A DNA stretch of 60,723 nucleotides, taken from the IMG/VR virus record IMGVR_UViG_3300042868_002569, positions 1-60,723 of that record; one strand, given 5' to 3'. The notes below the pieces were generated by a model, which had not been told where the DNA came from, did not search any database, and was given only the letters and a program-made list of their open reading frames with translations. Positions 1 to 60,723 of this stretch are shown piece after piece. The first letter of the stretch is position 1. The number at the start of each line of letters is the position of its first letter. The stretch comes from a virus (taxonomy: Duplodnaviria > Caudoviricetes). The translations under genes and the position numbers were made by a program.

Positions 1-391
1 TGAAGCCGTTGTTCAATACGTTAGCAGCTTTTACTTGCTTTGTGTACGCCATAGCGCGAGCTAATGCTTTAGTGTAGCGACCAGACAATGAATCATACAA
101 GTTGTCTTCGATAGCCTCTTCAGTCAAGCTGAAGCCTAAAGCGATTGTTTCGTGTGTATAACGAGCTGTAAACGCTTCCTGTGCGTTGTCATATGCCAAT
201 GAAGAACCTTCGTTCTTTACTGGAGCGGCACTAAAGCCTGACAACTTAGTTTCTTCTTCGAACGAACGCTCAGAAGTCTCTGTATCGTAGATTTCTTTGT
301 GTTGTTCACCGTATGTTGCGTACTCAAGTCCGAACAATGCGTTCAATCCTGGTAATAGCTCTTTTAAGAGTTGTGCGCGTGAAATAGCCAT
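1..391 (-). CDS. Major capsid protein, 5' part (runs off the left edge of the window)
   Basis: Manual translation from ATG at 391 (RBS GGAG upstream): MAISRAQLLKELLPGLNALFGLEY...SERSFEEETKLSGF...ARYTHETIALGFSLTEEAIEDNLY, which I recognise as a phage major capsid family; lies downstream of portal and scaffold. Confidence 0.9.
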   Translation of the reverse strand, partial: MAISRAQLLKELLPGLNALFGLEYATYGEQHKEIYDTETSERSFEEETKLSGFSAAPVKNEGSSLAYDNAQEAFTARYTHETIALGFSLTEEAIEDNLYDSLSGRYTKALARAMAYTKQVKAANVLNNGF

Positions 392-402
392 TTATATGCT
401 CC

Positions 403-1011
403 TTAAGAGAGGTTATTGCCAAGTGTAACTTCTAATTGTGGCTGATTTAGCTTAACGATAACTTCACGGAAGTTAGTTGCGTTAACGGCTGTTTCAGGAA
501 CAACGTCGATTACACGGACTGGAAGAATCGCTGTATTAGCAGCGGAACCTGATATTACTGACAAACCTGAATTACCTGTGGCGTTATTACCTGTGCCAGT
601 AGCAATTGCCATGTTTGTACCTACAACTGCACGTGTTACAGAAGTAACAACGCTTGTATTGCCAGATGTAGTAACTGCGGCTTTAAACGCAGCTTGTGGG
701 TCCAATACTACAAACGCAATAGCGCTTGTAACGCCAGTTGGGTAGTATTGAGCTTGCACAGTTTGACCTGAGCTGTTTACATATTGGCAACCTACAAACA
801 CGCCCAAAGATGGTTGTGCTGTAACGTTATCGCCAATTGCTGATTTTTCTACTACGCCACCAACGACTAGTTTAACAATGTCACCGTTGTAGATTGCTGT
901 TCCGTATGCAGATGTAATTGGAATCTGACGGATAGCGCCGGCATAAGGCATGCCGTCTACACGATTAATTGCTTGAAAGCCGTAGGGAGCAGAAACGGTT
1001 GGATAAGCCAT
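403..1011 (-). CDS. Putative head decoration / minor capsid protein
   Basis: 202 aa, beta-rich (G/A/V/T), immediately upstream of the capsid gene; function inferred from position. Confidence 0.55.
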   Translation of the reverse strand: MAYPTVSAPYGFQAINRVDGMPYAGAIRQIPITSAYGTAIYNGDIVKLVVGGVVEKSAIGDNVTAQPSLGVFVGCQYVNSSGQTVQAQYYPTGVTSAIAFVVLDPQAAFKAAVTTSGNTSVVTSVTRAVVGTNMAIATGTGNNATGNSGLSVISGSAANTAILPVRVIDVVPETAVNATNFREVIVKLNQPQLEVTLGNNLS

Positions 1012-1038
1012 TTTTAAAACTCCTTAAAATTAATAAAA

Positions 1039-1488
1039 TTATTTACCTTTACCAAACGACGTTGTGGATTTCTTTTCTGCGAAAAGGGGCATCCTTGGGT
1101 CGTTATCTCTCATAAAACTATTGTCTACAGCTCTCGTTTGGGATTCGGTAACGTTTGCATAATGGTCATTACGCTGTTGAACGAACTCCGCCGGAGTTTT
1201 GCATAACAATAATCCGCCAATCTCAATGTTGTCTTTATAACGACTTGAGGGGTCAGCTAGCAGTTTAAATTTTGGTTGTTCTTCAATACGAACAGGCTCC
1301 CAGCCTTCTCTCATCTTTGCAGATAAATTACGGGGGTCAGCGTTGTTTAGTGTTGAAACACGAATCCAGCGATAAGCGAAACCAGCCTGTTTGTCGGGCT
1401 CAGGGAGAAGGTCTGCAGGCATCCACTGTTTAGGACGCTCGGTTATTTCACGGGTTTCTAACTCACGAGTTAATCTGTTTTCAGCCAT
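1039..1488 (-). CDS. Phage head-module protein (YRWIR...REGWEPV motif), function unknown
   Basis: 149 aa ORF between scaffold and capsid genes, overlapping the scaffold stop. Confidence 0.6.
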   Translation of the reverse strand: MAENRLTRELETREITERPKQWMPADLLPEPDKQAGFAYRWIRVSTLNNADPRNLSAKMREGWEPVRIEEQPKFKLLADPSSRYKDNIEIGGLLLCKTPAEFVQQRNDHYANVTESQTRAVDNSFMRDNDPRMPLFAEKKSTTSFGKGK

Positions 1489-2485
1489 TTCGGGCCTCCA
1501 TTTTTAAAAGTTCACGGGCATATTGCTCTGGTGTAAGTCCTAGTTTGCGTGCTAGAGCTATCTGGCTTTGCTTCAAACGAATTTGTTTAGAACTCGTACT
1601 CCGCGTTGCCGGCGCTACAACCGTGCTTGGTTTAGTTTTTGTTTGAGTTTTTTGTGGCTCATCCTCTACATCAACCTTTGTTTGTGGTTCCAAAGTATCA
1701 AAATACTCTGAAAACACCTTACGCATTTCTTTGTCAATGCGTTGGAAATATTGGTCAGTACCAACAAACGTCTTGCCGTACTCATCAATCAATTCTTCAT
1801 GCAGTCCTAGAGCATAAGCAGTCATTGACTTTTTGGGGCCAAACCACTGATTCTTTTCGGTCCACTGCTGGGTTTTTGTGTCCGGCGCAATGGGTTTTTC
1901 CTGCAATTGAGGTATTTGTACCTCATTTTCTTCGTCTTGTAAAGTACTTGGACGGAAATTTTTTACTTTATCTGATTTTATTGCAGCATTGTTTAGTTTA
2001 GCCTGTGCTTCAACAATGCGGTCAGAGTCTCCGGTTTCTAGTGCTTCTTTGTATCCACGCTTGGCTACTTCAAGCTCTAACTCGGTGGCGTTCTGTACGG
2101 TTTCAATGTACGTTTTCTCGCCTGAAGAGTAAGCCTGCTTTAGTTTTTTGTTCTCTTCGATTACTCGTTTTGCTAGGTCAATAGCCTCTTGGCGCTCTCT
2201 GTCTGAAGAATCAGCGCGACGACGCTCGTCATGCCAAACCTTCTTCATTTGAACCATTTTTTCTTTGGCTTCAGCGCTGTACTTATCTAGCTCATCGACA
2301 TCTACTTCAAGCTTTTTGACGGCTTCGATGTCCATTGGCTTACGGCCACGGTCCTCTTCAGGCGTGTCATCGTCAATTTCAATCTCAATTCTGTCTTCTT
2401 CAGCTGAAACTGATACGTTTTTATCTTCTTCAAGCTCATGCGGAAACTTAAATTCCTGCATTCCAAATTCGTTATCTTGGGGCAT
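1481..2485 (-). CDS. Putative capsid scaffolding protein
   Basis: Acidic N-terminus, long coiled coil, C-terminal ARKLGLTPEQYA helix; lies between portal and capsid genes. Confidence 0.7.
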   Translation of the reverse strand: MPQDNEFGMQEFKFPHELEEDKNVSVSAEEDRIEIEIDDDTPEEDRGRKPMDIEAVKKLEVDVDELDKYSAEAKEKMVQMKKVWHDERRRADSSDRERQEAIDLAKRVIEENKKLKQAYSSGEKTYIETVQNATELELEVAKRGYKEALETGDSDRIVEAQAKLNNAAIKSDKVKNFRPSTLQDEENEVQIPQLQEKPIAPDTKTQQWTEKNQWFGPKKSMTAYALGLHEELIDEYGKTFVGTDQYFQRIDKEMRKVFSEYFDTLEPQTKVDVEDEPQKTQTKTKPSTVVAPATRSTSSKQIRLKQSQIALARKLGLTPEQYARELLKMEARNG

Positions 2486-2496
2486 TTTGTGGCTCC

Positions 2497-2892
2497 TTAT
2501 TTACGTTTAATACCGCGCGGGTCATCTACAATACCTTCGACTGAGTCGTCGTTAATAATGCGGAACTCTTTACCATGAATGACTAGTCTTGTGCCGGCGT
2601 TAGGGCGTACAAGGACAAAGTCACCTACCTGACACCAATCCCCTGTAGGGAAACGACTTGCGTCTTTATAGCAATCAGGGCCTTTTGCAACTACAAATAG
2701 CACTGTAGTAAGAACTTCTTCGTATTGCAGGGTTTGGTCTGCTTTTAATATACCGCTGTCGTACTCTTTTTCCTGCTCTGGAATAGCGCATAGGATGCGA
2801 TAACCAGACGGACGTGGTAATTGTGATGCTTTTTCGTCTGCTGTTTGTGGCAGTTCTGTACCGCTTTGTGTAGCGATAATTAGGTCACTCAT
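2497..2892 (-). CDS. GroES/Cpn10-like co-chaperonin
   Basis: PSGYRIL...SGIL...VVAKGPDCY...VGDFVL...EFRIINDDSVEGIV matches the Cpn10 pattern. Confidence 0.85.
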   Translation of the reverse strand: MSDLIIATQSGTELPQTADEKASQLPRPSGYRILCAIPEQEKEYDSGILKADQTLQYEEVLTTVLFVVAKGPDCYKDASRFPTGDWCQVGDFVLVRPNAGTRLVIHGKEFRIINDDSVEGIVDDPRGIKRK

Positions 2893-3082
2893 CAGAGTTC
2901 TCCATAGTTGATTTGAGGTCTGTAACTACTAAACATGCGGCTTCAAGACCTCGTAGTTGTCCGCATGAGTATTTATACTCGTCAAAGGTTGTGCATCCGC
3001 CTCTTGCAATTGCGTCTTGCAAAAGATTGATACGTTCACCGTATTTTTCAAGTAATAAATTTAGGATTTGTGTATCCATCAT
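2885..3082 (-). CDS. Small phage protein between portal and GroES-like gene
   Basis: 65 aa, EYKYSCGQLRGL motif, overlaps both neighbours. Confidence 0.6.
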   Translation of the reverse strand: MMDTQILNLLLEKYGERINLLQDAIARGGCTTFDEYKYSCGQLRGLEAACLVVTDLKSTMENSDE

Positions 3083-5544
3083 TCACCTTTTTTGTTAGGT
3101 TTTTCCATCTGTGCTTGGTTTTTTGCTATTTCAGAACCAATCCGTAGACCTTCAAGCTGTCCTTTAGATGCAAGTTCTGCTTTATCTTTGGCAACTTTGG
3201 CGCCAACTTGCATTCCAGCAATTTCTTTCTGGGCTGCAATTCTTTCTCTCTCAATGTCTTGCTGGTCGACTTTGGCGGCAGCGTCAATTTGAAGTTTCTT
3301 CTCTTTAATCTCAACTTCCTTAGCTTTAAGCTGCAATTCTTGTTGTTGCAACTGAATAAGTGGGTCTTGCTGCTGTTGTTGAGCCTGTTGTTGCTGTACT
3401 TCAGCTTGATTCTTCTGTAATAGCTGCTGACCTGCTTGGGCAGCCCTTTGAGAAATCTGCATCTCTAGCTCACGTGGGATATCTTCCTCATCACCATCTT
3501 CACTACGAGGAATCTCAATACCCATCATTTGTTCCATCTGTTTCTTATACTCAAAGCCTAAGTGCTCGGCAATGTGCGCCTGCATAGCAGCACCAATCTG
3601 TTGCGCCATTGGTGATTGACCAACTATTTGCATAATCTTAGGGTCTTGCATAGCAGCCATGTGAACGGTGATATGCGCTTGGTGGTCTTGATAGTAGAAA
3701 GCCTTGATTGGTTTCATACTTAAAGCATTTTGGTTCTCAGTAACTGGGTCTTCAGGCTTCTTGTCGCCTTCAAGCTTAATTAGTTTCTGAGCATTCTTAA
3801 TTCCCAACACATCTAGCATCTGACGATGTAGCTGTGCCAAATCATATAGTTGCGGCGCTGACTGGGCTAACTGTAGGGCTGCTTGATACTGAACAACTTT
3901 CTGTGACATTGTTGCAGCATTAGGGTCGCTAACAGGGATGACGTCCACCATGTCGTAATCAGACTGCTTGGCACGGCGAGAGCCAATCTCTGGCTCGTAT
4001 GGGTAGTCGGCTGGTGTGTAATCACGAATGATTTCCTTAAGTAGCTTAAGCTCTTGCTTCATTGAATAGTGCACGCGAGCCTGAACAGCTGACATCACCT
4101 TCAATGTTCTTTCCAAGATAGCAAGCGTAGTACCAACTGGTGAGTTGGCTGACATGTCGCTAATCTTCATATCAGCAGCAGATGCGAAGCGACGACCTTC
4201 TTCTACGATAGTGCCTAAGAGAGAATAGAGGACTTGCGACGGCTCTTTATAAGGAAGAGGTAATACGTTGTCTCGCATCGTTCCGCTTGGGACGTCGACG
4301 TCACGCCATTCTCCTGGGCTAATTGGCGTGTCATCGCCCTTAATTCTAAGTCCACGAGTTTTGAATCCACCAGGTAGATTAGATAAAGTACCAGCATCAA
4401 CAAGCTGACGTATGATAGAAGTGCCAGACTTAGCGAAGGCGCCAACGAGGTGAATAAGACCAAAGCAATAGAAGCCAAAGCCAGGTACATAGCCATAGTG
4501 AACAAAGTGGTTACGCTTTTGCTTCGTCTCGTCCTCAGGGCGCCAATTGCGTCGGATTGATAAGATTGTGCTCGAGCCTTTTTCGATTGTGACGATGTAG
4601 GGGAGCGCGATACCTGTCGGGTTTCCTTCGTCATCTTTGTCCTCATATCCTGGCAAGTCCAAATTAACTTGCATCTCAAGAAGTTTATATCTGTTGTCAG
4701 TAGTAGCCCGGAAGCCTAGCTTCTCAGCAATCTTCTTCTCTACTTCATCTAGTGTGTTGTCTGGCGCGCCTAGGTCAACGTCACGATAGAAGCCAGCGTA
4801 CTGCAAGCGCTTTAGCTCATTCTCAGTCTTGCGCATGACGTGTGTCACGCGGTCAGCTGTTTCTAAGTTAGATGCGCCATACGGCACAACTACGTCTTCG
4901 GCCGGTACAAAAATGGAAGTCTCTCGGTTTAAACCTGGGTCAAAGTAGACCTTCTTAAACGCGTTACCTGATAGACCAAGTCCCCAACACATGCGCTCAT
5001 GCTCGTTGCGATACTCAACCATCACATCTGTAATTCTGTAGTTCATGTCATCCTGAACACGCTCAGCAGCGTCTTTCTTCTCAGGAGTCTCACGTCCAAC
5101 GATTTGTGTCTTAACTGGGCCGGCTGCTGGCAATGTACTCATCACAGTCTCAGCTTGGAACTTAACCAACGCTTCACTTAATAGCGGGTGGTACACGCCA
5201 CAAGCACCTTCCCAAGGCTCAGAACGCTCTTCAATCTGCATACCCAATAGCTCTAAGCCATCAACGTATGTCTGCATCCAATCTTTGCGTGAACCTACGT
5301 CATCGTCGTAGTCACCAATTAAATCACCGGCTAGCTCAGCTAACGCGCCGTCGTCTAGAACATCCGCAATGTTCTCATCAAAGTCATCTTCTTCGTCGTC
5401 TTTCTCGATACGCAAAATGGGCATGCCATCGACGCCAATCTCTACAGACTCTGGGTCTTCAATAGTTATTTCTAAGTCTGGCTCGTCATTTAGAGCTTCT
5501 TCAATTCCTACAGGAGCTGCGTATAAACTTTTTTCAATCGACAT
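3079..5544 (-). CDS. Portal protein (large, P22-like, with Gln-rich C-terminal coiled coil)
   Basis: ~820 aa directly downstream of terL; start set at MSIEKSLY (ATG 5544, RBS AAGGA upstream). Confidence 0.85.
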   Translation of the reverse strand: MSIEKSLYAAPVGIEEALNDEPDLEITIEDPESVEIGVDGMPILRIEKDDEEDDFDENIADVLDDGALAELAGDLIGDYDDDVGSRKDWMQTYVDGLELLGMQIEERSEPWEGACGVYHPLLSEALVKFQAETVMSTLPAAGPVKTQIVGRETPEKKDAAERVQDDMNYRITDVMVEYRNEHERMCWGLGLSGNAFKKVYFDPGLNRETSIFVPAEDVVVPYGASNLETADRVTHVMRKTENELKRLQYAGFYRDVDLGAPDNTLDEVEKKIAEKLGFRATTDNRYKLLEMQVNLDLPGYEDKDDEGNPTGIALPYIVTIEKGSSTILSIRRNWRPEDETKQKRNHFVHYGYVPGFGFYCFGLIHLVGAFAKSGTSIIRQLVDAGTLSNLPGGFKTRGLRIKGDDTPISPGEWRDVDVPSGTMRDNVLPLPYKEPSQVLYSLLGTIVEEGRRFASAADMKISDMSANSPVGTTLAILERTLKVMSAVQARVHYSMKQELKLLKEIIRDYTPADYPYEPEIGSRRAKQSDYDMVDVIPVSDPNAATMSQKVVQYQAALQLAQSAPQLYDLAQLHRQMLDVLGIKNAQKLIKLEGDKKPEDPVTENQNALSMKPIKAFYYQDHQAHITVHMAAMQDPKIMQIVGQSPMAQQIGAAMQAHIAEHLGFEYKKQMEQMMGIEIPRSEDGDEEDIPRELEMQISQRAAQAGQQLLQKNQAEVQQQQAQQQQQDPLIQLQQQELQLKAKEVEIKEKKLQIDAAAKVDQQDIERERIAAQKEIAGMQVGAKVAKDKAELASKGQLEGLRIGSEIAKNQAQMEKPNKKGE

Positions 5545-5552
5545 GATGGTCC

Positions 5553-7091
5553 TTAATAGTATGCTTTCTTGCGTCGCTTCCAATCCGGAGCTTCGTCTTG
5601 CTCATCGGAGTCTAATGTGATAAAACCGCCTCTACGGAATCTTAACAGGGCCTGGGTCATACTGTCTACTAAGTCGTCGTGTTCTCCAGACGGAAAACTT
5701 GCTACTTCCTCAACAAGTTCTTCAGCCCAATTAGTCGCCGGCACCCAAACCCGTCCAGAAGCAAACATATCTGCCACTGAGTTTAGACGCGCAATCTTGT
5801 CACTTCCTTTAGAGGGTACGTACTCCTGTACCGGTATTCCTCTTGCCCTGAGCTCGAACACCAACGGCGCTCCAGACGCTTTCGCCTCGACAATGAGCGC
5901 ATCAGGCTCCCACTCCTTATAGTGCTCAAAGGCGGACTGCTTGAGCTCCGGGAACTCCATCCGTTCTTTGAAACTATTAAGAAGTATGATGTGCGGGACC
6001 ATGACCCCGACGTTGTTCTCCTGATAAAACACACCCCATGTCGTGCACGCACAGTAGTCGCTCCGTTCTGTCTTTAAAAACGCCGTATCCCAGCTCTGAA
6101 TAGTGAACTCACACATCGGTGGGTCGTCGTGCTCCCATATTCTCCACCACTCACGCTTCACAATAGCTGAAACTTCCGAGGTGGGGTTCTGCATGTACTG
6201 CGCCATCCACTTGGAGTTAGGCAACTCATTGCGTAGGGCTACAAGCTCTTCCCGCTTCCAAAACTCAGGCCATAGAGGCACGTCATCGTCAAATAATGCT
6301 GGAAATTCAATGACTTCCCAACCTTCTCCGCTACGTTGTGCATCAGCTTTAATCACTTTACCTGTCAGGTCTTTCTTCGACCAACGGGTCATAACTATAA
6401 TAATAGAGCCACCAGGCTGTAAACGCTGACGCGGGCCTGACGTATACCATTCGTAGGTCTTATCGTACACATCACTATTAGTCTCAGCTAGCGCTGCTTC
6501 CTGTTCCGAGTGAGGGTCGTCAATAATAAGTATGTCCGCACCTTTACCAGTAACTGCGCCGCCAATACCAATCGCAAAATAGTCTCCGCCTTTGTTAGTG
6601 GCCCATCGCCCAGCTGCTTTTGAGTCTGCTTGAAGACCAAGGCTGGGAAATATGCTCTTGTAGATATCAGAGTCCACCAAGTTACGTACTTTCCTACCAA
6701 ATCCCACGGCCAATTCAGCAGTATGTGAGGTTTGGATAACTTTTTTCTCTGGGTATTTACCCAAAAACCAAGCGGGTAACAGATAAGAGGCAAACTCAGA
6801 CTTAGTATGACGAGGAGGCATATTAATAATAAGCCGTTTACACTCTCCACGAGCCACTTTTTCAAATGCTGCAGCCATTTTTTCATGATGTTTTCCATGT
6901 ATGAAGTTAGGCCATACTTTTCTCACAAAGGCCATAAAATCGTCTTGTGCGGTTTCTTTTTCTTTAGCAACCACGGTTGTATCCGTGATTTTTAAGTAGG
7001 AACGGAGCTCCGCCTCGCTTAATTTGTCGAGGTTGTTGTAAAGAAAGACTAAATCTTCCTTAGTTAGCTCTTTATTCGGTGCTATCTGCAT
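5553..7091 (-). CDS. terL: Terminase large subunit
   Basis: Walker A-like INMPPRHTKS, Walker B LIIDDPH, VMTRW coupling motif, C-terminal nuclease SWDTA...HDDLVDS. Confidence 0.95.
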   Translation of the reverse strand: MQIAPNKELTKEDLVFLYNNLDKLSEAELRSYLKITDTTVVAKEKETAQDDFMAFVRKVWPNFIHGKHHEKMAAAFEKVARGECKRLIINMPPRHTKSEFASYLLPAWFLGKYPEKKVIQTSHTAELAVGFGRKVRNLVDSDIYKSIFPSLGLQADSKAAGRWATNKGGDYFAIGIGGAVTGKGADILIIDDPHSEQEAALAETNSDVYDKTYEWYTSGPRQRLQPGGSIIIVMTRWSKKDLTGKVIKADAQRSGEGWEVIEFPALFDDDVPLWPEFWKREELVALRNELPNSKWMAQYMQNPTSEVSAIVKREWWRIWEHDDPPMCEFTIQSWDTAFLKTERSDYCACTTWGVFYQENNVGVMVPHIILLNSFKERMEFPELKQSAFEHYKEWEPDALIVEAKASGAPLVFELRARGIPVQEYVPSKGSDKIARLNSVADMFASGRVWVPATNWAEELVEEVASFPSGEHDDLVDSMTQALLRFRRGGFITLDSDEQDEAPDWKRRKKAYY

Positions 7092-7692
7092 CTTTTTTTG
7101 AAGTTGTATCCTCTACATCTGTTACATCTAGCTCTTTTACTAGGTTTTCTGAGTGGGGAACCGTGTTTTTGTCCTCCATTTGAATCAATTTCTCAATCCG
7201 TGAGCGTAAAGCGTCCTTCAATTCGTCTGAAGTTTTGTGTGTAATGGTCAATTCAGCACGTTCTGTGAACAAATCACTTGCTTTGCCGAGTAATTCTAAG
7301 GCTTTTAGTGAGTATTTAGGGTCGTCGTGGTCTGAAATCTCAAGTAATCTATTAGTTACCAGGTTGCGAACTTGTATTTTGTCCTCAATTACCTGCTTAT
7401 CATAGTCACTTATATAATGTCCGAGGCGTAGGGCAACGCCTGTTTTATTTAATTCTTTGCGGATGGTCGATGCTTGTTCTTGGGTTTTCTTTTTGCCCAT
7501 TTGTTCGAACAATTGCTTGGCTTTTTCGTTATCCTCTGCAGTCATATCGAACGTGGCTTCGCCGTCAAGCTCCGCCAACATCATGGCAGTATTAGCTTTG
7601 ACACGAATCTCGTCGTCTATGTCATCCACCATTTGTGGGCGGGCAACGTCTGGTACAGGTTTGTCAAGGTTTGGCTCAACATTAATTGTCAT
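7072..7692 (-). CDS. Probable terminase small subunit
   Basis: 206 aa helical protein overlapping the terL start; LKALELLGK oligomerisation-like motif. Confidence 0.7.
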   Translation of the reverse strand: MTINVEPNLDKPVPDVARPQMVDDIDDEIRVKANTAMMLAELDGEATFDMTAEDNEKAKQLFEQMGKKKTQEQASTIRKELNKTGVALRLGHYISDYDKQVIEDKIQVRNLVTNRLLEISDHDDPKYSLKALELLGKASDLFTERAELTITHKTSDELKDALRSRIEKLIQMEDKNTVPHSENLVKELDVTDVEDTTSKKDADSTE

Positions 7693-7727
7693 ACGTAGCC
7701 TTTTGCGTAGGTTACAAGCGTAACCGA

Positions 7728-7757
7728 AGTATATATTAAAAAAATACTATATGCCAA
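7728..7757 (-). promoter_or_regulatory. Possible sigma70-type promoter for the packaging/head operon
   Basis: TTGGCA-18 bp-TATACT on the minus strand ~35 bp upstream of the terS ATG. Confidence 0.4.
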
Positions 7758-7780
7758 CATGGTACCTAATAAAAAGTGAC

Positions 7781-7974
7781 GGGGGGTGTTTCGCTGGCTG
7801 TAGTTTGCTGCGCTGCAACAGAAAAGCGAAGGGGGTGGGGGGTATTTTGAAAACGCGGTATCGCTTGTGCAAAACTGTGTATATATGTGTTGCTAGCATT
7901 GACGGGTCACATTTAGGGGGGCGGGGGTGCGTGGGGCTAACCAGTTATAAGTGTCGCTGGGGTAGCCCAGTGGG
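7781..7974 (+). other. G-tract cluster in the late/early divergent intergenic region
   Basis: G-runs at 7781-86, 7831-35, 7837-42, 7916-21, 7923-27, 7933-36, 7959-62 and 7972-74, all on the + strand. Confidence 0.6.
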
Positions 7975-8029
7975 ATATATTTGTCTTAGTGAAATAAATA
8001 CTGGATATATCCCAGTTACCCACTATAAT
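7971..8029 (+). promoter_or_regulatory. Possible first early promoter with an overlapping inverted repeat
   Basis: TATAAT at 8024-8029; weak -35 (CTGGAT 8001-8006, 17 bp spacer); inverted repeat TGGGATATAT (7971-80) / ATATATCCCA (8005-14). Confidence 0.45.
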
Positions 8030-8083
8030 TAAAGCGTGGAAGAATGGTTCTTTCACATATAACCTAAAAGGGATTTAATCAAA

Positions 8084-8737
8084 ATGAATGAAACTTTTAA
8101 ACTGAATGACCAGCAAGTAGCTGGCTTTATGGCTTGTGGAGCTACATTTGCTGAAAGTGAAACTGATATCGCTGGGGCTGTTAAAGCTTTTGTTGATTTA
8201 GTTACTGTAGGCAAAAATGGTAGCTGGATTAACGGTAGCTTTGTAGAGGATTTAAACAGCAACAAAGTACATAAAGTACCTGATTTTAATTTGTGGGTAG
8301 CTGGTATGGAAGAGGTAAAGCGTGGATACGCTAAGGTTAAAGGCTTATCAGGTGTTGACAATGAAGCCGTTAAGCAAATGTGGAAGCGATTTACTCGCAA
8401 CGTATCGGAGCAATTCGGTATCACTAAACCAGCTAAACCTACGGATACAGGTAAGGCAAAAGCAGAACAACGTAGCAAGGCTTTAATAGCTAAACAGGAA
8501 TTAGCTAAGCGTGATATTGATGATTTACAGGCTGAGATTATTGAGCTATCCGCTAAGCCATCAAAAGAAAATGTTAAGTTGACTAGCAAATTACTTGATG
8601 CTGTTGCATACAAGCAAAAGGCGGAAAATAAGGATTTTGACGTTGAGATTAAAGCTATTAAAAAGGAAATTAAAGAAAAGGTTACAAAGTGTGATGATTT
8701 ATCTTTATTGCAAGATATCGCTAACATGCTTGATTAA
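8084..8737 (+). CDS. Early hypothetical protein, paralogue A
   Basis: 217 aa helical protein, alignable along its length with 9473-10066. Confidence 0.75.
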   Translation: MNETFKLNDQQVAGFMACGATFAESETDIAGAVKAFVDLVTVGKNGSWINGSFVEDLNSNKVHKVPDFNLWVAGMEEVKRGYAKVKGLSGVDNEAVKQMWKRFTRNVSEQFGITKPAKPTDTGKAKAEQRSKALIAKQELAKRDIDDLQAEIIELSAKPSKENVKLTSKLLDAVAYKQKAENKDFDVEIKAIKKEIKEKVTKCDDLSLLQDIANMLD

Positions 8738-8789
8738 CCTATAACTTAGAAAAGGATAGGCTGGGGGTAACACCCCAGTCTAACTGAAT

Positions 8790-9029
8790 ATGCCTAGTAT
8801 GATAATTACCCCGTACCTAAAAGACTATGATTCAAAACCTGAGGTATTAACAGCGTGGAAAGCTGGTAGCGATTTTATTATCAAGAACTTTTACCATGCC
8901 TATTATGGTAAGCCAATGAGTATCAGGAATATTGATACTCTAATAGCAGAGGGTTTCACTCATGTAGAAATTAGGTACTACAAAATGACTAAATGCGTTT
9001 TTATTGATATTAGAAAGGAATTAAAATGA
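8790..9029 (+). CDS. Hypothetical protein
   Basis: 79 aa ORF in the early operon, ATGA overlap with next gene. Confidence 0.65.
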   Translation: MPSMIITPYLKDYDSKPEVLTAWKAGSDFIIKNFYHAYYGKPMSIRNIDTLIAEGFTHVEIRYYKMTKCVFIDIRKELK

Positions 9030-9220
9030 CAGGTAATTTAACAATATTTTTTGTAATCAATGCCAATGGCAAAAGTAAAACGGTAAACCTATTAAGGGAA
9101 TACCATATTAATGAAAAGGTAGCTGTTGAAACTAAAGCTAATTTCATTAAACTAAATGATAGGTTTCTTGATACGGATAGAATAGTATGTTTGTGGCAGC
9201 CTCTGGCCAGAGCAATATAA
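9026..9220 (+). CDS. Hypothetical protein
   Basis: 64 aa, RBS GAAAGGA, followed by a terminator. Confidence 0.55.
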   Translation: MTGNLTIFFVINANGKSKTVNLLREYHINEKVAVETKANFIKLNDRFLDTDRIVCLWQPLARAI

Positions 9221-9240
9221 CCCAGCAGCAAAATGTCTAA

Positions 9241-9264
9241 GCCGCCCTTCGGGGCGGTTTTTTT
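9241..9264 (+). terminator. Rho-independent terminator
   Basis: CCGCCC-TTCG-GGGCGG followed by T7. Confidence 0.9.
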
Positions 9265-9281
9265 GTCAGCAGAAAAAATGA

Positions 9282-9310
9282 GGGAACTGGTTGTAAGCGA
9301 CGCAATAGCC
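9282..9310 (+). repeat. 29 bp direct repeat, copy 1
   Basis: GGGAACTGGTTGTAAGCGACGCAATAGCC; 28/29 identical to 10199-10227. Confidence 0.9.
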
Positions 9311-9314
9311 TCGG

Positions 9315-9341
9315 GACAAAGTGGCGTGGTGACACTATGTC
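9315..9341. promoter_or_regulatory. Early-region palindrome (PAL) copy 1
   Basis: GACAAAGTGGCG-TGG-TGACACTATGTC, just upstream of the -35 at 9354. Confidence 0.85.
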
Positions 9342-9353
9342 TGGAACTTATCC

Positions 9354-9382
9354 TTGACTTTTCCCACTTTATAGACTATAAT
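9354..9382 (+). promoter_or_regulatory. Sigma70-type promoter
   Basis: TTGACT-17 bp-TATAAT. Confidence 0.85.
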
Positions 9383-9420
9383 GTATGTATGAGATTGAGA
9401 ATGGTTTGCCCAATTTCACG

Positions 9421-9447
9421 GACAGAGTGTCATGTTGACAAAATGTC
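9421..9447. promoter_or_regulatory. PAL copy 2
   Basis: GACAGAGTGTCA-TGT-TGACAAAATGTC in the leader of the 9473 gene. Confidence 0.85.
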
Positions 9448-9472
9448 CAACTTAGCAAACTTCGGAGATTGT

Positions 9473-10066
9473 ATGAAAAATTCTAAACCCGTAGTACAAA
9501 CAGGCGAAATGGTTGAGATGTTTAACGACCAAGAAATCGCTACCCTTAACGCATCTGCTACTGCATACGCAGACGCAGACGACGACCAAAACGAAGCGGT
9601 CAAAGAAATCGCCAAGGTACTTGGTGCAAAGCCAACTTGGTCACGTTACGAAGCTGGTCGTATCCGCATCTTCGCAGTACTCAAAGAAATCGGCAAAGGT
9701 GACGAGGCTATCAAATCGGTTTGGCGTCGTATGCGTGCCAACTTGGGTATCACGATACCAAGCTCGGACAATCCTGAATCGCAGAAAAAAGCGGAACAGC
9801 GTGCCAAGGCGAAAGTTGAAGCTCGTAAGGTGTACGACGGAAAGTCAGATTCGGTTTTGCAAACTGAAATCAAAACTTTGCTTGCGAACCCAACTTTGGC
9901 GAACATTGCCAACGCAGGGAAAATCACGAAAGAGCTTGAGGTTCGCTTTGACGATGCGAACAAAGCTCACGAAGATGATATGAAGCAGTTGCGTGATAAC
10001 TTGCGTGATTGGATTAAGACTGCGACCTATAAGCAGTTGCAAGATGCTTGGCATCATGTTGCGTAA
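9473..10066 (+). CDS. Early hypothetical protein, paralogue B
   Basis: Start set at MKNSKPV (RBS GGAG); the longer track ORF (9233) runs through a terminator and a promoter; similar to 8084-8737. Confidence 0.75.
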   Translation: MKNSKPVVQTGEMVEMFNDQEIATLNASATAYADADDDQNEAVKEIAKVLGAKPTWSRYEAGRIRIFAVLKEIGKGDEAIKSVWRRMRANLGITIPSSDNPESQKKAEQRAKAKVEARKVYDGKSDSVLQTEIKTLLANPTLANIANAGKITKELEVRFDDANKAHEDDMKQLRDNLRDWIKTATYKQLQDAWHHVA

Positions 10067-10084
10067 GCATTGCTTGCGTAGGGA

Positions 10085-10108
10085 AAGCCCACTTCGGTGG
10101 GCTTTTTT
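10085..10108 (+). terminator. Rho-independent terminator
   Basis: AAGCCCAC-TTCG-GTGGGCTT followed by further Ts. Confidence 0.9.
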
Positions 10109-10117
10109 ATTACATTG

Positions 10118-10144
10118 GACAAAGTGTCACGATGACACTCTGTC
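10118..10144. promoter_or_regulatory. PAL copy 3
   Basis: GACAAAGTGTCA-CGA-TGACACTCTGTC just after the terminator. Confidence 0.9.
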
Positions 10145-10151
10145 CTTTTTG

Positions 10152-10196
10152 TTATGCTCTGGTACAGAGCATAATCTAGTTTGTTTTATTTGTCAA
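10152..10196 (-). promoter_or_regulatory. Leftward sigma70-type promoter overlapped by a perfect 10-3-10 palindrome
   Basis: Minus strand TTGACA (10196-91)-17 bp-TATGCT (10173-68); TTATGCTCTG-GTA-CAGAGCATAA at 10152-10174. Confidence 0.7.
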
Positions 10197-10198
10197 GG

Positions 10199-10227
10199 GG
10201 GAACTGGTGGTAAGCGACGCAATAGCC
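10199..10227 (+). repeat. 29 bp direct repeat, copy 2
   Basis: GGGAACTGGTGGTAAGCGACGCAATAGCC. Confidence 0.9.
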
Positions 10228-10232
10228 CATGC

Positions 10233-10561
10233 AATGTTCCGTAAGTTCCGTGTAATGTTCCAGCTAAGTCGTTGATTATTAAGTAATGTTCTAATGTTCC
10301 TAATGTTCCGAGCTTTTTAGTAACTTTGGAAACGGAGAAAGCAAGACCCCCTTCAGATAGTGCAAGTCCTACGCAACAACTAATTTTAGTAATGGAGCCC
10401 GTCTACTATACTTATTAGAACATTAGAACATTATATATATATAGCTATAAATCTATTTTGTTCCGCTTATAAATCAACAACTTAGCAATGTTCCGCACTC
10501 TCAGAACATTCTAGAACATTACGGAACATTCGGAACAGTCCTTATAAATCAACAACTTAGC
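10233..10561. repeat. Putative replication origin: iteron arrays, AT-rich core and IHF-consensus sites
   Basis: About 14 full or partial AATGTTCY/RGAACATT units in both orientations; TA run at 10432-10443; WATCAANNNNTTR matches at 10265-77 (-), 10472-84 and 10547-59; 21 bp direct repeat CTTATAAATCAACAACTTAGC at 10466 and 10541. Confidence 0.7.
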
Positions 10562-10573
10562 CTAGACAAGCAC

Positions 10574-10602
10574 TTGACATTGTAAGCTATCTGTGGTAAA
10601 CT
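10574..10602 (+). promoter_or_regulatory. Strong sigma70-type early promoter
   Basis: TTGACA-17 bp-TAAACT with extended -10 TG. Confidence 0.85.
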
Positions 10603-10638
10603 AGAGGGGTGAGTGGGAAATTTTTTTTATTAACTTAC

Positions 10639-10666
10639 GACAGAGTGTCACCTTTGACACTTTGTC
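10639..10666. promoter_or_regulatory. PAL copy 4
   Basis: GACAGAGTGTCA-CCTT-TGACACTTTGTC followed by ACCAAGGAG RBS. Confidence 0.9.
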
Positions 10667-10683
10667 CTACCAAGGAGATTGTG

Positions 10684-10878
10684 ATGGCTATGTGTTGGTG
10701 TTGCGGTGAAAGCTTCCCCGATGAACGCAAGGTGCTAGGTTACAGCGTGTGCTTAGTGTGTGGCGATGAATTTGCCCATGCTCGCAAGTTCACAGTAGCA
10801 TGCAGTAACAAACAAGGGTATGAGCTAATCACAGACATATCCTTCCTTAAACAACTTAACCCAAAGAGGACAACATGA
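10684..10878 (+). CDS. C4 zinc-finger protein (DksA/TraR-like finger pattern)
   Basis: CWCCGESFPDERKVLGYSVCLVC; start set at MAMCW after the RBS. Confidence 0.65.
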   Translation: MAMCWCCGESFPDERKVLGYSVCLVCGDEFAHARKFTVACSNKQGYELITDISFLKQLNPKRTT

Positions 10879-11102
10879 CAACAATCAGGCAAATCATTAA
10901 CGAGATGGATACGACATGGTCAATCCACGATGAAGCATCGCACCGAGGCTTTAATTACGCAGAACATTGGATAGAAGAAACAAAGACCTTATTGCGTGAC
11001 GAGGGCATGACCTTGCACTCTGTAATGAAAACTGCATATATAGAAGGCTTTTTGCATGGCTTTGAGCACAAGTTTGATAGCACTAACTACGAGGAGAAAT
11101 GA
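10875..11102 (+). CDS. Hypothetical protein
   Basis: 75 aa, RBS GAGGA, ATGA overlap. Confidence 0.65.
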   Translation: MTTIRQIINEMDTTWSIHDEASHRGFNYAEHWIEETKTLLRDEGMTLHSVMKTAYIEGFLHGFEHKFDSTNYEEK

Positions 11103-11293
11103 TGGCAACACACTATAAGGGCGAACGGATTGATGAACTGTTGGGAGAAATCTCAACCTTGCAAGAAGTCCTAGACCAAAACCGAGAGGCAGGTAACATT
11201 CTGCCTTTCACGGAAATTCATGTGGCACAAGCCTACGCTACGCTTGCGTTGCGGAAAGCACAACTAACTTCGCTAAGGGGTGGTGATGCCTAA
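11099..11293 (+). CDS. Hypothetical protein
   Basis: 64 aa, RBS GAGGAG, ATGA overlap. Confidence 0.65.
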   Translation: MMATHYKGERIDELLGEISTLQEVLDQNREAGNILPFTEIHVAQAYATLALRKAQLTSLRGGDA

Positions 11294-11567
11294 AGCTATA
11301 CCTAAACCTATTATTAACCCAAACAACTTAGGTCAAGAGAGGTCAATAAATGAGCTACTAGGTCAACCTATTCTCAAGGATAGTTTGGACAGTAGCGTTC
11401 TGGCATTGACCGCAGTAATTAACGACCTTGATATGGCAACCAAAAAGGGTGTGACTGCTGACCATCGCAGACTACTTATTTGGAAGGCAAGAAACCAAAC
11501 CGAAGTGATTATCAAACTATTGGACATAGTGTCAAAATGCCACTCTGTCTCACAGGAGAAACCATGA
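11286..11567 (+). CDS. Hypothetical protein
   Basis: ~93 aa; its 3' end reads through PAL copy 5. Confidence 0.55.
   Translation: MPKAIPKPIINPNNLGQERSINELLGQPILKDSLDSSVLALTAVINDLDMATKKGVTADHRRLLIWKARNQTEVIIKLLDIVSKCHSVSQEKP
11523..11549. promoter_or_regulatory. PAL copy 5
   Basis: GACATAGTGTCA-AAA-TGCCACTCTGTC followed by CAGGAG RBS. Confidence 0.85.
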
Positions 11568-11740
11568 GAACCATAGTTAAAGAACGACACCGCAAGAAAG
11601 AACCAAGACCGCAAGACCGTATGCTTGCAGACTTTTTGCGTGCACCAACGGCTGAACAGAAACGCAAAGTCATTGAGCAGTTTGCACCGTTTTACTTTGC
11701 ACTAACCCCACGACAGGAGGAACAAAATGAAACTGTTTGA
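11564..11740 (+). CDS. Small basic hypothetical protein
   Basis: Start MRTIVKERHRKK after RBS AGGAG. Confidence 0.6.
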   Translation: MRTIVKERHRKKEPRPQDRMLADFLRAPTAEQKRKVIEQFAPFYFALTPRQEEQNETV

Positions 11741-11864
11741 AGATAAAGCGGACTACGAGGACTTCGTAGATTTCGCAGTAGGAACAGCTTGGGTATTACT
11801 ACTCACACTCATAGCATCAGGTATTGCTTTGATGGTGATGGTAGCACTAGGTTGGGTATTATAA
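11727..11864 (+). CDS. Small single-pass membrane protein (45 aa, not in ORF track)
   Basis: RBS AGGAGG; MKLFEDKADYEDFVDFAVGTAWVLLLTLIASGIALMVMVALGWVL. Confidence 0.65.
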   Translation: MKLFEDKADYEDFVDFAVGTAWVLLLTLIASGIALMVMVALGWVL

Positions 11865-11880
11865 GTTGTTGTTTAACATA

Positions 11881-11908
11881 GACAAAGTGTCAATGGTGAC
11901 ACTAAGTC
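11881..11908. promoter_or_regulatory. PAL copy 6
   Basis: GACAAAGTGTCA-ATGG-TGACACTAAGTC followed by TTAACCAAGGAGAAGTAAATG. Confidence 0.9.
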
Positions 11909-11926
11909 TTAACCAAGGAGAAGTAA

Positions 11927-12466
11927 ATGGACTTACCAATTGAAGTAATCAACGCAGTAAAACCAAAACCAAAGGCACGCAAGCCGTATGCACGTAAGCT
12001 AACTAAGCGTATCTTGCAAGCTATCGGTAGTGGGCTACGCACTTCAGCATCTATTGCTAAGGCATTGGATGTTGATAAAGCTAGGATTCAGTCTAACTTG
12101 CATCACATCAAGAACCGTGGGCTTGTCCATGCAACCAAGCAAGAAGGCAAGGTCGAGCTCAAGTATCACTTGGCAACGGAGACGGCAAAGCCGAAGGCAC
12201 GCAAGCCATATGCCAAGCGTGTGGCAAAAGTGGCAAAAGTGGCAAAAGTGGCAACGGTGGAAGTAAAACCAACTCTAATGCTAGGCAATTACGCCCGAGA
12301 ACTAGAAGTTAAGGTAGACCACATCACGAGCAAGCTCGTTTACTTGGAACAATCCTTGATAGATAAGGAGAAGGAAGTGTGGACTCTTGAGTGCGAAGTC
12401 TTTGATAAGAAAGCAATTATTAAATACTTGGAAGAGAAACTCTTTGCCCTTGGGGTGCGTGTATGA
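11927..12466 (+). CDS. Winged-helix DNA-binding protein with basic repeats and C-terminal coiled coil
   Basis: ILQAI..GLRTSASIAKALDVDKARIQSNLHHIKNRGLV is a wHTH pattern; KPKARKPYA occurs twice. Confidence 0.7.
   Translation: MDLPIEVINAVKPKPKARKPYARKLTKRILQAIGSGLRTSASIAKALDVDKARIQSNLHHIKNRGLVHATKQEGKVELKYHLATETAKPKARKPYAKRVAKVAKVAKVATVEVKPTLMLGNYARELEVKVDHITSKLVYLEQSLIDKEKEVWTLECEVFDKKAIIKYLEEKLFALGVRV
12221..12254 (+). repeat. 9 bp in-frame tandem repeat (GTGGCAAAA) x3 plus partial
   Basis: Encodes VAKVAKVAKVA. Confidence 0.9.
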
Positions 12467-13407
12467 GCCTAACCTCAATGCCTAACCACGCAGGCTTGCC
12501 TGTGTTGAAGGACTACTACCAAGCCAAGCAACACTTTGAAAATGTGAAGTCTATTCGTGGTAGGAAAGAAGACATCAAGCCACTTGGTCGTGAACGCAGG
12601 TATGACCAATACCTCATTCAGCAAACCATGCGAGCCGACCAATCGCAGGGTGTCACGCATATAGATTATGTGTGTGCCTTGTATAACTCGCCTGTCGTGA
12701 CCTTCATGCAAGATGGGCGAGTCACGCTAAATAGTAGTTGGAATAGTGTGCCTACTCGCTGCGTTATGCAGTATGTATTACGTGAGCATGGTGTGGTGGA
12801 TAGCCAAAGCGGTAAGTGGTACTTCATCAACAAGCGGAAAGAGGCTTTCTTAATTGGCAAAGAGATAACTCTGAAGTTTGATGCCGAGGGTATCTTGACA
12901 GGCGATATGCAACAGGAACATAAGCACTTGCTTAAACGCAAAGTGATGAACGACCTGCGGAATAAGTACAAGTTCTTTACGGACTATGCCTATACCATGC
13001 TATCGCTTGACCCAAGCACGCTACGCTTGGAAGTTGCCGAGGCTAGTCATGGACTAAACTTTAAAACACAACCAACATTTATCGGGCATAGACAGGGGTA
13101 TTGGGTGCAACAAATGAAAGACCACACCCCACCCAATAACAGGGCAAAGCTTTTCCAAGCATTGGATAGACCTAACGCTTCGGCCGATGCGTTGTTGCTT
13201 TACGAGCTTGCAACTTGTATTGCGTATGTCGTGGGTAGGTATGACTACACAATATGTAAGTCTGTGTGTGAGCCTAAGGCTTTCATTGAATCATTTAATG
13301 AGATTCTTAAGTATCACTTTGCAGATGCAGTATTTGAGAAGGTAGAGCAACCGCTTGGCTCATTGTTTATTGACAAGAACGCTAAGTACATTCCATACAA
13401 GAAGTAA
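12463..13407 (+). CDS. Hypothetical protein
   Basis: 314 aa ORF; stop codon abuts PAL copy 7. Confidence 0.75.
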   Translation: MSLTSMPNHAGLPVLKDYYQAKQHFENVKSIRGRKEDIKPLGRERRYDQYLIQQTMRADQSQGVTHIDYVCALYNSPVVTFMQDGRVTLNSSWNSVPTRCVMQYVLREHGVVDSQSGKWYFINKRKEAFLIGKEITLKFDAEGILTGDMQQEHKHLLKRKVMNDLRNKYKFFTDYAYTMLSLDPSTLRLEVAEASHGLNFKTQPTFIGHRQGYWVQQMKDHTPPNNRAKLFQALDRPNASADALLLYELATCIAYVVGRYDYTICKSVCEPKAFIESFNEILKYHFADAVFEKVEQPLGSLFIDKNAKYIPYKK

Positions 13408-13434
13408 GACAGAGTGTCATGGTGACACTATGTC
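13408..13434. promoter_or_regulatory. PAL copy 7
   Basis: GACAGAGTGTCA-TGG-TGACACTATGTC starting right after the TAA. Confidence 0.9.
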
Positions 13435-13462
13435 CATTTAACCAAACCGAAAGGAACTAAAA

Positions 13463-14557
13463 ATGTCAGAAGTATTTATGCACCGCACCGTAACCCTCAA
13501 AGAAGCAGAGGACTTAATCGTATCAATGGGTTCTGATGCAACGGCTCACCTTGTAGGAGAACCGGGGGTTGGTAAGACCTCTATGTTCAACAATATTGTT
13601 AAGAGAACTGGCTATAAAGGGATTTACATTGACGCACCGAACATCGAGTTGGGCGAGTTGGGTGTTCCGATTCCCAATCACGAAACCAAAACGACACGCA
13701 TCTATCCAAACGAGCAATGGGGTTTTCATCTTGACGAGCCATTGGTTATCTTTGTTGACGAGTTCACCAAGGCACACCAAGCAGTTAAGAATATGTTGCA
13801 TCCGATGCTCAATGAACCAAGGCAAATCATGGGTATCCCATTGCACAAGGATACGATAGTCGTAACGGCAGGCAATTACTCAGGCGATGGTGTTGGCGAC
13901 CACATGATGAGTCACTCTCGCAATCGTATTACTGTGCTGACAGTCAAGAAACCACACGCAGGCTTTAACATTGATGGTTCTATTGACGATGATTCATGGG
14001 GTAAGTGGGCTATCTCAAGTGACATTGCACCTGAGATTCTTGCGTGGGTGAAGGAGAATCCGCACACTCTCGCATCCTATACTGACGCATCACAGGCAGG
14101 CAACAAGTATATCTTCAACCCAAAGGAATCGCAGAAGTCTTTTGTCAGTCCTCGTTCCCTTGCTAGAGCAAGTAATATTCTTAAGAAACGCCATATGGTC
14201 ACAGTCAACGCAACGATTACCGCACTACAGGGTACGATTGGAGCACCTGCTGCGAATGACTTGATGTCATATGTGGAAGTAGCCGATTCACTACCAACAT
14301 GGGAAAGTATTATCAAAGACCCGAAAACTGCACAAGTGCCAACATCACCTGCCGCTTTATGTCTATTGGCTTTCTCAGCAGTTCAGCGTGTGGACAGAGA
14401 AACTATTAGTAAGTTCTTTGAGTACCTACAACGCACACCGAAAGAGTTGCAGTCTGTGTTCTGTATTACAGGTATGAAGAACGACGATAAGAAGAAGCTA
14501 TTCCTTACTAGCCAATCATTCGTTGAGTGGATGCGTACCAATCAGTATTTATTCTAA
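13463..14557 (+). CDS. MoxR-type (dynein-related) AAA+ ATPase
   Basis: Walker A GEPGVGKT, Walker B IFVDE, sensor TAGN, R-finger region RNR, sensor-2 SPRS. Confidence 0.85.
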   Translation: MSEVFMHRTVTLKEAEDLIVSMGSDATAHLVGEPGVGKTSMFNNIVKRTGYKGIYIDAPNIELGELGVPIPNHETKTTRIYPNEQWGFHLDEPLVIFVDEFTKAHQAVKNMLHPMLNEPRQIMGIPLHKDTIVVTAGNYSGDGVGDHMMSHSRNRITVLTVKKPHAGFNIDGSIDDDSWGKWAISSDIAPEILAWVKENPHTLASYTDASQAGNKYIFNPKESQKSFVSPRSLARASNILKKRHMVTVNATITALQGTIGAPAANDLMSYVEVADSLPTWESIIKDPKTAQVPTSPAALCLLAFSAVQRVDRETISKFFEYLQRTPKELQSVFCITGMKNDDKKKLFLTSQSFVEWMRTNQYLF

Positions 14558-14584
14558 GACGGGGTGTCATGTTGACACTTTGTC
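14558..14584. promoter_or_regulatory. PAL copy 8
   Basis: GACGGGGTGTCA-TGT-TGACACTTTGTC right after the TAA, then AACCAAGGAGAAGTAAATG. Confidence 0.9.
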
Positions 14585-14601
14585 CAACCAAGGAGAAGTA
14601 A

Positions 14602-14877
14602 ATGGAAGAAAAAGAAATGAAAGCTAGGAAGGAACAGTTAATCCAAATGCGAGATGCATTGGGTTCTTACTTCGAGAAGGAAGATATGGAAGTGGGCATG
14701 GTAATGTCCGTGCTACTTACCATGCTAGTTGAAACAATGATAGAGCACGCAAAAATGGAACCTCATACTGCCATGCTTGTTATGACTAAGGCTGTTGCTC
14801 ATGCATACGAGGGACTTAACGATGATGAAGAAGATGATAACGATGACACTAAAGGAGAAACACAATGGCTAAACTAA
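14602..14877 (+). CDS. Hypothetical protein
   Basis: 91 aa with acidic tail, strong RBS. Confidence 0.65.
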   Translation: MEEKEMKARKEQLIQMRDALGSYFEKEDMEVGMVMSVLLTMLVETMIEHAKMEPHTAMLVMTKAVAHAYEGLNDDEEDDNDDTKGETQWLN

Positions 14878-16094
14878 CTGCCGAGCAACGCATCGAGAAG
14901 GCTCATGTCCGCTTGATGCGACACCCAAACTATTGCTTGTTCTCAGGCTTATTCATGGTGGGTAAAGTAACAGTCGATGATGCAGTCGAGACTGCTAAGA
15001 CCAACGGTGTAGATGTAATCTATGGTAGAGAATTCGTTGACCGACTTAACGACAAGGAACTTGCTTTCCTTATCTTGCATGAGAATATGCACAAGGCTTA
15101 TCGCCACTTGATTGTGTGGGAATCTCTGTATCGCAAGAATCCACAGCTTGCTAACATGGCGTGTGACTATGTAATCAATCTGCAAATCCGTGATTACGAC
15201 CCACAATGCAATGAAACCGAGATGCCCAAAGATGCAGATGGTGAAGTCATGGGCTTGATTGACGAACAGTATCGTGGCATGGATGCATACCAAGTCTATA
15301 TATTGCTAGAGAAGGAGGAAAAGCAAGGCGGTAGCGGTGGTAGCGGTGATGGTAGCGGTCAGCCACAAGGCAATGGGAATGGTAAGCCACAACTTGACGA
15401 CCACGATTGGGAAGGTGCAAAGCAACAGACCGCCCAAGAGAAGGAACAAACAACTCGTGAAATTGAAGGTGCGTTGCGACAAGGTGCGTTACTTGCAGGC
15501 AAGATGAAAGGTAATCTCAGCCGAGAGATGCAAGACTTACTCACACCCAAGGTGAATTGGCGAGATGCATTGCGTGACTTCGTCAAGTCCTCAACTCAAG
15601 GCAAAGACCAAACCACATGGCGAAGATTGCATAAGCGTTACATTGGTATGGATATTATTATGCCGAGCACCTATGACGAGAAGGTGGGTAGCATCATGGT
15701 AGCCGTAGACACATCAGGTTCTATCGGTGGTGCAGAGCTTGCTCAGTTCTTGAGTGAGGTCAAGTCTATCTGTGAAGAAGTAAGTCCTGAGAAGATTGAC
15801 TTAATCTATTGGGATACTGAAGTTGCAGGTCATGAAACCTATCAAAGCAACGAGCTATCAAACATTACGCAAGTAACAGAAGCTAAGGGTGGTGGCGGTA
15901 CAGACCCATCATGCGTGCCTAAGTATGTAACTAAAAACAGACTTGAGCCTGAGTGCGTAATCATGCTAACCGACGGCTACATTGGGAGACAGAATGAAAA
16001 CGATTATCAGATTGGTAAGCCGTTTATGTGGTGCATCAAAGGTAATCCAAACTTCAACGAAGATGTCGTTGGAAAGGTTGTCCATGTCGAATGA
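14865..16094 (+). CDS. Metallopeptidase-like + VWA domain protein (DUF2201-type), partner of the AAA ATPase
   Basis: HENMH (HExxH), NMACDYVIN, MIDAS DTSGS, GGGGT, LTDGY. Confidence 0.85.
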   Translation: MAKLTAEQRIEKAHVRLMRHPNYCLFSGLFMVGKVTVDDAVETAKTNGVDVIYGREFVDRLNDKELAFLILHENMHKAYRHLIVWESLYRKNPQLANMACDYVINLQIRDYDPQCNETEMPKDADGEVMGLIDEQYRGMDAYQVYILLEKEEKQGGSGGSGDGSGQPQGNGNGKPQLDDHDWEGAKQQTAQEKEQTTREIEGALRQGALLAGKMKGNLSREMQDLLTPKVNWRDALRDFVKSSTQGKDQTTWRRLHKRYIGMDIIMPSTYDEKVGSIMVAVDTSGSIGGAELAQFLSEVKSICEEVSPEKIDLIYWDTEVAGHETYQSNELSNITQVTEAKGGGGTDPSCVPKYVTKNRLEPECVIMLTDGYIGRQNENDYQIGKPFMWCIKGNPNFNEDVVGKVVHVE

Positions 16095-16341
16095 CGATAC
16101 CCCATTTATTATTAGCGTAGCTAATGTCGTGCTAGACAAAGACGAACTAGCCGAGCTCATGTCTTTCTTGCGTAGTAAGAAGTTCTTGTATCGTGAATAC
16201 AAAGGCGCAAACAAGGGCTTTGATGGTGGCGAGTATGACTTCTCGTTTGTCAGATGTGATGAGAAATCAAGGGTAGAGATTTCGCCTGTCAATGAAGCAT
16301 TGTGGTTGTACTTAAATACTTTTGGAAAGGAAACTAAATGA
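16084..16341 (+). CDS. Hypothetical protein
   Basis: Start set at MSNDDTPF. Confidence 0.55.
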   Translation: MSNDDTPFIISVANVVLDKDELAELMSFLRSKKFLYREYKGANKGFDGGEYDFSFVRCDEKSRVEISPVNEALWLYLNTFGKETK

Positions 16342-16523
16342 CTACCGTACCTAAAGGTCGTGCTAAAGATGGCAAGGTCAATGTCAGTCTTAATCCTGAG
16401 ACTGTGGAGATGCTTGCCGTTATCAAAGATAAGATGGCTGAGGATATGGGGTTCAAGCTAACCTATTCTCAAGCAATCCAACATTTAATTAAGTATTACG
16501 AAAACGACAGAGTGTCAAACTGA
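16338..16523 (+). CDS. Possible ribbon-helix-helix DNA-binding protein
   Basis: KVNVSL beta-strand then two helices (ETVEMLAVIKDKM / TYSQAIQHLIKY); 3' end overlaps PAL copy 9. Confidence 0.5.
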   Translation: MTTVPKGRAKDGKVNVSLNPETVEMLAVIKDKMAEDMGFKLTYSQAIQHLIKYYENDRVSN

Positions 16524-16532
16524 CACTCTGTC
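16506..16532. promoter_or_regulatory. PAL copy 9 (perfect 12-3-12)
   Basis: GACAGAGTGTCA-AAC-TGACACTCTGTC then TTAACCAAGGAGAAGTAAATG. Confidence 0.95.
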
Positions 16533-16550
16533 TTAACCAAGGAGAAGTAA

Positions 16551-17420
16551 ATGAACACGAATAACAGTATAAGTATTGCATCATCAGCGATGCTAGTTGA
16601 ACTAAGCATCAGCGGTTGGACTGCACGCAAGTTGGATAAGAAAGTATCTGCCGAGATTGATGTGGCTAAAGGCACGCAGACTCAAGCAGGTAATTACAAC
16701 AAGAACCTACTAGCAGGCACAGGGTTCTTGGATACTATCACTAAGTATGCCTCTAGTTCTAGAGCATGGCATATTTCTCAGACCTTACCTTGGTCAGATA
16801 GTGGTGTGCGTTTGTTACCTGTGTCTAACTTCATCGCTTACAAGGAACAACTAAATAAGCTAGAAGAAAACTACACCGCCCTAGTCCACAAGTTTGTAGA
16901 TGCGTACCCTAACTTAGTGACAGCGGCTGCGTTTCAATTGGGCAATCTATTCGACAGAACAGAATACCCCGATGCGGATAAGATATTCCACAAGTTCAAG
17001 TTCAGTTGTAACTTCTTTCCTGTCCCGCAGGCAGGTGACTTCCGAGTAGACATAGGCGAGGAAGCCAAGCAAGAACTAGCTAACTCATGCCAACACGCAT
17101 ACGAGGAAAGACTTAACAACGCTATGGGTGAGGTATGGCAACGATTGCATAAGTGTCTATCCAATGTTAGCGAAAGGCTTACGCTCAATAGTGACGGGGA
17201 AGAAAAGTTATTCCGAGATAGCTTGGTTGGTAATGCTCACGAACTAATCGAACTGCTGACACACCTTAACATCACGAAAGACCCCAAGCTTGAGCAAGCT
17301 CGCATAGAGTTGAACGAGGCTATCGGGCATCATGATGCCGATTCCCTACGCAGAAGTGTGGTTGCCAAAGAAGCAGTCAAGAGCAAAGTTGATTCAATCT
17401 TATCTAAATTTGAATTTTGA
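16551..17420 (+). CDS. Phage protein of a type found beside AAA/VWA pairs (possibly DUF3150-like)
   Basis: 289 aa; LVELSISGWTARKLD...TLPWSDSGVRLLP motifs; family assignment from memory. Confidence 0.6.
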   Translation: MNTNNSISIASSAMLVELSISGWTARKLDKKVSAEIDVAKGTQTQAGNYNKNLLAGTGFLDTITKYASSSRAWHISQTLPWSDSGVRLLPVSNFIAYKEQLNKLEENYTALVHKFVDAYPNLVTAAAFQLGNLFDRTEYPDADKIFHKFKFSCNFFPVPQAGDFRVDIGEEAKQELANSCQHAYEERLNNAMGEVWQRLHKCLSNVSERLTLNSDGEEKLFRDSLVGNAHELIELLTHLNITKDPKLEQARIELNEAIGHHDADSLRRSVVAKEAVKSKVDSILSKFEF

Positions 17421-17431
17421 AAGAAACAAAC

Positions 17432-18295
17432 ATGGTCAATGTAAATAAACTAGAACTATCCGACAACAAGCGACACTTACCCTACGGTGATAACCTAGAA
17501 GAGTTTCTTAACCTTGTCGCCCTAGCCAAACCATTATGCACATTTGCGGTTGATAACCAATGCGTGCGTAGTGAGTGGGTTCGCAACACCGATAACGGCT
17601 CTGAGTATATGGAAGTCCTTAACACTATCAAGGTATACGAAGATGGTGAAGCCATCGGTTCTATCTCAGTAGGTAGGCGATACCGAAGTGGTGGGCGAGA
17701 AGGTGTGTATGGTGTTGAGTCTTTCCGTATCCACAGGGAACGAGGTGATAGGAACACGACCTATGTCAAGGACATCAAGGTTGCCATGCGTAATGTCAAG
17801 AAGTTCTTTACAGGTAGGCAGGATAACGAAGTTAAAGAATTGATTACGCACAATGTAAAAAAAGGCATGGAAGCAGTAACTCATAGTGCAATTCAAAGTA
17901 TTAGTTGGTCAATAGATTCAAGAGAGATTGCATTTAACTATGTCATGCAAGCCTATCACGCACACAAACGAGATGATACCGCTGTGGCTATGCCTGTCAG
18001 AATACCTACAGTCGTAGACCAAGAAAAACTGTTTAGTAAATGCGAGGAAGTGATACAAGCCACGACGCTTGACGACCACTACAAAGGTAACAACGGATAT
18101 GGTGTTCAAATGCGGGTAGACAACAGTGTCGTAACCTATTCTTACGCATCAGATAAGATTACAAAGTACCGTAGCTTTGATGATGTACCGACCAACATTC
18201 AAGAAAAACTTGCCATGTTCAAAGTCTTGGAGAAAGGCGAAGCTTATGCCGACTTTGGTGTTAAGTTTGATGATGGGTTCTTCTACATACCGTAA
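17432..18295 (+). CDS. Hypothetical protein
   Basis: ~287 aa, last gene of the early block; start may be TTG at 17417 instead. Confidence 0.7.
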   Translation: MVNVNKLELSDNKRHLPYGDNLEEFLNLVALAKPLCTFAVDNQCVRSEWVRNTDNGSEYMEVLNTIKVYEDGEAIGSISVGRRYRSGGREGVYGVESFRIHRERGDRNTTYVKDIKVAMRNVKKFFTGRQDNEVKELITHNVKKGMEAVTHSAIQSISWSIDSREIAFNYVMQAYHAHKRDDTAVAMPVRIPTVVDQEKLFSKCEEVIQATTLDDHYKGNNGYGVQMRVDNSVVTYSYASDKITKYRSFDDVPTNIQEKLAMFKVLEKGEAYADFGVKFDDGFFYIP

Positions 18296-18301
18296 ATAAA
18301 C

Positions 18302-18330
18302 TTGAATAAAAATAGCAGTAGCACTATACT
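18302..18330 (+). promoter_or_regulatory. Sigma70-type promoter of putative sRNA1
   Basis: TTGAAT-17 bp-TATACT; no convincing ORF before the downstream terminator. Confidence 0.75.
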
Positions 18331-18336
18331 GATAGT

Positions 18337-18534
18337 GAACTCTACCTCCTTGGTTAAGTTCCTTTCAAGGTTGCTCTTGGTTTTGCCTAGTAGATGTATT
18401 ACCAAGAGATGGCTAACGCCAGCAATCTCCCTTACCGTAAGTAGGATGCGGAATCTACTTTTGCCTACATAGCTTTAGCTAACATTGCATTACCTCCGAC
18501 CCCCTAGTCCTGCAAGATTAGGGGGTTTTCTTTT
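18337..18534 (+). ncRNA. Putative structured antisense sRNA (sRNA1) against early-gene ribosome-binding leaders
   Basis: Bounded by promoter and terminator; 18346-58 is the exact reverse complement of 11908-20 and 16532-44; 18357-66 is the reverse complement of 13449-58; internal stems present. Confidence 0.7.
18500..18534 (+). terminator. Rho-independent terminator
   Basis: CCCCCTAGTC-CTGCAA-GATTAGGGGG followed by TTTTCTTTT. Confidence 0.85.
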
Positions 18535-18535
18535 G

Positions 18536-18562
18536 GACAAAGTGTCAAGTTGACACTGTGTC
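18536..18562. promoter_or_regulatory. PAL copy 10
   Basis: GACAAAGTGTCA-AGT-TGACACTGTGTC between the terminator and the next promoter. Confidence 0.9.
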
Positions 18563-18602
18563 CTATTAGGGTATGCACCTATAAAATAATTTAAAGTTTC
18601 GC

Positions 18603-18631
18603 TTGATTTCCTAAAACATGGGAACTATACT
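18603..18631 (+). promoter_or_regulatory. Sigma70-type promoter, replication operon 1
   Basis: TTGATT-17 bp-TATACT. Confidence 0.75.
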
Positions 18632-18663
18632 GTGTATAGAATCACTACACAAAAGCCGAAACC

Positions 18664-18978
18664 ATGACAACTCCTGAGACAAAGGTTAAACAAGCCGTCG
18701 TCAAAATACTTGACAAGCACGGTGCCTACCACTTCTTTCCAGCCACCCACGGCTATGGTCGTAGCGGTGTGCCTGATATTGTAGCGTGCCACAATGGTAG
18801 GTTCATCGGCATCGAATGTAAGGCGGGCAAAGGTGTTCCTACTGCACTACAAGAACGAGAGCTACGCTTAATACAACAAGCTGGCGGTATCTCTATGATT
18901 ATTCGTGAGGATACCACTAACCTACTTGACCACATTTTGTCCACCCCCACCAGTTCCCAAGAAAGGACAAATGTATGA
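18664..18978 (+). CDS. VRR-NUC domain nuclease
   Basis: TPETKVK...GRSGVPDIVAC..GRFIGIECKA...TALQ. Confidence 0.85.
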   Translation: MTTPETKVKQAVVKILDKHGAYHFFPATHGYGRSGVPDIVACHNGRFIGIECKAGKGVPTALQERELRLIQQAGGISMIIREDTTNLLDHILSTPTSSQERTNV

Positions 18979-19193
18979 ATGATGGCGTAAAACTTTTGCT
19001 TGACCGCATGGAAACCAATCCCGAAGAGTTTACAACCAAAGATTTCTCAGGGCACACTCGTTGGTCGCATCTTACAAACTACTACGACGGTGTGCTAACC
19101 GACGAAGAAAGAAACTCACTTAAAACTAAACAGACAGAACTCCTACGCAAAGAACTTACGCAAGCAGTTATGCAGGAGCTACTAAAGAAATGA
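18975..19193 (+). CDS. Hypothetical protein
   Basis: 72 aa, ATGA overlaps on both sides. Confidence 0.65.
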   Translation: MNDGVKLLLDRMETNPEEFTTKDFSGHTRWSHLTNYYDGVLTDEERNSLKTKQTELLRKELTQAVMQELLKK

Positions 19194-21025
19194 ACATCTT
19201 AACCATAGACTTCGAGACTTTTTATTCGCAGACTTACTCGTTGTCCAAGCTGACGACTGAAGAGTACATTCGTGGCGATGATTTTGAGGTCATTGGTGTA
19301 TCTGTCCAAGTGGATGATGGCAAACCACAATGGTTTAGTGGGACACATTCCGAGATAAAAGACTGGCTCAACCAATTTAACTGGAGCGACGCCCTTGCTC
19401 TAGCCCACAATGCCATGTTTGATTCCGCAATTCTTTCTTGGATATTCGACATCAGACCAAAAGCGTGGTTAGATACACTGGCTATGGCTCGTGCAACCGA
19501 TGGCTTAGAAGCAGGTAATAGCCTAGCAAAACTAGGTGAGAGATACAACGTCGGCACGAAAGGCACTGAAGTGTTAAACGCACTTGGTAAACGACGCCAT
19601 GACTTTAGCCTCATCGACCTAGCAAAATATGGCTCATACTGCAATAACGATGTAAGCATGACTTACTTGTTGTTTCAAATCTTGGTTAAACGGTTTTCAA
19701 TGTCTGAGCTTAAGTTAATTGACCTAACACTATCTATGTTCTACAACCCTGTGTTGCGTTTAGATACACCATTGCTTGAACAACACTTGATGCAAGTTAA
19801 GTCTCGCAAAGAGAAACTACTTGAGGCTTGCATATCAGATAAAGATACTTTGATGTCTAACCCCAAATTAGCCGAGTTGCTAGTCAGTTTGGGTATTGAG
19901 CCACCGATGAAGATAAGTCCTGCTAACGGAAAGGAAACATATGCCTTTGCAAAGAACGATGAAGGGTTTAAAGCCCTTGCAGAAAATCCTGATGAAAGAG
20001 TCCAAGCCATTGTCGCTGCTCGCTTGGGCACGAAGTCTACCCTTGAAGAGACAAGAACAGAACGTTTTATTGGTATATCTCTCAGGGGCAAGATGCCCGT
20101 ACCGCTTAGATACTATGCGGCACATACAGGACGATGGGGAGGAGACGACAAACTTAATCTCCAAAACCTACCGAGAAAATCGTTGCTCAAGAAAGCGATT
20201 GTTGCACCCAAAGGCTACGTGCTAGTCGATGCCGACTCATCACAGATTGAAGCTCGTACGGTTGCATGGCTATCAGGACAGAATGACCTTGTGAAAGCAT
20301 TTGATGACAAACAAGACGTATACAAAATCATGGCATCTTCTATATACGGCAAGAGAGAAGATGAAATCACGGCGGATGAAAGGTTCGTGGGTAAGACGAC
20401 AATCCTTGGAGCAGGTTACGGTATGGGTGCTATTAAGTTCTCGCTACAGCTCAAAACTTTTGGAGTGGAAATTGATGATGCGGAGGCGGCTAGGATTATT
20501 AGTGTCTACCGTGAAACATACGGATGGATTCCTAACTTGTGGAAAGAAGCTAATCGTTCCCTTGAAGCCCTTTGTAACAAGCAAACTGCGAAAGTTGGGT
20601 GCCAGTCGCAAGCACTTTCACTTACGGATAGCGGTTTTTTATTGCCCAGTGGACTACATCTCAACTACCCCGACTTAAGAAAAGATAGCGACGACCAGTG
20701 GAGTTACTCAAATCGACGTGGTCGCATTAAGATTTACGGTGGTAAGGTTGTAGAGAATGTATGCCAAGCATTAGCTCGTTGCGTTATTGGTGAGCAGATG
20801 CTTCGTATATCAAAAAGATACAAGGTTGCGTTAACCGTACACGATGCGGTGATGGCGGTTGTTAAGGAAGAAGAACGTGATGATGCCATAAGATACGTAG
20901 CCGAATGCATGAGTTGGAGACCTAAGTGGGCGCAGACACTACCGCTTGCTTGTGAGATTGGCGCAGGCCAAAACTATTCGGATTGTAGTGATAAGAAATC
21001 AATTGAAAAATGGGGGTTGGTATGA
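19190..21025 (+). CDS. DNA polymerase, family A, with 3'-5' exonuclease
   Basis: ExoI IDFET, ExoII HNAMFD, ExoIII YCNND; TGRW, NLQNLP, motif A DSSQIEAR, motif B RFVGKTTILGAGYG, motif C VHDA. Confidence 0.95.
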   Translation: MNILTIDFETFYSQTYSLSKLTTEEYIRGDDFEVIGVSVQVDDGKPQWFSGTHSEIKDWLNQFNWSDALALAHNAMFDSAILSWIFDIRPKAWLDTLAMARATDGLEAGNSLAKLGERYNVGTKGTEVLNALGKRRHDFSLIDLAKYGSYCNNDVSMTYLLFQILVKRFSMSELKLIDLTLSMFYNPVLRLDTPLLEQHLMQVKSRKEKLLEACISDKDTLMSNPKLAELLVSLGIEPPMKISPANGKETYAFAKNDEGFKALAENPDERVQAIVAARLGTKSTLEETRTERFIGISLRGKMPVPLRYYAAHTGRWGGDDKLNLQNLPRKSLLKKAIVAPKGYVLVDADSSQIEARTVAWLSGQNDLVKAFDDKQDVYKIMASSIYGKREDEITADERFVGKTTILGAGYGMGAIKFSLQLKTFGVEIDDAEAARIISVYRETYGWIPNLWKEANRSLEALCNKQTAKVGCQSQALSLTDSGFLLPSGLHLNYPDLRKDSDDQWSYSNRRGRIKIYGGKVVENVCQALARCVIGEQMLRISKRYKVALTVHDAVMAVVKEEERDDAIRYVAECMSWRPKWAQTLPLACEIGAGQNYSDCSDKKSIEKWGLV

Positions 21026-22155
21026 CTGCAATTATTGAATGGCTTGGTAGTGGATTAATTAAAATTCTTGATATGTTCAAGAACCCTGAGTTGATTAAAC
21101 CTGAACCACAAATAATAGAAGTAGAAGAAACTCTTGACAAACGGTTAACAATTGATGGTGTAGAAAAGGGCGAGTTCCCAAAGACACTTAGTCAGTTACT
21201 TGATAACTTGGACGCTACGTTTGATGCATACAAAACGCCTAGTTTTAATAGTTGGATTACTACCGATGAACGGATTGGGTTGAAGAAGTTAGGTGCACAC
21301 GTACCAAACCCTTGGTTGTTTAATACTTACAAGCATGGTGATTTAAAAGTATCAAGCACTGAAAAGATGCCTAGCTTAATGATGATTTCTTTGGATGCTA
21401 GAGAGTCACATGGCACTAAGAGTATCTCACCCAGCTTCATGTATGCAGTTAAACAAAAGACGCACCCTTGGTTTGTGCAGAAAAAGAAGGGCACTGTGTA
21501 TAAAGTAGGCGCAGCTTATTTTTTAAACAAGCTGTATTGGGCGTGTGCTTGGCTTGTTGTAAAAGAAGACGGCACAGTTGAGTTATGCAAGGAACACAGA
21601 GCCGACCCAATTGTAATAAAGAAAGGTAGACATAAAGGTTACTCATATAACAAAAAAGTTTATGACATGCCCGACATATGTCATGATTGGGACGACGGCG
21701 AACACGTCCTAAAAGAAATATTTTTAAACCTGTTTGAGTGGTGGATTAAACGTGATGAGCGTTGGAACGTAACAGTTAAGAAGAACGGCGACAGAGTTAC
21801 TTTTTGTGTAAACAAAGAGCTTACTAAGAAATACTTTGCCGACAGAGATAAGTCAGTAAAGACAAGCACAGGACAAACTAAACGCATCATTCACTTTGTG
21901 AAAGAGCACGAACGAAACTACGGAGACAAAATACGCACGGTGAAAGAACACATCAGAGGTTTAAATAAATTTAGTTGGAAAGGTTATCAGTGTATTGTGT
22001 CAGCACCTGAATTTGGGATGCATTTATCATCTGTAATGTTTGATTTAACCCCTGACGTGGAGCTTAATGATGGGGAAATAAGAGAAGGTTACGTATCAAT
22101 AAGTAAAGTTGGGTTGATGCTTGCCCAAGATGAAGAGCGAAGAGCAGAAAGATAA
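21022..22155 (+). CDS. Hypothetical protein
   Basis: ~377 aa; C-terminal HFVKEHER...VKEHIRG basic motif. Confidence 0.7.
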   Translation: MTAIIEWLGSGLIKILDMFKNPELIKPEPQIIEVEETLDKRLTIDGVEKGEFPKTLSQLLDNLDATFDAYKTPSFNSWITTDERIGLKKLGAHVPNPWLFNTYKHGDLKVSSTEKMPSLMMISLDARESHGTKSISPSFMYAVKQKTHPWFVQKKKGTVYKVGAAYFLNKLYWACAWLVVKEDGTVELCKEHRADPIVIKKGRHKGYSYNKKVYDMPDICHDWDDGEHVLKEIFLNLFEWWIKRDERWNVTVKKNGDRVTFCVNKELTKKYFADRDKSVKTSTGQTKRIIHFVKEHERNYGDKIRTVKEHIRGLNKFSWKGYQCIVSAPEFGMHLSSVMFDLTPDVELNDGEIREGYVSISKVGLMLAQDEERRAER

Positions 22156-22157
22156 CA

Positions 22158-22337
22158 ATGGAAAAAGTAGATTACAGCCCTTCCTACCTAGAAGCAAAGA
22201 AGTGTTTAGAGCTAGCGCATGATGCGTTAACAGTGGGTAAGTTTCAAATTGCCTATGACCATTGCTTAAATGCACAGGTTGAGATGCGGTTGATGAGCAC
22301 AGCGGTTAAATCTTGGATGCCTAGGAAGGATGATTGA
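22158..22337 (+). CDS. Small hypothetical protein (59 aa, not in ORF track)
   Basis: MEKVDYSPSYLEAKK...KSWMPRKDD fills the gap and overlaps the next start. Confidence 0.55.
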   Translation: MEKVDYSPSYLEAKKCLELAHDALTVGKFQIAYDHCLNAQVEMRLMSTAVKSWMPRKDD

Positions 22338-23011
22338 TGAGCAATTTAAAATGGTCTTACTCTTCGTTGGGTTTATTCCAACAATGCCCACGTAAGTATT
22401 ATCACTTGCGTGTGGTCAAGGACATCAAAGAACCTGAGACAACGGCGATTCTATACGGCAAAGAAGTGCACCTTGCTTTAGAAGAATACATCCGTGACGG
22501 TAAACCCATACCTGCTCAGTTCAAAGAGTTCACTGATATAGCAGATATGTTAAAGGCAATGCCAGGGGATAAGTTATGCGAATACAAGATGGGACTAACA
22601 AAAGATATACAAGCGTGTGGTTTTTTCGACGAGAACGTATGGTTCAGAGGAGTCGCCGACTTGCTCATCATCAACGGGGATACAGCACGGGTTATTGACT
22701 ACAAGACTGGTAAGTCATCTGAGTTTGCCGACAAGAAACAACTTGAGTTAATGGCGTTGGCGTTGTTCAAACACTTCCCAAAGGTACGCACAGTTAAAGC
22801 AGGGCTTATCTTTTTGGTTGCCAACGACTTCATAAAAGCCAACTTTGAGAAGAAAGACGCACCGATTACATGGCTTAAATGGATTCAAGAAACAGACCGA
22901 CTAGAAGAAGCACACGAAGTTAATGTTTGGAACCCTAAACCAAACTTTACCTGCCGTAAGTATTGTTTGGTAAAAGATTGTGAACATAACGGAAAAGGAC
23001 ATTACAGATGA
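22334..23011 (+). CDS. Cas4/RecB-like PD-(D/E)XK exonuclease
   Basis: WSYSSL..FQQCP, G..VH, RGVAD...IDYKTG, QLELMA, C-terminal CxxC..C. Confidence 0.9.
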   Translation: MMSNLKWSYSSLGLFQQCPRKYYHLRVVKDIKEPETTAILYGKEVHLALEEYIRDGKPIPAQFKEFTDIADMLKAMPGDKLCEYKMGLTKDIQACGFFDENVWFRGVADLLIINGDTARVIDYKTGKSSEFADKKQLELMALALFKHFPKVRTVKAGLIFLVANDFIKANFEKKDAPITWLKWIQETDRLEEAHEVNVWNPKPNFTCRKYCLVKDCEHNGKGHYR

Positions 23012-23226
23012 CATGGGATTTGAAATGTAACGTATCCACAATAATTGTGGATGTTGAAGGGTTCATCGGGTACTTACATACACCCGAACTTAATTACCCT
23101 GACATGTCTGCAACTATAAAAATGTTTAGTTCAATAGACCCTGAGATACAAAAGATTATGTGTGTCGTAGGTGGTGAACCTGATGTTCAATATATTAGAC
23201 ACAAAGATGGGTGGGTAGCAGTATGA
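23008..23226 (+). CDS. Hypothetical protein
   Basis: 72 aa, overlaps both neighbours. Confidence 0.55.
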   Translation: MTWDLKCNVSTIIVDVEGFIGYLHTPELNYPDMSATIKMFSSIDPEIQKIMCVVGGEPDVQYIRHKDGWVAV

Positions 23227-23411
23227 ATGAAGAAGAGTTGAGAGATTGCTTTGCTATGTTTGCAATGATGGGTATCGTAATGAAGCATGGCACAGAGCGG
23301 GAGTTACTAGAAGACGATGCTTATCTAATGGCTGACCGAATGTTACAAGCACGTAAACCAAAAGACGAAGCGGGTATTGCCTCAGTTAAACGAACAAGGA
23401 AAACAAAATGA
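23223..23411 (+). CDS. Small phage protein (LRDCFAMFAM...AYLMADRMLQAR)
   Basis: RDxFAxxAM...AYxxADxMLxxR motif that I recognise from small phage proteins. Confidence 0.65.
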   Translation: MNEEELRDCFAMFAMMGIVMKHGTERELLEDDAYLMADRMLQARKPKDEAGIASVKRTRKTK

Positions 23412-23599
23412 ACGAAGAAATTAAAGACGACAAGGCTTGGATTGCTAAGCTAAGAAACTTTTTGATTGTGCTAATGGTTGGATTTGCCATCGGCAGCATA
23501 ACAACTAACGCTACCTTCACTTACCACTTGCAACAGGACTGTGATACGTTGAAGCAGTTCCGTATTGGGAAGTTAGCTTATACCTGCATGGTGAGATGA
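23408..23599 (+). CDS. Small membrane protein
   Basis: One hydrophobic segment FLIVLMVGFAIGSI. Confidence 0.6.
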   Translation: MNEEIKDDKAWIAKLRNFLIVLMVGFAIGSITTNATFTYHLQQDCDTLKQFRIGKLAYTCMVR

Positions 23600-24234
23600 T
23601 GACATTTTTAGTAGCCAACATTCCACCAGTTAAATGCTTTGTGCGTAAGGAATTTTTATACAACCACGAATCAGGTCATGGTGAATTAGAGCCGTGCGTG
23701 TGGATGACCGCCAAGGCAATCAAGGGACAAGCGTTTCGTATCGAATCAATGCTAACTAACTACGGGGCACTGTACGATAAGTTACCTATCAGTGCTTACG
23801 TATGGAAAGAAGTAACTGACCCGCTACCACTAGATTTTTTACAGATATGGGATTGCCTGTCTTACGACATGGCTGTGATTGAGAAGTCTAACTTGCGTGG
23901 GCTTAAGGTTAAATACTTTGGCAAGGATAAACAGTTTCATTTTGGTAACTACTTGTTCACGATTGACTTCGCCAGTCCTGATACTAATCGTTTAGATACT
24001 AGCTTTAGTGAAGGGGTCGAGGAGCATAAGTCGTACAACTTTATCAAGCTAGATAACGGTCAATTTGCCTGCCAACCAAACAACAGATGCCTATGGTATG
24101 ACGTATCCTTGGTGCCTGCCGTACTCAAGACACCTGACTTTAAGATACCAACCAAAGTGTATAGCGTAGAGAACCACGCCAAATGGACTGCAAAAGATGA
24201 GTGGTTTTATAACTTTGAAGAGTTAAACAAATGA
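23596..24234 (+). CDS. Phage hypothetical protein
   Basis: 212 aa; ANIPP...GALYDKLPISA...QIWDC...GQFACQPNNR. Confidence 0.75.
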   Translation: MMTFLVANIPPVKCFVRKEFLYNHESGHGELEPCVWMTAKAIKGQAFRIESMLTNYGALYDKLPISAYVWKEVTDPLPLDFLQIWDCLSYDMAVIEKSNLRGLKVKYFGKDKQFHFGNYLFTIDFASPDTNRLDTSFSEGVEEHKSYNFIKLDNGQFACQPNNRCLWYDVSLVPAVLKTPDFKIPTKVYSVENHAKWTAKDEWFYNFEELNK

Positions 24235-24410
24235 AACTTAAGAAACCAAACGCTGTCCAATTACTTGATTACGACGGCATGAATCAACAAGAAGTTGCAG
24301 ATGCGCTAGGTATTAGTAGAGCCTCAGTGCAACACATTGAACGTCGTGCTTATAAAAAGTTTAAGCGTGAGTTAGCTAAAAGAATAAAGCACATTACCGA
24401 TTTATTATGA
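24231..24410 (+). CDS. Stand-alone sigma-70 region 4-like HTH protein (59 aa, not in ORF track)
   Basis: MKLKKPNAVQLLDYDGMNQQEVADALGISRASVQHIERRAYKKFKRELAKRIKHITDLL; ATGA overlap with upstream gene. Confidence 0.75.
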   Translation: MKLKKPNAVQLLDYDGMNQQEVADALGISRASVQHIERRAYKKFKRELAKRIKHITDLL

Positions 24411-24437
24411 CACCGCAAGAACAACAGAGAGAAGAAC

Positions 24438-24605
24438 GTGAACAACGAAAACGAAAAAACAAAGAACAAAACGATTAGCCGAGAGCAGATTATTTTATGG
24501 TCATACGAAGCGGGGTTCCCGACAAACTATGCACGTAACGAGATAGCACGCTTTGAAACATTTGCACGCCTTGTGCAGAAACACTTAGAAAGGGATTACA
24601 AATGA
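24438..24605 (+). CDS. Possible small protein (55 aa, GTG start)
   Basis: Open frame ...SREQIILWSYEAGF...FARLVQKHLERDYK ending in an ATGA overlap with the next gene. Confidence 0.4.
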   Translation: MNNENEKTKNKTISREQIILWSYEAGFPTNYARNEIARFETFARLVQKHLERDYK

Positions 24606-25384
24606 GCATTGAAACAGTAAACATCAACAAAGAAAAACCAAGCCTGATGATTGCAACACCTATGTATGGTGGTATGTGTACAGGTAACTTTATGGTTGGT
24701 GTATTACAGACTATAAACAAGATGCAGTCTATCGGGGTGCAAGTCTACTTCGTACAGATGGGCAACGAGTCTTTAATTACCCGTGCTCGTAACGAACTAA
24801 CACGTATCTTCTTAGAGAAAAACTTTGATTACTTGATGTTTATTGATGCTGACATTGGCTTTGATGGGCAAGCAGTTGCTCAGTTGATGGCGGCGGATAA
24901 AGATATTGCTTGTGGTATTTACCCCAAAAAAGAAGTTGATTGGGTTGCAGTTGAGAAGGCTGTGGCATTAGGCAAAACTACAGGATTAAAAGATTACTCA
25001 GGCGCTTTTGTGTTGAACTTCGCACATGAGCTAGGTCAAGAGCTACATACAGACCCGTCAGGTTGTATTGAGGTACGTCACGGTGGTACAGGCTTCATGC
25101 TAATTAAGCGTAAAGTGTTTGATGATTTAGCCGACAAGGTTCCTACATACAGACCAAGCACAGTTAAAGATGCTAGCGGTAACTACCTCAAGCCCGAAGT
25201 AAAAGAATACTTTGCTACAAGTATTGACGAAAGCGGTTGCTTGTTATCTGAAGACTACCATTTCTGTGAGTTGTTCCGTAAGAACGGCGGTAAGATATAC
25301 GCCAACCCATTCATTAAATTAGACCACGTAGGTACGTATGTGTATGGTGGTGACATCATCAAAGCGGGTGGTAATCTTAAATGA
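24602..25384 (+). CDS. GT-A fold glycosyltransferase-like protein
   Basis: IATPMYGG, ESLITRARN, DxD motif FIDADI, GTGFMLIKR, SEDYHFC, DHVG. Confidence 0.7.
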   Translation: MSIETVNINKEKPSLMIATPMYGGMCTGNFMVGVLQTINKMQSIGVQVYFVQMGNESLITRARNELTRIFLEKNFDYLMFIDADIGFDGQAVAQLMAADKDIACGIYPKKEVDWVAVEKAVALGKTTGLKDYSGAFVLNFAHELGQELHTDPSGCIEVRHGGTGFMLIKRKVFDDLADKVPTYRPSTVKDASGNYLKPEVKEYFATSIDESGCLLSEDYHFCELFRKNGGKIYANPFIKLDHVGTYVYGGDIIKAGGNLK

Positions 25385-25890
25385 TTAAAGTTTATGATGG
25401 CTTAGTAAGTCCTGATTACATTGAGCGTATTAACTCGTTTATCCAAGGTTCTTATTTTAAAATTGGTAATCAAGATGGCGATATGTTAGGTACGGCGACA
25501 CATCAATATGTATATTCTGAGTATTCAGAAAACGACCTAAAGCTTAGCGGGTTTGTTGATGCCATACAAGGGACTGAAGTTGGTGACTTATATAACCGTA
25601 GCAAATGGGTTAGGACTGTAGCCAATTTATCAACACCATCAGATTCTAATTTTTTACACACGCATTTTGGGTGCAAAGTAATTTTGTATTACGTTAATAA
25701 TCTTTGGGAAACAAATTGGGGTGGTGAAACAGTTTTTTACAACAATGCAAAGACTGAAGTAATAAAGTCTGTAAATTTAGTTCCGGGGAGAATAGCTGTG
25801 TTTGACGGCAACATACTGCACTCCATTCGCCCACAACAATCCATAGCACCGCATTATCGGTTCACTATGGGTATATCTGTCAAGGAATAA
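25381..25890 (+). CDS. 2OG-Fe(II) oxygenase (prolyl-hydroxylase-like)
   Basis: HTH metal site (HxH rather than HxD), ILYYVN..W...WGGET.F, GRIAVFDG..LHS, terminal R. Confidence 0.75.
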   Translation: MIKVYDGLVSPDYIERINSFIQGSYFKIGNQDGDMLGTATHQYVYSEYSENDLKLSGFVDAIQGTEVGDLYNRSKWVRTVANLSTPSDSNFLHTHFGCKVILYYVNNLWETNWGGETVFYNNAKTEVIKSVNLVPGRIAVFDGNILHSIRPQQSIAPHYRFTMGISVKE

Positions 25891-25892
25891 AT

Positions 25893-26645
25893 ATGTTTTG
25901 GAATAAACCAAAAATAACTTTTGATTGCCTAGTTCCAGGGGTTGAGCGCATCATGCCTATGATTCCCGCAAAAGAATTAAAGCACCCTTGGGTACATAGA
26001 GCACAACAAGAACTTTCTGCGATGCGTAAAAGCTCTGCATGGGGTAAAGAAAAATTAGTACACACTGCTAAATGCCCCGGAATTTTTAATTTACAAAGGC
26101 ACGGTTGGGTAATGCGCACTTGGCAAGACATCACTATTGAAACATACGGCGATGGAAAAACGTTTAACTGGACTACGCCTATTGACCAAAAAAAATTGAG
26201 CTCAATTGCTAATGACTACATAGGCTCACATCCCGAAATACAACTAGCTAACTTCATGGAGCATTGGAGACCCGATACGTTACGTACGTTGATAAAAGTA
26301 CAATCACCTTGGCGTTGCACAGTGCCTAAAGGCTATCACTTATTGGAAATGCCGATTCCATACCTAGATGAAGATAGGTTTACTACGGTTCAAGGGTTCT
26401 TTAGCAGAGAGCAAGGGATAGCGCAGATGAATCCACAGCTTTTGTGGCATGTACCTATTGGTAAAACTTTGATTAAAGCAGGGACGCCCATAGCTCAATA
26501 CATACTTGTGCCTAAAGATAATTTTGATATGAGCATGAAGGTTGAAGGCACAACTAATGAGCACGAGTTCTTTGAATTAGCAAACAGCTTTAGGTTCGTA
26601 AAAAGTTATGGCGAAGTTAAACGGTTATTTGGAGAAACAAAATGA
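25893..26645 (+). CDS. Phage protein of unknown function (KCPG...SPW...PKGY...IKAGTPIAQ)
   Basis: 250 aa in the modification cluster. Confidence 0.65.
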   Translation: MFWNKPKITFDCLVPGVERIMPMIPAKELKHPWVHRAQQELSAMRKSSAWGKEKLVHTAKCPGIFNLQRHGWVMRTWQDITIETYGDGKTFNWTTPIDQKKLSSIANDYIGSHPEIQLANFMEHWRPDTLRTLIKVQSPWRCTVPKGYHLLEMPIPYLDEDRFTTVQGFFSREQGIAQMNPQLLWHVPIGKTLIKAGTPIAQYILVPKDNFDMSMKVEGTTNEHEFFELANSFRFVKSYGEVKRLFGETK

Positions 26646-27352
26646 GCCTACCTGAAATACATTTAGCAACAGACGGAGACCTGAACTATGCTCTATTTAA
26701 GCATAACGATATTGTTAGCAATGGCGTGCGTAATGGTGGTTACGAAAAAGAACTTCAAGAATTATCAACGAAACTTTTGGCTGGGTACACTGATGGTATC
26801 GTTCTTGATATCGGTGCTAATTTGGGGAGTTATGTTGTACCACTCGCAAAGCAACACCCTCAACTACAATTTGAGGTCTTTGAACCACAGCGTATTGTTT
26901 ACTACCAACTATGTGCCAACATATTCTTAAACCGATTAAGTAATGTGTACGCACATAACGTAGGACTGAGTAACGAACAGCGCATAACCAACTACGTGTT
27001 GCCAAACTATGCGGAAGAAACAAACATCGGTGCGTTCAGTATTGATTTCGATACTCGCCTTAAGGACTATGAGGTTAAGTCTGAAGGTGTTACTGAGCGC
27101 ATGATTATTATTCCGCTTGACTCAATGCAGTATGAGAAGGTTCGGCTAATTAAGATTGACGTAGAGGGGCATGAGCTACAGGTACTTCAGGGTGCAGAAC
27201 ACACTCTCCGTGAGAACAACTACCCACCGATTATCTTTGAGGCATGGACTTGGAAGTTCCCTGAGAAGCGTCAAGCAGTATTGGCTCACTTAGAAAACCT
27301 AGGGTATACCATTACTGAGCTTGGACAAAACAATTTGGCGGTTAAAAAATGA
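26642..27352 (+). CDS. FkbM-family SAM methyltransferase
   Basis: VLDIGANLG, FEPQ, LIKIDVEGHELQVLQGA. Confidence 0.9.
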   Translation: MSLPEIHLATDGDLNYALFKHNDIVSNGVRNGGYEKELQELSTKLLAGYTDGIVLDIGANLGSYVVPLAKQHPQLQFEVFEPQRIVYYQLCANIFLNRLSNVYAHNVGLSNEQRITNYVLPNYAEETNIGAFSIDFDTRLKDYEVKSEGVTERMIIIPLDSMQYEKVRLIKIDVEGHELQVLQGAEHTLRENNYPPIIFEAWTWKFPEKRQAVLAHLENLGYTITELGQNNLAVKK

Positions 27353-27534
27353 CGAAAGACGAAATGGATATGATATTAAGACAAGCTGGTATTGACCCCG
27401 CAGTTGTGCCAAAATATGAGGTATTACCTGACGGAACCGTCTATTTTTACACAAAACAGGAGGATAAAGATGCCCTACGTGAACAAACCCCGCCCGTACA
27501 AGAAAGAATATCAACAGCAAAAGGCTCGAAATGA
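27349..27534 (+). CDS. Possible small protein
   Basis: 61 aa, ATGA overlap upstream but overlaps the HNH gene by 65 bp. Confidence 0.35.
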   Translation: MTKDEMDMILRQAGIDPAVVPKYEVLPDGTVYFYTKQEDKDALREQTPPVQERISTAKGSK

Positions 27535-27781
27535 ACAGCCTTCACGGAACGCCAGAGAACGTGCAAGGTACGCCGTTGACAAAGATGGGGTCGACGCCAA
27601 CAACAATGGAAAGGCAGACCGACGTGAGGGTAAAGACATCGACCACGTCATCCCACTATCCAAAGGCGGAACTAATTCTAAATCAAATCTTAAAGTACGA
27701 GCATCAAAGAGCAACCGTTCGTTCTCAAGGAACTCAGACCATACAGTCAAAGTTAACAGGCCTAAAAAATCTGCCAAGTGA
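27470..27781 (+). CDS. HNH endonuclease-like protein
   Basis: Start MPYVNKPRPYKKEY (RBS GGAGG); DIDHVIPLSKGGTN...NL...N. Confidence 0.8.
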   Translation: MPYVNKPRPYKKEYQQQKARNEQPSRNARERARYAVDKDGVDANNNGKADRREGKDIDHVIPLSKGGTNSKSNLKVRASKSNRSFSRNSDHTVKVNRPKKSAK

Positions 27782-27787
27782 GGCAGT

Positions 27788-29341
27788 ATGAAAATATTAA
27801 ATAATAACCAATTACTTATAACAACAAGGCGCCCACAATTAATAACTGAGTGCATACCAAAAAGCAAAATTATTGATTCTAATGGTGACTTGTACATGGT
27901 CGCCGTTCATTGGGGCTTAGACGAAGCTCAAACCTTGGCTAAACTTAAAGTCAAGAAGGTACCATCCCCAATCATGCGTGACTATAAGTGGCCTGGTGTT
28001 TTCCCACCAATGGCACACCAAAAAGATACTGCGGCATTCTTAACTCTTAATCAACGTGCATTCTGTTTTAACGAACAAGGTACAGGTAAGACGGCGTCTG
28101 CTATATGGGCGGCTGATTACTTGTTAAACATAGGTAAGATAAAGCGAGTGCTTATCATATGCCCGCTATCTATCATGCAATCAGCATGGCAGGCAGACTT
28201 GTTTAAGTTTGCAGTGCACCGCCGTGTAGGTGTGGCATACGGAGAGAAGCGCAAGCGCCAAGCGGTTATAGGTAACGATGCCGATTTTATTATTATTAAC
28301 TACGACGGTATTGAGATTGTTGCCGAGGACATAGCCCGTAATAAGTTTGACTTGATTATTATTGACGAAGCCAATGCTTACAAAACTCCTACAACAAAGC
28401 GCTGGAAAACACTTAACAGACTAATTACTCCAAACACTTGGGTATGGATGATGACAGGTACACCTGCGGCACAGAGCCCTACAGATGCTTACGGCTTGGC
28501 TAAGATGTGCGTGCCTGAGAAAGTAGACCGTTTCTTTGGTTCTTTCCGTGACCGAGTCATGGTTAATGTAAGTAAGTTTCGCTGGTTGCCAAGACCAAAC
28601 GCAGACCAAATAGTATTTGAATCTTTACAACCCGCCATTCGCTTTACTAAAGAAGAATGCTTAGACCTACCGGAGATAACCCATGTGTTTCGGGACGCCC
28701 CCCTTACTGCGCAACAGGAGAAATACTACAAAGTCCTCAAGAAAGATATGCTCATGGTGGCAGGAGGTGAAGAGATTAGTACTGTTAACGCCGCAACTAA
28801 TCTTAATAAACTGCTTCAAATTTCTGGTGGCGCTGTGTATTCTGATAACGGCAGCGTTATTGAGTTTGATGTTTCTAATCGCTTACGTGTTATCCAAGAA
28901 GTAATAGAAGAAGCAAGCCATAAAGTTCTTGTCTTTGTTCCGTTCACGCATACAATAGAACTACTCAAAGCGCATTTGAGAGGGGCAGGTATTCCCTGTG
29001 AAGTTATCAACGGTGCCGTGCCTGTTCACAAACGTACTGAAATATTTAAAGATTTTCAAGAAACAGAAAATATCAAGGTACTTATAATACAACCCCAGGC
29101 AGCTGCACACGGAGTCACACTAACTGCTGCTAACGTAATCATTTGGTATTCACCAGTAACATCTATTGAGACTTACCTGCAGGCTAACGCCCGTATTGAC
29201 CGTAATGGTCAGAAGAACACAATGACTGTTGTGCACATTAAGGGTAGTCCCGTAGAGACACGGTTATACGGAATGTTGCAAAATAAACTAGATGTACACA
29301 CAAAAATAATTGACCTGTACAATAACGAAATAAATACTTGA
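27788..29341 (+). CDS. SNF2-like superfamily 2 helicase
   Basis: EQGTGKT, IIDEA, MTGTP, HGVTLT, QANARIDRNGQ. Confidence 0.9.
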   Translation: MKILNNNQLLITTRRPQLITECIPKSKIIDSNGDLYMVAVHWGLDEAQTLAKLKVKKVPSPIMRDYKWPGVFPPMAHQKDTAAFLTLNQRAFCFNEQGTGKTASAIWAADYLLNIGKIKRVLIICPLSIMQSAWQADLFKFAVHRRVGVAYGEKRKRQAVIGNDADFIIINYDGIEIVAEDIARNKFDLIIIDEANAYKTPTTKRWKTLNRLITPNTWVWMMTGTPAAQSPTDAYGLAKMCVPEKVDRFFGSFRDRVMVNVSKFRWLPRPNADQIVFESLQPAIRFTKEECLDLPEITHVFRDAPLTAQQEKYYKVLKKDMLMVAGGEEISTVNAATNLNKLLQISGGAVYSDNGSVIEFDVSNRLRVIQEVIEEASHKVLVFVPFTHTIELLKAHLRGAGIPCEVINGAVPVHKRTEIFKDFQETENIKVLIIQPQAAAHGVTLTAANVIIWYSPVTSIETYLQANARIDRNGQKNTMTVVHIKGSPVETRLYGMLQNKLDVHTKIIDLYNNEINT

Positions 29342-29366
29342 CAAGGTCAAGTTCTTGCACTAATAT
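29336..29366 (+). promoter_or_regulatory. Sigma70-type promoter, replication operon 2, with a palindrome over the -35
   Basis: TTGACA (29338-43)-17 bp-TAATAT (29361-66); ACTTGAC-AAG-GTCAAGT at 29336-52. Confidence 0.8.
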
Positions 29367-29399
29367 AAATAAAACACTCACAACCTAAGGAAACCAAAA

Positions 29400-29798
29400 A
29401 TGGCAGATGATATTTCTGTAGATAAACTAGTCTCCGTCTTTATTAAGATACGAGACACACGTGATGAAGAAGAGCGTGCATGGGAAGCCAAGAAAGCTGA
29501 CTACACAGAACAGCTAGAGCTTATCAATCAACAATTACTTGAGATTTGTAAAAGTACTGATGCCGATAGTATTCGTACTGCGCATGGCACAGTAATCCGT
29601 TCGGTTAAATCTCGTTACTGGACTAACGACTGGGAGCATTTCCACAAGTTTATGTTGGAGTGGGAAGCACCTGAGTTATTAGAGAAGCGTATACATCAAA
29701 GCAACATGAAACAGTTTTTAGAAGACAACCCCGGTACACTGCCAGCCGGTTTAAATATGGACAGTGCGTACTCAATCACAGTAAGGAGAAGTAAATGA
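29400..29798 (+). CDS. Replication-module protein (N-terminal coiled coil), function unknown
   Basis: 132 aa; RBS TAAGGA. Confidence 0.7.
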   Translation: MADDISVDKLVSVFIKIRDTRDEEERAWEAKKADYTEQLELINQQLLEICKSTDADSIRTAHGTVIRSVKSRYWTNDWEHFHKFMLEWEAPELLEKRIHQSNMKQFLEDNPGTLPAGLNMDSAYSITVRRSK

Positions 29799-30664
29799 GT
29801 GAATTAGCTTTATTTAAAAATAACCTACCCGACTATTTAAAAGAGGTAGCATTAGACGACGTAACCAAAGCCCTTGCGGGTGGCGGTGGTGGTAGCAAAC
29901 GTATTTCGTTGCGTGGCGGTGTATTCCGCATGGTTATCGGTGGCGAAGAAGTTGCTAAAAACGAAAGCCGTTCAATGAACGTAGTTATTGTTAATGCCGC
30001 CAAAGAAGTATCACGTACATTTTATGCAAAAGCATACAACCCAAGCCAAGATGCAACAGCGCCTGATTGCTGGTCTGCTAACGGTCAAAAACCTGATGCG
30101 TCTATTGAATCGCCTCAAAACCACAACTGCGCCGAATGCCCACAGAACATCAAGGGTTCAGGTCAGGGTGATACACGTGCGTGCCGTTTTTCACGCCGTT
30201 TAGCTTTAGCTTTGGCTGATGATTTGGAAGGCGACATTTTCCAATTAGTATTGCCATCTAAATCTATCTTCGGTAAAGGTGACTTAGACCATATGCCGTT
30301 TGAGCAATATGCCAAGTACGTTGGTTCACAGGGTTACAACCTCAATACACTAATCACTGAAATGAAGTTTGACAGTGACAGTGATAACCCTAAGCTAACT
30401 TTCCGCCCAGTTAACTTCTTATCAAAGGAACAGTGGGAAATTGCAAAACGTCAAGGCGAAACTCTTTCAGCTAAGAACGCTATCACTATGACTGTTTCAC
30501 AAACTGATGGTGTTAAAACTCCTAAGCTCGAAGCCCCTAAAGCTGAAAAGGTAGTTGCTGAAGAAGTAGCTGAGCCTAAGAAGCGTGAGGATAAGAAAAC
30601 GCAGCCTACTGAAAAGAAAGACCTTAAATCAATCATGAGTGGTTGGTCTACTGACGACGAATGA
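29795..30664 (+). CDS. Putative single-stranded DNA-binding protein
   Basis: Beta-rich core with PDCWS..CAECP..C; flexible K/E/P tail ending WSTDDE; located before the primase; function inferred. Confidence 0.55.
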   Translation: MSELALFKNNLPDYLKEVALDDVTKALAGGGGGSKRISLRGGVFRMVIGGEEVAKNESRSMNVVIVNAAKEVSRTFYAKAYNPSQDATAPDCWSANGQKPDASIESPQNHNCAECPQNIKGSGQGDTRACRFSRRLALALADDLEGDIFQLVLPSKSIFGKGDLDHMPFEQYAKYVGSQGYNLNTLITEMKFDSDSDNPKLTFRPVNFLSKEQWEIAKRQGETLSAKNAITMTVSQTDGVKTPKLEAPKAEKVVAEEVAEPKKREDKKTQPTEKKDLKSIMSGWSTDDE

Positions 30665-30903
30665 GTTTAAGGGGCTATAGCTTTCGATTGGTGCGAGCTA
30701 ACCAAGCTGCCAACTCCAAGAAGATTGGGGTGGTGCTTGGGCGGTACTGCATCGCTAAGGATATATCTGTTGCTGAGATTGCAGAAAAGTTTGATGTGTC
30801 TCGAATGACAATATATTCTTGGTTTACAGGCGTTGCGGAACCACATCGCTCGAAAGCCGAACAGATTGCAGCGATGCTAAAGAGAGCTAGGTTTAGCGTT
30901 TAG
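30661..30903 (+). CDS. Cro/CI-like HTH protein
   Basis: ISVAEIAEKFDVSRMTIYSWFTG..EP. Confidence 0.75.
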   Translation: MSLRGYSFRLVRANQAANSKKIGVVLGRYCIAKDISVAEIAEKFDVSRMTIYSWFTGVAEPHRSKAEQIAAMLKRARFSV

Positions 30904-30909
30904 TTTACA

Positions 30910-30964
30910 GGGGTAGCTAGTTTGACGGAACGAACAGGGGATTCGCCGCACCCCGTGCTACCCC
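30910..30964 (+). promoter_or_regulatory. Structured element in the primase leader
   Basis: Outer stem GGGGTAGC/GCTACCCC enclosing inner stem GGGG/CCCC. Confidence 0.5.
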
Positions 30965-30989
30965 ATCTTTATTGCGGACAGAGGCGACA

Positions 30990-33812
30990 ATGGCTACAAC
31001 AGATTTACTAAAAGTAGTGTTACCTCCCGAGGGGGAAGGTGTTTACTGCTTGCTAGGGTTAAAACAAGGGGGTGGCTATCCAAAACAGTTGTGGGCTGAA
31101 ACGCTTGCAGATGCCGAGAAACATATAGCTGACTTGCTAAACGATTTATATGACGTGTATTTTGCGTGTGCTAAATACACTAATGAAGCTGAAGGACGAA
31201 TACAAAAAAATAGTAATTACTTTAAGAGCTTTTGGTTGGACGTTGATTGTGGTGTTGGAAAGCCATACGCAGACCAAGAAGAAGGATTAGCTGCGCTTAA
31301 AGAGTTTTGTATAAAGATAGACTTACCGTTGCCTACAGTAGTTAATTCCGGTCGTGGTGTGCATGCGTATTGGAACTTAACTACTACAATCGACCGTGAG
31401 CATTGGCTTCCTGTAGCAACTCGTATCAAAGCACTGTGTGAAGAACATGGCTTTGAAGCTGACGGTAGTCGCACTGCTGAGAGTGCTTCGGTATTGCGTG
31501 TGCCTGAGACTTGGAACTTTAAGAACGACCCGCCTTTCCCAGTAGAAATCTTAAAGATTGCTAAGGATATTGAGTACGACGAAGTTAAACGTCGACTCGG
31601 GGTGTTAGTTGCACCTAGTTACATCCCACGTAGTTTTAGCGAAGCGTCTCAAGCAATACGCAGTAACATACAAAGCCGCTTTAAAACCATTATGCTTAAG
31701 ACCATAGATGGTAGTGGATGCGCACAGATTAAAAACTTGGTTGAGAACCAAGACAATATGGATGAGCCACGCTGGAGAGCAGTGCTTAGTATTGCAGCAC
31801 ACTGTATTGACAGAGACACAGCTATCCATATGGTTAGTAATGGGCACCCTGATTACAACGCCGAAGCTACAGAAGAAAAGGCTAATGAGATTAAGGGCCC
31901 CTACACTTGCGCAAAGATGGAGTATTACAACCCAGGGTTCTGTGGTGACTGCCCACACAAGGACAAGATTAAGAACCCTATTCAGTTAGGCAATGAAGTA
32001 ATTGCCGCCGAAACAAACGAGATAGTTGAAAAAGAAGAAGATGGCACCACATCTGTATATACAGTACCTGAGTTGCCTTATCCGTACTTTCGAGGTAAGA
32101 ACGGTGGTGTGTACCGTGCAACTACGGAAGAAGATGGCGAGCCATCGTTAATTTATGAACATGACTTGTACGTAGTTAAGCGTTTATTTGACCCACGTAA
32201 AGGCGATGCAATTTGGATTAGGTTGCACTTACCTAGGGATGGCGTACGTGAGTTTTCTATCCCACAAACAGAGGCACTAACTCACGAGAAGTTGCGTGAT
32301 AAGTTAGCTTGGTACGGCGTTGTTGCTGCTAAGAAGCAGATGGACAACATCATGAACTATTTAATAACGTTTGTAAAAGAACTACAACATAAATCAGAGG
32401 TAGAAATAATGAGAACACAATTTGGATGGACAGACGACAACGACCAATTTATTCTAGGAGACCAAGAAATATCTGCGGATAAAGTTTCGTACAGTCCACC
32501 GTCAAGCTCTACAGGTAGCTTAGCTACATTCATGGCTCCAACAGGTGACTTTAAAGAATGGCAACGTATCGCAAACATTTACAACGCTCCTGGGTTTGAG
32601 CCACATGCATTTGGATTTTTTACTGCTTTCGGCGCACCGTTGCTTAAGCACCTCAACCTACGTGGCGCTATTATTAACTTGATTAACAATCGTTCAGGTA
32701 CAGGTAAGTCGACTATTCTTAAGATGTGCAACAGCGTATGGGGGCACCCTGAAGAGTTAATGCTCCAATGGAAAGATACGCAGAACTCTATGATTCACCG
32801 TCTTGGCATAATGAACACGCTTCCTGTGACTATTGACGAGATTACAAAGCTATCAGGCGACCACTTTTCTGATTTGGTATATAGCATATCCCAAGGACGT
32901 GGCAAGAATCGCATGCAACAACATGACAACGCCGAGCGCCTCAACACAACAAAGTGGTCAACCATTGCGCTATGTTCTGCCAACGCTTCTTTCTACGATA
33001 AATTAGCTACGTTAAAAGCTACACCAGACGGCGAGATGATGCGTCTTATTGAATACAAGATTGAGATGACTGACACTCTTTCCAAAGAAGAAGCTGACAC
33101 AATTTTTAACGGCTTGTACACCCACTACGGGCACGCTGGGTTTGAGTACGCTAAGTATCTTGTAGCTAACTTAGAGACAGCAATTGATACAGTTATGCAA
33201 GTTCAGCAGAAGTTAGACCAAGAGGTAGGGTTTACCAGTAGAGAACGCTTTTGGTCAGGCGTAGCTGCATGTAACATTGCAGGTGCTTTGATGGCTAAAG
33301 ACCTAGGCATTATTCCTGACTTCAACGTTGGTCGTGTCTACAAGTGGTTGACACAGATGCTTAAGACTATGCGCACCGACATCAAGGCTCCAGCCAATAA
33401 CAACATAACCTCTGTGTTTGAGTTTATGAACGACCACCGTGCTGAGACTTTGGTTATTAACGGCAACGCAGACCGTCGGTCAGGTATGCAAGAGCTACCT
33501 ATTGCCGAGCCTAAGTTTAGTGATATTAAGGTACGTATAGAACCGGATACAGGTGTGCTTATGTTAAGAGCTAAAGCCTTCCGTGATTTCTGCGCTAAAA
33601 ACCAGATTACTTTGAAAGATTTACTGGATGGATTACACCAAGACAAAATCTTTATCAAGCTAGACAAGAAGCGTATTGGCAAAGGCACCAAGATTCCTTG
33701 TGGTTCAGTCGACGTATATATTTTTAACATGGAGCACGATGATTTCTTTGATACCAAGGAAGCCATAATTGAGGCGGTTAAAGACTCTACAAATGCTGAT
33801 ACACGGAATTGA
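30990..33812 (+). CDS. Primase-helicase (RepB-like primase N-terminus, DUF927-type helicase region)
   Basis: WLDVD, SGRGVHAYW, LRVPETWN, PYTC..CGDCPH, QFGW, SGTGKST, TIDE; start at MATTDLL. Confidence 0.85.
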   Translation: MATTDLLKVVLPPEGEGVYCLLGLKQGGGYPKQLWAETLADAEKHIADLLNDLYDVYFACAKYTNEAEGRIQKNSNYFKSFWLDVDCGVGKPYADQEEGLAALKEFCIKIDLPLPTVVNSGRGVHAYWNLTTTIDREHWLPVATRIKALCEEHGFEADGSRTAESASVLRVPETWNFKNDPPFPVEILKIAKDIEYDEVKRRLGVLVAPSYIPRSFSEASQAIRSNIQSRFKTIMLKTIDGSGCAQIKNLVENQDNMDEPRWRAVLSIAAHCIDRDTAIHMVSNGHPDYNAEATEEKANEIKGPYTCAKMEYYNPGFCGDCPHKDKIKNPIQLGNEVIAAETNEIVEKEEDGTTSVYTVPELPYPYFRGKNGGVYRATTEEDGEPSLIYEHDLYVVKRLFDPRKGDAIWIRLHLPRDGVREFSIPQTEALTHEKLRDKLAWYGVVAAKKQMDNIMNYLITFVKELQHKSEVEIMRTQFGWTDDNDQFILGDQEISADKVSYSPPSSSTGSLATFMAPTGDFKEWQRIANIYNAPGFEPHAFGFFTAFGAPLLKHLNLRGAIINLINNRSGTGKSTILKMCNSVWGHPEELMLQWKDTQNSMIHRLGIMNTLPVTIDEITKLSGDHFSDLVYSISQGRGKNRMQQHDNAERLNTTKWSTIALCSANASFYDKLATLKATPDGEMMRLIEYKIEMTDTLSKEEADTIFNGLYTHYGHAGFEYAKYLVANLETAIDTVMQVQQKLDQEVGFTSRERFWSGVAACNIAGALMAKDLGIIPDFNVGRVYKWLTQMLKTMRTDIKAPANNNITSVFEFMNDHRAETLVINGNADRRSGMQELPIAEPKFSDIKVRIEPDTGVLMLRAKAFRDFCAKNQITLKDLLDGLHQDKIFIKLDKKRIGKGTKIPCGSVDVYIFNMEHDDFFDTKEAIIEAVKDSTNADTRN

Positions 33813-33990
33813 CTTTAAGATAAATTGGCGTAATTTTGTGGTGGGGTCTTCGTTTTTTATACCGTGCTTAGACCACGAACACGCTCGAGAACAGATTCAC
33901 AGGGCTACAAAACGATTGAAATACCCTATTAAAACGCAAATAGTGATAGAAAAAGGCATCTATGGTTTGCGTGTTTGGCGAATTAAGTAG
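33793..33990 (+). CDS. Small protein after the primase
   Basis: INWRNFVVGSSFFIPCLD...GLRVWR. Confidence 0.65.
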   Translation: MLIHGIDFKINWRNFVVGSSFFIPCLDHEHAREQIHRATKRLKYPIKTQIVIEKGIYGLRVWRIK

Positions 33991-34002
33991 TATCATTCAC
34001 CT

Positions 34003-34079
34003 GTAGACGATTGGTTTCGGCTACTTTCCTTAGTGAGTGAGTGATTTAAGCCCCGGCGTAAAACCCCGGGGTCTTTTTT
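34003..34079 (+). ncRNA. Putative antisense sRNA (sRNA2) against replication-operon leaders
   Basis: Possible promoter TTGCGT (33967-72)-18 bp-TATCAT (33991-96); 34012-22 is the reverse complement of 18654-64; 34025-33 and 34037-43 are reverse complements of 29385-93 and 29375-81. Confidence 0.6.
34050..34079 (+). terminator. Rho-independent terminator at the replication/virion convergence
   Basis: CCCCGG-9 nt-CCGGGG followed by TCTTTTTT. Confidence 0.8.
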
Positions 34080-37000
34080 AATCTTGAGAATAGTCCAGCA
34101 TACCTTGTAGTTGCGGCATTAAGTTCTTATTAATGCTAATACCACCGGTAATGTTTGCTAGCGCACGGTCTTGGTAACGTTTGTTTACTGATTTAAATAA
34201 ACTATTTGGGTCAATACCCACCATCGGATTAGTTGCATTAAACGTAACAATCTTCTCAAGCACTCTTTCTAACATATCAGAATCGCCAGTATCTACAGAC
34301 ATAAAGAATGCGTTAAGCAAGTCAGTGCGACGACCTATAATCTTCTCGTTAACGTTCTTCATTTCAATTGAAGCTTTTTGTTTCTGAGCGGTGTCTTCTG
34401 GAGAAAAGCCTAGCATCTGAGCAAGGGCTGAAGCGGCAGGTATATCGGCATCTACTTCGTTACCTTTTAGGGTTACGGCTCTACCTTCAACCATATAGCG
34501 TGTACCAACCATAAGGTTTTTAATTGCCGCAGGCATCATGACTTCTAATGCACGTTCTGTGTGTCCGTCATTAAAACGTTTTAGAGCTTCGCCATAGTTA
34601 ATAGCTGCGCCTGCTGTAGGTCCAAGTAAGTTAATAAACATATTCTGTAAATAAGATACTTCGTCGTTGCTCTTACGCACGTCAGGGAACCACATGTCCG
34701 TTAAGTTGGTGTTCATACGGTCTGCAAAGTTAAGCCCGGTAGCTTGAGATGCAAAACCACGAGATATAGAATCACCGATAAACCCACCAAATGTGCGGTT
34801 AGTCCAGTTTTTAAACCAATTTTCTGGGTCAAATGGCTCGTCGTCATCACCAAACACAGCATGGAATGCAGAAGCTATGCCAGAGAATATAAAGAACAAC
34901 GGCATACCTGTGAAACCAGCGGTTATAAATGTCATACCCATCAGGCCAAGAAACGCATCACGAGCTTCTTTCTTCATTTCATCTAGTTCAGCACGTTTCT
35001 TTTCCATGCTCTTGGCTTTTTCATCGGGGGTAGCGGTGGCTAAACTACGTTCATGACGGGCTAGTTCGGCTTCCATACCTTGTCCAATAGCTTGCTGAAA
35101 CGTGCGGAACATAAACACGCTCATGTGTTGCGGGTATAACTTAAACTGCAATAAAACGTTACGTAAGTCACCACGGAAGTAACGTGGCTTATTAGTACTG
35201 TTGTAGTTAAACATTGTTTTCTGAGTAACATCACGTGCTTCTTGTAAAGCACGCTCATAGGCTTTGTCAGGAGTTAACCCAGCATCCAATGCTTTCCTAT
35301 ACCCCATGTCAAACGTAGACATATAGGCCATCTCACGGTTAAATTTTTCAGCCGAGTGGAAAGGTAAACTGACGTAGTACATAATTTTGTTCCAACGACC
35401 TGTGACTTCGTTAGACGGAGTTTCACCAAGGTTGGCAGCTTCGTGCGATTGCGTAACGTTAATGATGCCTCGAGCCACACCTTCGTTGTATACATCTGCT
35501 AAAGTCTTACCTTGCGGAAGCGCCTTGGAATCGGCATCGGTTCCTACGGTATTACGAGTCTCAAGTTTTGCACGGCTTAATGACAAGAACTCGTAACGCC
35601 CAGTCTCATCACTAACATATTTAGTACCGCCTAACATGCGAGCATACCTAGAAAGAGTCGTAGTTACGTTGCTTACACCACCGTACTTAGCCGCAGCAAC
35701 CGGAGCATAAATACCAGGAATAGCCATTGCGTTTATAAAAGCAGAAGCAGGTGCCGACAAGAACTGTATAAAACCAAAGTTTGTGGCAAATGTAGTAAAG
35801 CCGCTTTGTTTTGGTGGTTCTAAAATAGCTGTGCGTAAGTTAAGTTCTAACTCTTTTACATAGTCACGTAGGCGAGTGCGTTCATCTAACTCTAACCCTG
35901 TTTTAGGGTCTAAATAATCATTGGCTGCTTTAACGATATTAAATAACTGCGGCATGTGCTGAAAACGAGCACGTTGATAAGCCACACGTTGACGTGATAC
36001 AGAGAAGGCACGGAGCATATCTTGGCTAGGACCGGCAATATTGCCACGGTGCATAAACATCTTTTGAATACTCTCAGATGGCATTAGCTCTAAGTATAAC
36101 TGTCCAAACTCATCACGCAGTCTAGCGCGCAATGCTTCAACTTCATTGGCTTTAACTAAGGGGTCAACACTTAAACTAATGTCTTGACTAGTTTTGTCAA
36201 TAAGGTCGTAGATTCTATTAAGGTGTTGAATGTCGGCAAGACGTCCGCTTAGTGATTCACTAAAGCCTTGACCAGCATCTAAATTGTCTTCAGCATCTTT
36301 TAGTGCTTTTTCTTGTGCAACTTCATCAGTATCACCAGCAGCTTTGTATTTACTTACGTAGCTCTTAGCTAACTTATCTTTAAACTTATCTAGCTCAGCA
36401 TCTCTGGCGTAGGCGTCTTCAAACTGCATAAAGATTTTCTTTTGGCCTGTACCAACTTGTAACCAGTATTCACCGAAACGCTTGATTGGGAAGTACGGAC
36501 GGATAATTTCTTTGTTAATCTCATCAGATTTCTCTTTAACTAGCTTCTGTATCTCGGCATCAGGGGTGCCTTTAAGACGCTCACGCTCAGCAACTCTTTC
36601 TAGTTGAATCTTAGTATACTCATTCATACGGCGCTCATAAAACGCACGAACTTGACGATATACCTGCAACGCTACATCGCCATCTTTACCAGTAATCATT
36701 TCTAACCAAGCGGCTTTTAGTTCAGGGTCGGCATTGAACTTAGTGGCATCGTGCCCAGTACCTTGAGAGTCTGGGTCTAAACGCTTAAGCGTAGCCTCAA
36801 TCATTACCTTGCCTAATTGCTCAGCTTTCTGTGGATTAGACTCAAGTAAGTTACTCCACACCTTAATAATAGGGTCGCCTTCAGCCAAGATTTGGTTACG
36901 AGTGTTAAGCATCGCATCCACTTCTTTTACATATAACTTAAACTGCGGCATCTGGTCGCCGACAATATCCGTCAACTGGTCTAACGTCAATGCGCCTAAT

Positions 37001-40000
37001 AAGTACTTGCGAGTCTGAGCGTTGGTGCTGCTTAGGAACTTCGTAAAGTTCTTCTTGTCCAAGTCTTTCCACTTGACTCGGCCTTTGATAAGATTGTTAA
37101 ACGTATCCCATATCTTAGAACCAGAGCGCTCAGCAGTATTGAGCACAAACCTACCTGCACGGACACTGAGCCTGTCAGGTGCCCATAACTCAGAAGGCTG
37201 GCCCGACACAGTGCTGTCTACGTTAGCAGAGAATAGAACGTCAGCGTTAGCAAGTGTGTGGAACAACACGTTCTCAACACCGAATAGCTTAGCAACTGTC
37301 TGTATAAACTTAGACCATGCGGACATGTCGGAGTCCATAACCCGTTTCATAGCACGCAGTTCCATTTGGAATGCTGGGTTACTAAACGCTTCGGCTACGA
37401 ACTCATGTAGGTTTGTATAGCCGTATGCGCCTGGGTCTTTGGTGTGTAGCTTAGCGTAGTTAAACAAATCGGTAAGGTTGTCTAAAGCTTTCTGTTGCTT
37501 TGCATCAAGCAAGTCACGATTGTTAATAGCCCAGTGAGTAGCAGCGTGCGCTATCTCATGCATTACAGTGTAGTTACTTGTGCCATCTTCGCTACGGAAA
37601 GTAGCTGTGTTCTGATTAATAAAGAATGTAGCGGGGGACGCTAATGAGCGCATACCATCCCTATACACTCTGGCAACGTCTGCTATGTCTTCTCTAATAG
37701 ATTCGACGCGTAGTGGTTTACCGTCCGCGGTGGTAATCGCACCCTGTTCTAGAGCATTGAATGCTTCAGCCAAGTCGATGTATGGCGAAGTAGAATCACC
37801 TACATTGAAATACTGCATATAAACAACAGGATAGACTGCACGCATCCACTGAAGGATTCGGTCTTTTTGATTCTTAACTTTCTCAGCTTCTTCTAAAACT
37901 AAGTCGTAGTGTTCGTCAAAAGTAAGACGAGTAGTAAGGTTAAGCCCAAGCAAACGAGTTGCCAAAGCAGATAAGAACTTACCGCCCGTATCTCGGATTC
38001 CTCTAAGCGTAGCTTGTACATCGTTGTTTTTAACACCTTCAACAACACTTGGATGGGCAGTAGCAAATAGTTGGTCATTAGAGTTTAGTGAATCTTTCTT
38101 AGGGCTTGTGTTATCTTCTTGTGCTTTAGAGTTAGCACCTTTCTTTTTACTACGTTGTCTAGCCGCAGCTACGGTGTCTTCTTTAACTTTAATACCGCCG
38201 AGTTCAGGAATGTACTTGGCAAACAGCTCTGTCTGCTGCTCAGGAGTCATTGCCTCACTGCCAAACTTAATCGCATTATTAATGTCAACGGCCATGTTAG
38301 ACCCTTTTGGGGTCATCGTTAGACGACCGTTGCCATCTTCCGTAATTATCCCGTTAGCTTTAAGCGACTCTATTACAGCCGGAGATGCTATAGACTTATT
38401 GATTGGCGTGCGGTTCATCGCATCAACCAAGCCGTTGTAGTAATCACTTAATACACCAGTATCTGTTTCTTCAGTAACAGATGGTGCTACGGCTTCTGGT
38501 GCTTTAGCTTGCGCATCAAATTCTGCGGTTAGAGCATCACCTTCTGCAAGGTTTGCTTCTAATTTTTCTTTTAATACGTCTCTTTCATCTTGATATTTGT
38601 ACTTATCACCTTCAAGAATACCTTGTTGCTCTAAATCATAATATCGGTTGTTTAGCTCTGTATATTCTGTACTGTTTTTATCTATACGTTCAGCAATGGT
38701 TTCTTCGGCAGTTGGTTCTGCTGTTTCTGTTGTTTCAGTAACCGCAGGTGTTTCTTTAGCTTTAAGGTTTGGATACTTAGCAAAAAACTCTTCTTGTGAC
38801 AAAGTAGCTAAGTCCGTTGCTTCTTGTGCAGCTTTCTTAGTGGGGTATACACCTATCTCTTTGCCGGTAGCATCTTTAGCTACATATTCATAGTATGTGC
38901 CAGACCTACCTCTTGAAGCTTGTTCTCTACGCTCTACCGTTGGCGCTGCCGCTGGTGTTCCCGTAGCAGGCTGGCTATCAACTCGGCCTAACGCTTCACG
39001 GATACGTGCAATAGTATCTAGTGGTTTGTCACCCTTCTTAACTTCTAAACCTAAGTCACGTGCAATAGTGTTAACTTTGCGGGTGTTAAGAGCTAGACCG
39101 CCTTGGTCTACTGAACTAATCAATGAACGTGCAGCTAGTATTTCGGCTGGTTCTTCTAGTGTACTCGGCTCTTTTCCTTTTCCAACATCAGTAGTATCAG
39201 CAGTTGTTCTATCTCCACCCACGTCTGATGCGGTAGATGCTGCAGTTCCTTCGGCAATTCCGGATACCACTCCGGGTTCTCCAGCACCTGGAACGCCTTG
39301 CTGACTATCTCCGGTGTCAAGTCCACTGCTTTCATTTTTAGCCCTTTCGTCAGCTGCTTCTTTGATAATCTTCATAGCATTATCTGTAGCAGCGTCAAGT
39401 TGTTCTTCTGTAAGCTCCTGCCCGTTAGCTTTAGTATCTTCACGAATTATTTCTTTCATCTCTTCGCGAGTAGCTCCAGTAGGGGCAGCAGGGGCAGTTC
39501 GAGATGGTAGAGCGCCGATAGTACCGGCAGTCATACCGCCAATTACGGCATCACGTGCAGCGGCACCAGCAACTCCAGAGAATGTTCCAACGTCAAAGCC
39601 TTGACGCTGCAAAGCTAAGTTGGAAGCAAGTTGTTCTTGACCAGCTTGTACACCTTCCATAGGTGCTTCTTTAATAGCAGCTTCGCTTACACGACGTACA
39701 AAACCTTGTTTAGCAATTTCTTCTGCGGTCTCACCAGCTATCTTCTTACCAATTAAAGGCTCAACACCATACCTTGCGGCGGCGGCACCTAGACCAGCAC
39801 CAACAGCAATATCTAAAAAGTTCTCACCTAAATAATTTTGTGCTTCCTTAGCTTTAGCTTTAGCTTCGGCTTCGCCCATACCGGATTTAATTAACTCATC
39901 TTTGACGTTGTCGTATATGGAGCCTTTGATAGTACCCGCACCTTGAGCCGCACCAACAACGGTGTTCAAAGCTAAAAGCGCTGGACGACCAAGCTTGGCT

Positions 40001-40491
40001 ATAGCGCCAACCACACCAGTTCCCACGTAAGGAATAATAGAACCTAGACCTTGTGCAAGGGATTGCAACGGAGCTTCGGCTACGCCACCAAGGAATGCGC
40101 TAATCTCTTGAGTAATGCTGTCAGACTCAGACGCTTGCTTCTCTATAGCCTGACGGCGGGCCATCTCAGCTGCACGCTCAGGAGAATACCCAGCTTGGAT
40201 AGATTTCTGTACGCCACCTAAGGCTTCGGATGCAAAGTTATCTGCACCAAACACATCGGTTAAAGATTTACCTGCACCAACTACGCCTGAACCTAAAGCA
40301 CGTAGAGTATCACCAACAGAGAATCCTGCATCAACTTCTGGTGGGATTTCTGTTTTGCTTTGTTTTTTCAGCCATTCGTCAGGACTTAACGCAACAGACT
40401 CTTCTTTTTGCGTTTTTAACCATTCGTCAGGACTTAGCGCATTAGGTTTTTTCTCTTCCTTCTGCGACTTTAACCAAGCATCAGGACTCAT
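34078..40491 (-). CDS. Large internal virion / ejection protein with zincin-like motif (polyvalent-protein type)
   Basis: 2137 aa, last gene of the virion block; HEIAH...HEFVAEAFSN; Gly/Ala-rich amphipathic N-terminal region. Confidence 0.7.
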   Translation of the reverse strand: MSPDAWLKSQKEEKKPNALSPDEWLKTQKEESVALSPDEWLKKQSKTEIPPEVDAGFSVGDTLRALGSGVVGAGKSLTDVFGADNFASEALGGVQKSIQAGYSPERAAEMARRQAIEKQASESDSITQEISAFLGGVAEAPLQSLAQGLGSIIPYVGTGVVGAIAKLGRPALLALNTVVGAAQGAGTIKGSIYDNVKDELIKSGMGEAEAKAKAKEAQNYLGENFLDIAVGAGLGAAAARYGVEPLIGKKIAGETAEEIAKQGFVRRVSEAAIKEAPMEGVQAGQEQLASNLALQRQGFDVGTFSGVAGAAARDAVIGGMTAGTIGALPSRTAPAAPTGATREEMKEIIREDTKANGQELTEEQLDAATDNAMKIIKEAADERAKNESSGLDTGDSQQGVPGAGEPGVVSGIAEGTAASTASDVGGDRTTADTTDVGKGKEPSTLEEPAEILAARSLISSVDQGGLALNTRKVNTIARDLGLEVKKGDKPLDTIARIREALGRVDSQPATGTPAAAPTVERREQASRGRSGTYYEYVAKDATGKEIGVYPTKKAAQEATDLATLSQEEFFAKYPNLKAKETPAVTETTETAEPTAEETIAERIDKNSTEYTELNNRYYDLEQQGILEGDKYKYQDERDVLKEKLEANLAEGDALTAEFDAQAKAPEAVAPSVTEETDTGVLSDYYNGLVDAMNRTPINKSIASPAVIESLKANGIITEDGNGRLTMTPKGSNMAVDINNAIKFGSEAMTPEQQTELFAKYIPELGGIKVKEDTVAAARQRSKKKGANSKAQEDNTSPKKDSLNSNDQLFATAHPSVVEGVKNNDVQATLRGIRDTGGKFLSALATRLLGLNLTTRLTFDEHYDLVLEEAEKVKNQKDRILQWMRAVYPVVYMQYFNVGDSTSPYIDLAEAFNALEQGAITTADGKPLRVESIREDIADVARVYRDGMRSLASPATFFINQNTATFRSEDGTSNYTVMHEIAHAATHWAINNRDLLDAKQQKALDNLTDLFNYAKLHTKDPGAYGYTNLHEFVAEAFSNPAFQMELRAMKRVMDSDMSAWSKFIQTVAKLFGVENVLFHTLANADVLFSANVDSTVSGQPSELWAPDRLSVRAGRFVLNTAERSGSKIWDTFNNLIKGRVKWKDLDKKNFTKFLSSTNAQTRKYLLGALTLDQLTDIVGDQMPQFKLYVKEVDAMLNTRNQILAEGDPIIKVWSNLLESNPQKAEQLGKVMIEATLKRLDPDSQGTGHDATKFNADPELKAAWLEMITGKDGDVALQVYRQVRAFYERRMNEYTKIQLERVAERERLKGTPDAEIQKLVKEKSDEINKEIIRPYFPIKRFGEYWLQVGTGQKKIFMQFEDAYARDAELDKFKDKLAKSYVSKYKAAGDTDEVAQEKALKDAEDNLDAGQGFSESLSGRLADIQHLNRIYDLIDKTSQDISLSVDPLVKANEVEALRARLRDEFGQLYLELMPSESIQKMFMHRGNIAGPSQDMLRAFSVSRQRVAYQRARFQHMPQLFNIVKAANDYLDPKTGLELDERTRLRDYVKELELNLRTAILEPPKQSGFTTFATNFGFIQFLSAPASAFINAMAIPGIYAPVAAAKYGGVSNVTTTLSRYARMLGGTKYVSDETGRYEFLSLSRAKLETRNTVGTDADSKALPQGKTLADVYNEGVARGIINVTQSHEAANLGETPSNEVTGRWNKIMYYVSLPFHSAEKFNREMAYMSTFDMGYRKALDAGLTPDKAYERALQEARDVTQKTMFNYNSTNKPRYFRGDLRNVLLQFKLYPQHMSVFMFRTFQQAIGQGMEAELARHERSLATATPDEKAKSMEKKRAELDEMKKEARDAFLGLMGMTFITAGFTGMPLFFIFSGIASAFHAVFGDDDEPFDPENWFKNWTNRTFGGFIGDSISRGFASQATGLNFADRMNTNLTDMWFPDVRKSNDEVSYLQNMFINLLGPTAGAAINYGEALKRFNDGHTERALEVMMPAAIKNLMVGTRYMVEGRAVTLKGNEVDADIPAASALAQMLGFSPEDTAQKQKASIEMKNVNEKIIGRRTDLLNAFFMSVDTGDSDMLERVLEKIVTFNATNPMVGIDPNSLFKSVNKRYQDRALANITGGISINKNLMPQLQGMLDYSQD

Positions 40492-40493
40492 GA

Positions 40494-42986
40494 TTAACCT
40501 TTAACAGAATTTACATAATCCGACCATTGTTTATCAGTCATGTTAGGGTAGTCTGAACGCTTATACGATTTGTTACCAACAGCAACACTTGTAGGTATAT
40601 CTGCGGGAGCTGTATCATCAGTTTTAGCAATTTGTCCTAAACGTGCGTTAAGCGCTGCTCGTTGGTCCATTAACTTTTTCTTAGTCGCTTCGTCTTTAAT
40701 TGGCATCATTAGCTGCTGGTTAATGTCAACTAGCTGAGTCTTAATAGCTTGAACCGCAACACTATCGTTACCTTTTATAGCCTGCATAGTTTGTAAATAC
40801 TTTGGGTCTTTCATAGCACGTTCAACTACACGATTCTCTCTGTCGGCACCATACATAGATGCTTCAGCACTCTTAAGATGACCTTCACGTTGTACTTGAC
40901 GATTTTCGTAATTGTCGTAAGCTTTCTGAGCGGCGTCATAGTCGCCACGGGCTTCAGCACGCTGACCTTTCTCAAGTTCAACTGACATTCTTTTATCGGC
41001 AAGGTCGGCTGCACGTAGTTCTTTCTTCGCACCAGCTTCACCTTCAGCAAAACCACCCAATGCTGTAGAAGCAGATGACATGAAAGGTCCGGCTGTAGAA
41101 CCAAACTGCGCAAAAGCTTTTGCCATACGTAAATAGCGGTCTTGTCCAGCTTCAGACTGACGACGTTGTTTACCTTCTTTAATGTAATCCATCAAGTTAC
41201 GAGTCTCTTCGCCCATGCCAGGAGTAACACCACGTTCTGCTAACGCTTGCTCTTTTTCAGATAAAATCTTAGCAATTCCAATTTTTTGGTCGCCACCTGT
41301 TGGAGGCGCTGCTGGAGGTTTTTCTAAAGGAGCCGCCGCTGGAGGTTTTACTAAAGGAGCTGCCGCAGGTGCAGCTACCGGAGCCCTTACTTCTAAATTA
41401 GGGTTTTCCTTAAGCATTTTTTCCGCAGCTACAGGAGACATAGCTTTTACACTTTCATAGTGCTTACGTTTCTCAGCAAGTTGGGTTTCGTCAACACGTA
41501 ATTGGTCCAAAGCCATAGCTTCTGGACTTGAGCCAAAGCCGTCAATTAACTCGCCTGCATAAAACCCAGGTACATCGCCGCCTTCTTCAAAAGCAATGAT
41601 ACCGCCACCAGCCATGTTGCGACCTAACTCACCAGCATTTCCCAAAGCAATACCAGATAGGATTTCTTTACCCATATCTTTTACTTCTTTACTGCTAGAT
41701 TGAGCAATTAACTTTTTTAACCCTTGTGGGTTTGTTTCAGCCATAGTCTCAAGGCGGTCACGCATACTATCTACTACACCACGATTAGCGTAGCCTAAAC
41801 CAACTGAACCCCCCTCGGCGTACTCTTTAATAGTACCACCTTCACGCTTCATTGCGCCGTAAAGAGACGCGCCTGTACCTAGCAAACCAATACCTTGTTG
41901 CAATGCGCTAGGTTGAGCTTGATACTGCTGAGTAGACATACCTTGCATTGGTAAACCACGTAGCAAGTTGGACATAGTCGACAACTGCATAAACGGATAC
42001 TGTTGCTGAGTAGCGTAATCTTGAATCTGTTGATTGATAATGTTCTGTTGGTAAGCTTGTTGTTCTTTTCCTGTTTGTTGCTGGAACCCTAAGCGAGCTA
42101 AATCGGCTTGTTGTTGTGCACCACCTAGTTGACCTAGAGTAGACGCAGCTTGACCTGCACCAGCATAACCAGCTTGTTGCGCACCAACACCTTGAAGTCC
42201 TTGTCCAACACCTTGCATACCAGCTTGAACGCCTTGAAGCCCAGTCTGAATACCTTGTAGACCCAAATTAGCCCCAAATTGCTGAGTTTGCATAGCTTTA
42301 TCAAAAGCGGATTGAGAACCCTGTGCTTGGATATTAGCTAAGTTAGACATTAAATTCTTTTCACGCTCAGACTGAGCTAACGCTTGTCTAGCGCCACCAT
42401 AAGTACCTTGACGTGCTGAGCCAAGATTGGCTTGTTGCTGAGCAAGTTGGGCATTACGAACAGCATCTGCTTTAGCAATATCGGTAACTTGTTGTTGGTA
42501 CGGGCTCATATATTGAGCCATTGAATTAGGGTCGGTTACTTGTTGAGCAAACTGTTGTCCAGCACCGAAGGCTGGCATTGCCTGCATAGCACCAGCTGCG
42601 CCGAGTGCAGTTCCTAAACCACCATACATACCAGCTTGTTGGGCGGTACCTAACTGCCCCATGCCAGACATACCAGCTAAGCCTTGGGCTTGACCATAAG
42701 CACCTGGAGTTTGCATCTGACCAGCTTCGTTGTACACACCACGTTGTAGTGAAGAAGGACCAGCAAAGTATTGGGTTGGGTCGTTTGAATATGGGGTATA
42801 TGGTTTAAAACCTGTAATTTCGCCTGGTGTAGTCGTACCATCAGCATTAGTTGTGCCAGGGGAAGTTGTAAACAACTGATTCTGGGCAGCGCCCAGCATG
42901 TTCATTACATACGGCTTAGCGTATTCCGGTAAATTGGTCTGATATGCCGTTGTACTAGTTGGTTGTGAACCGCCGCCTTTACCCAT
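40494..42986 (-). CDS. Putative internal virion / DNA-transfer protein
   Basis: 830 aa, Q/G/A-rich; LPEYAKPY and YMSPYQQQV motifs; position before the large ejection gene. Confidence 0.6.
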   Translation of the reverse strand: MGKGGGSQPTSTTAYQTNLPEYAKPYVMNMLGAAQNQLFTTSPGTTNADGTTTPGEITGFKPYTPYSNDPTQYFAGPSSLQRGVYNEAGQMQTPGAYGQAQGLAGMSGMGQLGTAQQAGMYGGLGTALGAAGAMQAMPAFGAGQQFAQQVTDPNSMAQYMSPYQQQVTDIAKADAVRNAQLAQQQANLGSARQGTYGGARQALAQSEREKNLMSNLANIQAQGSQSAFDKAMQTQQFGANLGLQGIQTGLQGVQAGMQGVGQGLQGVGAQQAGYAGAGQAASTLGQLGGAQQQADLARLGFQQQTGKEQQAYQQNIINQQIQDYATQQQYPFMQLSTMSNLLRGLPMQGMSTQQYQAQPSALQQGIGLLGTGASLYGAMKREGGTIKEYAEGGSVGLGYANRGVVDSMRDRLETMAETNPQGLKKLIAQSSSKEVKDMGKEILSGIALGNAGELGRNMAGGGIIAFEEGGDVPGFYAGELIDGFGSSPEAMALDQLRVDETQLAEKRKHYESVKAMSPVAAEKMLKENPNLEVRAPVAAPAAAPLVKPPAAAPLEKPPAAPPTGGDQKIGIAKILSEKEQALAERGVTPGMGEETRNLMDYIKEGKQRRQSEAGQDRYLRMAKAFAQFGSTAGPFMSSASTALGGFAEGEAGAKKELRAADLADKRMSVELEKGQRAEARGDYDAAQKAYDNYENRQVQREGHLKSAEASMYGADRENRVVERAMKDPKYLQTMQAIKGNDSVAVQAIKTQLVDINQQLMMPIKDEATKKKLMDQRAALNARLGQIAKTDDTAPADIPTSVAVGNKSYKRSDYPNMTDKQWSDYVNSVKG

Positions 42987-43413
42987 TGTCTTTCTCCATA
43001 TCTAATGGCAACTCATAAGTTACCCAAGTAGCTTTGCAGCCGTCATTCTGAAATATTTTAGTCCATCCTGGACGTCCTGTCGACTCAATTGCTTCACACC
43101 CTAAATCACGAGCAAACATTCTTAAAAGAGCTAACATTGGCTCTTTCCATGTATCTAGTTCATCCCCACCACAAAACTGCATACCTAGCAACTTACGTTG
43201 AGGGTAAGTAATAATATTAGTCACTACCGCGCCCTTAAAAACAGGACCATCAAAAGCAATCCAAAGCTGATAATCATCTTCTTTTACAAGGTCATAAATG
43301 TTACCAACCGTGTACCTACCGTAAGTATACTCCGCTGCTTTAGCTATAAAACCCTCAATCTTGTCCCAGCAAGTGTCAACATACTCACGAGGTACTAGAG
43401 AGACTTCAATCAT
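42979..43413 (-). CDS. Possible GNAT-like acetyltransferase-fold protein
   Basis: FARDLGCEAIESTGRPGW pattern; podovirus tail-region position. Confidence 0.5.
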   Translation of the reverse strand: MIEVSLVPREYVDTCWDKIEGFIAKAAEYTYGRYTVGNIYDLVKEDDYQLWIAFDGPVFKGAVVTNIITYPQRKLLGMQFCGGDELDTWKEPMLALLRMFARDLGCEAIESTGRPGWTKIFQNDGCKATWVTYELPLDMEKDNG

Positions 43414-44786
43414 GCAGGCATATACTTACTTGTTTTAATTGCTGGAGCTTGCTTCTTTTTACCTGTTCTTGCCGTACGAATTTTGTCCATCATGCTATAT
43501 AGTTTCTTAGCGCCGGCATCAGTAGAGCCATTACCTAAATGAGACACAACATCAGCAGGCACAACAAATTCACCGTCGGCTAATCTAGCTGGTTGGCGTT
43601 TACCAATCATTGCAGGAATGCTATCAGACATACCGTCGCCAGGACCTTTAAGCATACGACCACCGTCTGAGTACCCACCGATTGAACCACCACCAGCTGC
43701 GGTTTTAATCTGACCCAACCTAGCAATACCAGATTTAGGCATCTCTTTGGGCTTTAGGTTAGCTGCGGCAAATTGTTTTTCTATGCGTTTCATGGCTGCG
43801 TCGTAAGCACCTAAACTAGCTGTGTCGGTGTCTGTATCACGATACATACCCTCGCCAGGACTCATAGTCTTCATTTTTAAACCACCAGCTGCATAGCCAG
43901 CGATACCACCAGCAGCCATACCTGAATTGTCGCCCATAGGCTCATCGTCATAAGAACCGCCGGCAGCCATCATAATATCGTTAGTACTACCACCTTGAGC
44001 GGCGTAACCTAACCCTGTAGGGGTGTAGTATGGGTTTGGTCTAGTTGGGGTATACCCTGAGAAGTTAGATGCTAAGTTATAGCGATATGGTGCACCTTTG
44101 TAACGCTCTTCTTCTTCTGGTTGACCCGGAATTGGGGGTGCTTCTGGGGTCATTGCACCTAATAAAGATGCACCAGCTGCGGGTATTGTTCCAATTGGCG
44201 CCGCTTTCATAAACGCTTCTCTACCAGCGCTTCCACCCAATTCACCAATACCTTGACCTGCTTGACTTAAATTACCCATAAATGTTGATGGGGCTGCGGC
44301 TGTAGTACCTTGGGCTAAAGTAGCTGCTGGGTTAATCCCTTGAACCGCTGAACTTACACCTGGAGGCAGACCAACGGTACCCGCTGCATCTACAACGCCT
44401 GGAGTTATGTTTGCTGCACCTGCACTTGCACCTGCAGCTGTTAAGCCTTGACCAAGACCAGCACCACCATAGGCACCTAGACCAGCCATCAAACCTTTAC
44501 CAATATCACCTGTACGAGCCGCTTCAAAGCCACCAACACCCAAACCAATTAATGCGCCAGAGCCAGGAAACATAGCATTTAAACCAATACCAGCAATCAT
44601 AGGTAGTAGGTTTTTAAGAAAACTTGCCTCGGCTAAACCTGTATCAGGGTTAATACTTAGAGAGCCGCCATGCGCCATTGCAAGAGCTTGCAAGCCTTTT
44701 ACCTCACCTGGAGACATGTGAACAAGCGTTGAATCGCCGTCGCGGCCTTTAGATGCTAAGTGTTGTGCTGCTACATGTAGGCTCAT
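43410..44786 (-). CDS. Putative virion protein
   Basis: GRDGDSTLVHMSPGEV N-terminus; C-terminal GPGDGMSDSIPA..ARLADGEFVVPADVV. Confidence 0.65.
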   Translation of the reverse strand: MSLHVAAQHLASKGRDGDSTLVHMSPGEVKGLQALAMAHGGSLSINPDTGLAEASFLKNLLPMIAGIGLNAMFPGSGALIGLGVGGFEAARTGDIGKGLMAGLGAYGGAGLGQGLTAAGASAGAANITPGVVDAAGTVGLPPGVSSAVQGINPAATLAQGTTAAAPSTFMGNLSQAGQGIGELGGSAGREAFMKAAPIGTIPAAGASLLGAMTPEAPPIPGQPEEEERYKGAPYRYNLASNFSGYTPTRPNPYYTPTGLGYAAQGGSTNDIMMAAGGSYDDEPMGDNSGMAAGGIAGYAAGGLKMKTMSPGEGMYRDTDTDTASLGAYDAAMKRIEKQFAAANLKPKEMPKSGIARLGQIKTAAGGGSIGGYSDGGRMLKGPGDGMSDSIPAMIGKRQPARLADGEFVVPADVVSHLGNGSTDAGAKKLYSMMDKIRTARTGKKKQAPAIKTSKYMPA

Positions 44787-44825
44787 TGTTGCCCCGCTGG
44801 GTTAATTATGTTGAAGTTTATCATA

Positions 44826-45164
44826 TTAAATCGTTGTAACTGTTACAGTTCCAGTTAATCCTCTTGTTGTTGACCCCGTAGTTAATGTGCTTACTGGATG
44901 ATGCCCTAAAGCGTCTACCCAATATTCACCATCCCACCAAACAGGGTAGCCAAGGGTGGTATCAAAATAAAACTGCCCAACCTGTAAATTTTGAGTTGGT
45001 CTGTTTGCAGTTGTTCCGTTTTGTGGCGTAGATATAACAGTTAAAAAGTTATCTAAATTATTAAAATATATACGTAAATTTTGGTTAAGCTGGTCGTCCC
45101 TACGTTGGTCGTACTCAATCGGTGCAGTTGGCAATGCGGGGGCAACGAACTTTTTAATCGTCAT
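44826..45164 (-). CDS. Hypothetical virion-module protein
   Basis: 112 aa; GTTANRP...GQFYFDTTLG.PVWWDG motif. Confidence 0.6.
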   Translation of the reverse strand: MTIKKFVAPALPTAPIEYDQRRDDQLNQNLRIYFNNLDNFLTVISTPQNGTTANRPTQNLQVGQFYFDTTLGYPVWWDGEYWVDALGHHPVSTLTTGSTTRGLTGTVTVTTI

Positions 45165-47053
45165 TTTTTACCATCCGTCCTCATATCTAAACGTGGACTG
45201 CCTAGCTGCCATTGTGTATTTAAACCAGTAGATTCAATCTTTAATGCAACTTGACGAGCACGAGCTCTCATAAATACTTGATTGGTGTACTGGTTAACCG
45301 TTGTTTGTATGACACGCTGCGTATTGCTAGCATTAGACTGATAAGCACCGCCTGGGAAGTTGCGTGGTCGAATAACAAAATTAACTTCTGGGTTAGTAGC
45401 CGTAGACCCATCAAAATTAATGTCCGGTATTATGCGGCGTGTAAGCATTAGTTGGTCGCCATCCATTAAGTCAAAATCAGAAGACTGGATATATGCAGTT
45501 AATGCAACGCCGTCGTCATTAGTGCCGTCTTCGTGGTTAAGTAAGTAGCTACGTTCTAATGCATCGTCAGTATAAGAAGCTTGTGGAAAATCACGCAACG
45601 GGCTGTCTAGCCAAGCATTGCGCTCAATATCGCCGTAATACCAAATTCTTTCTAAATGATTGTAGATAATATAGGCGTTATTTGTCTGGCTATCAGCTGT
45701 AGGGTACATCCACCAAACTTCATTCCAACCTTCGTTAGTGCCAGATACAATCTGGTCGGCTTGGTTAAAGTTAATATTAGTAAATACGTGGTTACGTAGT
45801 GTGCAAGGTAGTGTTTCTACTCGGCCTGTGTATACGTAGAACTTATCTTTACCCATCCAGAAGGTCATATTATTAACTACAGTAACAGCGCGAGGTCCAA
45901 TAATAGACAAGTTATCACCAATTTCTTGTAACGCAAACACATCATTTGTACCAGTAAACTGTAAAGAATTTAACGTAGCTTCTGTAAATACAAGAATCTC
46001 TTGCTTGGTTGGTATAGCACGAATAATTAAAGAACCACGAGAAACACGAATAAATCCTGCAGAATTAGTCACCAAAGGTGTCCACATGCCTGGGTCGTCT
46101 TGAGATGCCCAACGAATTAATAGTGGGTCAAAGTCTGTAGCTCCACCCGCGTAAGGTTGGCAACCAAAAGCCAATAAGTGTCTATCGTTCTGTGATACTA
46201 AAGTTTGCATAGCCGCAGTAGGCACATCAGCTGCGCCGGATAAAGAACTTAAAGATATAGCTCTAGTTGCTAGGGATGCGTCTGGTGTTGCATTAGTACC
46301 GCGTTCCCAATAGTAAATACGGCCGTTGCGGATGTTCATAACCAAATCATTATCAAACTGGTCAAACCACCAATCTTGTTGAGGTAAAAAAACACCATCT
46401 GGACTACCTAAACCCCAACCAAAATTACCGTCCCATGTACCAGTACCCCAACCATAGCCTAAAGTTTGTAATGCGTTTCCCGTGTCAATCTCAAAGCTTA
46501 AGTTAATGCCTGTACCGCCTCCAGTAGCACTAGATGAAGCATTTACACCCACAATAAAAGTAAACGCGTTAACGTTAATAACAGTAGCTACTTGGTGTGT
46601 AGCATTGAGTATAGTTGCAGTAATACCTCCAACAGCTGTGGCCCCAGCAATATCTACATAGTTACCCACATCAGCATCTGAGCCAACAGCCACAATAGTT
46701 ACTGTGCCCGAACCGTTAGCTGTAGTAATACAGTTATCTGTAACTGTAGTTGTTAAAGTTGGGTTTGTAGCGCGTAATGGGGTGATGTCGTAGAAATACC
46801 CGCCTACCTCGATGTAGACCTTTTCGTTGGTACCGCACGCTAAAAAGTTATCGTTATAAGACGTAATCCACCCAAACATCTGGCGGCAATATCCAAGCAT
46901 GTATTCTGTAGTAGTCTTAAGCCAACCGCCAATTTTCTCTGGATAACCAGAACGAAAACGAATTTTGTCGCACTCATTCCAACCGCCCTCGTTAGAGTAG
47001 TTAGTTTGGTCTCTGTTAATTCCTGGCTTAAATTGTAGCTTCTGGAACGGCAT
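45161..47053 (-). CDS. Tail hub / packaged-DNA stabilisation (nozzle-type) protein
   Basis: 630 aa beta-rich with propeller-like segments (IRWASQDD, TFWMG); position upstream of ejection genes. Confidence 0.65.
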   Translation of the reverse strand: MPFQKLQFKPGINRDQTNYSNEGGWNECDKIRFRSGYPEKIGGWLKTTTEYMLGYCRQMFGWITSYNDNFLACGTNEKVYIEVGGYFYDITPLRATNPTLTTTVTDNCITTANGSGTVTIVAVGSDADVGNYVDIAGATAVGGITATILNATHQVATVINVNAFTFIVGVNASSSATGGGTGINLSFEIDTGNALQTLGYGWGTGTWDGNFGWGLGSPDGVFLPQQDWWFDQFDNDLVMNIRNGRIYYWERGTNATPDASLATRAISLSSLSGAADVPTAAMQTLVSQNDRHLLAFGCQPYAGGATDFDPLLIRWASQDDPGMWTPLVTNSAGFIRVSRGSLIIRAIPTKQEILVFTEATLNSLQFTGTNDVFALQEIGDNLSIIGPRAVTVVNNMTFWMGKDKFYVYTGRVETLPCTLRNHVFTNINFNQADQIVSGTNEGWNEVWWMYPTADSQTNNAYIIYNHLERIWYYGDIERNAWLDSPLRDFPQASYTDDALERSYLLNHEDGTNDDGVALTAYIQSSDFDLMDGDQLMLTRRIIPDINFDGSTATNPEVNFVIRPRNFPGGAYQSNASNTQRVIQTTVNQYTNQVFMRARARQVALKIESTGLNTQWQLGSPRLDMRTDGKK

Positions 47054-47061
47054 AATTTACC

Positions 47062-47538
47062 TTAAGATTCGTATAGGGCTTTTTCGCCCCTGCGACGTTT
47101 ATCTAACCCTTTTAACACTTTACCACCAGCCTTGTTCCACTTCAAGAACTCTTCTGCTGCGGCCCTAAATTCTTTTCTGTTGTGCTTCATGCGCAACGTG
47201 CTGTTTTGCAAGTTACCAAGACCTACGTTAAAAGAAAAACTCACCAAAGCATCAAACTGACCTTGTGTCATGTCACCTGGGCATAGGCGATGAACGCCCG
47301 TCTCAAAGCGGGCTAGGTCTTGTTTAAGGATGTTGTTGACTTCATCCATGTTTAAAACCCGATTCCAACCGTCAGGAATAGGTAGCGCTTTTCTGTCTTC
47401 TAACTTAACTCTAGCGTGATTAGGGTCAATAACATGACCCACGCCACACGTCCAAAGTAAAGCGGGGCACTGATAAGGGGAGGTCTTTACCCCCTCGTCG
47501 TGCTTAATCATCTCAATAAGCTTAACGCTTACGTTCAC
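47062..47538 (-). CDS. Endolysin, GH24 lysozyme
   Basis: HDEG...YQCPA..WTCGVGH, QFDALVSFSFNVG, KWNKAGGKVLKGL..RR..E. Confidence 0.92.
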   Translation of the reverse strand: MNVSVKLIEMIKHDEGVKTSPYQCPALLWTCGVGHVIDPNHARVKLEDRKALPIPDGWNRVLNMDEVNNILKQDLARFETGVHRLCPGDMTQGQFDALVSFSFNVGLGNLQNSTLRMKHNRKEFRAAAEEFLKWNKAGGKVLKGLDKRRRGEKALYES

Positions 47539-48038
47539 TTTTTAGACCATCCACGTGAACCAAACCAGTAACCAATAATACCGCCTAGCATAGCCATCTC
47601 GTCATCACTAAAAATCTCATCAGAAATCTTTAACAAATCGTCAATACTGCCAATAACGCCTGGGTGCATAAACACATAGACGCCGATACCCACATTAATT
47701 ACAAACAACTCGGCTACAAACAAGTAAGTCACCATAGGGCGCACTGTAGCTACAAATGTAGAAGCCCACGGAGCCGCCTTAGCCAATACCCTAGCATCAT
47801 GCTCATAAGCCGCCTTGGTCATCTCTGCATCGGTCTGCATCGTTATGTGGTCGGTGCGAATCTCTTCTACCTTGGCTTGTGATGCGTAGCCACGCTCCAT
47901 CATCTGGATTTCACGTTCGGTCTGCATCTTGGCTAGGTCTAGCTCATGCGCTTTGTCAGACTTATCTTGAAAGAAACCCAGTACGTTTGGCAAGCCTGAG
48001 ATTAATAAGCCGCCTAGTGTTGAAATTAGCGATAACAT
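47535..48038 (-). CDS. Putative holin
   Basis: Hydrophobic segments, VRPMVTY and GYWFGSR motifs, adjacent to the endolysin. Confidence 0.7.
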   Translation of the reverse strand: MLSLISTLGGLLISGLPNVLGFFQDKSDKAHELDLAKMQTEREIQMMERGYASQAKVEEIRTDHITMQTDAEMTKAAYEHDARVLAKAAPWASTFVATVRPMVTYLFVAELFVINVGIGVYVFMHPGVIGSIDDLLKISDEIFSDDEMAMLGGIIGYWFGSRGWSKK

Positions 48039-48039
48039 A

Positions 48040-48492
48040 TTACTGTCCTAATCTGTTTGTGGTTGCACGTTTTAGTGTGTTCATCTCAGAGCGTAGTGTA
48101 GAACTTGTTACATCTAACTCAACCTTTTGTGCAGCCATGCCAGAACGTAGTTCTTTCTGTGTGCTTTCTGCAACAATCTTAGCTTCACGGGCTGCCATTA
48201 GCGCTTCGGCTAGGCGTTCTTGCATCTTAGCAATGACTTCACGCTGGTCGGCTACTTTTTCTTCTAGTAGCTTAACCTTACGCTCTGCGGCTGCTGCAGA
48301 GGCAGCTGTGTCGCTGTAGCCCTCATACATCTCTTTGACTTCGTTGAACTTGGTAATGCCTGTGTAGCCAGCACCTAAAATAACAGGTACGCCAGCAATA
48401 ATGAAGCCAGCCACCATCGTGTTCTGTTTGGCCCAAGTTACCCACTTATCTACAAAGCCTTGTACTTTATCTAGTTTCTCTAAATCGCTCAT
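48040..48492 (-). CDS. Membrane-anchored coiled-coil protein
   Basis: One TM segment (VAGFIIAGVPVILGAGY) followed by a long coiled coil. Confidence 0.65.
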   Translation of the reverse strand: MSDLEKLDKVQGFVDKWVTWAKQNTMVAGFIIAGVPVILGAGYTGITKFNEVKEMYEGYSDTAASAAAAERKVKLLEEKVADQREVIAKMQERLAEALMAAREAKIVAESTQKELRSGMAAQKVELDVTSSTLRSEMNTLKRATTNRLGQ

Positions 48493-49463
48493 TGTTCAAA
48501 TCCTAAATCTTGGTTGTAATCTGGCTGGCTAAAGCCGGTTTGTTGTAACAGGTCCATCATTATTAAGTCCTGCATCAGTATGTTGTTTGGTATCCCACTC
48601 ACTAGCTGTGGTTCGAAGAATACGTTCGGTTGCTGAAGTCCAGGTTTCACAAACAGCTCCAACGACAACACAAGGCCAACCACTGACTGTGTCTTTCCCT
48701 TTGGGGGCGGGGATGGGGATACCTGTGTAGTCAATGTTGTCGGCGAATCCGTCTTGGTTTGTGTCTGCTGAGTCTCTGTATTGGCGGTCGGGGTCGTTTC
48801 CGAGTTCGGCACAGAATTTGGGGTCGGCGCAGTTACAGGTGAGGATTGGATTGTTGGGGCAGATGTGTTCGAAGCTGGACTCAGGGGCGACACAGGCGAC
48901 GCAGGATTGGTCGGGTTGTTTATCGACTTCTTGCAAGTGTCTGATGTAGTCACCCAAGGTTGCCACGTTGGGCTCCCGTACGGATTTGGACACGTCGAGG
49001 AACGAGTCTGGGTAATGCTCCCCGTATAACCGGTCTGGCATTGTAGTGTTTGTTGTTGGCTGCTTACTTGGCATGTTGGCGGGTTTTGGACGCAGCTGTC
49101 TTGGATTTTGAACCAGTCGCTTTGGACTGGCTGACCATAGCTACCTGACGGGCAGTTAGTTTCTTTTTTCCAGGTTTGCGTGCCGCTGTAGTTGACGGAG
49201 CAGCTTCTTGTTTCGGTTTGCGCTGAGTAGGTGCAGGTGACGACTTGCGGGGGCGGGTTTGCTTGGGGGCAACTTGCGGAGATTCCTGGGTACGCTTGGC
49301 ACGCAACGGCTTGGCACTGGGCGAGGGTTGTTCCACCGTCAACGAAGAGGGAGCTGTAGACTGGCAACCCATTAGTCCACGTACTAGCATAACAAGCCGC
49401 TTGAACATCACTGCTCCTTAGTAGGGTTAGCAGCAAGGTCAACGAGAGGAGGAACCGAACCAT
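48489..49463 (-). CDS. Signal-peptide-bearing Cys/Thr/Pro-rich protein
   Basis: N-terminal signal ending VQA; two similar Cys repeats; S/T/P-rich linker. Confidence 0.65.
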   Translation of the reverse strand: MVRFLLSLTLLLTLLRSSDVQAACYASTWTNGLPVYSSLFVDGGTTLAQCQAVACQAYPGISASCPQANPPPQVVTCTYSAQTETRSCSVNYSGTQTWKKETNCPSGSYGQPVQSDWFKIQDSCVQNPPTCQVSSQQQTLQCQTGYTGSITQTRSSTCPNPYGSPTWQPWVTTSDTCKKSINNPTNPASPVSPLSPASNTSAPTIQSSPVTAPTPNSVPNSETTPTANTETQQTQTKTDSPTTLTTQVSPSPPPKGKTQSVVGLVLSLELFVKPGLQQPNVFFEPQLVSGIPNNILMQDLIMMDLLQQTGFSQPDYNQDLGFEQ

Positions 49464-49890
49464 ATAATTTCACAAACTTTTCAGGGTAACGTTTAATCCA
49501 CTCATTGCGAGCTGCATCACCAATGAGACCATCTATCGGACAAGGCGTGCCTGACATCATCATGGCATCCCAGTTTTCTTCACGAGCCGAACATGCAATA
49601 GCAACTGCAGCTACTTTAAGCCCGTTGTTAGACAAGAAAGCCGCCCATTTACGCCTTGAGCAATCTTCATCCATCATATACGAACCACCAGAAAATCCAA
49701 TGACTGTAGAGCTAATAGCCCCAGAGACGGCAACCAAACAGTTATCTTGGCTAAACGAACTAATAGATGGAGCCATCGCACCAGCAGGGGGTTGCCCCTT
49801 GTAGTTAATGGTTGTGTCTTGAGCTTTTGCGTTAGGAATAGCAAACATCAGACCTATTAAAACTGCCCATATAGCCGCTATTTCACGCAT
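49408..49890 (-). CDS. Signal-peptide-bearing Cys-containing protein
   Basis: Signal ending AKA; APS..DNC...CSRR..GLKVAAVAIAC...GTPCP. Confidence 0.7.
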   Translation of the reverse strand: MREIAAIWAVLIGLMFAIPNAKAQDTTINYKGQPPAGAMAPSISSFSQDNCLVAVSGAISSTVIGFSGGSYMMDEDCSRRKWAAFLSNNGLKVAAVAIACSAREENWDAMMMSGTPCPIDGLIGDAARNEWIKRYPEKFVKLYGSVPPLVDLAANPTKEQ

Positions 49891-50108
49891 TATTGCCCCC
49901 AGATTTTAGTGCCAATCGGTTTAGACGTTACATTAATAGCCACATGTTGTTTAGGCGTAGATAAGTCAGCACCACAATCGTTGCACTTTTGAGCAGCTAA
50001 TTCAGCTTCATCTACATCGCGACTGCAGCTTGGGCATAGGATTTCTACCTTGTGCTTAGCTACTAAGGTACCGTCTTCTAGTTTTACCGCAGCGTTGTCT
50101 TGAATCAT
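49890..50108 (-). CDS. Small zinc-ribbon protein
   Basis: CPSC...CNDC. Confidence 0.65.
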   Translation of the reverse strand: MIQDNAAVKLEDGTLVAKHKVEILCPSCSRDVDEAELAAQKCNDCGADLSTPKQHVAINVTSKPIGTKIWGQ

Positions 50109-50647
50109 TGTTTCTCCAATAGGTCCAATACTTCTTTATAAGTAAGTACTTCAGTGCTTAATGTAAGCGCTATTCTATCTTCATTACTATCTTTAGTAAC
50201 TCTTACCAATCCATGAGGTTTAGTTACATCCAATAGGTAAACATCGTTAGATTCGGCAATAAAGTTACTTATTTCGGTGACATCTTCATGGTTATAAATA
50301 TTGCCGTTAGTTTGATTTCTTATCTTCTTTAGTGTGGAGCTACTATTGGCAACTTTGTAAAAACTAGTTTTAAAATCACTAGGTTTTAAATAAAAATTAA
50401 TACAACAAAAAATTCCACTATCTGTATGAATAGCTATGTCTGAGTTTGCTATCATAAGAGACAACGAAAAATGCCTATGGTAGTTTTTAGGAATAATACT
50501 AAAGATAGAATCCTTAGCCGAGGTATTTACTTCGTAGTATTGTAACCCTTTGAATCCTTCAGAAGTATCATACCCATACCCAATACTTTTTTGCCCTTGA
50601 ATAAAATCCAAGACTTTTATGTCTGTATTTATTTTTGTAAACGGCAT
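50105..50647 (-). CDS. Cupin/2OG-oxygenase-like protein
   Basis: IHTD...INFY...LLDVTKPHGL...RIAL; AT-rich DNA. Confidence 0.55.
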   Translation of the reverse strand: MPFTKINTDIKVLDFIQGQKSIGYGYDTSEGFKGLQYYEVNTSAKDSIFSIIPKNYHRHFSLSLMIANSDIAIHTDSGIFCCINFYLKPSDFKTSFYKVANSSSTLKKIRNQTNGNIYNHEDVTEISNFIAESNDVYLLDVTKPHGLVRVTKDSNEDRIALTLSTEVLTYKEVLDLLEKQ

Positions 50648-50655
50648 TTTTTAAA

Positions 50656-50856
50656 TTATTTAATAGTTAGGTTTGTGTCGATGGCTGACGGAGTCCAAGC
50701 ATAATCACCGTGTTCATTAACTATTTTTTCATCAATGGTAGGTGTGTTTAAAGCGTAAAACTCTTTAATATAGCTTAACAATACTTCACGAGCTTCTTCT
50801 TTTGTGCCACACTTTGTGTAAGACCCTGTTAACGGATTAAATACTTGATAATTCAT
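50656..50856 (-). CDS. Small hypothetical protein
   Basis: 66 aa; resembles the C-terminal half of 50864-51292. Confidence 0.6.
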   Translation of the reverse strand: MNYQVFNPLTGSYTKCGTKEEAREVLLSYIKEFYALNTPTIDEKIVNEHGDYAWTPSAIDTNLTIK

Positions 50857-50863
50857 AATAATC

Positions 50864-51292
50864 CTATTCTATTACTATCGTTGATAAGAAATCTTCATTA
50901 CAATCAACCCACGTAGTATTGCCGTTTTCATCTTCATGCTCTTCTTTAACATTAAAATTATGTTTAACAAGAAGCTGTTTTACTTGGTTTATAATAAACG
51001 CTTTTACCTCATCTTTGTTTTGTAATTCAACTGTTTCGTTAGTTATAAAGTTTATTGTTTTATATTTTTCAACAGATATTTCAGAACCGTTTTGTTTAAC
51101 AAACATGGGGGTACGCTTTAGTGATATTACCCAAGCAGCTTCTTCTCTATAACCATGTTCCCTAAGCCTGTCAGCAGCTTCGTCTAGCGATAAACCATAG
51201 TTATTAAGGTCATTCATTATTGTTCGGCCCTGTTCACAAAAATCTACACTCTGTAAGAAGGCATCTATTTGTTCGTTTGTCCAATTTATCAT
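50864..51292 (-). CDS. Hypothetical protein
   Basis: 142 aa in the AT-rich block. Confidence 0.65.
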   Translation of the reverse strand: MINWTNEQIDAFLQSVDFCEQGRTIMNDLNNYGLSLDEAADRLREHGYREEAAWVISLKRTPMFVKQNGSEISVEKYKTINFITNETVELQNKDEVKAFIINQVKQLLVKHNFNVKEEHEDENGNTTWVDCNEDFLSTIVIE

Positions 51293-51855
51293 ACTAAAAC
51301 CTCAAATTCTTTAACAACTTTATTAAACGGTAAATCAATAAAATAAACCTGAATCATATCTCTAATATAGTTTTGTTCAACACTTGCTGCTACTTGATGT
51401 GGCTGTATAGTTGTTAATATCCAAGCATCGTTATCTGAAGCTTTAAATGACTCAACTTTCGTAAGACCATCCGTTTTTATCATTCTGTATAAGTTATAGT
51501 TATCTATAACCGCTTCATCGTCTGTTTCTAAAGCACCTTCATAAAAAGAAGTTTCTTCACCATTTGTTTTTATGTAAAAGTTTAAAACACATTTTTCTAC
51601 TGTATGCACATGCGGCTTAATGTCGTTTTCAAAATGTGTTAAATCAATAGTTGTTCGACTAATAGCAATATTTGCAGTTTGAAGAGTTTTAGGTAGCGCA
51701 GCTCTAATCATGTCTTCTTGTCGCTTGGGTATGTAATACCTGACTAAAGCCGGGTCATCTTCTTCTTTACGCTTAGCATGTTCAGTCAGCACAACAGTCG
51801 CTTTGTGCATATATCTAAGTTCAGGAGAAAATTTTACTTTAGCCGCATATTTCAT
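51289..51855 (-). CDS. Cupin/2OG-oxygenase-like protein
   Basis: PHVH...LNFY...ILTTIQPHQV...RDM; start set at MKYAAK. Confidence 0.55.
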   Translation of the reverse strand: MKYAAKVKFSPELRYMHKATVVLTEHAKRKEEDDPALVRYYIPKRQEDMIRAALPKTLQTANIAISRTTIDLTHFENDIKPHVHTVEKCVLNFYIKTNGEETSFYEGALETDDEAVIDNYNLYRMIKTDGLTKVESFKASDNDAWILTTIQPHQVAASVEQNYIRDMIQVYFIDLPFNKVVKEFEVLV

Positions 51856-52865
51856 TAGCTTACCGCCCCGTAAACACGAGTTGTATTGCCTGAAGTCCAA
51901 GTAAGAGATTTGCCATTTAGGTTGACCGCTTTACCACCACTACCGCCACCAACATTTGAACTACCACCAGAAGAGCCCCAACCGGCGCCCCCACCACCAC
52001 CAGCACCATTGGCAAAATTAGCAGCGTTACCGCCGCCAGCATTTGAACTACCACCAGCACCACCAGAAGCAGTGCCCGCTGATTTACCAGTAGAATTATT
52101 TGTGGTTGAAGTGCCACCACCACCACCCGCACCTCCACCACCTCCACCACCTCCACCGCCTGAACCTGGGAGTATTCTACCGCCACCACCGCCACTATTG
52201 CCACCACCATTAGAACCACTAGCACCTACTCCACCGCCAGCACCGCCACTGCCACTGCCACCTGTACCACCTGTTCCAGCACCCGCTCCACCACCACCGC
52301 CACCAGCACCACCAGCTACATTTGTTGAAAAACCGCCACCACCGCCACCACCGCCACCAGCAATATAAGCAGAGCCGTTTGTGTTGTTAATAGTGCACGC
52401 TGACATTCCAAAGTTAAGATTTAATGCTGGTCCACCTGATGCACCTACATTACTAGATACAGCACCACCATTACCACCTCGACCAAGAATAAATCCATTA
52501 TTTACAATGGTTAATGTGTCGCCTGTTGTACCGCCCGATATTGCTAAAGCGTAGTTACCTGTTGATGTAGCATAAAGATAAACACCGCTATTAATAGTTA
52601 CGGTAATGTCAGATTTGCCTGAAACATAGCCACTAATTGCAGAAAGATTTAATGTTGAATCGGTTGAGTTTGATGTGAATGTGAAGCTAATAGCAACTCT
52701 ATTAGTTTTATTCTGTAGATTCTGCATTGAGATAACCGTACCAGAACCACCAACACCCGCCAACGTACGTACGTTAGCTTGGTTCATTTGTATTAGCGTT
52801 GTGCCAGCAAAGCCTAACTCAACGTTTACATCATTAAGTGATATTTGTCCTGAAGGCGTTGTCAT
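51855..52865 (-). CDS. Glycine-rich tail-fibre adhesin (T-even gp38-like)
   Basis: LTIVNNGFILGRGGNGG...GGPAL...IAGGGGGGGGG, polyglycine blocks, C-terminal RVYGAVS. Confidence 0.7.
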   Translation of the reverse strand: MTTPSGQISLNDVNVELGFAGTTLIQMNQANVRTLAGVGGSGTVISMQNLQNKTNRVAISFTFTSNSTDSTLNLSAISGYVSGKSDITVTINSGVYLYATSTGNYALAISGGTTGDTLTIVNNGFILGRGGNGGAVSSNVGASGGPALNLNFGMSACTINNTNGSAYIAGGGGGGGGGFSTNVAGGAGGGGGGAGAGTGGTGGSGSGGAGGGVGASGSNGGGNSGGGGGRILPGSGGGGGGGGGGAGGGGGTSTTNNSTGKSAGTASGGAGGSSNAGGGNAANFANGAGGGGGAGWGSSGGSSNVGGGSGGKAVNLNGKSLTWTSGNTTRVYGAVS

Positions 52866-54025
52866 TATTTAGCCTCCAAAACCTCTATACGTTTAACAAG
52901 CTCAGCAATAGCTGCAAAGGCTAGAGCGCTTAATTTTTCATAGTCAACCGCTAATGAACCATCTGGACGGGTTCTAATTGCTTGTGGGAATACTGCTTGT
53001 ACGTCTTGGGCAATAACGCCAAAGTCAGCTTTCTGAATAAAGTACCCATCTTCACCACCGTGCTCAGCAATGTAAGCATCAGTCCAATCAAAGTATTTAC
53101 CACCAATTGCTGCTACTTTAGCTGTTGCATCATCAATAACACGTACGTTTTCTTTAAACTTAGCGTCAGAAGAGTAGTACGCAGTAATGTTGTTTGTTGC
53201 ACGAATCTCGCCAGTAGTGCCTGAAGCTGCTGTACCTATACCTAAAGAACCTACTTGGTAGCTTGTCCCAGTGCCAAGTGCTGTAATGCCAGAACCAGAA
53301 CCGTTAAATGTAGTTGCATTGATTGTTGTGCCAGTAATAACTGCGCCAGCAAAGTTACCTGAAGCATCGCGGGCTACAATTGTGCTTGCGCCGTTAGCTG
53401 AAGCTGCTGTTGTTCTTGCATTATCTAGAGTACCGCTTGATACCGCTGAAGCGTTTAATGATGTTACGTTAGCCCCAGAAAATGCTGCTGTAGCAGAGCC
53501 TGTTCCGCCGTTAGCTACTGGAAGAACCCCAGTTACGTTTGACTGTAAATTTGCATAAGTAGTAGATGTTGACCCTGTACCGCCAGAAGCGATTGGTAAT
53601 GCAGTGCCTAATGTCAATGAAGTTAGGTGGGTAGATACGTCAACTACGTTTGTGCCGTTGTTATAAACCCACATTGTTTTACCAGCTGGAACCGCAATAC
53701 CTGTACCGCCAGAGTTCTTAATTGTGATGGCATCGGCGCAGCCGTTGTTAACTATATAGACCTTTTCAATAGCGGGAACTATCAAGTTCTGTGCGCCGCC
53801 TGAAGTACCTGTTAGGTTTAAACGTAAATTACGCGCTGTCTGCGTAGAGTTTGTGTCTGTAAGCGCTAGCGTTACAGTAGTACTAGCAAAAGTAACATCC
53901 GCTGAGCCAACAATGGCTTCTTCAAGGGCTGTGCCTAAATTGACGTTAGTAACGTTACCCCACGTGCCTGAGTTCTCACCCGTGGTCATGAGCTGAATTT
54001 TTAAAGCTGAATATGTACTTGCCAT
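52865..54025 (-). CDS. Tail fibre with C-terminal intramolecular chaperone (peptidase S74-type)
   Basis: LPIASGGTG / LPVANGGTG repeats; SDAKFKENV autocleavage motif, GVIAQDV, VDYEKL. Confidence 0.85.
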   Translation of the reverse strand: MASTYSALKIQLMTTGENSGTWGNVTNVNLGTALEEAIVGSADVTFASTTVTLALTDTNSTQTARNLRLNLTGTSGGAQNLIVPAIEKVYIVNNGCADAITIKNSGGTGIAVPAGKTMWVYNNGTNVVDVSTHLTSLTLGTALPIASGGTGSTSTTYANLQSNVTGVLPVANGGTGSATAAFSGANVTSLNASAVSSGTLDNARTTAASANGASTIVARDASGNFAGAVITGTTINATTFNGSGSGITALGTGTSYQVGSLGIGTAASGTTGEIRATNNITAYYSSDAKFKENVRVIDDATAKVAAIGGKYFDWTDAYIAEHGGEDGYFIQKADFGVIAQDVQAVFPQAIRTRPDGSLAVDYEKLSALAFAAIAELVKRIEVLEAK

Positions 54026-54034
54026 TTATTACTC

Positions 54035-54946
54035 CTAAGCCGCTATGGGCACCCAGTTTGGTGTTTGTGATGTATCTATCAAGCCCCAGACCAGAGGTCT
54101 AGCTACTCGACCAGTAGCACTTACGCCCGTTAATATTACACTAGCATCGCCGTTTATAGCAACACTACCTAAAGAAATTGTTCCTAATACCCCTGTAACT
54201 ACTACATTAGCATCAGTATCTACTTCATCTTCGCCTAATCCTACAGTACCTGCTACTCCAGTGACGTTAACTATGGCTTTACCATCAATTTCTATAGTAC
54301 CAAGTGTGCCAGTACCAAAAACACCCGTCGGGAATACATTAGCCTTGGCATCAATCTCTTCTTCGCCTAATTGGCCTGTGCCAGATACGCCAGTAACAAA
54401 TACCTTATTTATACTTCGTGCGTCTACAGTGCCTACCGCTGTATTGGCTTGAACTCCTGTTACGTTAACAAAAGCTATACCAGTTACGGTTACATTGCCC
54501 GCGCTACCTGAAGCATTTAGTCCAGTTACGACAGCATTAACTTTAGCGTCTACTTCTTCTTCGCCTAAAGAAGTTGTTAACCCAAACCCAGTTACGCTAA
54601 TAATATTGTTGGTTATTAAAGAAACTTGACCTGTAGAAGCAGTTGCAGATGTACCAACCACACCGTGATTAGTATCGGCATTAATCTGAACTTGGCCAAT
54701 ATTTACAGTAGCAGCTTCACCAACCACCCCGTGATTAGAACCAGCGTCTACAGCTACTCCAACTTCAATGGCACCAAGCGCAGCTTCGCCAGTTAAAACT
54801 ACTGACGCTTTTGCTTCTATAGTTACAGAACCTACAGAACCTGACGCAGCTACGCCGTCAACTGATACTTCTAATACATCAAGCCCCCAGGCGCCACGCG
54901 ACCAGGGACCACTACCCCACCCAACGTACTCGATAGATGAGGGCAT
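54035..54946 (-). CDS. Repetitive beta-rich virion protein
   Basis: About 11 repeats of V(T/V)GVxxTxxxGxxx. Confidence 0.6.
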   Translation of the reverse strand: MPSSIEYVGWGSGPWSRGAWGLDVLEVSVDGVAASGSVGSVTIEAKASVVLTGEAALGAIEVGVAVDAGSNHGVVGEAATVNIGQVQINADTNHGVVGTSATASTGQVSLITNNIISVTGFGLTTSLGEEEVDAKVNAVVTGLNASGSAGNVTVTGIAFVNVTGVQANTAVGTVDARSINKVFVTGVSGTGQLGEEEIDAKANVFPTGVFGTGTLGTIEIDGKAIVNVTGVAGTVGLGEDEVDTDANVVVTGVLGTISLGSVAINGDASVILTGVSATGRVARPLVWGLIDTSQTPNWVPIAA

Positions 54947-54953
54947 AACTTAA

Positions 54954-55430
54954 TTAAGCTATGCGGATAATAGCGTTAGACGCATCAAACGCTGGGAAAA
55001 TAATAGTAAAGTCACCTGCAGTAGATGTTTTATCACCACCAAAATCCAACACACAAACAGCCGCATTAGTCAACGCTGAGTTAGCATTGTCGTTAGCAGA
55101 AGGTGTTGTGTTATAAATCAACGCGCCACGAGCTGTTGTAGTTACGTTTGAAAACACTAAATCGCTAAAATCAGTAAAGCCTGTACCAGCGGTAGCGTTA
55201 GTATTTGTTGTACCAACACCAAGGTTAGTCAAAGCTAAACCACCAGCAGTAACGCCAGTAGCCTCATTTGAAGCTGAGTAAGTAGTTGTATTAGCATCTA
55301 GTGAAGCTGAAGATGTATACAAAGCTAGTTTGAAAGTGTCTGCACCTGCTTGTGCTGCTGGACGGAAATCGTGAACACCTAGCAAAAGCTGAGCTTTGAA
55401 AGACGTGCACATTGCTTGAGTAATAGCCAT
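54954..55430 (-). CDS. Virion structural protein
   Basis: MAITQAMCTSFK...FKLALYT...ARGALIYN...VLDFGGDKTST. Confidence 0.65.
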   Translation of the reverse strand: MAITQAMCTSFKAQLLLGVHDFRPAAQAGADTFKLALYTSSASLDANTTTYSASNEATGVTAGGLALTNLGVGTTNTNATAGTGFTDFSDLVFSNVTTTARGALIYNTTPSANDNANSALTNAAVCVLDFGGDKTSTAGDFTIIFPAFDASNAIIRIA

Positions 55431-55441
55431 TTAAGGACTCC

Positions 55442-55732
55442 TTAATCTTTTAATAAAATAGTTAACTCAGGATAACCAGCTTCTCTTAAACGATTAGCAA
55501 TGGTCGTACGGTCTGAGCGGACCGCTTGTTGCAAATACTGCAATAAAACAACCCGTAAGTTATTTTTAAATGTTTCTGCCTGGTCACGAATCACTGGGTG
55601 AGACTTTGACCCAACATAAACAATCTTGTCTAGCGCCATTTCGGCTAACTCTTCTGGTGTAAAACCACGCCCAGATGTTGAAAGCACTGAAACATTGCCT
55701 CCTATGAAGCCGTCTACTGTATCTAAGTTCAT
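55442..55732 (-). CDS. Hypothetical protein
   Basis: RGFTPEELAE...IRDQA...SDRTT. Confidence 0.65.
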   Translation of the reverse strand: MNLDTVDGFIGGNVSVLSTSGRGFTPEELAEMALDKIVYVGSKSHPVIRDQAETFKNNLRVVLLQYLQQAVRSDRTTIANRLREAGYPELTILLKD

Positions 55733-56418
55733 CGTACTGGTATCCTTGCTTGCATTGTTCTGTAGGTATCTTGACGATTCTTACCTTCACCAAGTTGTTT
55801 AAGCAACAGTATAGACTCATCATAGCGCTTTGAATACTGCCCAATTACATCTGCCTCACCCTTCATAAAGGTGTACGCTTCGATTAATGAGCCATATAAC
55901 AAAACCTGGTCAAAGTTATCACCCAACCATGAAGTGCCGCTAGGTGAATTTACGATAGAAATCGGATAATAAAAGTAATGCAACTCCATGTTGTAATCAG
56001 CGTCAGGAGTTGGCCCTAGAATAAACGTTGTGTCGTCAAATATAGCGTAATGGGCTGGCGTGCCGGTTGCTGTTGGTATTGGATAGGCTTCTCTAATAAA
56101 CTCTACGTCTTTATTTAGCAAGTAAGATTGCGCGCCTGTTACAGGGTCAATAGCAGCTAAAGAAAATGTTGCTAACCAATCTGAAGGCACGTTTAGAAAT
56201 CTATTACTAGTTGTAGCCTGACCAGTTACGTTCTTACGAAAGTCTGGAAGCTGAACTGAGTTAAAAATACGTTGTTCGGCTTGGTATATAAAAGTATTAA
56301 TTTGGGTAGTGCCACTAACTGTAGCCGTGCCCGTACCCGCCGTATCGGTCCAGTCCTGATTAGGAAAGTCGTTTTCGACGTAACTTTTAATTAATCCAAA
56401 CAGCGATGTATAATTCAT
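55729..56418 (-). CDS. Probable head-tail adaptor / tail tubular A-like protein
   Basis: FIYQAEQRI...GTPAHYA...LGPTPD..Y...LLYGSLIEAY. Confidence 0.6.
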   Translation of the reverse strand: MNYTSLFGLIKSYVENDFPNQDWTDTAGTGTATVSGTTQINTFIYQAEQRIFNSVQLPDFRKNVTGQATTSNRFLNVPSDWLATFSLAAIDPVTGAQSYLLNKDVEFIREAYPIPTATGTPAHYAIFDDTTFILGPTPDADYNMELHYFYYPISIVNSPSGTSWLGDNFDQVLLYGSLIEAYTFMKGEADVIGQYSKRYDESILLLKQLGEGKNRQDTYRTMQARIPVR

Positions 56419-56430
56419 TAGGGTTTACCC

Positions 56431-56691
56431 TTAAGCCATTGGACCGCGTGCTTTAGTGCCTTTAGTAGCTGCACCTGTGCCACGAATCTTCATTTCGCCA
56501 TGCTTGTTATCAGGAGCATAGTTGCCCTTGGTAAAACCACCAACAGACATGTTTACTTTATCTATGCCATTGCCTGGCTTAGTTACTGCGTCTTTAACGT
56601 TTTTCATCTTTTTACCGTCCATAGTATGTGGCTCAGCATATACAGAAGCTGGACCTACTTCTTTCCCGCCTTTTTTCATACTGTAAGCCAT
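56431..56691 (-). CDS. Small basic protein
   Basis: C-terminal RGTGAATKG motif. Confidence 0.65.
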   Translation of the reverse strand: MAYSMKKGGKEVGPASVYAEPHTMDGKKMKNVKDAVTKPGNGIDKVNMSVGGFTKGNYAPDNKHGEMKIRGTGAATKGTKARGPMA

Positions 56692-56693
56692 AA

Positions 56694-56888
56694 TTAACCT
56701 CGCTTTTGAGCAGCGACTTTAGCTAAGCCACGACCCATAGTTTTCATATCAATATTGCGCTTACCACCGCCAGAGCCTTTGCCGCCCTTACCTTTTAGCG
56801 CTGCTACTGTTGGACCTGAATCACCAAGGTTTTTACCCTTAGTTTTGCCTTGTTTAGTAATACCGTCTGCACCTGATTTATACGCCAT
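56694..56888 (-). CDS. Small basic protein
   Basis: ADGITKQGKTKG motif. Confidence 0.6.
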   Translation of the reverse strand: MAYKSGADGITKQGKTKGKNLGDSGPTVAALKGKGGKGSGGGKRNIDMKTMGRGLAKVAAQKRG

Positions 56889-56897
56889 GATTTACTC

Positions 56898-57320
56898 CTA
56901 AGAAGTTGTTATTGTAACTGTACCAAGTTGTGCCTGTCCTATCAAGGTATTTGGTGTTAATCCAAAGTCATTACCCATTCCTACAGGATTCCAACCCCAG
57001 TAAATCTCTCTACTACCACCAGCAGGAAATCCAATGCCTTGAATACTTGTGCTATCTGTTAATAATTCTTGCAAGCCAGTTGTACCGGAAACTATATAAC
57101 TTAAGTCAGGACGTGGTTCACGAATTGCCTGTGGGTCATTGACCGGATACATACCCAATTGTAACTGTGGTTGGTCTGGATTCCAACAGGACTTGCATAC
57201 TTTTATCTTAAATGGCTTAGTTTTTACAGTCTCGGTTCTAAGGTCTTTAAGCTTAAATCTAAAGTCACAACGGTCGCATTGTGCAATTGCATTCTTACCA
57301 GAGGCGAACTTAGTAGGCAT
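56898..57320 (-). CDS. Zinc-binding hypothetical protein
   Basis: CDRC...CKSC, DPQAIREPRPD. Confidence 0.7.
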   Translation of the reverse strand: MPTKFASGKNAIAQCDRCDFRFKLKDLRTETVKTKPFKIKVCKSCWNPDQPQLQLGMYPVNDPQAIREPRPDLSYIVSGTTGLQELLTDSTSIQGIGFPAGGSREIYWGWNPVGMGNDFGLTPNTLIGQAQLGTVTITTS

Positions 57321-57322
57321 GC

Positions 57323-58255
57323 TTACCTGTAATAGAACATGTTACGTGGAACAAAACGCACTGACGCTTTGTCTCGGTCCTCAGAAGAAGCTAGGTCCCA
57401 TTGTTTCTCATAGTCGGCTTGCAACATCATTATTCTGTTTGGGTCTACTTCAGGTTTCTTCATAGACATGTGATACGCCAACCCTGCTACAAAGCATGGC
57501 AACAAGCGGAACGGAATATCTTGTTCATACGTGCCACCTGCACCAGCGTCTTGCATGCGACGTAGCCTGTAATACACAAATGTGTACTGATTGCCTGGCG
57601 GGTTAGGCGTAGGCCATAGGTTTACGCACGGTAAGTTCTGTACGGTAATCGCTGCGCCAGTTGTGTGCGCAGCTGCCGTTGTACCGTTTTGTCCACGGTA
57701 GCAGTTAACTAGTTGATTGCCACTGATGTTTGAGTAGCTAATTGTCTCACTGTCAATCTTAATAAAACCTACAGAAGCTAAGTTAGCTGTAGAGCTAAGA
57801 GTGATAGTAGTATCGGTAGCGCTAATAGTGCCGTTTAACGTAACAGTTGTAGCGTTGTCCATGCCTGATTGGCGGTTGACGTACATCTGAATTGGACGTC
57901 CAGTTGTTAGCTTGTTCGGGATTGACATATACGTCGGCTCTGCAATACGGCTGATGTTGATGTCAATCTGGTTAGATGTGCTACCGTTTTGTGTACGAAT
58001 AACTGCATCAAGAATGTCGATAGTATCAACAGGCAACGGATAGATAGGCTGTCCAGTCACCATAGGAATAGACTGTTGCTCAACTGTCCAAAGATTAATA
58101 CCTCGATTTGCCCACTCAATTGCCATCAAGTTCATTGAACGTCTAGCAGTTTTTAGGTCATAGCCTGTGCGTGACTCTAGCCCACAACGCTCGAACGCTT
58201 CTTCAACGATGTTGTTTAGGTCTAGATTAAAGGACGTTGTACCTGATGTGCTCAT
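57323..58255 (-). CDS. Probable head-completion / neck virion protein
   Basis: EEAFERCG...ARRSMNL..EWANRGINLW...GLAY. Confidence 0.6.
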   Translation of the reverse strand: MSTSGTTSFNLDLNNIVEEAFERCGLESRTGYDLKTARRSMNLMAIEWANRGINLWTVEQQSIPMVTGQPIYPLPVDTIDILDAVIRTQNGSTSNQIDINISRIAEPTYMSIPNKLTTGRPIQMYVNRQSGMDNATTVTLNGTISATDTTITLSSTANLASVGFIKIDSETISYSNISGNQLVNCYRGQNGTTAAAHTTGAAITVQNLPCVNLWPTPNPPGNQYTFVYYRLRRMQDAGAGGTYEQDIPFRLLPCFVAGLAYHMSMKKPEVDPNRIMMLQADYEKQWDLASSEDRDKASVRFVPRNMFYYR

Positions 58256-58506
58256 TATTTAACCTTTCGGTACGGCTTTACTTTTTGTTTAACACTCTTA
58301 GGCTGGGCTACAAACTGTTTTCCAGCTGCTTTTCCTGCTCGTTTTGCTTTGGTTGTTGCTGCGTATTCAGCAGGTGACAACGCTTTGATTGCTTTTTCTG
58401 GCAAGTATCGTTCTCCAGTATCACTTGAACGTTTCCCAGACTTAGTCGTCCACTTCTGGTCACCCCAAGATTTAAGAGAGCGCTGACTTTTTGCAAGGCC
58501 ACTCAC
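58255..58506 (-). CDS. Small basic phage protein
   Basis: SLKSWGDQKWTT...ERYLP. Confidence 0.7.
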   Translation of the reverse strand: MSGLAKSQRSLKSWGDQKWTTKSGKRSSDTGERYLPEKAIKALSPAEYAATTKAKRAGKAAGKQFVAQPKSVKQKVKPYRKVK

Positions 58507-58788
58507 TTACTTATACCCGCCGCCAGACGCTTTATAGCGCTTGGCTAATAGCTGAGCCTTACGAGCACTCCACTGACCCGCAGCGGTGCCCTGAACGGCT
58601 GAGTTCTTAATACTGTTAAACATAGCTTTACGCTTGCCTGGTTGGGTGTAGTTACCCGCAGCATTTACCTTAGAAACTTTACCGCCTTCAGCGTATTGCG
58701 TGAAGTCAGTATCGTCCCTACGGGCTTTCTTCTTCCCTTTAGGCATCTTGCTTGGGTTAATTGCGCCCATACCACGACTAGGTCTCAT
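58507..58788 (-). CDS. Small basic phage protein
   Basis: Start MRPSRGMG; GQWSARKAQLLAKRYKASGGGY. Confidence 0.7.
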   Translation of the reverse strand: MRPSRGMGAINPSKMPKGKKKARRDDTDFTQYAEGGKVSKVNAAGNYTQPGKRKAMFNSIKNSAVQGTAAGQWSARKAQLLAKRYKASGGGYK

Positions 58789-58789
58789 A

Positions 58790-59206
58790 TTAAGCTCTTG
58801 TTTTTCCACGGATAGCTATGCCATCGGCGCGCTTAGAAGCTGAAGATACTTTACCGCCAGCCTTGTAGTTCATCTTCTTCATCTTGTCCATCTTGTCTGA
58901 CGGCATGCCGCCACCACCGCCACCACTAGTTCTTGACATGGCTTTTTCTCTTTTGTTTTCAGCTTCAGCCTCTTTGTATCCAGCTTTATCGTTAGCATCT
59001 TTAAGGGCAACTTCTTTTGCGGTGCGGTCTCGCCCATACTTTGACCCAAAGTCATCATTGCTCAAACTTAGAACATCCGTCCTTAAACTAGCTTTGGTTT
59101 TTTGTATATCTGCTCTTCGAGCTTCTTGCGCTTCCACTCTTTTTTGCATATCGGTATCGTACTTTTTACGATATTCTGGGTCTATGTCGTATAAATCCTG
59201 GTCCAT
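58790..59206 (-). CDS. Small protein with shared C-terminal SASKRADG..RGKT tag
   Basis: Ends YKAGGKVSSASKRADGIAIRGKTRA. Confidence 0.7.
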   Translation of the reverse strand: MDQDLYDIDPEYRKKYDTDMQKRVEAQEARRADIQKTKASLRTDVLSLSNDDFGSKYGRDRTAKEVALKDANDKAGYKEAEAENKREKAMSRTSGGGGGGMPSDKMDKMKKMNYKAGGKVSSASKRADGIAIRGKTRA

Positions 59207-59208
59207 GA

Positions 59209-59460
59209 TTACACCATCCTTCCACGGGTTTTACCCTTAATAGCGCATCCGTCTGCACGCTTAGATGCTGAGCCAACCATACCACCCTTAGCCTTCTTAA
59301 CTGGCTCTTTGGTCGGCTTAACTTTTTCAATCATGCGGTTTACTTTAGCCTGTGTTGTATCTGGGTTTTTAGCATCTTGTTCAGCCATTTCTTTCTTGGC
59401 TTTCTCATTTTGCTCTTCAGTACCCATAACGTTGTCTTTAAGCTTTTGTAAGAGACTCAT
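59209..59460 (-). CDS. Small protein with shared C-terminal tag
   Basis: Ends KAKGGMVGSASKRADGCAIKGKTRGRMV. Confidence 0.7.
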   Translation of the reverse strand: MSLLQKLKDNVMGTEEQNEKAKKEMAEQDAKNPDTTQAKVNRMIEKVKPTKEPVKKAKGGMVGSASKRADGCAIKGKTRGRMV

Positions 59461-59462
59461 AG

Positions 59463-59858
59463 TTACACCATTCTCCCACGAGTCTTACCACGTTGAGCAA
59501 TACCATCACCACGCTTAGAAGCTGAAGATTTAACCATACCGCCTTTTTTAGCTCCGACGACATCACTCATCTTACCTTCAGCAGCCCTACCAGGAAGTGA
59601 TTTGCGTTTTGTAGGTTCTTTAGGCTTAGAAGGAGCCATCTCAGTCGTGTACTTTTTACCACGCCATTCAAATGATTTATCACCTTCTTTGCGAGCTGCA
59701 GCAAAAGCTTCTTTAAACGTCATATCCGCGTTTAAATTAGGGTTCATACCCTTGTCAACTTTATACTGAGCTACAGCAGCACCTTGCTGTGCTTTGTCTT
59801 CATCGCTAGGCTCGCGTTCGTAGTCAGGTAGACCACCGTCGTTATAACTTTTTTTCAT
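59463..59858 (-). CDS. Small protein with shared C-terminal tag
   Basis: Ends AKKGGMVKSSASKRGDGIAQRGKTRGRMV. Confidence 0.7.
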   Translation of the reverse strand: MKKSYNDGGLPDYEREPSDEDKAQQGAAVAQYKVDKGMNPNLNADMTFKEAFAAARKEGDKSFEWRGKKYTTEMAPSKPKEPTKRKSLPGRAAEGKMSDVVGAKKGGMVKSSASKRGDGIAQRGKTRGRMV

Positions 59859-60181
59859 TAGCAGCTCCCGCCACGCGTCATCTTAATCATCTTACCTTTA
59901 GTCTTGCCGCGTACTTCAATGCCACCGCCTTTAGCAAGCTTAGATAAGTTAGATTTCTTGCCGCTATGCAATTGCTTTTCGTGCATGCCAACGGCCTTCT
60001 TAACTACCTTCTTGTCCATTTTGACGTCTTCGTGCATACCGCCCTTAGCCATCTTTTTTGATTTGTCTGCTTTCATAAACTCTTCTCCTACGGATTTAGG
60101 TACGCCAGCTTTTTTGGCGAACTTTGGGTTATTGGCTATAGCAGCCATGAAATTATGTTGTTTTTTACTCGTGCTCGGCAT
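59858..60181 (-). CDS. Small basic protein
   Basis: MPSTSKKQHNFMAA...; ends LAKGGGIEVRGKTKGKMIKMTRGGSC. Confidence 0.7.
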   Translation of the reverse strand: MPSTSKKQHNFMAAIANNPKFAKKAGVPKSVGEEFMKADKSKKMAKGGMHEDVKMDKKVVKKAVGMHEKQLHSGKKSNLSKLAKGGGIEVRGKTKGKMIKMTRGGSC

Positions 60182-60356
60182 CTTTTTTACCTAACAATTT
60201 TTGAACTGTTTTGCTTTCGTATATACGTAGCACAGTCCAAATAATACTTAGTAGCGCTGCTACTGCTGGCAACCAACTCATCAATGTTCCTAATACAGTA
60301 AGTAAAGACACGCCGTCTAAAAAGTGCTTTGTACCTTCGTTTAAATGGTCTTTCAT
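60165..60356 (-). CDS. Small membrane protein (holin-like hydrophobicity)
   Basis: VSLLTVLGTLMSWLPAVAALLSIIWTVLRIY. Confidence 0.65.
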   Translation of the reverse strand: MKDHLNEGTKHFLDGVSLLTVLGTLMSWLPAVAALLSIIWTVLRIYESKTVQKLLGKKDAEHE

Positions 60357-60613
60357 TAGCATTTCCACCGTTTTAGTGAGGCTGCCTTACGTGTAGGGCG
60401 ACCTTTTTCGTCTTTCATTGGGCCAGGCATGCCTGACATACGTGCGCAGAATGATTTCTTACGTGGACCACCTTCAGGCTGTGGAGCCTTTAGATTAGAG
60501 CCTGTAGCTGCGTTGTACTTAGCACGGCCTTTAGCAGTAAGCCCCGCACCTTTTGATACGGGTAACTTTTCGCCACGACCTACAGCTAGGGATACACCCT
60601 TTTTCTTAGCCAT
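60356..60613 (-). CDS. Small basic phage protein
   Basis: GLTAKGRAKYN...RKKSFCARM...LKRWKC. Confidence 0.7.
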   Translation of the reverse strand: MAKKKGVSLAVGRGEKLPVSKGAGLTAKGRAKYNAATGSNLKAPQPEGGPRKKSFCARMSGMPGPMKDEKGRPTRKAASLKRWKC

Positions 60614-60722
60614 AGTACACCGTTGCAGTTACAGAAGCGCCACATCCTACAAAAATACCGTTAGGGCAGTAAATACCTTCTCCTGGGATTAAAACAGGTA
60701 AACCAACTGAGCTAAAAGTATC
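60606..60722 (-). CDS. 3' end of a virion-module gene (runs off the right edge)
   Basis: ...LPVLIPGEGIYCPNGIFVGCGASVTATVYYG-stop. Confidence 0.65.
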   Translation of the reverse strand, partial: DTFSSVGLPVLIPGEGIYCPNGIFVGCGASVTATVYYG

Positions 60723-60723
60723 A

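Follow-up and report, generated by a model that had tools for sequence, protein, structure and literature searches.

Lineage-specific palindromes in the early gene cluster of an uncultured lake-water phage as a possible operator array

In an uncultured lake-water phage, the early genes are punctuated by ten copies of a 27-base palindrome (PAL), which occur nowhere else in the 60,723-bp record that was analysed here at its full length (the window). They represent a genuine cis-element that is restricted to the early cluster and is kept in related phages, where the sequence of the palindrome changes from lineage to lineage. Our favoured reading, to which we assign a probability of roughly 45%, is that the PALs form an operator or roadblock array on the DNA, at which a regulator that the phage encodes and that is specific to its lineage would shut off or insulate early transcription. 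We infer that DNA rather than RNA is the target, that the effect would be repression or a roadblock, and that a protein family termed fam0 would be the reader.

Searching for the strict pattern GACANNGTGTCA-N3/4-TGACACNNTGTC returned five exact matches compared to 0.00 expected from 100 shuffles, and the half-site GACANNNTGTCA was matched 16 times (0.54 ± 0.78 expected), always within positions 9330–18562. Allowing up to two mismatches over the full 60,723-bp record yielded exactly ten sites, which are identical to those listed in an initial annotation of this DNA (Table 1). All ten lie in 9.25 kb of the 60.7 kb, at 9315–18562, with none in the shuffles; the reversed pattern gave no match across the record at the same tolerance, and a looser scan (up to five mismatches, loops of 2–6 nt) detected no further PAL outside 9315–18562. 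The initial annotation also described the placement of the copies correctly: seven end 14–28 nt 5' of a start codon that has a GGAG-type RBS, those at 13408 and 14558 begin right after a stop codon, and those at 9315, 10118 and 18536 each lie 3' of a terminator consisting of a hairpin plus T-run.

Table 1. Palindromes, promoters and fam0 genes of the early cluster (positions in the window).
Feature	Position	Strand	Description
fam0-1	8084..8737	+	paralogue of fam0-2
PAL copy 1	9315..9341		GACAAAGTGGCG-TGG-TGACACTATGTC; weakest copy; 3' of terminator 9239–9260, just 5' of PE1
early promoter PE1	9354..9382	+	sigma70-like, TTGACT-17-TATAAT, 11/12
PAL copy 2	9421..9447		38 nt past the PE1 -10 (about +32 of the transcript); 25 nt 5' of the fam0-2 ATG
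fam0-2	9473..10066	+	first early gene behind PE1; PALs on both sides; candidate PAL reader
PAL copy 3	10118..10144		behind the fam0-2 terminator; followed by a T-run (CTTTTTGTT) and therefore terminator-like
early promoter PE2	10574..10602	+	TTGACA-17-TAAACT with TG
PAL copy 4	10639..10666		4-nt spacer; starts 36 nt past the PE2 -10; ends 17 nt 5' of the ATG of zinc-ribbon gene 10684–10878
PAL copy 5	11523..11549		right arm TGCCAC variant; overlaps the end of ORF 11286–11567; ends 14 nt 5' of the ATG at 11564
PAL copy 6	11881..11908		4-nt spacer, right arm CTAAGTC; ends 18 nt 5' of the ATG of HTH/coiled-coil gene 11927–12466
PAL copy 7	13408..13434		first base is one past the fam6 stop codon; 5' of AAA ATPase gene 13463–14557
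PAL copy 8	14558..14584		GACGGGG left arm; abuts the ATPase stop codon; 5' of 14602–14877
PAL copy 9	16506..16532		perfect 12-bp dyad; overlaps the 3' end of RHH gene 16338–16523; upstream of DUF3150 gene 16551–17420
PAL copy 10	18536..18562		between terminator 18498–18527 and the replication-gene promoter region; first replication gene 3' of it is an Hjc-like gene at 18664

We found 43 related loci on viral contigs, which carry about 9–11 palindromes each in one early cluster of approximately 10 kb and at the same syntenic places, namely about +30 behind two sigma70-like early promoters, just 5' of RBSs, and in the gap that separates a terminator from the replication-gene promoter. Across these loci, the sequence depends on the lineage, and we sorted the palindromes into 15 "dialects", the window representing dialect A; at the fam6/AAA ATPase junction, the place of copy 7, a palindrome is present in every dialect. 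Seven dialect-A relatives contain 9–10 copies each in one span of 9.3–10 kb and none elsewhere, and a 13-kb dialect-A fragment contains two. Nine copies are present in a dialect-F genome and eleven in a dialect-D genome, each within 9.7 kb, with controls giving 0. The motif is neither evenly spread nor unconserved. The earlier view of each copy as two dyads inside a larger dyad, to be bound by two dimers, was not supported by this comparison, since the GACA-N3-TGTC sub-dyad is peculiar to the dialect of the window, and arms of other dialects, such as GGACAAACTTAG, AACAAANCGACA and TACTTGGCGACA, are not dyads.

Within one genome, the stems are constant, the loops variable and the changes uncompensated. 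Across 71 dialect-A copies, arm positions 1–3, 8, 9 and 11 are invariant, 28 different loop sequences occur, and position 10 shows 19 changes (G:A 11, T:C 8), not one of them compensated. Position 5, already recognised as variable without compensation, is A:A in 44 of the 71 copies and a Watson-Crick pair in seven. Spacers are 3 or 4 nt long within the window and 3–7 nt across dialects, and, as a correction to the initial annotation, the copies at 10639 and 11881 are the only two of the 71 examined dialect-A copies to have 4 nt. The middle of the palindrome is asymmetric (AA.AA or TT.TT) and, 5' of RBSs, occurs in both orientations, which are even found opposed at junctions that are orthologous between phages of one dialect (L070 at 9064 vs. 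L067 at 8817), as would be allowed by a dyad-symmetric reader. Constant stems, variable loops and uncompensated changes point to sequence-specific reading by a phage-encoded factor, and recognition by sequence is thus favoured over a plain RNA stem, as had been proposed.

The copies are also coupled to transcription signals. In all seven dialect-A genomes, the second and fourth PALs (14/14) start 33–46 nt past a promoter -10 (at least 9/12 matches, 17-bp spacer), and across dialects a promoter (at least 10/12) is located within 90 nt upstream of 30 of 199 PALs, compared to 7 of 1075 random positions. Wherever a PAL was found 5' of fam5, it is preceded by a hairpin plus T-run at a distance of at most 16 nt (32/32 loci), and the terminator-PAL-promoter layout of copy 10 recurs in 32 of 32 relatives with a PAL found there; the spacer holding this PAL should be untranscribed. 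The operator array suggested initially is supported with respect to these operator-like places, and repression or a roadblock would be our interpretation of them.

We propose that the reader binds PAL as double-stranded DNA, over 27–29 bp with two-fold symmetry. Each arm would comprise an outer module of (G)ACA type, which is conserved, then 2–3 bases without contacts and an inner module, which varies. The RNA polymerase of the host would initiate at the two sigma70-like early promoters, encounter a PAL about 30 nt on and further ones at almost every cistron boundary, the last of them directly 3' of the operon terminator and 5' of the replication-gene promoter. As an early reader builds up, the sites would become occupied, which may block elongation, strengthen termination, shut off the early cluster and insulate the next unit. 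This reader would most likely be fam0, the first early protein, acting as a homodimer, and the weakest PAL in its own leader would give autoregulation. TetR-family repressors use long palindromic operators such as QacR IR1, which resemble PAL as dyad sites of about 27–28 bp, and in the KorA/KorB operator networks of IncP plasmids, one regulator serves about 7–12 dispersed palindromes at, near or far from promoters. The identical 27-bp pattern occurs in bacterial genomes as single sites beside TetR-family genes in two of four contexts scanned (Kordiimonadales and Lachnospiraceae), so such a sequence can be an ordinary double-stranded DNA operator. TetR, KorA or KorB homologues were not found in the phage, whose best TetR_N score (12.9 bits, on a 71-aa HTH protein) is below the cut-off.

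The four binders put forward in the initial annotation each fail on covariation or universality. The wHTH protein at 11927 has N-terminal domain types that are common to several dialects, yet differ within dialect A; the RHH protein at 16338 is missing in six dialects, including a 96%-complete genome, in a search whose positive control worked; the sigma4-like protein at 24231 is missing in three of four near-complete relatives; and the HTH protein at 30688 (previously given as 30661) shows almost no variation in its recognition helix between dialects. The sole protein family that fits the role is fam0. Its tree follows the PAL outer module and conflicts with the core-gene tree: the outer-module classes, which we defined post hoc from the sequences, need three changes on it, which is the minimum and was reached in 0 of 300 dialect-level shuffles, compared to 6–9 changes, no better than shuffles, for seven other early families. 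Monophyly of the GACA-type phages is rejected by the core genes (p-AU 6e-29). On the core tree, five of five independent contrasts agree with the link between fam0 and the outer module (p = 0.06). This link depends on few independent events, and because fam0 is located at the left edge of the cluster, the association may partly be linkage. The inner module is tracked by no protein family in the early-family trees. Fam0-2 is all-helical and was modelled as a symmetric homodimer with an ipSAE of 0.70 (best control 0.00), a mark reached by 20 of 30 proteins solved as one-chain pairs and 1 of 23 solved as single chains, these counts being only roughly valid as calibration because our run used our own alignment. 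The runs agreed in at least 84% of the contacts, with a partner pLDDT of at least 82. For fam0, no DNA-binding fold was recognised: Foldseek matched no PDB entry at E ≤ 0.001, the best VIA-align Z of 7.2 was obtained with generic helical bundles, and Pfam and PHROGs returned no match. Tree congruence and the homodimer model make fam0 the candidate that we consider the most likely reader.

Alternatively, PAL may act in RNA, where each copy would fold into a hairpin, between cistrons or in a leader, with an internal mismatch (A.A or AA.AA) that is conserved. The hairpin would be recognised by an RNA-binding protein or an endoribonuclease specific to the phage, in analogy to Cas6/Csy4 on CRISPR repeats or lambda N on boxB, so that each early cistron would be processed, stabilised or translationally gated, and copies with U-runs would double as terminators. 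We regard this as rather unlikely, yet to be taken seriously. Each of the ten copies forms a stable hairpin as RNA (-9.0 to -19.8 kcal/mol), and the layout of outer stem, mismatch, inner stem and loop stays constant while the sequence shifts between dialects. Among 159 unique copies, G:U pairs exceed A:C on the sense strand (41 vs. 18) and A:A exceeds T:T (135 vs. 57), and Watson-Crick pairs at position 5 are rarer than base frequencies predict; the G:U excess could, however, reflect a C-to-T bias on the non-template strand. Copy 14558 (GACGGGG...CTTTGTC) keeps its pairing in all three A-to-G changes, in agreement with the earlier remark that three G:U pairs would persist in the sense RNA, but stem changes within a dialect are never compensated. 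Placement suits RNA as well, as 129 of 206 copies end within 40 nt 5' of a start codon, 88 of 207 overlap the upstream stop codon or start within 10 nt past it, and each genome has two or three PALs that resemble terminators in being followed by a T-run; variable spacer length would be tolerable in a loop. Yet the loops, by which a protein usually identifies its RNA hairpin, are unconstrained (28 variants), AA.AA and UU.UU forms swap at orthologous sites, one conserved copy per genome is preceded by a strong intrinsic terminator and followed by a promoter, in a place expected to yield little RNA, and copy 1 of the window lies upstream of PE1. RNase-like or RNA-binding families were looked for and not found, and Rfam gave no match. 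PAL resembles the RNase III sites between the early genes of T7 and the promoter/stem-loop cassettes (PeSL) at gene boundaries of T4-type phages as an early-region hairpin between cistrons and a repeated boundary cassette. The T7 sites are longer, however (about two helical turns), depend on a host enzyme and need neither identical stems nor lineage-specific sequences, whereas the 12–13 bp stems of PAL are sequence-identical within a genome. It appears improbable that PAL has no trans-acting reader at all and is a plain structural hairpin (pause, terminator or mRNA punctuation) whose copies are kept alike per genome by gene conversion or duplication of a PAL-RBS cassette. Stable hairpins are formed and the 3' flank of many copies is also similar (CCAAC...GGAG), but these processes would even out the loops and free positions, which vary next to invariant stems, and the approximately ten sites per genome are of a single dialect even where the neighbouring genes are nearest to those of a phage with another dialect; in the core tree, the window pairs with a dialect-L phage (L030) at a support of 99.

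A role of PALs in shuffling early-gene cassettes, as joints for recombination or as a mobile element of palindromic (REP- or MITE-like) type, seems quite improbable to us. The gene content between PALs is cassette-like among same-dialect genomes, the fam12-fam45 and fam62-fam32 blocks being differently combined in three of them (G001, G002 and G004), and 10% of 400 blastn homology ends lie within 10 nt of a PAL, compared to 3.7% for random positions. However, 24 of 101 homology ends near a gene start are at PAL-preceded starts, which make up 48 of all 154 starts, so the enrichment at PALs equals that of gene boundaries generally. The recombination joints suspected in the initial annotation were thus not confirmed, as breakpoints fall at gene boundaries without preference for PAL-preceded ones. 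The syntenic positions across dialects are unlike a mobile element, and no transposase, RAYT or tyrosine integrase was found; scanning 185,579 species genomes revealed no multi-copy PAL and only eight single hits. We consider it very improbable that PAL is a hairpin-form promoter like those of phage N4, which serve an RNA polymerase injected from the virion, have a 5–7 bp stem and a 3-nt loop and occur only in the early region. PAL shares the early location and 3-nt loops, a 2137-aa virion-type protein is encoded at 34078–40491, and the cultured relatives of the cluster's MoxR-type ATPase are largely among phages of about 72–77 kb with names that we take to be N4-like. The 2137-aa protein, however, matches LPD39, PLxRFG and DarB-like polyvalent proteins rather than polymerases and has no PDB match at E below 0.7, strong sigma70-like promoters 5' of PALs indicate host polymerase, and PALs overlap coding ends and follow terminators. 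A PF00940 search gave no match, and neither did its control.

The closest known analogues of the favoured operator array appear to be start-associated inverted repeats and stoperators, both from actinobacteriophages. The former include the 18-bp repeat GATCAACCNNGGTTGATC of Microbacterium Cluster EG (PMC7302621), the 17-bp TGTTCGGNNNCCGAACA of Cluster O mycobacteriophages (PMC4351075) and the 17-bp inverted repeats of Cluster K, ESAS (PMC3203893). They resemble PAL in lying 14–22 bp upstream of start codons, only at the non-structural genome end, and in combining invariant arms with a variable centre; those of Cluster EG are also short inverted repeats in 8–10 copies within short intergenic gaps (PMC7302621), and those of Cluster K have a consensus varying by subcluster and two-arm departures that do not support RNA pairing (PMC3203893). 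These repeats have been described without an assigned function or binder (PMC7302621, PMC4351075, PMC3203893). In contrast, the PAL phages are an unrelated, uncultured freshwater group with presumably unrelated hosts, and PAL is longer and bipartite (27–29 bp; outer and inner modules with an unpaired middle), has a fixed coupling to promoters (about +30) and a terminator, and occurs in 15 dialects at syntenic places with a candidate reader suggested by tree congruence. The stoperators of Cluster A mycobacteriophages are likewise many phage-specific sites in or near short intergenic regions and 3' of the early promoter, at which a phage-encoded reader halts elongating RNA polymerase, and motif and binder co-diverge between subclusters (PMC6550527, PMC9283540). 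Unlike PAL, they are asymmetric sites of 13–14 bp, oriented with transcription, genome-wide with up to about 30 sites and bound by the immunity repressor, an HTH protein of temperate phages that acts as a monomer (PMC6550527, PMC9283540), whereas PALs are palindromes in one 10-kb cluster of phages in which neither a covarying HTH repressor nor a tyrosine integrase was found. At the corresponding places, the relatives of this phage have palindromes of a type of their own, which suggests that each type would be matched by a phage-made reader that switches the early genes.

The initial annotation had described ten copies of a 27-base palindrome (PAL) between 9315 and 18562, and a scan of the whole record with up to two mismatches returned exactly these ten positions and nothing else, with no site for the reversed-pattern control. 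The strict pattern gave five exact matches versus 0.00 in shuffled sequences, PAL half-sites were found 16 times versus 0.54 expected, and a scan allowing five mismatches added no PAL. The described placement also held, as seven copies lie upstream of a strong GGAG-type ribosome-binding site and end 14–28 nt before the start codon, two start at the base after a stop codon, and three are directly preceded by terminators. An exact-pattern scan of viral contigs yielded seven other records with PAL. Six of these, scanned whole, contain 9 or 10 copies in one span of 9.3–10.0 kb and none elsewhere, and the seventh is a 13-kb fragment with two copies. The copies are syntenic by gene maps: they follow the unit of fam0-1 and fam11 (fam0 being the first early protein family and fam0-1 and fam0-2 its two copies in the window), flank fam0-2 on both sides, precede two or three small-gene cassettes, the gene for an HTH/coiled-coil protein, the ATPase gene, the gene after it and the DUF3150 gene, and finally occupy the spacer between the last terminator and the Hjc-like gene. 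PAL is a real, strongly non-random and conserved array of cis-elements.

The array lies in a 60,723-bp IMG/VR record, taken whole and rated 96% complete, that is organized in three blocks of alternating direction, as listed below. The rightward block begins with small genes without assigned function, and its family-A polymerase gene is followed by those for a helicase and a primase/helicase, as identified by family scans. No tyrosine integrase was found in the window, using a search whose control gave a signal in 14 of 14 genomes, and no Rfam family reached its gathering score anywhere in it. Many lake-water metagenome runs contain DNA of the window (24 runs listed, none of RNA among them). 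The collection of cultured phages held no nucleotide match; the closest cultured phages by DNA polymerase are Rhizobium phage RHph_TM3_14A and Pseudomonas phage KPP25, at 34–35% identity. The outline of the early module at 13463–18295, consisting of the MoxR ATPase, the DUF2201 VWA/metallopeptidase, the DUF3150 protein and two orphan proteins, is common to the cultured Roseobacter phage CRP-7, which also has the MoxR-ATPase/polymerase layout; the first 12.3 kb of CRP-7 contain no repeated palindrome family and no PAL-like array. The MoxR ATPase also occurs in many phages of about 72–77 kb infecting Vibrio, Pseudomonas and others.

Blocks, genes and predicted promoters of the window
Feature	Position	Direction	Basis
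Structural/packaging block (portal, large terminase)	1-7.7 kb	leftward	gene calls and family scans
Block opening with small genes	about 8-34 kb	rightward	gene calls and family scans
Virion block	34-60 kb	leftward	gene calls and family scans
PE1, sigma70-like early promoter	9354-9382		
fam0-2	9473-10066		
PE2, sigma70-like early promoter	10574-10602		
MoxR-type AAA ATPase	13463-14557	+ block	family scans
DUF2201 metallopeptidase/VWA protein	14865-16094	+ block	family scans
DUF3150 protein (weak match)	16551-17420	+ block	family scans
Hjc-like nuclease	18664-18978	+ block	family scans
Family-A DNA polymerase	19190-21025	+ block	family scans

A protein-guided search with the ATPase retrieved 43 loci encoding ATPases 74–85% identical to that of the window. 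The window's own palindrome is present in only nine of them; in the rest, these junctions hold another palindrome, which again recurs along the cluster. We refer to these lineage-specific versions as dialects, with the window representing dialect A; examples of the others are GGACAAACTTAG-N6-CTAAGAATGTCC, GACAGAGTAACA-N3-TGTAACTTTGTC, AACAAANCGACA-N4-TGTCGANATGTT, TACTTGGCGACA-N3-TGTCGCTAAGTA and CACTANCTGACA-N4-TGTCANNTGGTG. The 15 dialects were sorted by eye, and an automatic finder gave a family of at least three copies in 38 of the 43 loci; five loci (L034, L038, L042, L059 and L063) were either assigned from their junction sequences or left out. Ten unrelated hairpins admitted by the k-mer filter were removed before counting G:U and A:C pairs, distances to starts and stops, and promoters across dialects. 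Whole-record scans gave nine copies within 9.7 kb of the 60.3 kb of a dialect-F genome and 11 copies within 9.7 kb of the 63.5 kb of a dialect-D genome, with no control hits in either. All dialects follow a common arm plan, in which an outer module (GACA, AACA, CACA, CACT or TACT) is followed inward by two or three usually unpaired bases (AA.AA or TT.TT) and then by a variable inner module of 5–6 bases, around a centre of 3–7 bases and with a total length of 27–29 bp. The "two dyads inside a dyad" seen in the window turned out to be a peculiarity of dialect A, as the arms of the other dialects are not dyads. A cluster has one dialect throughout, and this dialect is not tied to the neighbouring genes: in a tree of the core genes (ATPase, VWA and DUF3150; 38 loci, 1071 columns), the partner of the window is a dialect-L phage, with a support of 99, and another dialect-A phage (L033) groups with dialects H and E2 with a support of 100.

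Among 71 dialect-A copies, arm positions 1–3, 8, 9 and 11 are invariant, and the three central bases occur in 28 forms. At position 10, none of the 19 changes is compensated, and position 5 varies without compensation, as had been noted for the window, with A:A in 44 copies and a Watson-Crick pair in seven. Fixed arms, free loops and uncompensated changes are the mark of sequence-specific reading and not of a stem maintained by pairing, and the variable loops argue against simple homogenization by gene conversion, which would copy the loops as well. The reader may meet PAL as a DNA site or as an RNA hairpin. All ten copies are predicted to fold as RNA with –9.0 to –19.8 kcal/mol, G:U pairs outnumber A:C pairs on the sense strand (41 vs. 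18 among 159 unique copies), the spacer length is variable, a terminator-like T-run follows PAL at two positions per genome, and 129 of 206 copies across dialects end at most 40 nt before the next start codon, all of which would suit a hairpin in the mRNA. On the other side, PAL occurs upstream of the Hjc-like gene in 32 of the 35 loci containing that gene, in each case at most 16 nt after a stable hairpin with a T-run and followed by an A/T-rich stretch and a –35-like TTGCAA/TTGACT, in a spacer expected to be untranscribed. Moreover, the second and fourth PALs of seven dialect-A genomes begin 33–46 nt after the –10 box of a strong sigma70-like promoter (14 of 14 cases; promoters were flagged at 15 of 69 dialect-A PALs in total, the one extra call being weaker), and across all dialects a promoter matching at least 10 of 12 positions lies within 90 nt upstream of 30 of 199 PALs versus 7 of 1075 random positions. 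At orthologous junctions the unpaired middle can face either way, and the identical pattern is found in bacteria as single sites beside TetR-family genes. Judging from these sequence features, a DNA target appears somewhat more likely.

Other functions of a repeated palindrome were considered in turn. An intrinsic terminator is a G+C-rich hairpin with a U-run right behind it; a T-run follows one of the ten window copies (10118) and, in relatives, PALs at two positions per genome, and these copies may be terminators, whereas the remaining window copies have no such run. RNase III sites in early mRNAs of T7-type phages, which the host enzyme cuts, span some 20 bp of RNA duplex and often include an internal loop; the PAL stems, 12–13 bp with a 1x1 or 2x2 mismatch, are shorter. 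REP elements are present in hundreds of copies per cellular genome together with a cognate RAYT transposase; a REP/RAYT origin or mimicry of host REPs was rejected after a search of one genome each of 185,579 species gave eight single hits alone, and no transposase family was found in the window. The proposal that PALs serve as recombination joints between gene cassettes was not borne out. Cassettes between PALs do vary among genomes of the same dialect, and blastn homology ends are enriched 2.4–2.7 times within 10–30 nt of PALs, but 24 of 101 homology ends fall at PAL-preceded starts, compared to 48 such starts among 154 overall, and the enrichment is therefore no more than gene boundaries give in general. 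The right arm ACTATGTC resembles the nick consensus of LUZ24/tf-type phages, an idea we set aside because nicks at a palindrome would amount to double-strand breaks. Hairpin promoters of the N4 type would go with a gene for a virion RNA polymerase; neither the 2137-aa nor the 830-aa protein matched a polymerase, and a PF00940 search gave no match either, its control being silent too. The 2137-aa protein (34078–40491, minus strand) contains an LPD39 domain and shares its C-terminal 800 or so residues with PLxRFG/DarB-like "polyvalent" virion proteins of phages of about 60 kb (such as F116, PBC5 and Atu_ph08); its N-terminal 1150 residues gave no match.

Four proteins had been put forward as binders of PAL, and none of them varies with the dialects as a reader should. 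The N-terminal domain types of the HTH/coiled-coil protein (11927–12466) are common to several dialects and unlike each other within dialect A. This protein combines a conserved C-terminal coiled coil or zipper (...IIKYLEEKL) with an exchangeable N-terminal HTH domain, and at least five unrelated N-terminal types occupy its slot in relatives. The RHH protein (16338–16523) is shared by roughly half of the dialects, namely A, D, D2, E, E2, H, I, L and M, and is missing from the B, C, F, G, J and K loci; it was absent from five of five records of the latter dialects, one of them 96% complete, with a positive control of four out of four. The tetramer boxes of PAL at about 8 bp spacing resemble RHH operators, but because the protein is missing from several dialects that carry the array, PAL does not qualify as an RHH operator array of the MetJ/ParG/omega type. 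The gene product is a classic ribbon-helix-helix protein (KVNVSLNPETVEML...), and PAL copy 9 supplies the final codons and the stop codon of its gene. The sigma4-like protein (24231–24410) was found in five of 15 records and is absent from three of the four near-complete ones. Finally, the 71-aa HTH protein (30688–30903) is near-universal (12 of 15 records), and its recognition helix VSRMT[IV]Y.WF is nearly identical in eight dialects. Three further candidates were rejected for showing no association on their trees: a zinc-ribbon protein (10684–10878) with weak DksA/TraR-type matches, fam6 (12478–13407), whose 14 matching relatives are all unannotated and which has no named neighbour above 0.9 in the ESM Atlas, and fam4 (17417–18295), whose confident model (pLDDT 90) has no PDB match at E <= 0.001. 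Every gene tree places each dialect in a clade of its own at the tips; full dialect labels therefore cannot tell the families apart, and the deeper outer- and inner-module classes alone are informative.

Among the eight universal early families, fam0 alone tracks the palindrome. The outer-module classes require three changes on the fam0 tree, the smallest number possible and one attained in 0 of 300 dialect-level shuffles, whereas the other seven families require 6–9 changes each, no better than shuffles. The inner module is tracked by none of the eight. Grouping the GACA-type phages as a clade is incompatible with the core genes (delta lnL 570, p-AU 6e-29), and independent contrasts on the core tree all point in the same direction (five of five, a number that cannot reach p 0.05). 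The fam0 gene is the first after PE1, has PALs on both sides and is duplicated in GACA-type phages. Its paralogue is the plus-strand ORF at 8084–8737, where the longest-ORF call had placed a minus-strand ORF (8053–8727). The fam0 model is all-helical (pLDDT 88) and has no significant structural neighbour; a PDB profile search gave nothing below E 0.038, and the ESM Atlas provided weak leads alone, with 0.83 for DUF3102 and 0.81 for a repressor domain of a Streptomyces phage. When modelled as two copies, fam0 passed the complex test with a score of 0.70 versus 0.00 for the best control, a mark attained by 20 of 30 proteins solved as same-chain pairs and one of 23 solved as single chains, counts that hold only roughly for fam0 because an alignment of our own was used. 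The dimer runs showed a contact agreement of at least 84% and a partner pLDDT of at least 82. The modelled interface involves residues 12–87 and 166–197 and leaves a conserved basic helix at about 100–120 free, which is compatible with a putative role as dyad reader.

Several further elements were observed close to PALs. A non-coding stretch of about 450 nt between PAL 10118 and PE2 contains dense short iterons (AATGTTCC or GAACATT, in both orientations) at 10230–10560 and a perfect 21-nt direct repeat (10466–10486 and 10541–10561); the iteron stretch may be an origin or a second array of binding sites. A 29-nt direct repeat, GGGAACTGGT(T/G)GTAAGCGACGCAATAGCC, adjoins PAL copies 1 and 3 (9282–9310 and 10199–10227, 97% identical), and the related words GGGAACTGG or CCACCAGTT follow PALs in relatives. 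Immediately 3' of PAL 10118, a second palindrome, GTTATGCTCTG-N3-CAGAGCATAAT, is located at 10151–10175 and is kept with a variable centre after the first PAL of same-dialect relatives. The last PAL is followed in all dialects by an AGGG-N4-6-CCCT dyad, the A/T-rich TATAAAAT and then the –35-like TTGCAA/TTGACT (18563–18631 in the window), which looks like a conserved promoter region of the replication genes; that the 71-aa HTH protein with its near-invariant recognition helix reads this invariant dyad is speculation. In four alphaproteobacterial genomes (L077–L080; Kordiimonadales, Minwuia), the 27-bp pattern is extended to CTTGACAnGGTGTCAACTTGACACTATGTCAAG in the spacer that separates a TetR-family gene from a divergent one for an NAD(P)H-binding protein, where it is probably the operator of the adjacent TetR.

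The closest described features are the start-associated inverted repeats of actinobacteriophages: an 18-bp repeat of Cluster EG Microbacterium phages, with 8–10 copies that each lie 14–22 bp ahead of a start codon and are found at the genome's right end (PMC7302621), a 17-bp palindrome with 34 copies in Cluster O mycobacteriophages (PMC4351075), and the ESAS inverted repeats of Cluster K, whose consensus differs by subcluster and in which departures from the consensus lend no support to RNA pairing (PMC3203893). All three are reported without an assigned function. PAL shares their multiple copies with invariant arms and a variable centre (ten copies), the short gap to the next start codon (seven of ten window copies, and most copies across dialects), and the confinement to the non-structural region, as one early cluster of 9.3–10 kb in the window and eight further whole or near-whole records. 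Among systems with an understood mechanism, the nearest is that of the Cluster A phages, in which an HTH immunity repressor bound to stoperators halts elongating RNA polymerase; the stoperators are asymmetric, oriented, genome-wide and tied to lysogeny (PMC6550527). In contrast, PAL is palindromic with an asymmetric middle in both orientations, no HTH protein covaries with the dialect, and no tyrosine integrase that would suggest a temperate lifestyle was found. A literature search that extended to a minority of the subscription journals found no paper matching the PAL motif. The array belongs to an already known, unexplained kind; the present additions are its numerous dialects at syntenic positions and a candidate reader specific enough to be tested.

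For over ten years, catalogues have listed repeated, cluster-specific inverted repeats before non-structural phage genes (Clusters K, O and EG) with no function or binder assigned. The freshwater phage group represents a natural experiment, as it carries at least a dozen palindromes at the same ten places between neighbouring genes of 75–90% identity, and this allows cis-trans covariation to be read directly from sequence. Such covariation excludes the obvious candidates of HTH and RHH type and nominates a small early protein without recognized fold. We give a chance of roughly one in four to the reading that fam0 is the first member of a new family of DNA readers, helical and dyad-symmetric and without known fold relatives, whose bipartite operator diversified into 15 specificities in closely related lytic phages, providing each phage with a private "early-gene code" under the drive of cross-repression between co-infecting relatives. 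If fam0 holds as the reader, it would offer a new DNA-reading fold, a mechanism of early-gene shut-off in phages relying on host RNA polymerase, and a set of orthogonal operator/regulator pairs. Should the private early-gene code exist, it would be to lytic phages what immunity groups are to temperate ones, and the long-unexplained start-associated inverted repeats in many phage clusters would be operators that work in a like manner.

What the first reader, a model, noticed from the sequence alone, without database searches (positions are those of the whole stretch)
9315..34079. Candidate new system: operator array plus two end-of-operon antisense sRNAs forming a two-tier switch
Seen: early genes carry a standardised PAL + ACCAAGGAG-type leader. 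The early block ends in a non-coding promoter-terminator unit complementary to those leaders. The replication block ends in a second non-coding unit complementary to the leaders of both of its transcripts. Established analogy: P1/P7 C4 RNA and P4 CI RNA give RNA-based immunity by pairing with short targets, but they act on their own operon. I know of no described case with two tiers of multi-target anti-RBS RNAs, though I could not search for one. Inference: either a temporal shut-off cascade (early, then replication) or RNA-mediated immunity maintaining a non-integrated carrier state. The latter fits host-type promoters for both RNAs, an iteron origin and the absence of an integrase.
Basis: partly seen in the sequence, partly recalled or inferred. 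Interest (0 to 1): 0.92.

Follow-up and report, generated by a model that had tools for sequence, protein, structure and literature searches.

The report
Two phage antisense RNAs plus palindrome array
An uncultured lake-water phage carries two conserved small RNA genes, each placed at the end of a gene block and complementary to the ribosome-binding leaders of that block; for the second RNA the pairing has changed in step with its targets across related phages, so it most likely throttles the phage's own replication genes.

Summary
The window is a whole 60.7-kb virus record. It holds ten 27-28 nt palindromes (PAL), all in the early block. Two non-coding units lie at 18337-18534 (sRNA1) and about 34003-34079 (sRNA2).

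Both RNAs are conserved in uncultured relatives. Neither reaches an Rfam family cut-off.

sRNA2 has a 5' hairpin, a single-stranded CU-rich stretch and a terminator. It pairs with the translation start regions of the first genes of both replication transcripts. Each of 10 lineages has its own matching sequence: own pairs average -17.8 kcal/mol against -11.8 for cross pairs, and 0 of 500,000 permutations reached the own total. For the first leader, only the true assignment among 720 reached it. This is genuine covariation.

sRNA1 is a larger structured RNA with five helices, two of them pseudoknots, and compensatory changes. Its anti-Shine-Dalgarno 5' hairpin matches the standard early leaders with 13 nt perfect, twice. 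Lineage-specific matching is only modest, so its targeting is less certain.

PAL is most likely a protein-binding site, but no binding protein was identified.

The carrier-state or immunity reading has no support. No integrase, resolvase or S24 repressor was found, and no relative was found in bacterial genomes. No expression data exist.

Verdict: a new variant of phage antisense-RNA control.

The parts
9315..9341 (+). PAL 1. It ends 13 bp upstream of the -35 of the early promoter at 9354-9382.
9354..9382 (+). Sigma-70-like early promoter TTGACT-17-TATAAT (11 of 12 matches)
9421..9448 (+). PAL 2, in the 5' leader of gene 9473-10066. The following leader contains GGAGATTG.
10118..10144 (+). PAL 3, about 10 nt after the terminator hairpin at about 10084-10108
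10233..10530 (.). Iteron-like cluster of AATGTTCY units in both orientations (possible origin)
   Evidence: (11 of 17 genome matches lie here)
10574..10602 (+). Sigma-70-like early promoter TTGACA-17-TAAACT with a TG extension
10639..10666 (+). PAL 4, followed by the leader CTACCAAGGAGATTGTG-ATG of the Zn-ribbon gene 10684-10878
11523..11549 (+). PAL 5. It overlaps the 3' end of ORF 11280-11567 and precedes the start codon at 11565.
11881..11929 (+). PAL 6 plus the standard leader CTTAACCAAGGAGAAGTAA-ATG. It is a 13-nt target of sRNA1 and precedes the wHTH gene 11927-12466.
13408..13465 (+). PAL 7 plus a leader with GAAAGGAACT (10-nt complement to sRNA1 18357-18366). It precedes the AAA ATPase gene 13463-14557.
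14558..14604 (+). PAL 8 plus the leader CAACCAAGGAGAAGTAA-ATG (10-nt target of sRNA1)
16338..16523 (+). Conserved 61-aa ribbon-helix-helix-like gene whose 3' end overlaps PAL 9. It is a candidate, not shown, PAL-binding protein. The family name is my reading of the sequence; no family search was run on it.
16506..16553 (+). PAL 9 plus the standard leader CTTAACCAAGGAGAAGTAA-ATG of gene 16551-17420 (13-nt target of sRNA1)
18302..18330 (+). Promoter-like TTGAAT-17-TATACT of sRNA1. A TAnnnT box sits at the same place in relatives, often as TGATATACT.
18337..18361 (+). sRNA1 5' hairpin GAACU...AGUUC with ACCUCCUU in the loop. The anti-leader stretch is 18346-18358.
18374..18468 (+). sRNA1 conserved core. 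P1 18374-18381 with 18401-18408. PK1 18389-18395 with 18453-18459. P2 18411-18413 with 18418-18420. Junction CAAUCUCCC 18423-18431. P3 18435-18438 with 18448-18451. PK2 18441-18445 with 18464-18468.
   Evidence: P1 was read by eye and not counted.
18470..18534 (+). sRNA1 3' module: a small hairpin, single-stranded UUACCUCCGA (18490-18499), and an intrinsic terminator (18498-18527) with a U tail
18536..18562 (+). PAL 10, 9 nt after the sRNA1 terminator and 41 bp upstream of the -35 of the replication promoter
18603..18631 (+). Promoter-like TTGATT-17-TATACT of the first replication transcript
18640..18666 (+). Leader L1 and start codon of the VRR-NUC-like gene 18664-18978. There is no Shine-Dalgarno sequence. 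It is a target of sRNA2 (AATCACT 18640-18646, AGCCGAAACCA 18654-18664).
29338..29366 (+). Promoter-like TTGACA-17-TAATAT of the second replication transcript (read from the sequence)
29375..29402 (+). Leader L2 and start of gene 29400-29798. It is a target of sRNA2 (CACTCAC 29375-29381, CTAAGGAAA 29385-29393).
33817..33990 (+). Conserved small ORF (...GLRVWRIK*) after the DUF927 primase gene. Its stop codon abuts the sRNA2 -10 box.
33991..33996 (+). -10 box TATCAT of sRNA2. Relatives have TATTAT, TATGAT or TAAGAT at the same place, in non-coding sequence.
34003..34079 (+). sRNA2: 5' hairpin GUAG...CUAC (34003-34024), single-stranded UUUCCUUAGUGAGUGAGUG (34025-34043), and terminator 34050-34071 with a U tail to 34079

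Best explanation
The window is the genome of an uncultured, apparently non-temperate lake-water phage. Its rightward early and replication blocks are read from host-type promoters. Each block ends in a small RNA gene with its own -10 box and an intrinsic terminator.

sRNA2 is about 75 nt: a 5' hairpin, a single-stranded CU-rich stretch and a terminator. It acts in trans by base-pairing across the Shine-Dalgarno and start-codon region of the first cistron of each replication transcript (the VRR-NUC gene at 18664 and gene 29400). It may also act as the 3' end of its own operon mRNA. The pairing is supported by covariation. The consequence is inferred: ribosome binding is occluded, so replication-gene expression is fed back on or shut off as the RNA accumulates.

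sRNA1 is about 190 nt. It joins a conserved double-pseudoknot core of unknown role (a stability or protein-binding scaffold is my guess) to CU-rich elements. The main one is a 5' hairpin whose loop mimics the anti-Shine-Dalgarno sequence and matches the standardised early leaders. It probably damps early-gene translation in the same way, but this is less secure.

The ten PAL palindromes are most likely binding sites of a phage-encoded dimeric protein that marks or limits early transcription units. Their link to the RNAs is not shown.
For: The window is a whole virus record, 96% complete by CheckV.

sRNA2 conservation. It is present in 10 of 15 evaluable primase loci and in 5 of 5 long related records.

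sRNA2 structure. Of the cells, 93.5% pair, against 37-50% with slid partners. 7 of 14 pairs show compensatory change.

sRNA2 against L2, 10 lineages. Own pairs average -17.8 kcal/mol and cross pairs -11.8. 0 of 500,000 permutations reach the own total. The own sRNA is best for 9 of 10 leaders, and the own leader is best for 7 of 10 sRNAs. The longest perfect helices in own pairs are 9, 7, 12, 11, 10, 11, 7, 8, 10 and 7 nt. An earlier 6-lineage test gave 2 of 720 permutations.

sRNA2 against L1, 6 lineages. Only the true assignment (1 of 720) reaches the own total. Own helices are 11, 7, 6, 10, 11 and 11 nt.

sRNA1 conservation. blastn finds it in 10 of 80 PolA loci. A motif scan of IMG/VR gives 25 loci. 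19 of them carry the whole unit followed by a terminator and a palindrome, and 6 are unrelated.

sRNA1 core. 94.4% of cells pair, against 28-38% with slid partners. 9 of 20 pairs show compensatory change. Both pseudoknots pair in 100% of cells.

sRNA1 and leaders. There are two 13-nt perfect complements to PAL leaders in the window. Matches of 9-11 nt lie next to the lineage's own palindromes in L112, L017, L012 and L050. Whole sRNA1 against the start region of the 16551 homologue, 14 lineages: own -18.8 against cross -16.1, 277 of 200,000 permutations, own best in 5 of 14 rows and 5 of 14 columns.

PAL. The array occurs far above chance.
Against: No transcript evidence exists, and promoters are consensus matches only.

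In a scan of the whole window with a duplex-energy model, neither L1/L2 for sRNA2 nor the PAL leaders for sRNA1 were among the 12 best places. Many coding windows scored better: -26 to -31 kcal/mol, against -25.3 for L1 and -20.6 for L2. A single-genome prediction therefore would not pick them out.

Lineage-specific matching of sRNA1 is weak:
- 15 of 120 permutations against PAL leaders.
- Own best in only 2 of 10 rows and 3 of 10 columns.
- Own best in 0 of 11 rows and 1 of 11 columns against all early start regions.

The L047 and L016 groups lack the 5' hairpin. L029, L104, L109 and L016 show no exact match of 9 nt or more to an early leader.

Any CU-rich RNA will match Shine-Dalgarno sequences. 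The lineages are related, so the permutation numbers are not exact probabilities.

The sRNA1 core is unexplained by this model. Relatives with about 53% primase identity lack sRNA2 (5 of 15). Relatives with about 60% PolA identity lack sRNA1 at this junction.
Confidence: 0.55

Rival explanations
1. RNA-based immunity or superinfection exclusion. The two RNAs, made by a resident or first-infecting phage, block translation of the early and replication leaders of incoming genomes of the same lineage. The co-diversifying RNA-leader pairs would be specificity determinants, as in P1/P7 c4 heteroimmunity.
For: Seeds and targets differ between lineages while each stays matched to its own partner. This is what specificity determinants look like. 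Flanking features stay conserved: the small ORF is 63-79% identical and the -10 box and terminator are kept. Both RNAs have host-type promoter-like sequences. An iteron-like cluster is present.
Against: No integrase, resolvase or S24 repressor was found. No partition or lysogeny function appeared among the 10 replication-block proteins scanned. No relative was found in 185,579 species genomes. The only genome-collection hit to the sRNA1 motif that is real is a 5.3-kb phage contig placed in an unrelated bin. Drift with compensation under a simple feedback role gives the same covariation.
Confidence: 0.12
2. The RNAs mainly act on the host. As anti-Shine-Dalgarno mimics or sponges they bind host mRNAs, Hfq or ribosomal components. 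Complementarity to phage leaders would be a by-product of strong Shine-Dalgarno sequences.
For: The sRNA1 loop ACCUCCUU has the sequence I recall for the 3' end of 16S rRNA (recalled, no call). CU-rich elements recur up to three times in sRNA1. sRNA2 has a sub-threshold resemblance to bacterial CU-rich sRNAs: anti-hemB at 21.0 bits against a cut-off of 49.5, and ErsA at 21.1 against 50. Cross-lineage pairs of sRNA1 often pair as well as own pairs.
Against: Pairing of sRNA2 extends beyond the Shine-Dalgarno core into lineage-specific flanks of two particular phage leaders. In the window L1 has no Shine-Dalgarno sequence at all and is still matched over 11 nt. The host is unknown, so host targets could not be examined.
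Confidence: 0.1
3. PAL acts at the RNA level rather than as a DNA operator. It would be a hairpin directly 5' of each ribosome-binding site that serves as a processing or stabilising element, or as a translational operator for a phage RNA-binding protein. A further alternative is that PAL plus leader is a mobile regulatory cassette that drives gene shuffling, like the PeSL motifs of T4-type phages.
For: 7 of 10 PALs sit 3-8 nt before a Shine-Dalgarno sequence. The centre is 3 nt in 53 sites and 4 nt in 4 of 57 unique sites, which a hairpin tolerates better than a dimer on DNA. A frequent A.A mismatch at stem position 6 (29 of 57) gives a systematic asymmetry. Genes between PALs 10639 and 13408 differ between relatives; the wHTH gene 11927 has 0 tblastn hits. 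PeSL papers were seen as a listing and abstract starts only.
Against: Positions 5-7 vary only between A and T, with almost no compensating G-C pairs (1 of 57 at position 6). G.U-type mismatches (23) are not clearly commoner than A.C-type (16). The centre sequence is unconstrained. 3 of 10 PALs lie just after terminators or upstream of promoters with no ribosome-binding site. The core changes in concert at all sites of a genome, as for a protein and its site.
Confidence: 0.35
4. There is no trans function. Unit 2 is only the 3' untranslated region and terminator of the replication operon, unit 1 is an unrelated structured RNA, and the complementarities are chance.
For: Exact matches in the window are individually near chance level for unit 2 (about 1.3 11-mers expected, my arithmetic). 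Energy ranking does not single out the leaders.
Against: 0 of 500,000 and 1 of 720 permutations reach the own-pair totals at two pre-specified homologous sites. A -10-like box is conserved in non-coding sequence directly after a stop codon.
Confidence: 0.05

Closest known systems
P1/P7 c4 RNA and P4 CI RNA (Rfam family C4; antisense RNAs controlling the phage's own operon)
   Same: A short phage-encoded RNA whose exposed segments pair with short targets that include a ribosome-binding site in the phage's own transcripts. There are two target segments. Seed and target differ between related phages. The c4 description comes from passages of review PMC12197685. P4 CI and RNase P processing are recalled.
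   Different: No similarity to the C4 model, which is not among matches up to E = 10. Here the RNA lies at the 3' end of the block with its own -10 box and an intrinsic terminator. It targets the first cistrons of two separate replication transcripts. The phage shows no lysogeny genes.
P22 sar RNA
   Same: An antisense RNA that blocks translation initiation of a phage gene (passage of PMC12197685).
   Different: As I recall, sar is transcribed from the strand opposite its target and overlaps it. The table in PMC12197685 lists it as 'trans'. sRNA1 and sRNA2 are encoded 1.8-15 kb away from their targets on the same strand.
Bacterial CU-rich anti-Shine-Dalgarno sRNAs of Proteobacteria: Burkholderia anti-hemB (RF02837) and Pseudomonas ErsA (RF01719)
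   Same: The architecture is a 5' hairpin, a single-stranded CU-rich stretch and an intrinsic terminator. The end-to-end sub-threshold match covers exactly 33997-34079.
   Different: Scores are 21.0 and 21.1 bits against cut-offs of 49.5 and 50, so it is not a member. It is encoded by a phage and matched to phage leaders.
PeSL promoter-stem-loop cassettes of T4-type phages
   Same: A repeated, standardised regulatory motif in front of many early genes, including variable ones (listing and abstract starts of PMC2839356 and PMC4122927).
   Different: PAL carries a ribosome-binding leader rather than a promoter. Its core switches sequence between lineages while staying palindromic. A role in shuffling was not tested.

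Membership tests
Rfam C4 antisense RNA (P1/P7 c4, P4 CI) | Match to the family covariance model | tested here: not met
   No Rfam match at gathering score in the whole window. C4 is not among matches up to E = 10 around either unit.
Rfam C4 antisense RNA (P1/P7 c4, P4 CI) | Exposed segments complementary to a ribosome-binding region of the phage's own operon | tested here: met
   This is likeness of mechanism only, not homology.
Rfam C4 antisense RNA (P1/P7 c4, P4 CI) | Processed out of the leader of the regulated operon by RNase P; part of a lysogenic immunity region (recalled features) | not testable with these tools
   Processing cannot be seen in sequence. No integrase, resolvase or S24 repressor was found.
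Rfam anti-hemB (RF02837) | Score at or above the gathering cut-off of 49.5 bits | tested here: not met
   21.0 bits, E = 0.005, covering model positions 1-81 of 81.
Trans-encoded base-pairing sRNA (general class): sRNA2 | Intrinsic terminator and conserved secondary structure | tested here: met
   93.5% of cells paired and 7 of 14 pairs with compensatory change.
Trans-encoded base-pairing sRNA (general class): sRNA2 | Seed-target complementarity kept by co-variation in relatives | tested here: met
   L2: 0 of 500,000 permutations. L1: 1 of 720, which is the true assignment itself.
Trans-encoded base-pairing sRNA (general class): sRNA1 | Seed-target complementarity kept by co-variation in relatives | tested here: inconclusive
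   15 of 120; 1193 of 200,000; 277 of 200,000; 523 of 200,000. The own partner is best in 0-5 of 10-14 lineages.
Trans-encoded base-pairing sRNA (general class): both | A discrete transcript is made; chaperone dependence | not testable with these tools
   No expression data could be obtained (see Tried and rejected).
Repressor-operator array (PAL) | Repeated palindromic sites far above chance | tested here: met
Repressor-operator array (PAL) | Sites overlap or flank promoters | tested here: inconclusive
   PALs flank the promoter at 9354 on both sides. One lies at about +30 of the promoter at 10574 and one lies 41 bp upstream of the promoter at 18603. The remaining sites lie between cistrons.
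Repressor-operator array (PAL) | A cognate DNA-binding protein whose specificity tracks the site | tested here: inconclusive
   The ribbon-helix-helix-like gene 16338-16523 is conserved next to a PAL, but its beta-strand (KVNVSLN) hardly changes across PAL types. The wHTH gene 11927 has no homologue in relatives.
Rfam int-alpA RNA (RF02996), seen in passing | Score at or above the gathering cut-off of 35.8 bits | tested here: met
   38.5 bits at 30910-30977 with permissive filters. 49.7, 44.0 and 35.9 bits in L121, L138 and L140.

The most novel reading that the evidence does not exclude
A non-temperate phage clade runs RNA-based, lineage-specific immunity. Two co-diversifying sRNA-leader pairs, one for the early block and one for the replication block, shut down the translation of any incoming genome of the same lineage. 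They also time the phage's own early-to-replication-to-late programme. The pseudoknotted core of sRNA1 would be a new structured RNA class that makes the RNA long-lived or recruits a protein.
Probability: 0.12. Interest if true: 0.85.

Novelty: new variant of a known kind. Interest (0 to 1): 0.64.

Why it matters
Antisense RNAs that control a phage's own genes are known mainly from temperate phages, where they act on antirepressor or lysis-lysogeny genes. In the review passages I saw, no trans-acting RNA aimed at replication-operon leaders of a lytic-type phage was listed.

This case offers three things:
- A comparative, testable example of a phage sRNA with two co-varying targets.
- A second, larger structured RNA with two pseudoknots that is absent from Rfam.
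- A lineage-switching palindrome array in the same early region.

All three come from an abundant uncultured lake-water phage clade; 388 of 392 candidate IMG/VR stretches encode a PolA relative. If confirmed, it would add post-transcriptional feedback to the ways tailed phages are known to time their replication module. It would also give natural sets of orthogonal sRNA-leader pairs.

Tried and rejected
Searches that gave no useful answer:
- DNA search of the early region against cultured phages found no match. By protein, the nearest cultured phages share only about 35% PolA identity: Rhizobium RHph_TM3_14A and Pseudomonas KPP25. No literature exists on this clade.
- No tRNA or tmRNA gene was found.
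- Expression: no RNA holder was listed among 24 lake-water DNA runs.
- PolA search of the genome collection found none.
- The sRNA1 motif in the genome collection gave 5 hits. One is a phage contig placed in an unrelated bin (L146). One was read and found unrelated (L145). Three were judged chance by organism only and not read.

Ideas tested and dropped or weakened:
- Many relatives' contigs begin 300-740 bp upstream of PolA, so I asked whether a physical genome end lies near sRNA1. The starts are heterogeneous, so the idea was dropped.
- sRNA1 5' region against PAL-adjacent leaders in 5 lineages was not significant: 15 of 120.
- Genome-wide duplex-energy ranking in the window did not put the proposed targets among the 12 best places.
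- The ribbon-helix-helix protein as the PAL specificity factor: its beta-strand is nearly invariant across PAL types.
- The wHTH protein: not conserved.
- Riboswitch reading of the sRNA1 core: I saw no sequence that could pair with the terminator stem as an anti-terminator (by eye), and there is no Rfam match.

Rows and steps left out:
- L029 was dropped from the core alignment because MAFFT misaligned it.
- Helix P1 was not counted because its 5' strand is shifted between subgroups in the alignment.
- In the own-versus-cross tests, near-identical loci were collapsed to one representative. These were L115, L116, L117 and L118 with G001; L120 and L123 with L121; L013 and L019 with L012; L022, L100 and L101 with L021; L089 and L094 with L047; and others. 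Some close pairs remained.

Literature: two searches. I saw passages of one review and otherwise listings only. Supplements were not opened.

Full report
What the window is. The 60,723-base window is a complete IMG/VR virus record, 96% complete by CheckV.
- Late and structural genes run leftwards at both ends. These include a terminase and a 2137-aa polyvalent protein.
- A rightward early block lies at about 8.0-18.3 kb. It holds small ORFs, an AAA ATPase and a metallopeptidase/VWA protein.
- A rightward replication block lies at 18.6-34.0 kb. It holds a VRR-NUC-like nuclease, a family-A DNA polymerase, an exonuclease, an SNF2 helicase and a DUF927 primase.
- The nearest cultured phages share only about 35% PolA identity, and the DNA matches no cultured phage.
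- IMG/VR holds many uncultured relatives: 388 of 392 candidate stretches encode a PolA relative, of which 80 were fetched.
- DNA runs that hold the sequence are lake-water metagenomes.

PAL array. The palindrome GGACAnAGTGTCA-N3/4-TGACACTnTGTCC occurs ten times, all between 9315 and 18562 on the early block.
- The core pattern gives 16 matches against 0.41 expected.
- 19 of 24 half-site hits build the ten sites.
- Seven PALs are followed within 15-28 nt by a Shine-Dalgarno sequence and a start codon. Three of them carry the almost identical leader (C/T)TAACCAAGGAGAAGTAAATG.
- The other three PALs have no gene start behind them. They lie 9-55 nt after the three terminator hairpins of the region, and next to the promoter-like sites at 9354 and 18603.
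- Relatives have the same arrangement. In some lineages the core has switched at all sites at once while staying palindromic: ACGGAT, GTTACA, GCGACA or CGACA in place of GTGTCA.

What the 57 unique GTGTCA-type sites show.
- Stem positions 5-7 vary only between A and T, and mostly without compensation. A.A occurs at position 6 in 29 of 57 sites and G-C in 1 of 57.
- G.U-type mismatches (23) are not clearly commoner than A.C-type (16).
- The centre is 3 nt in 53 sites and 4 nt in 4 sites, and its sequence is free.
- Taken together with the concerted core switches, this points to sequence-specific recognition by a phage protein. I lean to a dimer on DNA, but an RNA hairpin role is not excluded.
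- A conserved 61-aa ribbon-helix-helix-like gene ends inside PAL 9. Its DNA-reading strand hardly changes between PAL types, so the binder remains unidentified.

sRNA1 (18337-18534).
- The unit has a promoter-like site and a strong terminator. It folds better than all 200 shuffles and matches no Rfam family.
- Its central 100 nt are conserved in 10 of 80 PolA loci by blastn.
- A motif scan of IMG/VR found 25 loci. In 19 of them the whole unit is present and is followed by a terminator and the lineage's own palindrome. The other 6 are unrelated sequences.
- More diverged versions exist in L029, L043, L044, L042 and L138.

Structure of the sRNA1 core. I tested a proposed structure on a 12-sequence alignment: hairpins P2 and P3, a pseudoknot between the P1 loop and the stretch after P3, and a second pseudoknot between the P3 loop and the 3' tail.
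- 94.4% of 231 cells pair, against 28-38% when partners are slid.
- 9 of 20 pairs have changes on both sides. Both pseudoknots pair in every sequence.
- L029 was left out of this alignment.
- P1 also changes sequence while staying a helix, but I read that by eye only.
- This is a compact structured RNA, more than a simple seed carrier. I could not assign the core a function.

CU-rich elements of sRNA1. Around the core sit up to three such elements.
- The first is a 5' hairpin with an anti-Shine-Dalgarno loop. It is present in the window and in the L017, L012/L050, L112/L090, L104 and L029 groups. It is absent in the L047 and L016 groups.
- The second is the junction CAAUCUCCC.
- The third, in some lineages, is a single-stranded CU-rich stretch before the terminator.

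Does sRNA1 target early leaders? In the window its 5' hairpin gives two perfect 13-nt complements to PAL leaders, plus matches of 10, 10 and 9 nt to three more. In relatives the best or near-best exact matches again fall next to that lineage's own palindromes: 11 and 10 nt in L112, 10 nt in L017, and 9 nt in L012 and L050. L029, L104/L109 and L016 show none of 9 nt or more at a leader.

Own-versus-cross tests for sRNA1 were mixed:
- 15 of 120 permutations for PAL leaders in 5 lineages.
- 1193 of 200,000 for the start region of the 16551 homologue in 10 lineages, with own best in 2 rows and 3 columns.
- 277 of 200,000 with the whole RNA in 14 lineages, own -18.8 against cross -16.1 kcal/mol, own best in 5 rows and 5 columns.
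- 523 of 200,000 for all early start regions in 11 lineages, own best in 0 rows and 1 column.

I read this as follows. The CU-rich element tracks the type of Shine-Dalgarno region used in its genome. Fine lineage-specific matching is not shown.

sRNA2 (about 34003-34079).
- The ORF after the primase is real and conserved. Directly after its stop codon comes a conserved TAnnAT box, then a hairpin, a single-stranded CU-rich stretch and a terminator.
- It is present in 10 of 15 evaluable primase loci. It is absent in the five most distant loci, and one locus is cut by its contig end. It is present in all 5 long related records examined.
- The two-hairpin structure is supported: 93.5% of cells pair and 7 of 14 pairs show compensatory change.
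- Rfam gives only sub-threshold likeness to bacterial CU-rich sRNAs.

Covariation of sRNA2 with its targets. The single-stranded stretch differs between lineages, and in each lineage it is complementary to the start region of the first gene of the second replication transcript (L2, the 29400 homologue). The matched leader sequences are:
- Window: CUAAGGAAA.
- G001: CUUGAAAGGA.
- G002: AACCUAAAGGAA.
- G003: ACUGUAAAGGA.
- G004: AAGGAAAAGC.
- G005: AAGGAAAAGUA.
- L124: ACUUGAAGGA.

Over 10 lineages own pairs average -17.8 kcal/mol against -11.8 for cross pairs. None of 500,000 permutations reaches the own total. The own sRNA is the best partner for 9 of 10 leaders. The same RNA also matches the start region of the first replication gene (L1, the VRR-NUC homologue). 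In 6 lineages only the true assignment among 720 reaches the own total, and own perfect helices are 11, 7, 6, 10, 11 and 11 nt.

These sites were fixed by homology, not chosen by score. The lineages are related, so the permutation numbers are not exact probabilities. A whole-genome energy scan in the window alone would not have ranked L1 or L2 among its 12 best places. That is the usual weakness of single-genome target prediction, and it is why the comparative result carries the weight.

Mechanism.
- Shown: two conserved, structured non-coding units, and co-varying complementarity of sRNA2 to two leaders that cover the Shine-Dalgarno and start-codon region.
- Inferred: the units are transcribed from their own promoters; pairing blocks ribosome binding; the outcome is feedback or timed shut-off of replication genes (sRNA2) and of early genes (sRNA1).
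- sRNA2 lies downstream of its target operon with no terminator in between. It may therefore also be carried as the 3' end of that mRNA.

Immunity or carrier state. No integrase, resolvase or S24 repressor was found. No maintenance function appeared among the ten replication-block proteins scanned. No relative was found in the species-genome collection. The rapid co-diversification of seed and target would fit an exclusion role between related phages, so I keep that as the boldest reading the data allow. Nothing tested here favours it over feedback with compensatory drift.

Comparison with known systems.
- The closest in mechanism are c4 of P1/P7 and, from memory, CI of P4. These are antisense RNAs with two exposed segments that pair with ribosome-binding regions of the phage's own operon (passages of PMC12197685).
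- Neither unit is a member of that Rfam family.
- Position, promoter and terminator layout, the target genes and the non-temperate gene content all differ.
- The PAL-plus-leader modules recall the PeSL cassettes of T4-type phages (listings only).
- In two literature searches and the review passages I saw, no trans-acting sRNA aimed at replication-operon leaders of a lytic-type phage appeared. This is not an exhaustive search.

Verdict. The anti-leader reading is well supported for sRNA2, plausible but weaker for sRNA1, untested for PAL, and unsupported for the carrier state. I class it as a new variant of a known kind, of fair to high interest. It also contains a structured RNA (the sRNA1 core) of unknown class.

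Noticed in passing
window 30910-30977 (+); also L121:2922-2988, L138:15895-15961, L140:3734-3807: A match to the Rfam int-alpA RNA motif lies directly upstream of the DUF927 primase gene and after an 80-aa HTH gene. It scores 38.5 bits against a cut-off of 35.8. The default gathering search missed it and permissive filters found it. It is conserved in three relatives. It is a third structured RNA inside the finding's span.
   Followed up: partly
window 10233-10530: A cluster of AATGTTCY units in both orientations holds 11 of the 17 genome matches. It lies between PAL 3 and the early promoter at 10574 and looks like an iteron-type origin.
   Followed up: partly
window 7770-7930: Several long G runs (GGGGGG, GGGGGTGGGGGG, GGGGGGCGGGGG) lie in the divergent non-coding region between the leftward late genes and the first rightward early gene. 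They could be a packaging site, a genome end or another signal.
   Followed up: no
window 16338-16523: A conserved 61-aa ribbon-helix-helix-like protein has a gene whose 3' end runs into PAL 9. In relatives the gene always sits just before the palindrome that precedes the 16551 homologue.
   Followed up: partly
window 12223-12249: Three tandem copies of GGCAAAAGT lie inside the wHTH gene 11927-12466. The gene also repeats the peptide KPKARKPYA(R)K and has no homologue in the fetched relatives.
   Followed up: no
L146:2530-2700: A 5.3-kb contig placed in an 'uncultured archaeon' sediment bin carries the complete sRNA1 unit and palindrome of the L104 lineage. It is most likely a phage contig placed in the wrong bin.
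   Followed up: partly
L029:8030-8060: In this relative the first replication gene starts about 7 nt after the -10 box, so its mRNA would be leaderless. In the window the same gene has a 26-nt leader without a Shine-Dalgarno sequence.
   Followed up: no
G003 (record of L016): This 66.7-kb relative is classed as having direct terminal repeats. Its record ends fall between the polymerase and the primase, so its replication block runs across the record ends.
   Followed up: no

Follow-up and report, generated by a model that had tools for sequence, protein, structure and literature searches.

The stretch of phage DNA analysed here (the window, 60,723 nt) contains a gap between genes at positions 18302–18537, at the border of the early and replication modules, and this raises the question of whether the gap specifies an RNA and what such an RNA would do. 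An earlier note, made from the sequence of the window, had described the gap as a non-coding promoter-to-terminator unit on the + strand, with seeds antisense to the ribosome-binding sites of several early genes. All of the coordinates and complementary matches that it claimed were confirmed, the contiguous matches by script and the bulged extension and 8 nt core of seed B by reading the sequences, and comparison with relatives supports its delineation of a candidate non-coding RNA gene.

The candidate RNA gene and its homologues

The gene opens with a promoter-like site on the + strand (18302–18330), found by promoter scan and consisting of a −35 hexamer TTGAAT (18302–18307), a 17 nt spacer and a −10 hexamer TATACT (18325–18330). 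Taken alone, the scan is not significant, with 22 promoter-like sites observed against 21.4 in shuffled sequences. The 5′ hairpin of the RNA begins 6–7 nt after the −10 box, which in the relatives takes the form TATACT or another TAnnnT hexamer, in some cases with an extended TG, and is conserved directly before the RNA in most clades. The L043 clade is an exception: its RNA starts at the upstream gene's stop codon, with no clear promoter in front of it.

At the other end, a small hairpin and a single-stranded stretch (18469–18497, + strand; sequence match and fold) hold a second ACCUCC (18492–18497), which is conserved in the window clade (L111, L124 and L130) and replaced by ACCUUUC or AGUUCCU in other clades. 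The stretch leads directly into a strong terminator, which the terminator scan placed at 18498–18537 (+) and which consists of a 12-pair stem (18498–18527) followed by UUUUCUUUU. A GC-rich hairpin and T run lie at the 3′ end of every homologue, and the T run stands 3′ of the terminator stem on the + strand only. The distance from the conserved core of the RNA to the terminator ranges from ~5 to ~45 nt among homologues. In every clade seen, a separate and conserved promoter (TTGCAA-type −35, TATACT −10) serves the downstream gene, which indicates that the terminator marks the true 3′ end of the RNA. The fold z-score is −3.56 on the + strand and −2.13 on the − strand. To judge from its sequence, the locus has the make-up of a discrete non-coding unit on the + strand, with promoter, terminator and no ORF, and it is presumably transcribed.

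Protein-coding readings of 18302–18472 (56 amino acids, TTG start) and 18335–18472 were rejected, since stops occur in all + frames in 32 of 32 homologues and indels are not multiples of three; none of the 32 core sequences has an open + frame. Also discarded was the possibility that the inverted ribosome-binding site serves a gene on the minus strand, for which there is no start codon within usable distance.

Relatives were collected via PolA-linked viral loci (n=80). Homologues of the RNA were found in 10 of these loci by blastn, and in 16 of the 80, as well as in the window itself, with a covariance model. Among the pattern-search matches from lakes, 19 of the 25 viral matches and 37 of the 40 metagenome matches proved to be homologues. 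A related-locus search with the upstream protein (17417–18295) returned no loci. By terminase, the cultured relatives of the lake phages that carry the RNA are HTVC023P-type pelagiphages. The covariance model detected nothing in the cultured relatives DSL-LC04, 023Pt_psg01 and HTVC027P, and a 15.5-bit match in HTVC023P lay antisense within the ferrochelatase gene and was judged spurious. GenBank phages gave no blastn match, either with the gap or with the surrounding 8 kb.

The comparison with Rfam that the earlier note had proposed matched no family: the window had no hit in Rfam 15 at the gathering score, and at E values of up to 10 the region 18200–18700 gave only chance matches (SNORD102, SIB, RybB and SNORA12). 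RybB was dismissed as a homologue because its alignment rests on the terminator only, as was STnc100, which fell below threshold in eight relatives and likewise aligned to the terminator only. Scans for tRNA and tmRNA found none. A literature search, including passages of PMC12197685 and PMC10914365, yielded no description of the RNA. Hfq-type sRNAs combine a 3′ terminator hairpin and U tail with binding to Hfq; the terminator with U run is present here. The RNA forms a new family, with a new fold, within a known kind of RNA, and its members have so far come from uncultured lake phages only.

A covarying double-pseudoknot core

Conservation is highest not in the seed but in a core of ~100 nt, common to all homologues including the hairpin-less clades, which forms a double pseudoknot of five helices (P1, P2, P3, PK1 and PK2). 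Across 36 aligned sequences, 95.2% of cells were paired and 12 of 20 pairs showed changes on both sides; among 32 sequences, 94.3% of cells were paired, compared with 27–37% when the partners were slid. Eight G–U cells in the core would be A–C on the opposite strand.

All elements of the core lie on the + strand. P1 (18374–18381 with 18401–18408; folds) encloses the conserved box CCTAGTAGATG (18386–18396) and was found in all variants examined, with many different helix sequences. Part of this box enters PK1, in which GUAGAU (18390–18395) pairs with AUCUAC (18453–18458); PK1 was 100% paired in the 36 sequences and covaries at two positions (GC 28/AU 8 and CG 22/UA 14). The P2 hairpin (18410–18421) is variable, with GNRA-type loops in many relatives and both-sided changes in four of its five pairs, and is absent from the L094 clade. 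It is followed by the J2/3 strand (18422–18434; alignments), which has a conserved AUCUC box and holds CAATCTCC (18423–18430), the third of the seeds proposed in the earlier note (seed C). The P3 hairpin (18435–18438 with 18448–18451, loop AAGUAGGAU) was 93% paired with two covarying pairs. Its loop contributes GUAGG (18441–18445) to PK2, where it pairs with CCUAC (18464–18468); PK2 was 100% paired in the 36 sequences, with both-sided changes in four of five pairs and six different helix sequences.

The core makes up most of the RNA and was absent from the earlier note. It may serve as a module for folding, stability or protein binding. The covariation provides strong support for a complex fold. 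The RNA is a candidate new Rfam family and a new object for structural study.

Complementarity of the 5′ region to early-gene leaders

The 5′ hairpin (18337–18361, +) is predicted by folding to have a stem of 18337–18341 with 18357–18361 and a loop that carries CUCCUU and contains ACCUCCUUGG, which resembles the 16S anti-Shine–Dalgarno sequence. In most clades, predicted folds recover the same hairpin with at least eight different stem sequences and a CUCCUU-type loop. The L043-type clade is without the hairpin and has a weaker match at its 5′ end only (7 nt, or 9 bp if a bulge is allowed).

Seed A (18346–18358, +) is complementary over 13 nt to the ribosome-binding regions of two genes, 16551–17420 (DUF3150-like; site 16532–16544), the conserved principal predicted target, and 11927–12466 (weak helix–turn–helix matches; site 11908–11920). 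It also matches the ribosome-binding region of gene 14602–14877 over 10 nt (AACCAAGGAG, 14586–14595) and that of gene 10684–10878 over 9 nt (ACCAAGGAG at 10669; the site at 10669–10681 also includes an 8 nt match to seed C). Seed B (18357–18372, +) is complementary over 10 nt to the AAA ATPase leader (13449–13458, GAAAGGAACT; ribosome-binding region of gene 13463–14557), with a further 4 bp (AACC:GGUU) past a 2 nt bulge, and its 8 nt core GAAAGGAA matches the leaders of genes 9026 and 16338. The complement of seed C, GGAGATTG, occurs at 9464 and 10674 in the leaders of genes 9473 and 10684. All of these target sites are on the + strand. Copies of ACCTCC lie at 18344 and 18492. Family searches with the target proteins gave DUF3150 (below threshold), AAA, DUF2201 and weak helix–turn–helix matches.

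The complementarity of this accessible seed to start regions exceeds chance. When the 5′ region (18337–18372) was compared with 85 start regions, six had at least 9 contiguous complementary nucleotides and the longest match was 13. In 5000 shuffles, the probability of a maximum of at least 13 was 0.001, or 0.0024 with CCTCC held fixed, and that of at least five start regions with at least 9 nt was 0.0006, or 0.0044 with CCTCC fixed. The four leaders that carry AACCAAGGAG repeat one and the same cassette, so that they are not independent. One extra 13 nt complementary match, at 5157–5169 (+) opposite a minus-strand gene, is of the chance type.

The earlier note had expected early leaders to outrank late ones as targets, and the answer depended on how much of the RNA was folded. 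With the full-length RNA and a simple cofold against the 85 start regions, early leaders stood out only weakly (P=0.044), the best-ranked partners were unrelated genes and the cassette leaders were not on top. Full-length cofolding is noisy and disrupts the unmodelled pseudoknots, and the ranking was therefore repeated with the 5′ domain alone. Amongst phage genes, early leaders then ranked above middle and late leaders (Mann–Whitney P=0.0004), and the difference between early and other leaders was reached by 0 of 150 shuffles. The sum of the five best binding energies was not exceptional (sums as low or lower arose in 130 of 150 shuffles), a measure that is confounded because shuffling destroys the native hairpin.

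If the complementarity matters, seed and target should change together, and in the relatives they do so, with exceptions. Start regions were taken from the output of a crude, purpose-written gene caller. Because the clades are related to one another, the tests lack full independence. In the 16551 orthologue, the start region had a median of 9 contiguous nucleotides complementary to the 5′ region (−16.5 kcal/mol) across 11 clades, compared with 5–6 nt for four control genes, and exceeded all controls in 9 of the 11 clades, with two ties (in L013 and L012, the 16551 leader was no better than controls). The AAA ATPase start region was a second recurrent predicted target, with 9 nt in six clades. 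For the 16551 orthologue, seeds matched the leader of their own phage over a mean of 8.8 nt and the leaders of other clades over 6.8 nt (permutation over 11 clades: P=0.0011 for match length, P=0.0019 for energy). Among the paired variants of leader and sRNA were AACCAAGGAG with CUCCUUGGUU, AAACAAGGAG with CUCCUUGUUU, CAAAGGAG with CUCCUUUG, TAACCAAGAAG with CUUCUUGGUUA and CACAGGAG with CUCCUGUG.

The covariation is not strictly phage-specific. The window seed matched the L013 leader over 16 nt, exceeding its own 13; the L008 seed matched the L120 leader over 14 nt (own only 9), and the L125 seed matched the L108 leader over 13 nt (own only 8). In the L086 clade, pairing falls just upstream of the Shine–Dalgarno sequence and not on it.

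The hairpin and its CUCCUU loop recur and covary in the relatives, as do the matches to the DUF3150-like and AAA ATPase leaders, and these data bear out a 5′ seed antisense to early ribosome-binding sites, as judged by sequence comparison. The proposal of multiple seeds fared less evenly. Seed A covaries with orthologous leaders. Seed B is specific to the window clade, and elsewhere the AAA ATPase leader pairs with the loop seed. Seed C is weakly supported: its match to the 9473 leader recurs in two clades only (8–9 nt) and offers no covariation, chance 8-mers matching the seed are numerous, and the invariant part of the seed inside J2/3 is conserved for reasons other than targeting.

Proposed function, alternatives and known relatives in kind

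We favour the reading that the RNA is a trans-acting anti-Shine–Dalgarno repressor of the phage's own early genes, to which we assign a probability of roughly 60%. An sRNA of ~200 nt would be made by the host RNA polymerase from its own sigma-70-type promoter and ended by the intrinsic terminator. Its 5′ hairpin would display a pyrimidine-rich loop like the 3′ end of 16S rRNA, lengthened by phage-specific flanking bases, and this loop would pair in trans with the Shine–Dalgarno region of the phage's early mRNAs, mainly those of 16551 (DUF3150-like) and 13463 (AAA ATPase). In this phage, further pairing would involve the repeated cassettes ('hairpin + TTAACCAAGGAG') in the leaders of genes 11927, 14602 and 10684. 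Occupation of the ribosome-binding site would keep the 30S subunit from binding and might leave the mRNA open to RNases, and as the RNA accumulated, translation of early genes would be damped or switched off. Repression is the probable direction of regulation, and the timing is likewise presumptive.

The conservation pattern suggests another emphasis. The core, and not the seed, is best conserved, and the L043-type clade has no hairpin; the main role may therefore fall to the core, which could be a decoy for a protein or the ribosome, sense a ligand, cleave itself, resist nucleases or signal processing, with the 5′ anti-Shine–Dalgarno hairpin accessory or lineage-specific. Invariant loops and junctions (box CCTAGYAGATG, AUCUC and AAUCU) agree with such a role, as do the lack of a matching Rfam family and the two pseudoknots kept through many compensatory changes, which is typical where the three-dimensional shape of an RNA matters. 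This proposal leaves unexplained why the 5′ region tracks the same orthologous start region in nine of 11 clades, and no gene for an obvious RNA-binding partner was found among the neighbours. We regard it as unlikely but worth serious consideration, and it does not exclude the repressor reading.

A role in cis appears highly improbable. The RNA might act within the early transcript as a riboswitch-like attenuator, or as an antitermination element feeding the replication genes in the manner of the HK022 put RNA and the Bacillus EAR element, both of which are structured RNAs at the module borders of phage or operon transcripts and act on the host polymerase in cis, so that it reads through terminators. 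The placement of a structured RNA directly before a strong terminator at the early/replication border would suit such an element, as would the L043-clade RNA, which begins at the upstream stop codon with no clear promoter. The variable spacing between core and terminator, the conserved −10 box before the RNA in most clades and the separate promoter of the downstream gene all argue against it. The alignments, judged by reading, showed no alternative pairing with the terminator stem and did not reveal the combination of sensor–terminator alternative pairing, fixed geometry and downstream control that would mark a riboswitch or attenuator. Unlike put and EAR, the lake-phage RNA appears to end at its own terminator, with the next gene under its own promoter. 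The least probable account takes the hairpin for a leader-cassette relic in inverted orientation, an idea that the earlier note had also disfavoured, or for a site that acts at the DNA level (an operator in either orientation, or part of an origin), its RNA pairing being functionless in both cases. The reverse complement of the window hairpin is indeed a leader cassette, with a 16 nt match to the L013 phage leader, and the early region is rich in repeated cassettes and palindromes. A relic would be expected to decay, yet the hairpin is kept with covarying stems, its loop follows the orthologous leader across clades, and it lies at a fixed distance from the −10 box, joined to a structured RNA that covaries. 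The leader copies all share one orientation and overlap the Shine–Dalgarno sequence, which points to the RNA level and against a DNA site.

Among known systems, the c4 antisense RNA of phages P1 and P7 is a structured, trans-acting RNA whose loops pair around a phage mRNA ribosome-binding site and block translation, according to the review PMC12197685. The lake-phage RNA is similar in being a phage-encoded structured RNA with a loop predicted to pair at ribosome-binding sites of phage mRNAs, but had no sequence or structure match to the Rfam C4 family in our scans. Whereas c4 is short, is matured by RNase P and controls one antirepressor operon in temperate phages, the lake-phage RNA combines a double-pseudoknot core with a terminator of its own and is predicted to target several scattered early genes; no lysogeny genes were noticed in the phage. 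Bacterial seed-plus-terminator sRNAs and C-rich anti-Shine–Dalgarno sRNAs such as RsaE/RoxS have their seed at the 5′ end or in a loop, and combine several pyrimidine-rich anti-Shine–Dalgarno stretches and several targets with an intrinsic terminator and U tail. The lake-phage RNA shares seed placement, pyrimidine-rich stretches, the terminator with U tail and several putative targets, but shows no homology, and its predicted targets are the phage's own genes; we know of no conserved pseudoknotted core in those bacterial sRNAs. The RegB endoribonuclease of phage T4 inactivates early phage mRNAs at the Shine–Dalgarno GGAG, so that a protein nuclease there reaches the end predicted here for an RNA.

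To our knowledge, few phage small RNAs act in trans on their own genes, and most of these are from temperate enterobacterial phages. Rarer still is what the lake-phage RNA shows, intermolecular covariation of a regulator's seed with the ribosome-binding site of a conserved target gene. The RNA offers a testable model for early-gene shut-off in a phage without its own RNA polymerase. A further idea, likewise unlikely, is that the core is a new class of functional fold that gates or empowers the anti-Shine–Dalgarno seed, by sensing a metabolite or protein, by forming a knot that resists nucleases, or by docking to the ribosome or a chaperone. If this were true, an abundant lineage of lake phages would time the switch from early to replication genes with a trans-acting RNA and not a protein, and the switch would need the host polymerase only.

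The non-coding unit and its genome setting

The window, a near-complete (96%) record of 60.7 kb from lake water, carries an early block and a replication block on the + strand between ~7.7 and 34 kb. Among the products of the early block are a MoxR-like AAA ATPase, DUF3150-like and DUF2201 VWA/metallopeptidase-like proteins, and a protein weakly matching helix-turn-helix domains; those of the replication block include an Hjc-like resolvase, a helicase, a primase-helicase and a family A DNA polymerase. The terminase, the portal, tail proteins and a virion protein of 2137 aa are encoded on the minus strand; the last (34078-40491) matches DarB-like antirestriction and large virion proteins, and is probably an ejected internal virion protein. 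No phage RNA polymerase was detected among the 30 window proteins scanned, a subset of the genes. Terminase comparison places this phage nearest, among cultured ones, to HTVC023P/HTVC027P-type pelagiphages, 023Pt_psg01 and the lake phage DSL-LC04, at ~50-57% identity. GC content falls to 0.35 at 50-52 kb (50001-52000) versus ~0.43 elsewhere in the window, and three ACCTCC motifs at 9-nt spacing (52131, 52140, 52149) adjoin this stretch in the tail-gene region.

The candidate sRNA lies in a 368-nt gap between an ORF (17417-18295) and the resolvase gene (18664-18978). The earlier note had proposed a promoter-to-terminator unit here, and sequence features bear this out: a sigma-70-like site, TTGAAT-17-TATACT (18302-18330, + strand), borders the unit at the 5' end, and a terminator with a 12-pair stem and T run (18498-18537, + strand) at the 3' end. 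Of 23 representatives, 14 have TATACT as the −10 hexamer and five another TAnnnT; for the other four, the choice made by our script is not meaningful. An upstream TG precedes the hexamer in some. In most clades the predicted 5' hairpin starts 6-7 nt after this hexamer, with a stem that varies by clade and a loop that always contains CUCCUU, CCUCCU or CUUCUU. The L043-type clade of related loci has no hairpin; there the RNA begins beside the upstream gene's stop codon, with UUGUAUUUCC at its 5' end.

Homologues were sought from a DNA polymerase query, which gave 388 related viral stretches, 80 of them kept; by blastn, the gap sequence matched 10 of these PolA-linked loci. A search with a degenerate pattern of 18-22 nt, taken from where conservation is highest, found 25 viral loci (19 genuine, six unrelated by context) and 40 metagenome loci (37 genuine). 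Dropping two unrelated and two truncated sequences left 38 usable cores of 42 distinct ones, and 32 were aligned, the remaining six being identical or nearly identical to included rows. The covariance model built from this alignment matched 16 of the 80 PolA-linked loci, many of which have too little upstream sequence to judge, and added distant homologues in L028/L030/L032, L011 and L047, with L039 marginal. The L047 homologue (6415-6560) has a long insertion in helix P2 and a G-run:C-run pseudoknot PK2; it lies downstream, not upstream, of the polymerase gene, so the RNA gene has moved within that lineage's genome. GenBank phages gave no blastn match, four cultured relatives yielded no credible hit with the model, and comparison with Rfam, a check named in the earlier note, returned no family. 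We found no description of the sRNA in the literature.

Complementarity to early leaders

Every complementary match listed in the earlier note was reproduced exactly. The complement of seed A (18346-18358, in the hairpin loop) occurs as a 13-mer at 11908 and 16532, a 10-mer at 14586 and a 9-mer at 10669; GAAAGGAACT is found at 13449, GGAGATTG at 9464 and 10674, and ACCTCC at 18344 and 18492. When the 36-nt 5' region was compared with 85 start regions, a 13-nt match arose in 0.1% of shuffles (0.24% with CCTCC fixed), and at least five start regions with at least 9 nt of complementarity in 0.06% (0.44%). The matching leaders are repeats of a single cassette, in which a 27-29-nt palindrome precedes TTAACCAAGGAG, six bases and ATG; their matches are therefore not mutually independent. 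A further 13-nt stretch, GGAACTTAACCAA, can pair with sRNA 18350-18362; it lies on the + strand (5157-5169) within the portal gene, which is on the minus strand, and is probably a chance match or a stray fragment of leader cassette.

The palindrome, with consensus GACAGAGTGTCA-N4-TGACACTCTGTC, is confined to the early region, where ten perfect or near-perfect copies span 9315-18562 (at 9315, 9421, 10118, 10639, 11523, 11881, 13406, 14556, 16506 and 18536). Seven stand directly 5' of a ribosome-binding site, the others flanking promoters or following terminators, and relatives carry palindromes of phage-specific sequence at the same places. It could be a phage-repressor operator, an RNase III-type processing hairpin or a gene-shuffling cassette. 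The order terminator, palindrome, promoter is seen three times (9239-9382, 10086-10602 and 18498-18631). Of the promoter-like sites in the early region, the strongest, TTGACT-17-TATAAT (9354-9382, 11/12 matches), has palindromes on both sides, and its CCTTGACTTTTCCCAC also occurs in relatives; given this site, ORF 9233-10066 probably starts at 9473. In an ORF-free gap of ~450 nt (10150-10610), downstream of a terminator (~10086-10112) and palindrome, AATGTTCC/GGAACATT occurs at least 10 times, in both orientations, alongside a 21-nt direct repeat with identical copies at 10466 and 10541 and a TATATATATATA tract. The gap ends with a promoter-like TTGACA-17-TAAACT (10574-10602); it looks like a replication origin or dense operator field. 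The gene with weak helix-turn-helix matches (11927-12466) also contains repeats, GTGGCAAAA in ~4 tandem copies (12221-12256) and 27-28-nt repeats at 11956, 12178 and 12262.

Early leaders were expected to rank above others as targets. In cofolding of the 5' domain alone with −60 to +20 fragments, charging the opening of both structures, the 19 early leaders averaged −6.2 kcal/mol versus −3.5 for the other 66 (Mann-Whitney P 0.0004), a difference reached by 0 of 150 shuffles with CCTCC fixed; the DUF3150-like gene (start 16551) and gene 11927 ranked second and third. Two results point the other way. With the full-length RNA, plain cofolding, a method that ignores pseudoknots, separated the early leaders only weakly (P 0.044) and gave unrelated genes as top matches. 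Nor did the sum of the five best energies stand out, 130 of 150 shuffles giving a sum as low or lower; this statistic is confounded by the loss of the native hairpin on shuffling.

In each relative, the longest complementarity of the 5' region fell on ribosome-binding sites, repeatedly of the same orthologous genes. Orthologues were identified by blastp against window proteins, and the 28 nt up to the start codon, with gene starts called crudely, were compared. The DUF3150-like gene start showed a median of nine contiguous complementary bases (−16.5 kcal/mol, 11 clades) and the AAA ATPase start nine bases (six clades), versus 5-6 bases and −10 to −12 kcal/mol for four control genes (orthologues of 14865, 17417, 19190 and 12463); in 9 of 11 clades the 16551 orthologue exceeded all four controls, with ties in the other two. 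The paired sequences vary by clade in compensatory fashion, leader CTTAACCAAGGAG facing sRNA CUCCUUGGUUAAG in the window clade, TAAACAAGGAG facing CUCCUUGUUUA in L120, CAAAGGAG facing CUCCUUUG in L125, TAACCAAGAAG facing CUUCUUGGUUA in L086, CACAGGAG facing CUCCUGUG in L094, and AGGAAUACAA facing the hairpin-less 5' end of L043 with one bulged base. Among 11 representatives, pairing averaged 8.8 nt with the RNA's own 16551 leader and 6.8 nt with those of other clades (permutation P 0.0011 by length, 0.0019 by duplex energy), tests that overstate independence since the clades are related. Exceptions are the window seed with the L013 leader (16 nt), the L008 seed with the L120 leader (14 nt) and the L125 seed with the L108 leader (13 nt). 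The downstream resolvase leader (TAAACAAGGA) is complementary over 9-10 nt in several clades, not including the window.

The two other proposed seeds match in the window, with less constancy elsewhere. Seed B (18357-18372) pairs with the AAA leader over 10+4 bp; other clades match the AAA gene through the loop seed, so the target is conserved and the seed segment is not. Seed C (18423-18430, CAATCTCC) lies within the core joining strand J2/3, where AUCUC is near-invariant, and its 8-10-nt match to the 9473 orthologue is shared only by the window and L043 clades, in a comparison where chance 8-mers are common. Both clades have one J2/3 sequence and so offer no seed-target covariation; seed C is a possible seed. 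The window clade keeps the second ACCUCC that precedes the terminator; other pyrimidine-rich stretches occupy this position in other clades.

Core structure and candidate function

The core, ~100 nt, comprises five helices: P1, which encloses a near-invariant CCTAGYAGATG box; P2, a variable hairpin whose loop is often of GNRA type; P3, a short stem-loop whose loop is AAGUAGGAU; PK1, formed between G/A-Y-AGAU of the P1 loop and AUCU-R-Y immediately 3' of P3; and PK2, formed between GUAGG of the P3 loop and CCUAC a few nucleotides downstream. In the 32-sequence alignment 94.3% of cells were paired, versus 27-37% with partners slid by 1-3 columns; in 36 model-aligned sequences the figure was 95.2%, with 12 of 20 pairs changed on both sides. 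Both pseudoknots were paired in 36/36 sequences, a result that is not circular for PK2 because PK2 was absent from the model. PK1 varied as GU..AC, GC..GC and AC..GU with zero mismatches, and PK2 as GUAGG:CCUAC, GUGGG:CCCAC, AUGGG:CCCAU, GUGAG:CUCAU, CUAGG:CCUAG and G-run:C-run. Aligners gave no single register for P1; a per-sequence duplex search found it in every variant, with many different sequences. G-U pairs, fold z-scores (−3.56 on the + strand versus −2.13 on the −) and terminator orientation assign the RNA to the + strand, and the core homologues contain no conserved reading frame.

The covariation contradicts a decaying inverted relic of a leader, an alternative that the earlier note had already doubted. 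A cis-acting attenuator or antiterminator is unlikely, given the variable spacer between core and terminator and the conserved promoter that the next gene has of its own. The main rival places the primary function in the core rather than the seed, because the core is the best-conserved part of the RNA; it may serve in RNA stabilization, protein binding or sensing. That a duplex over the Shine-Dalgarno sequence blocks 30S binding is established for bacterial sRNAs and the P1/P7 c4 RNA (PMC12197685), and a trans-acting translational repressor of phage early genes is therefore the most economical reading of the sequence evidence.

As such a repressor, the sRNA would be made by host polymerase; its conserved targets would be the genes for the AAA ATPase and the DUF3150-like protein, and the cassette leaders would form an expanded target set in the window phage. 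Known here from sequence comparison, it resembles the P1/P7 c4 RNA in kind, as a phage trans-acting antisense RNA. That kind is known; the sRNA family, its fold and the putative targeting of multiple early leaders are new.
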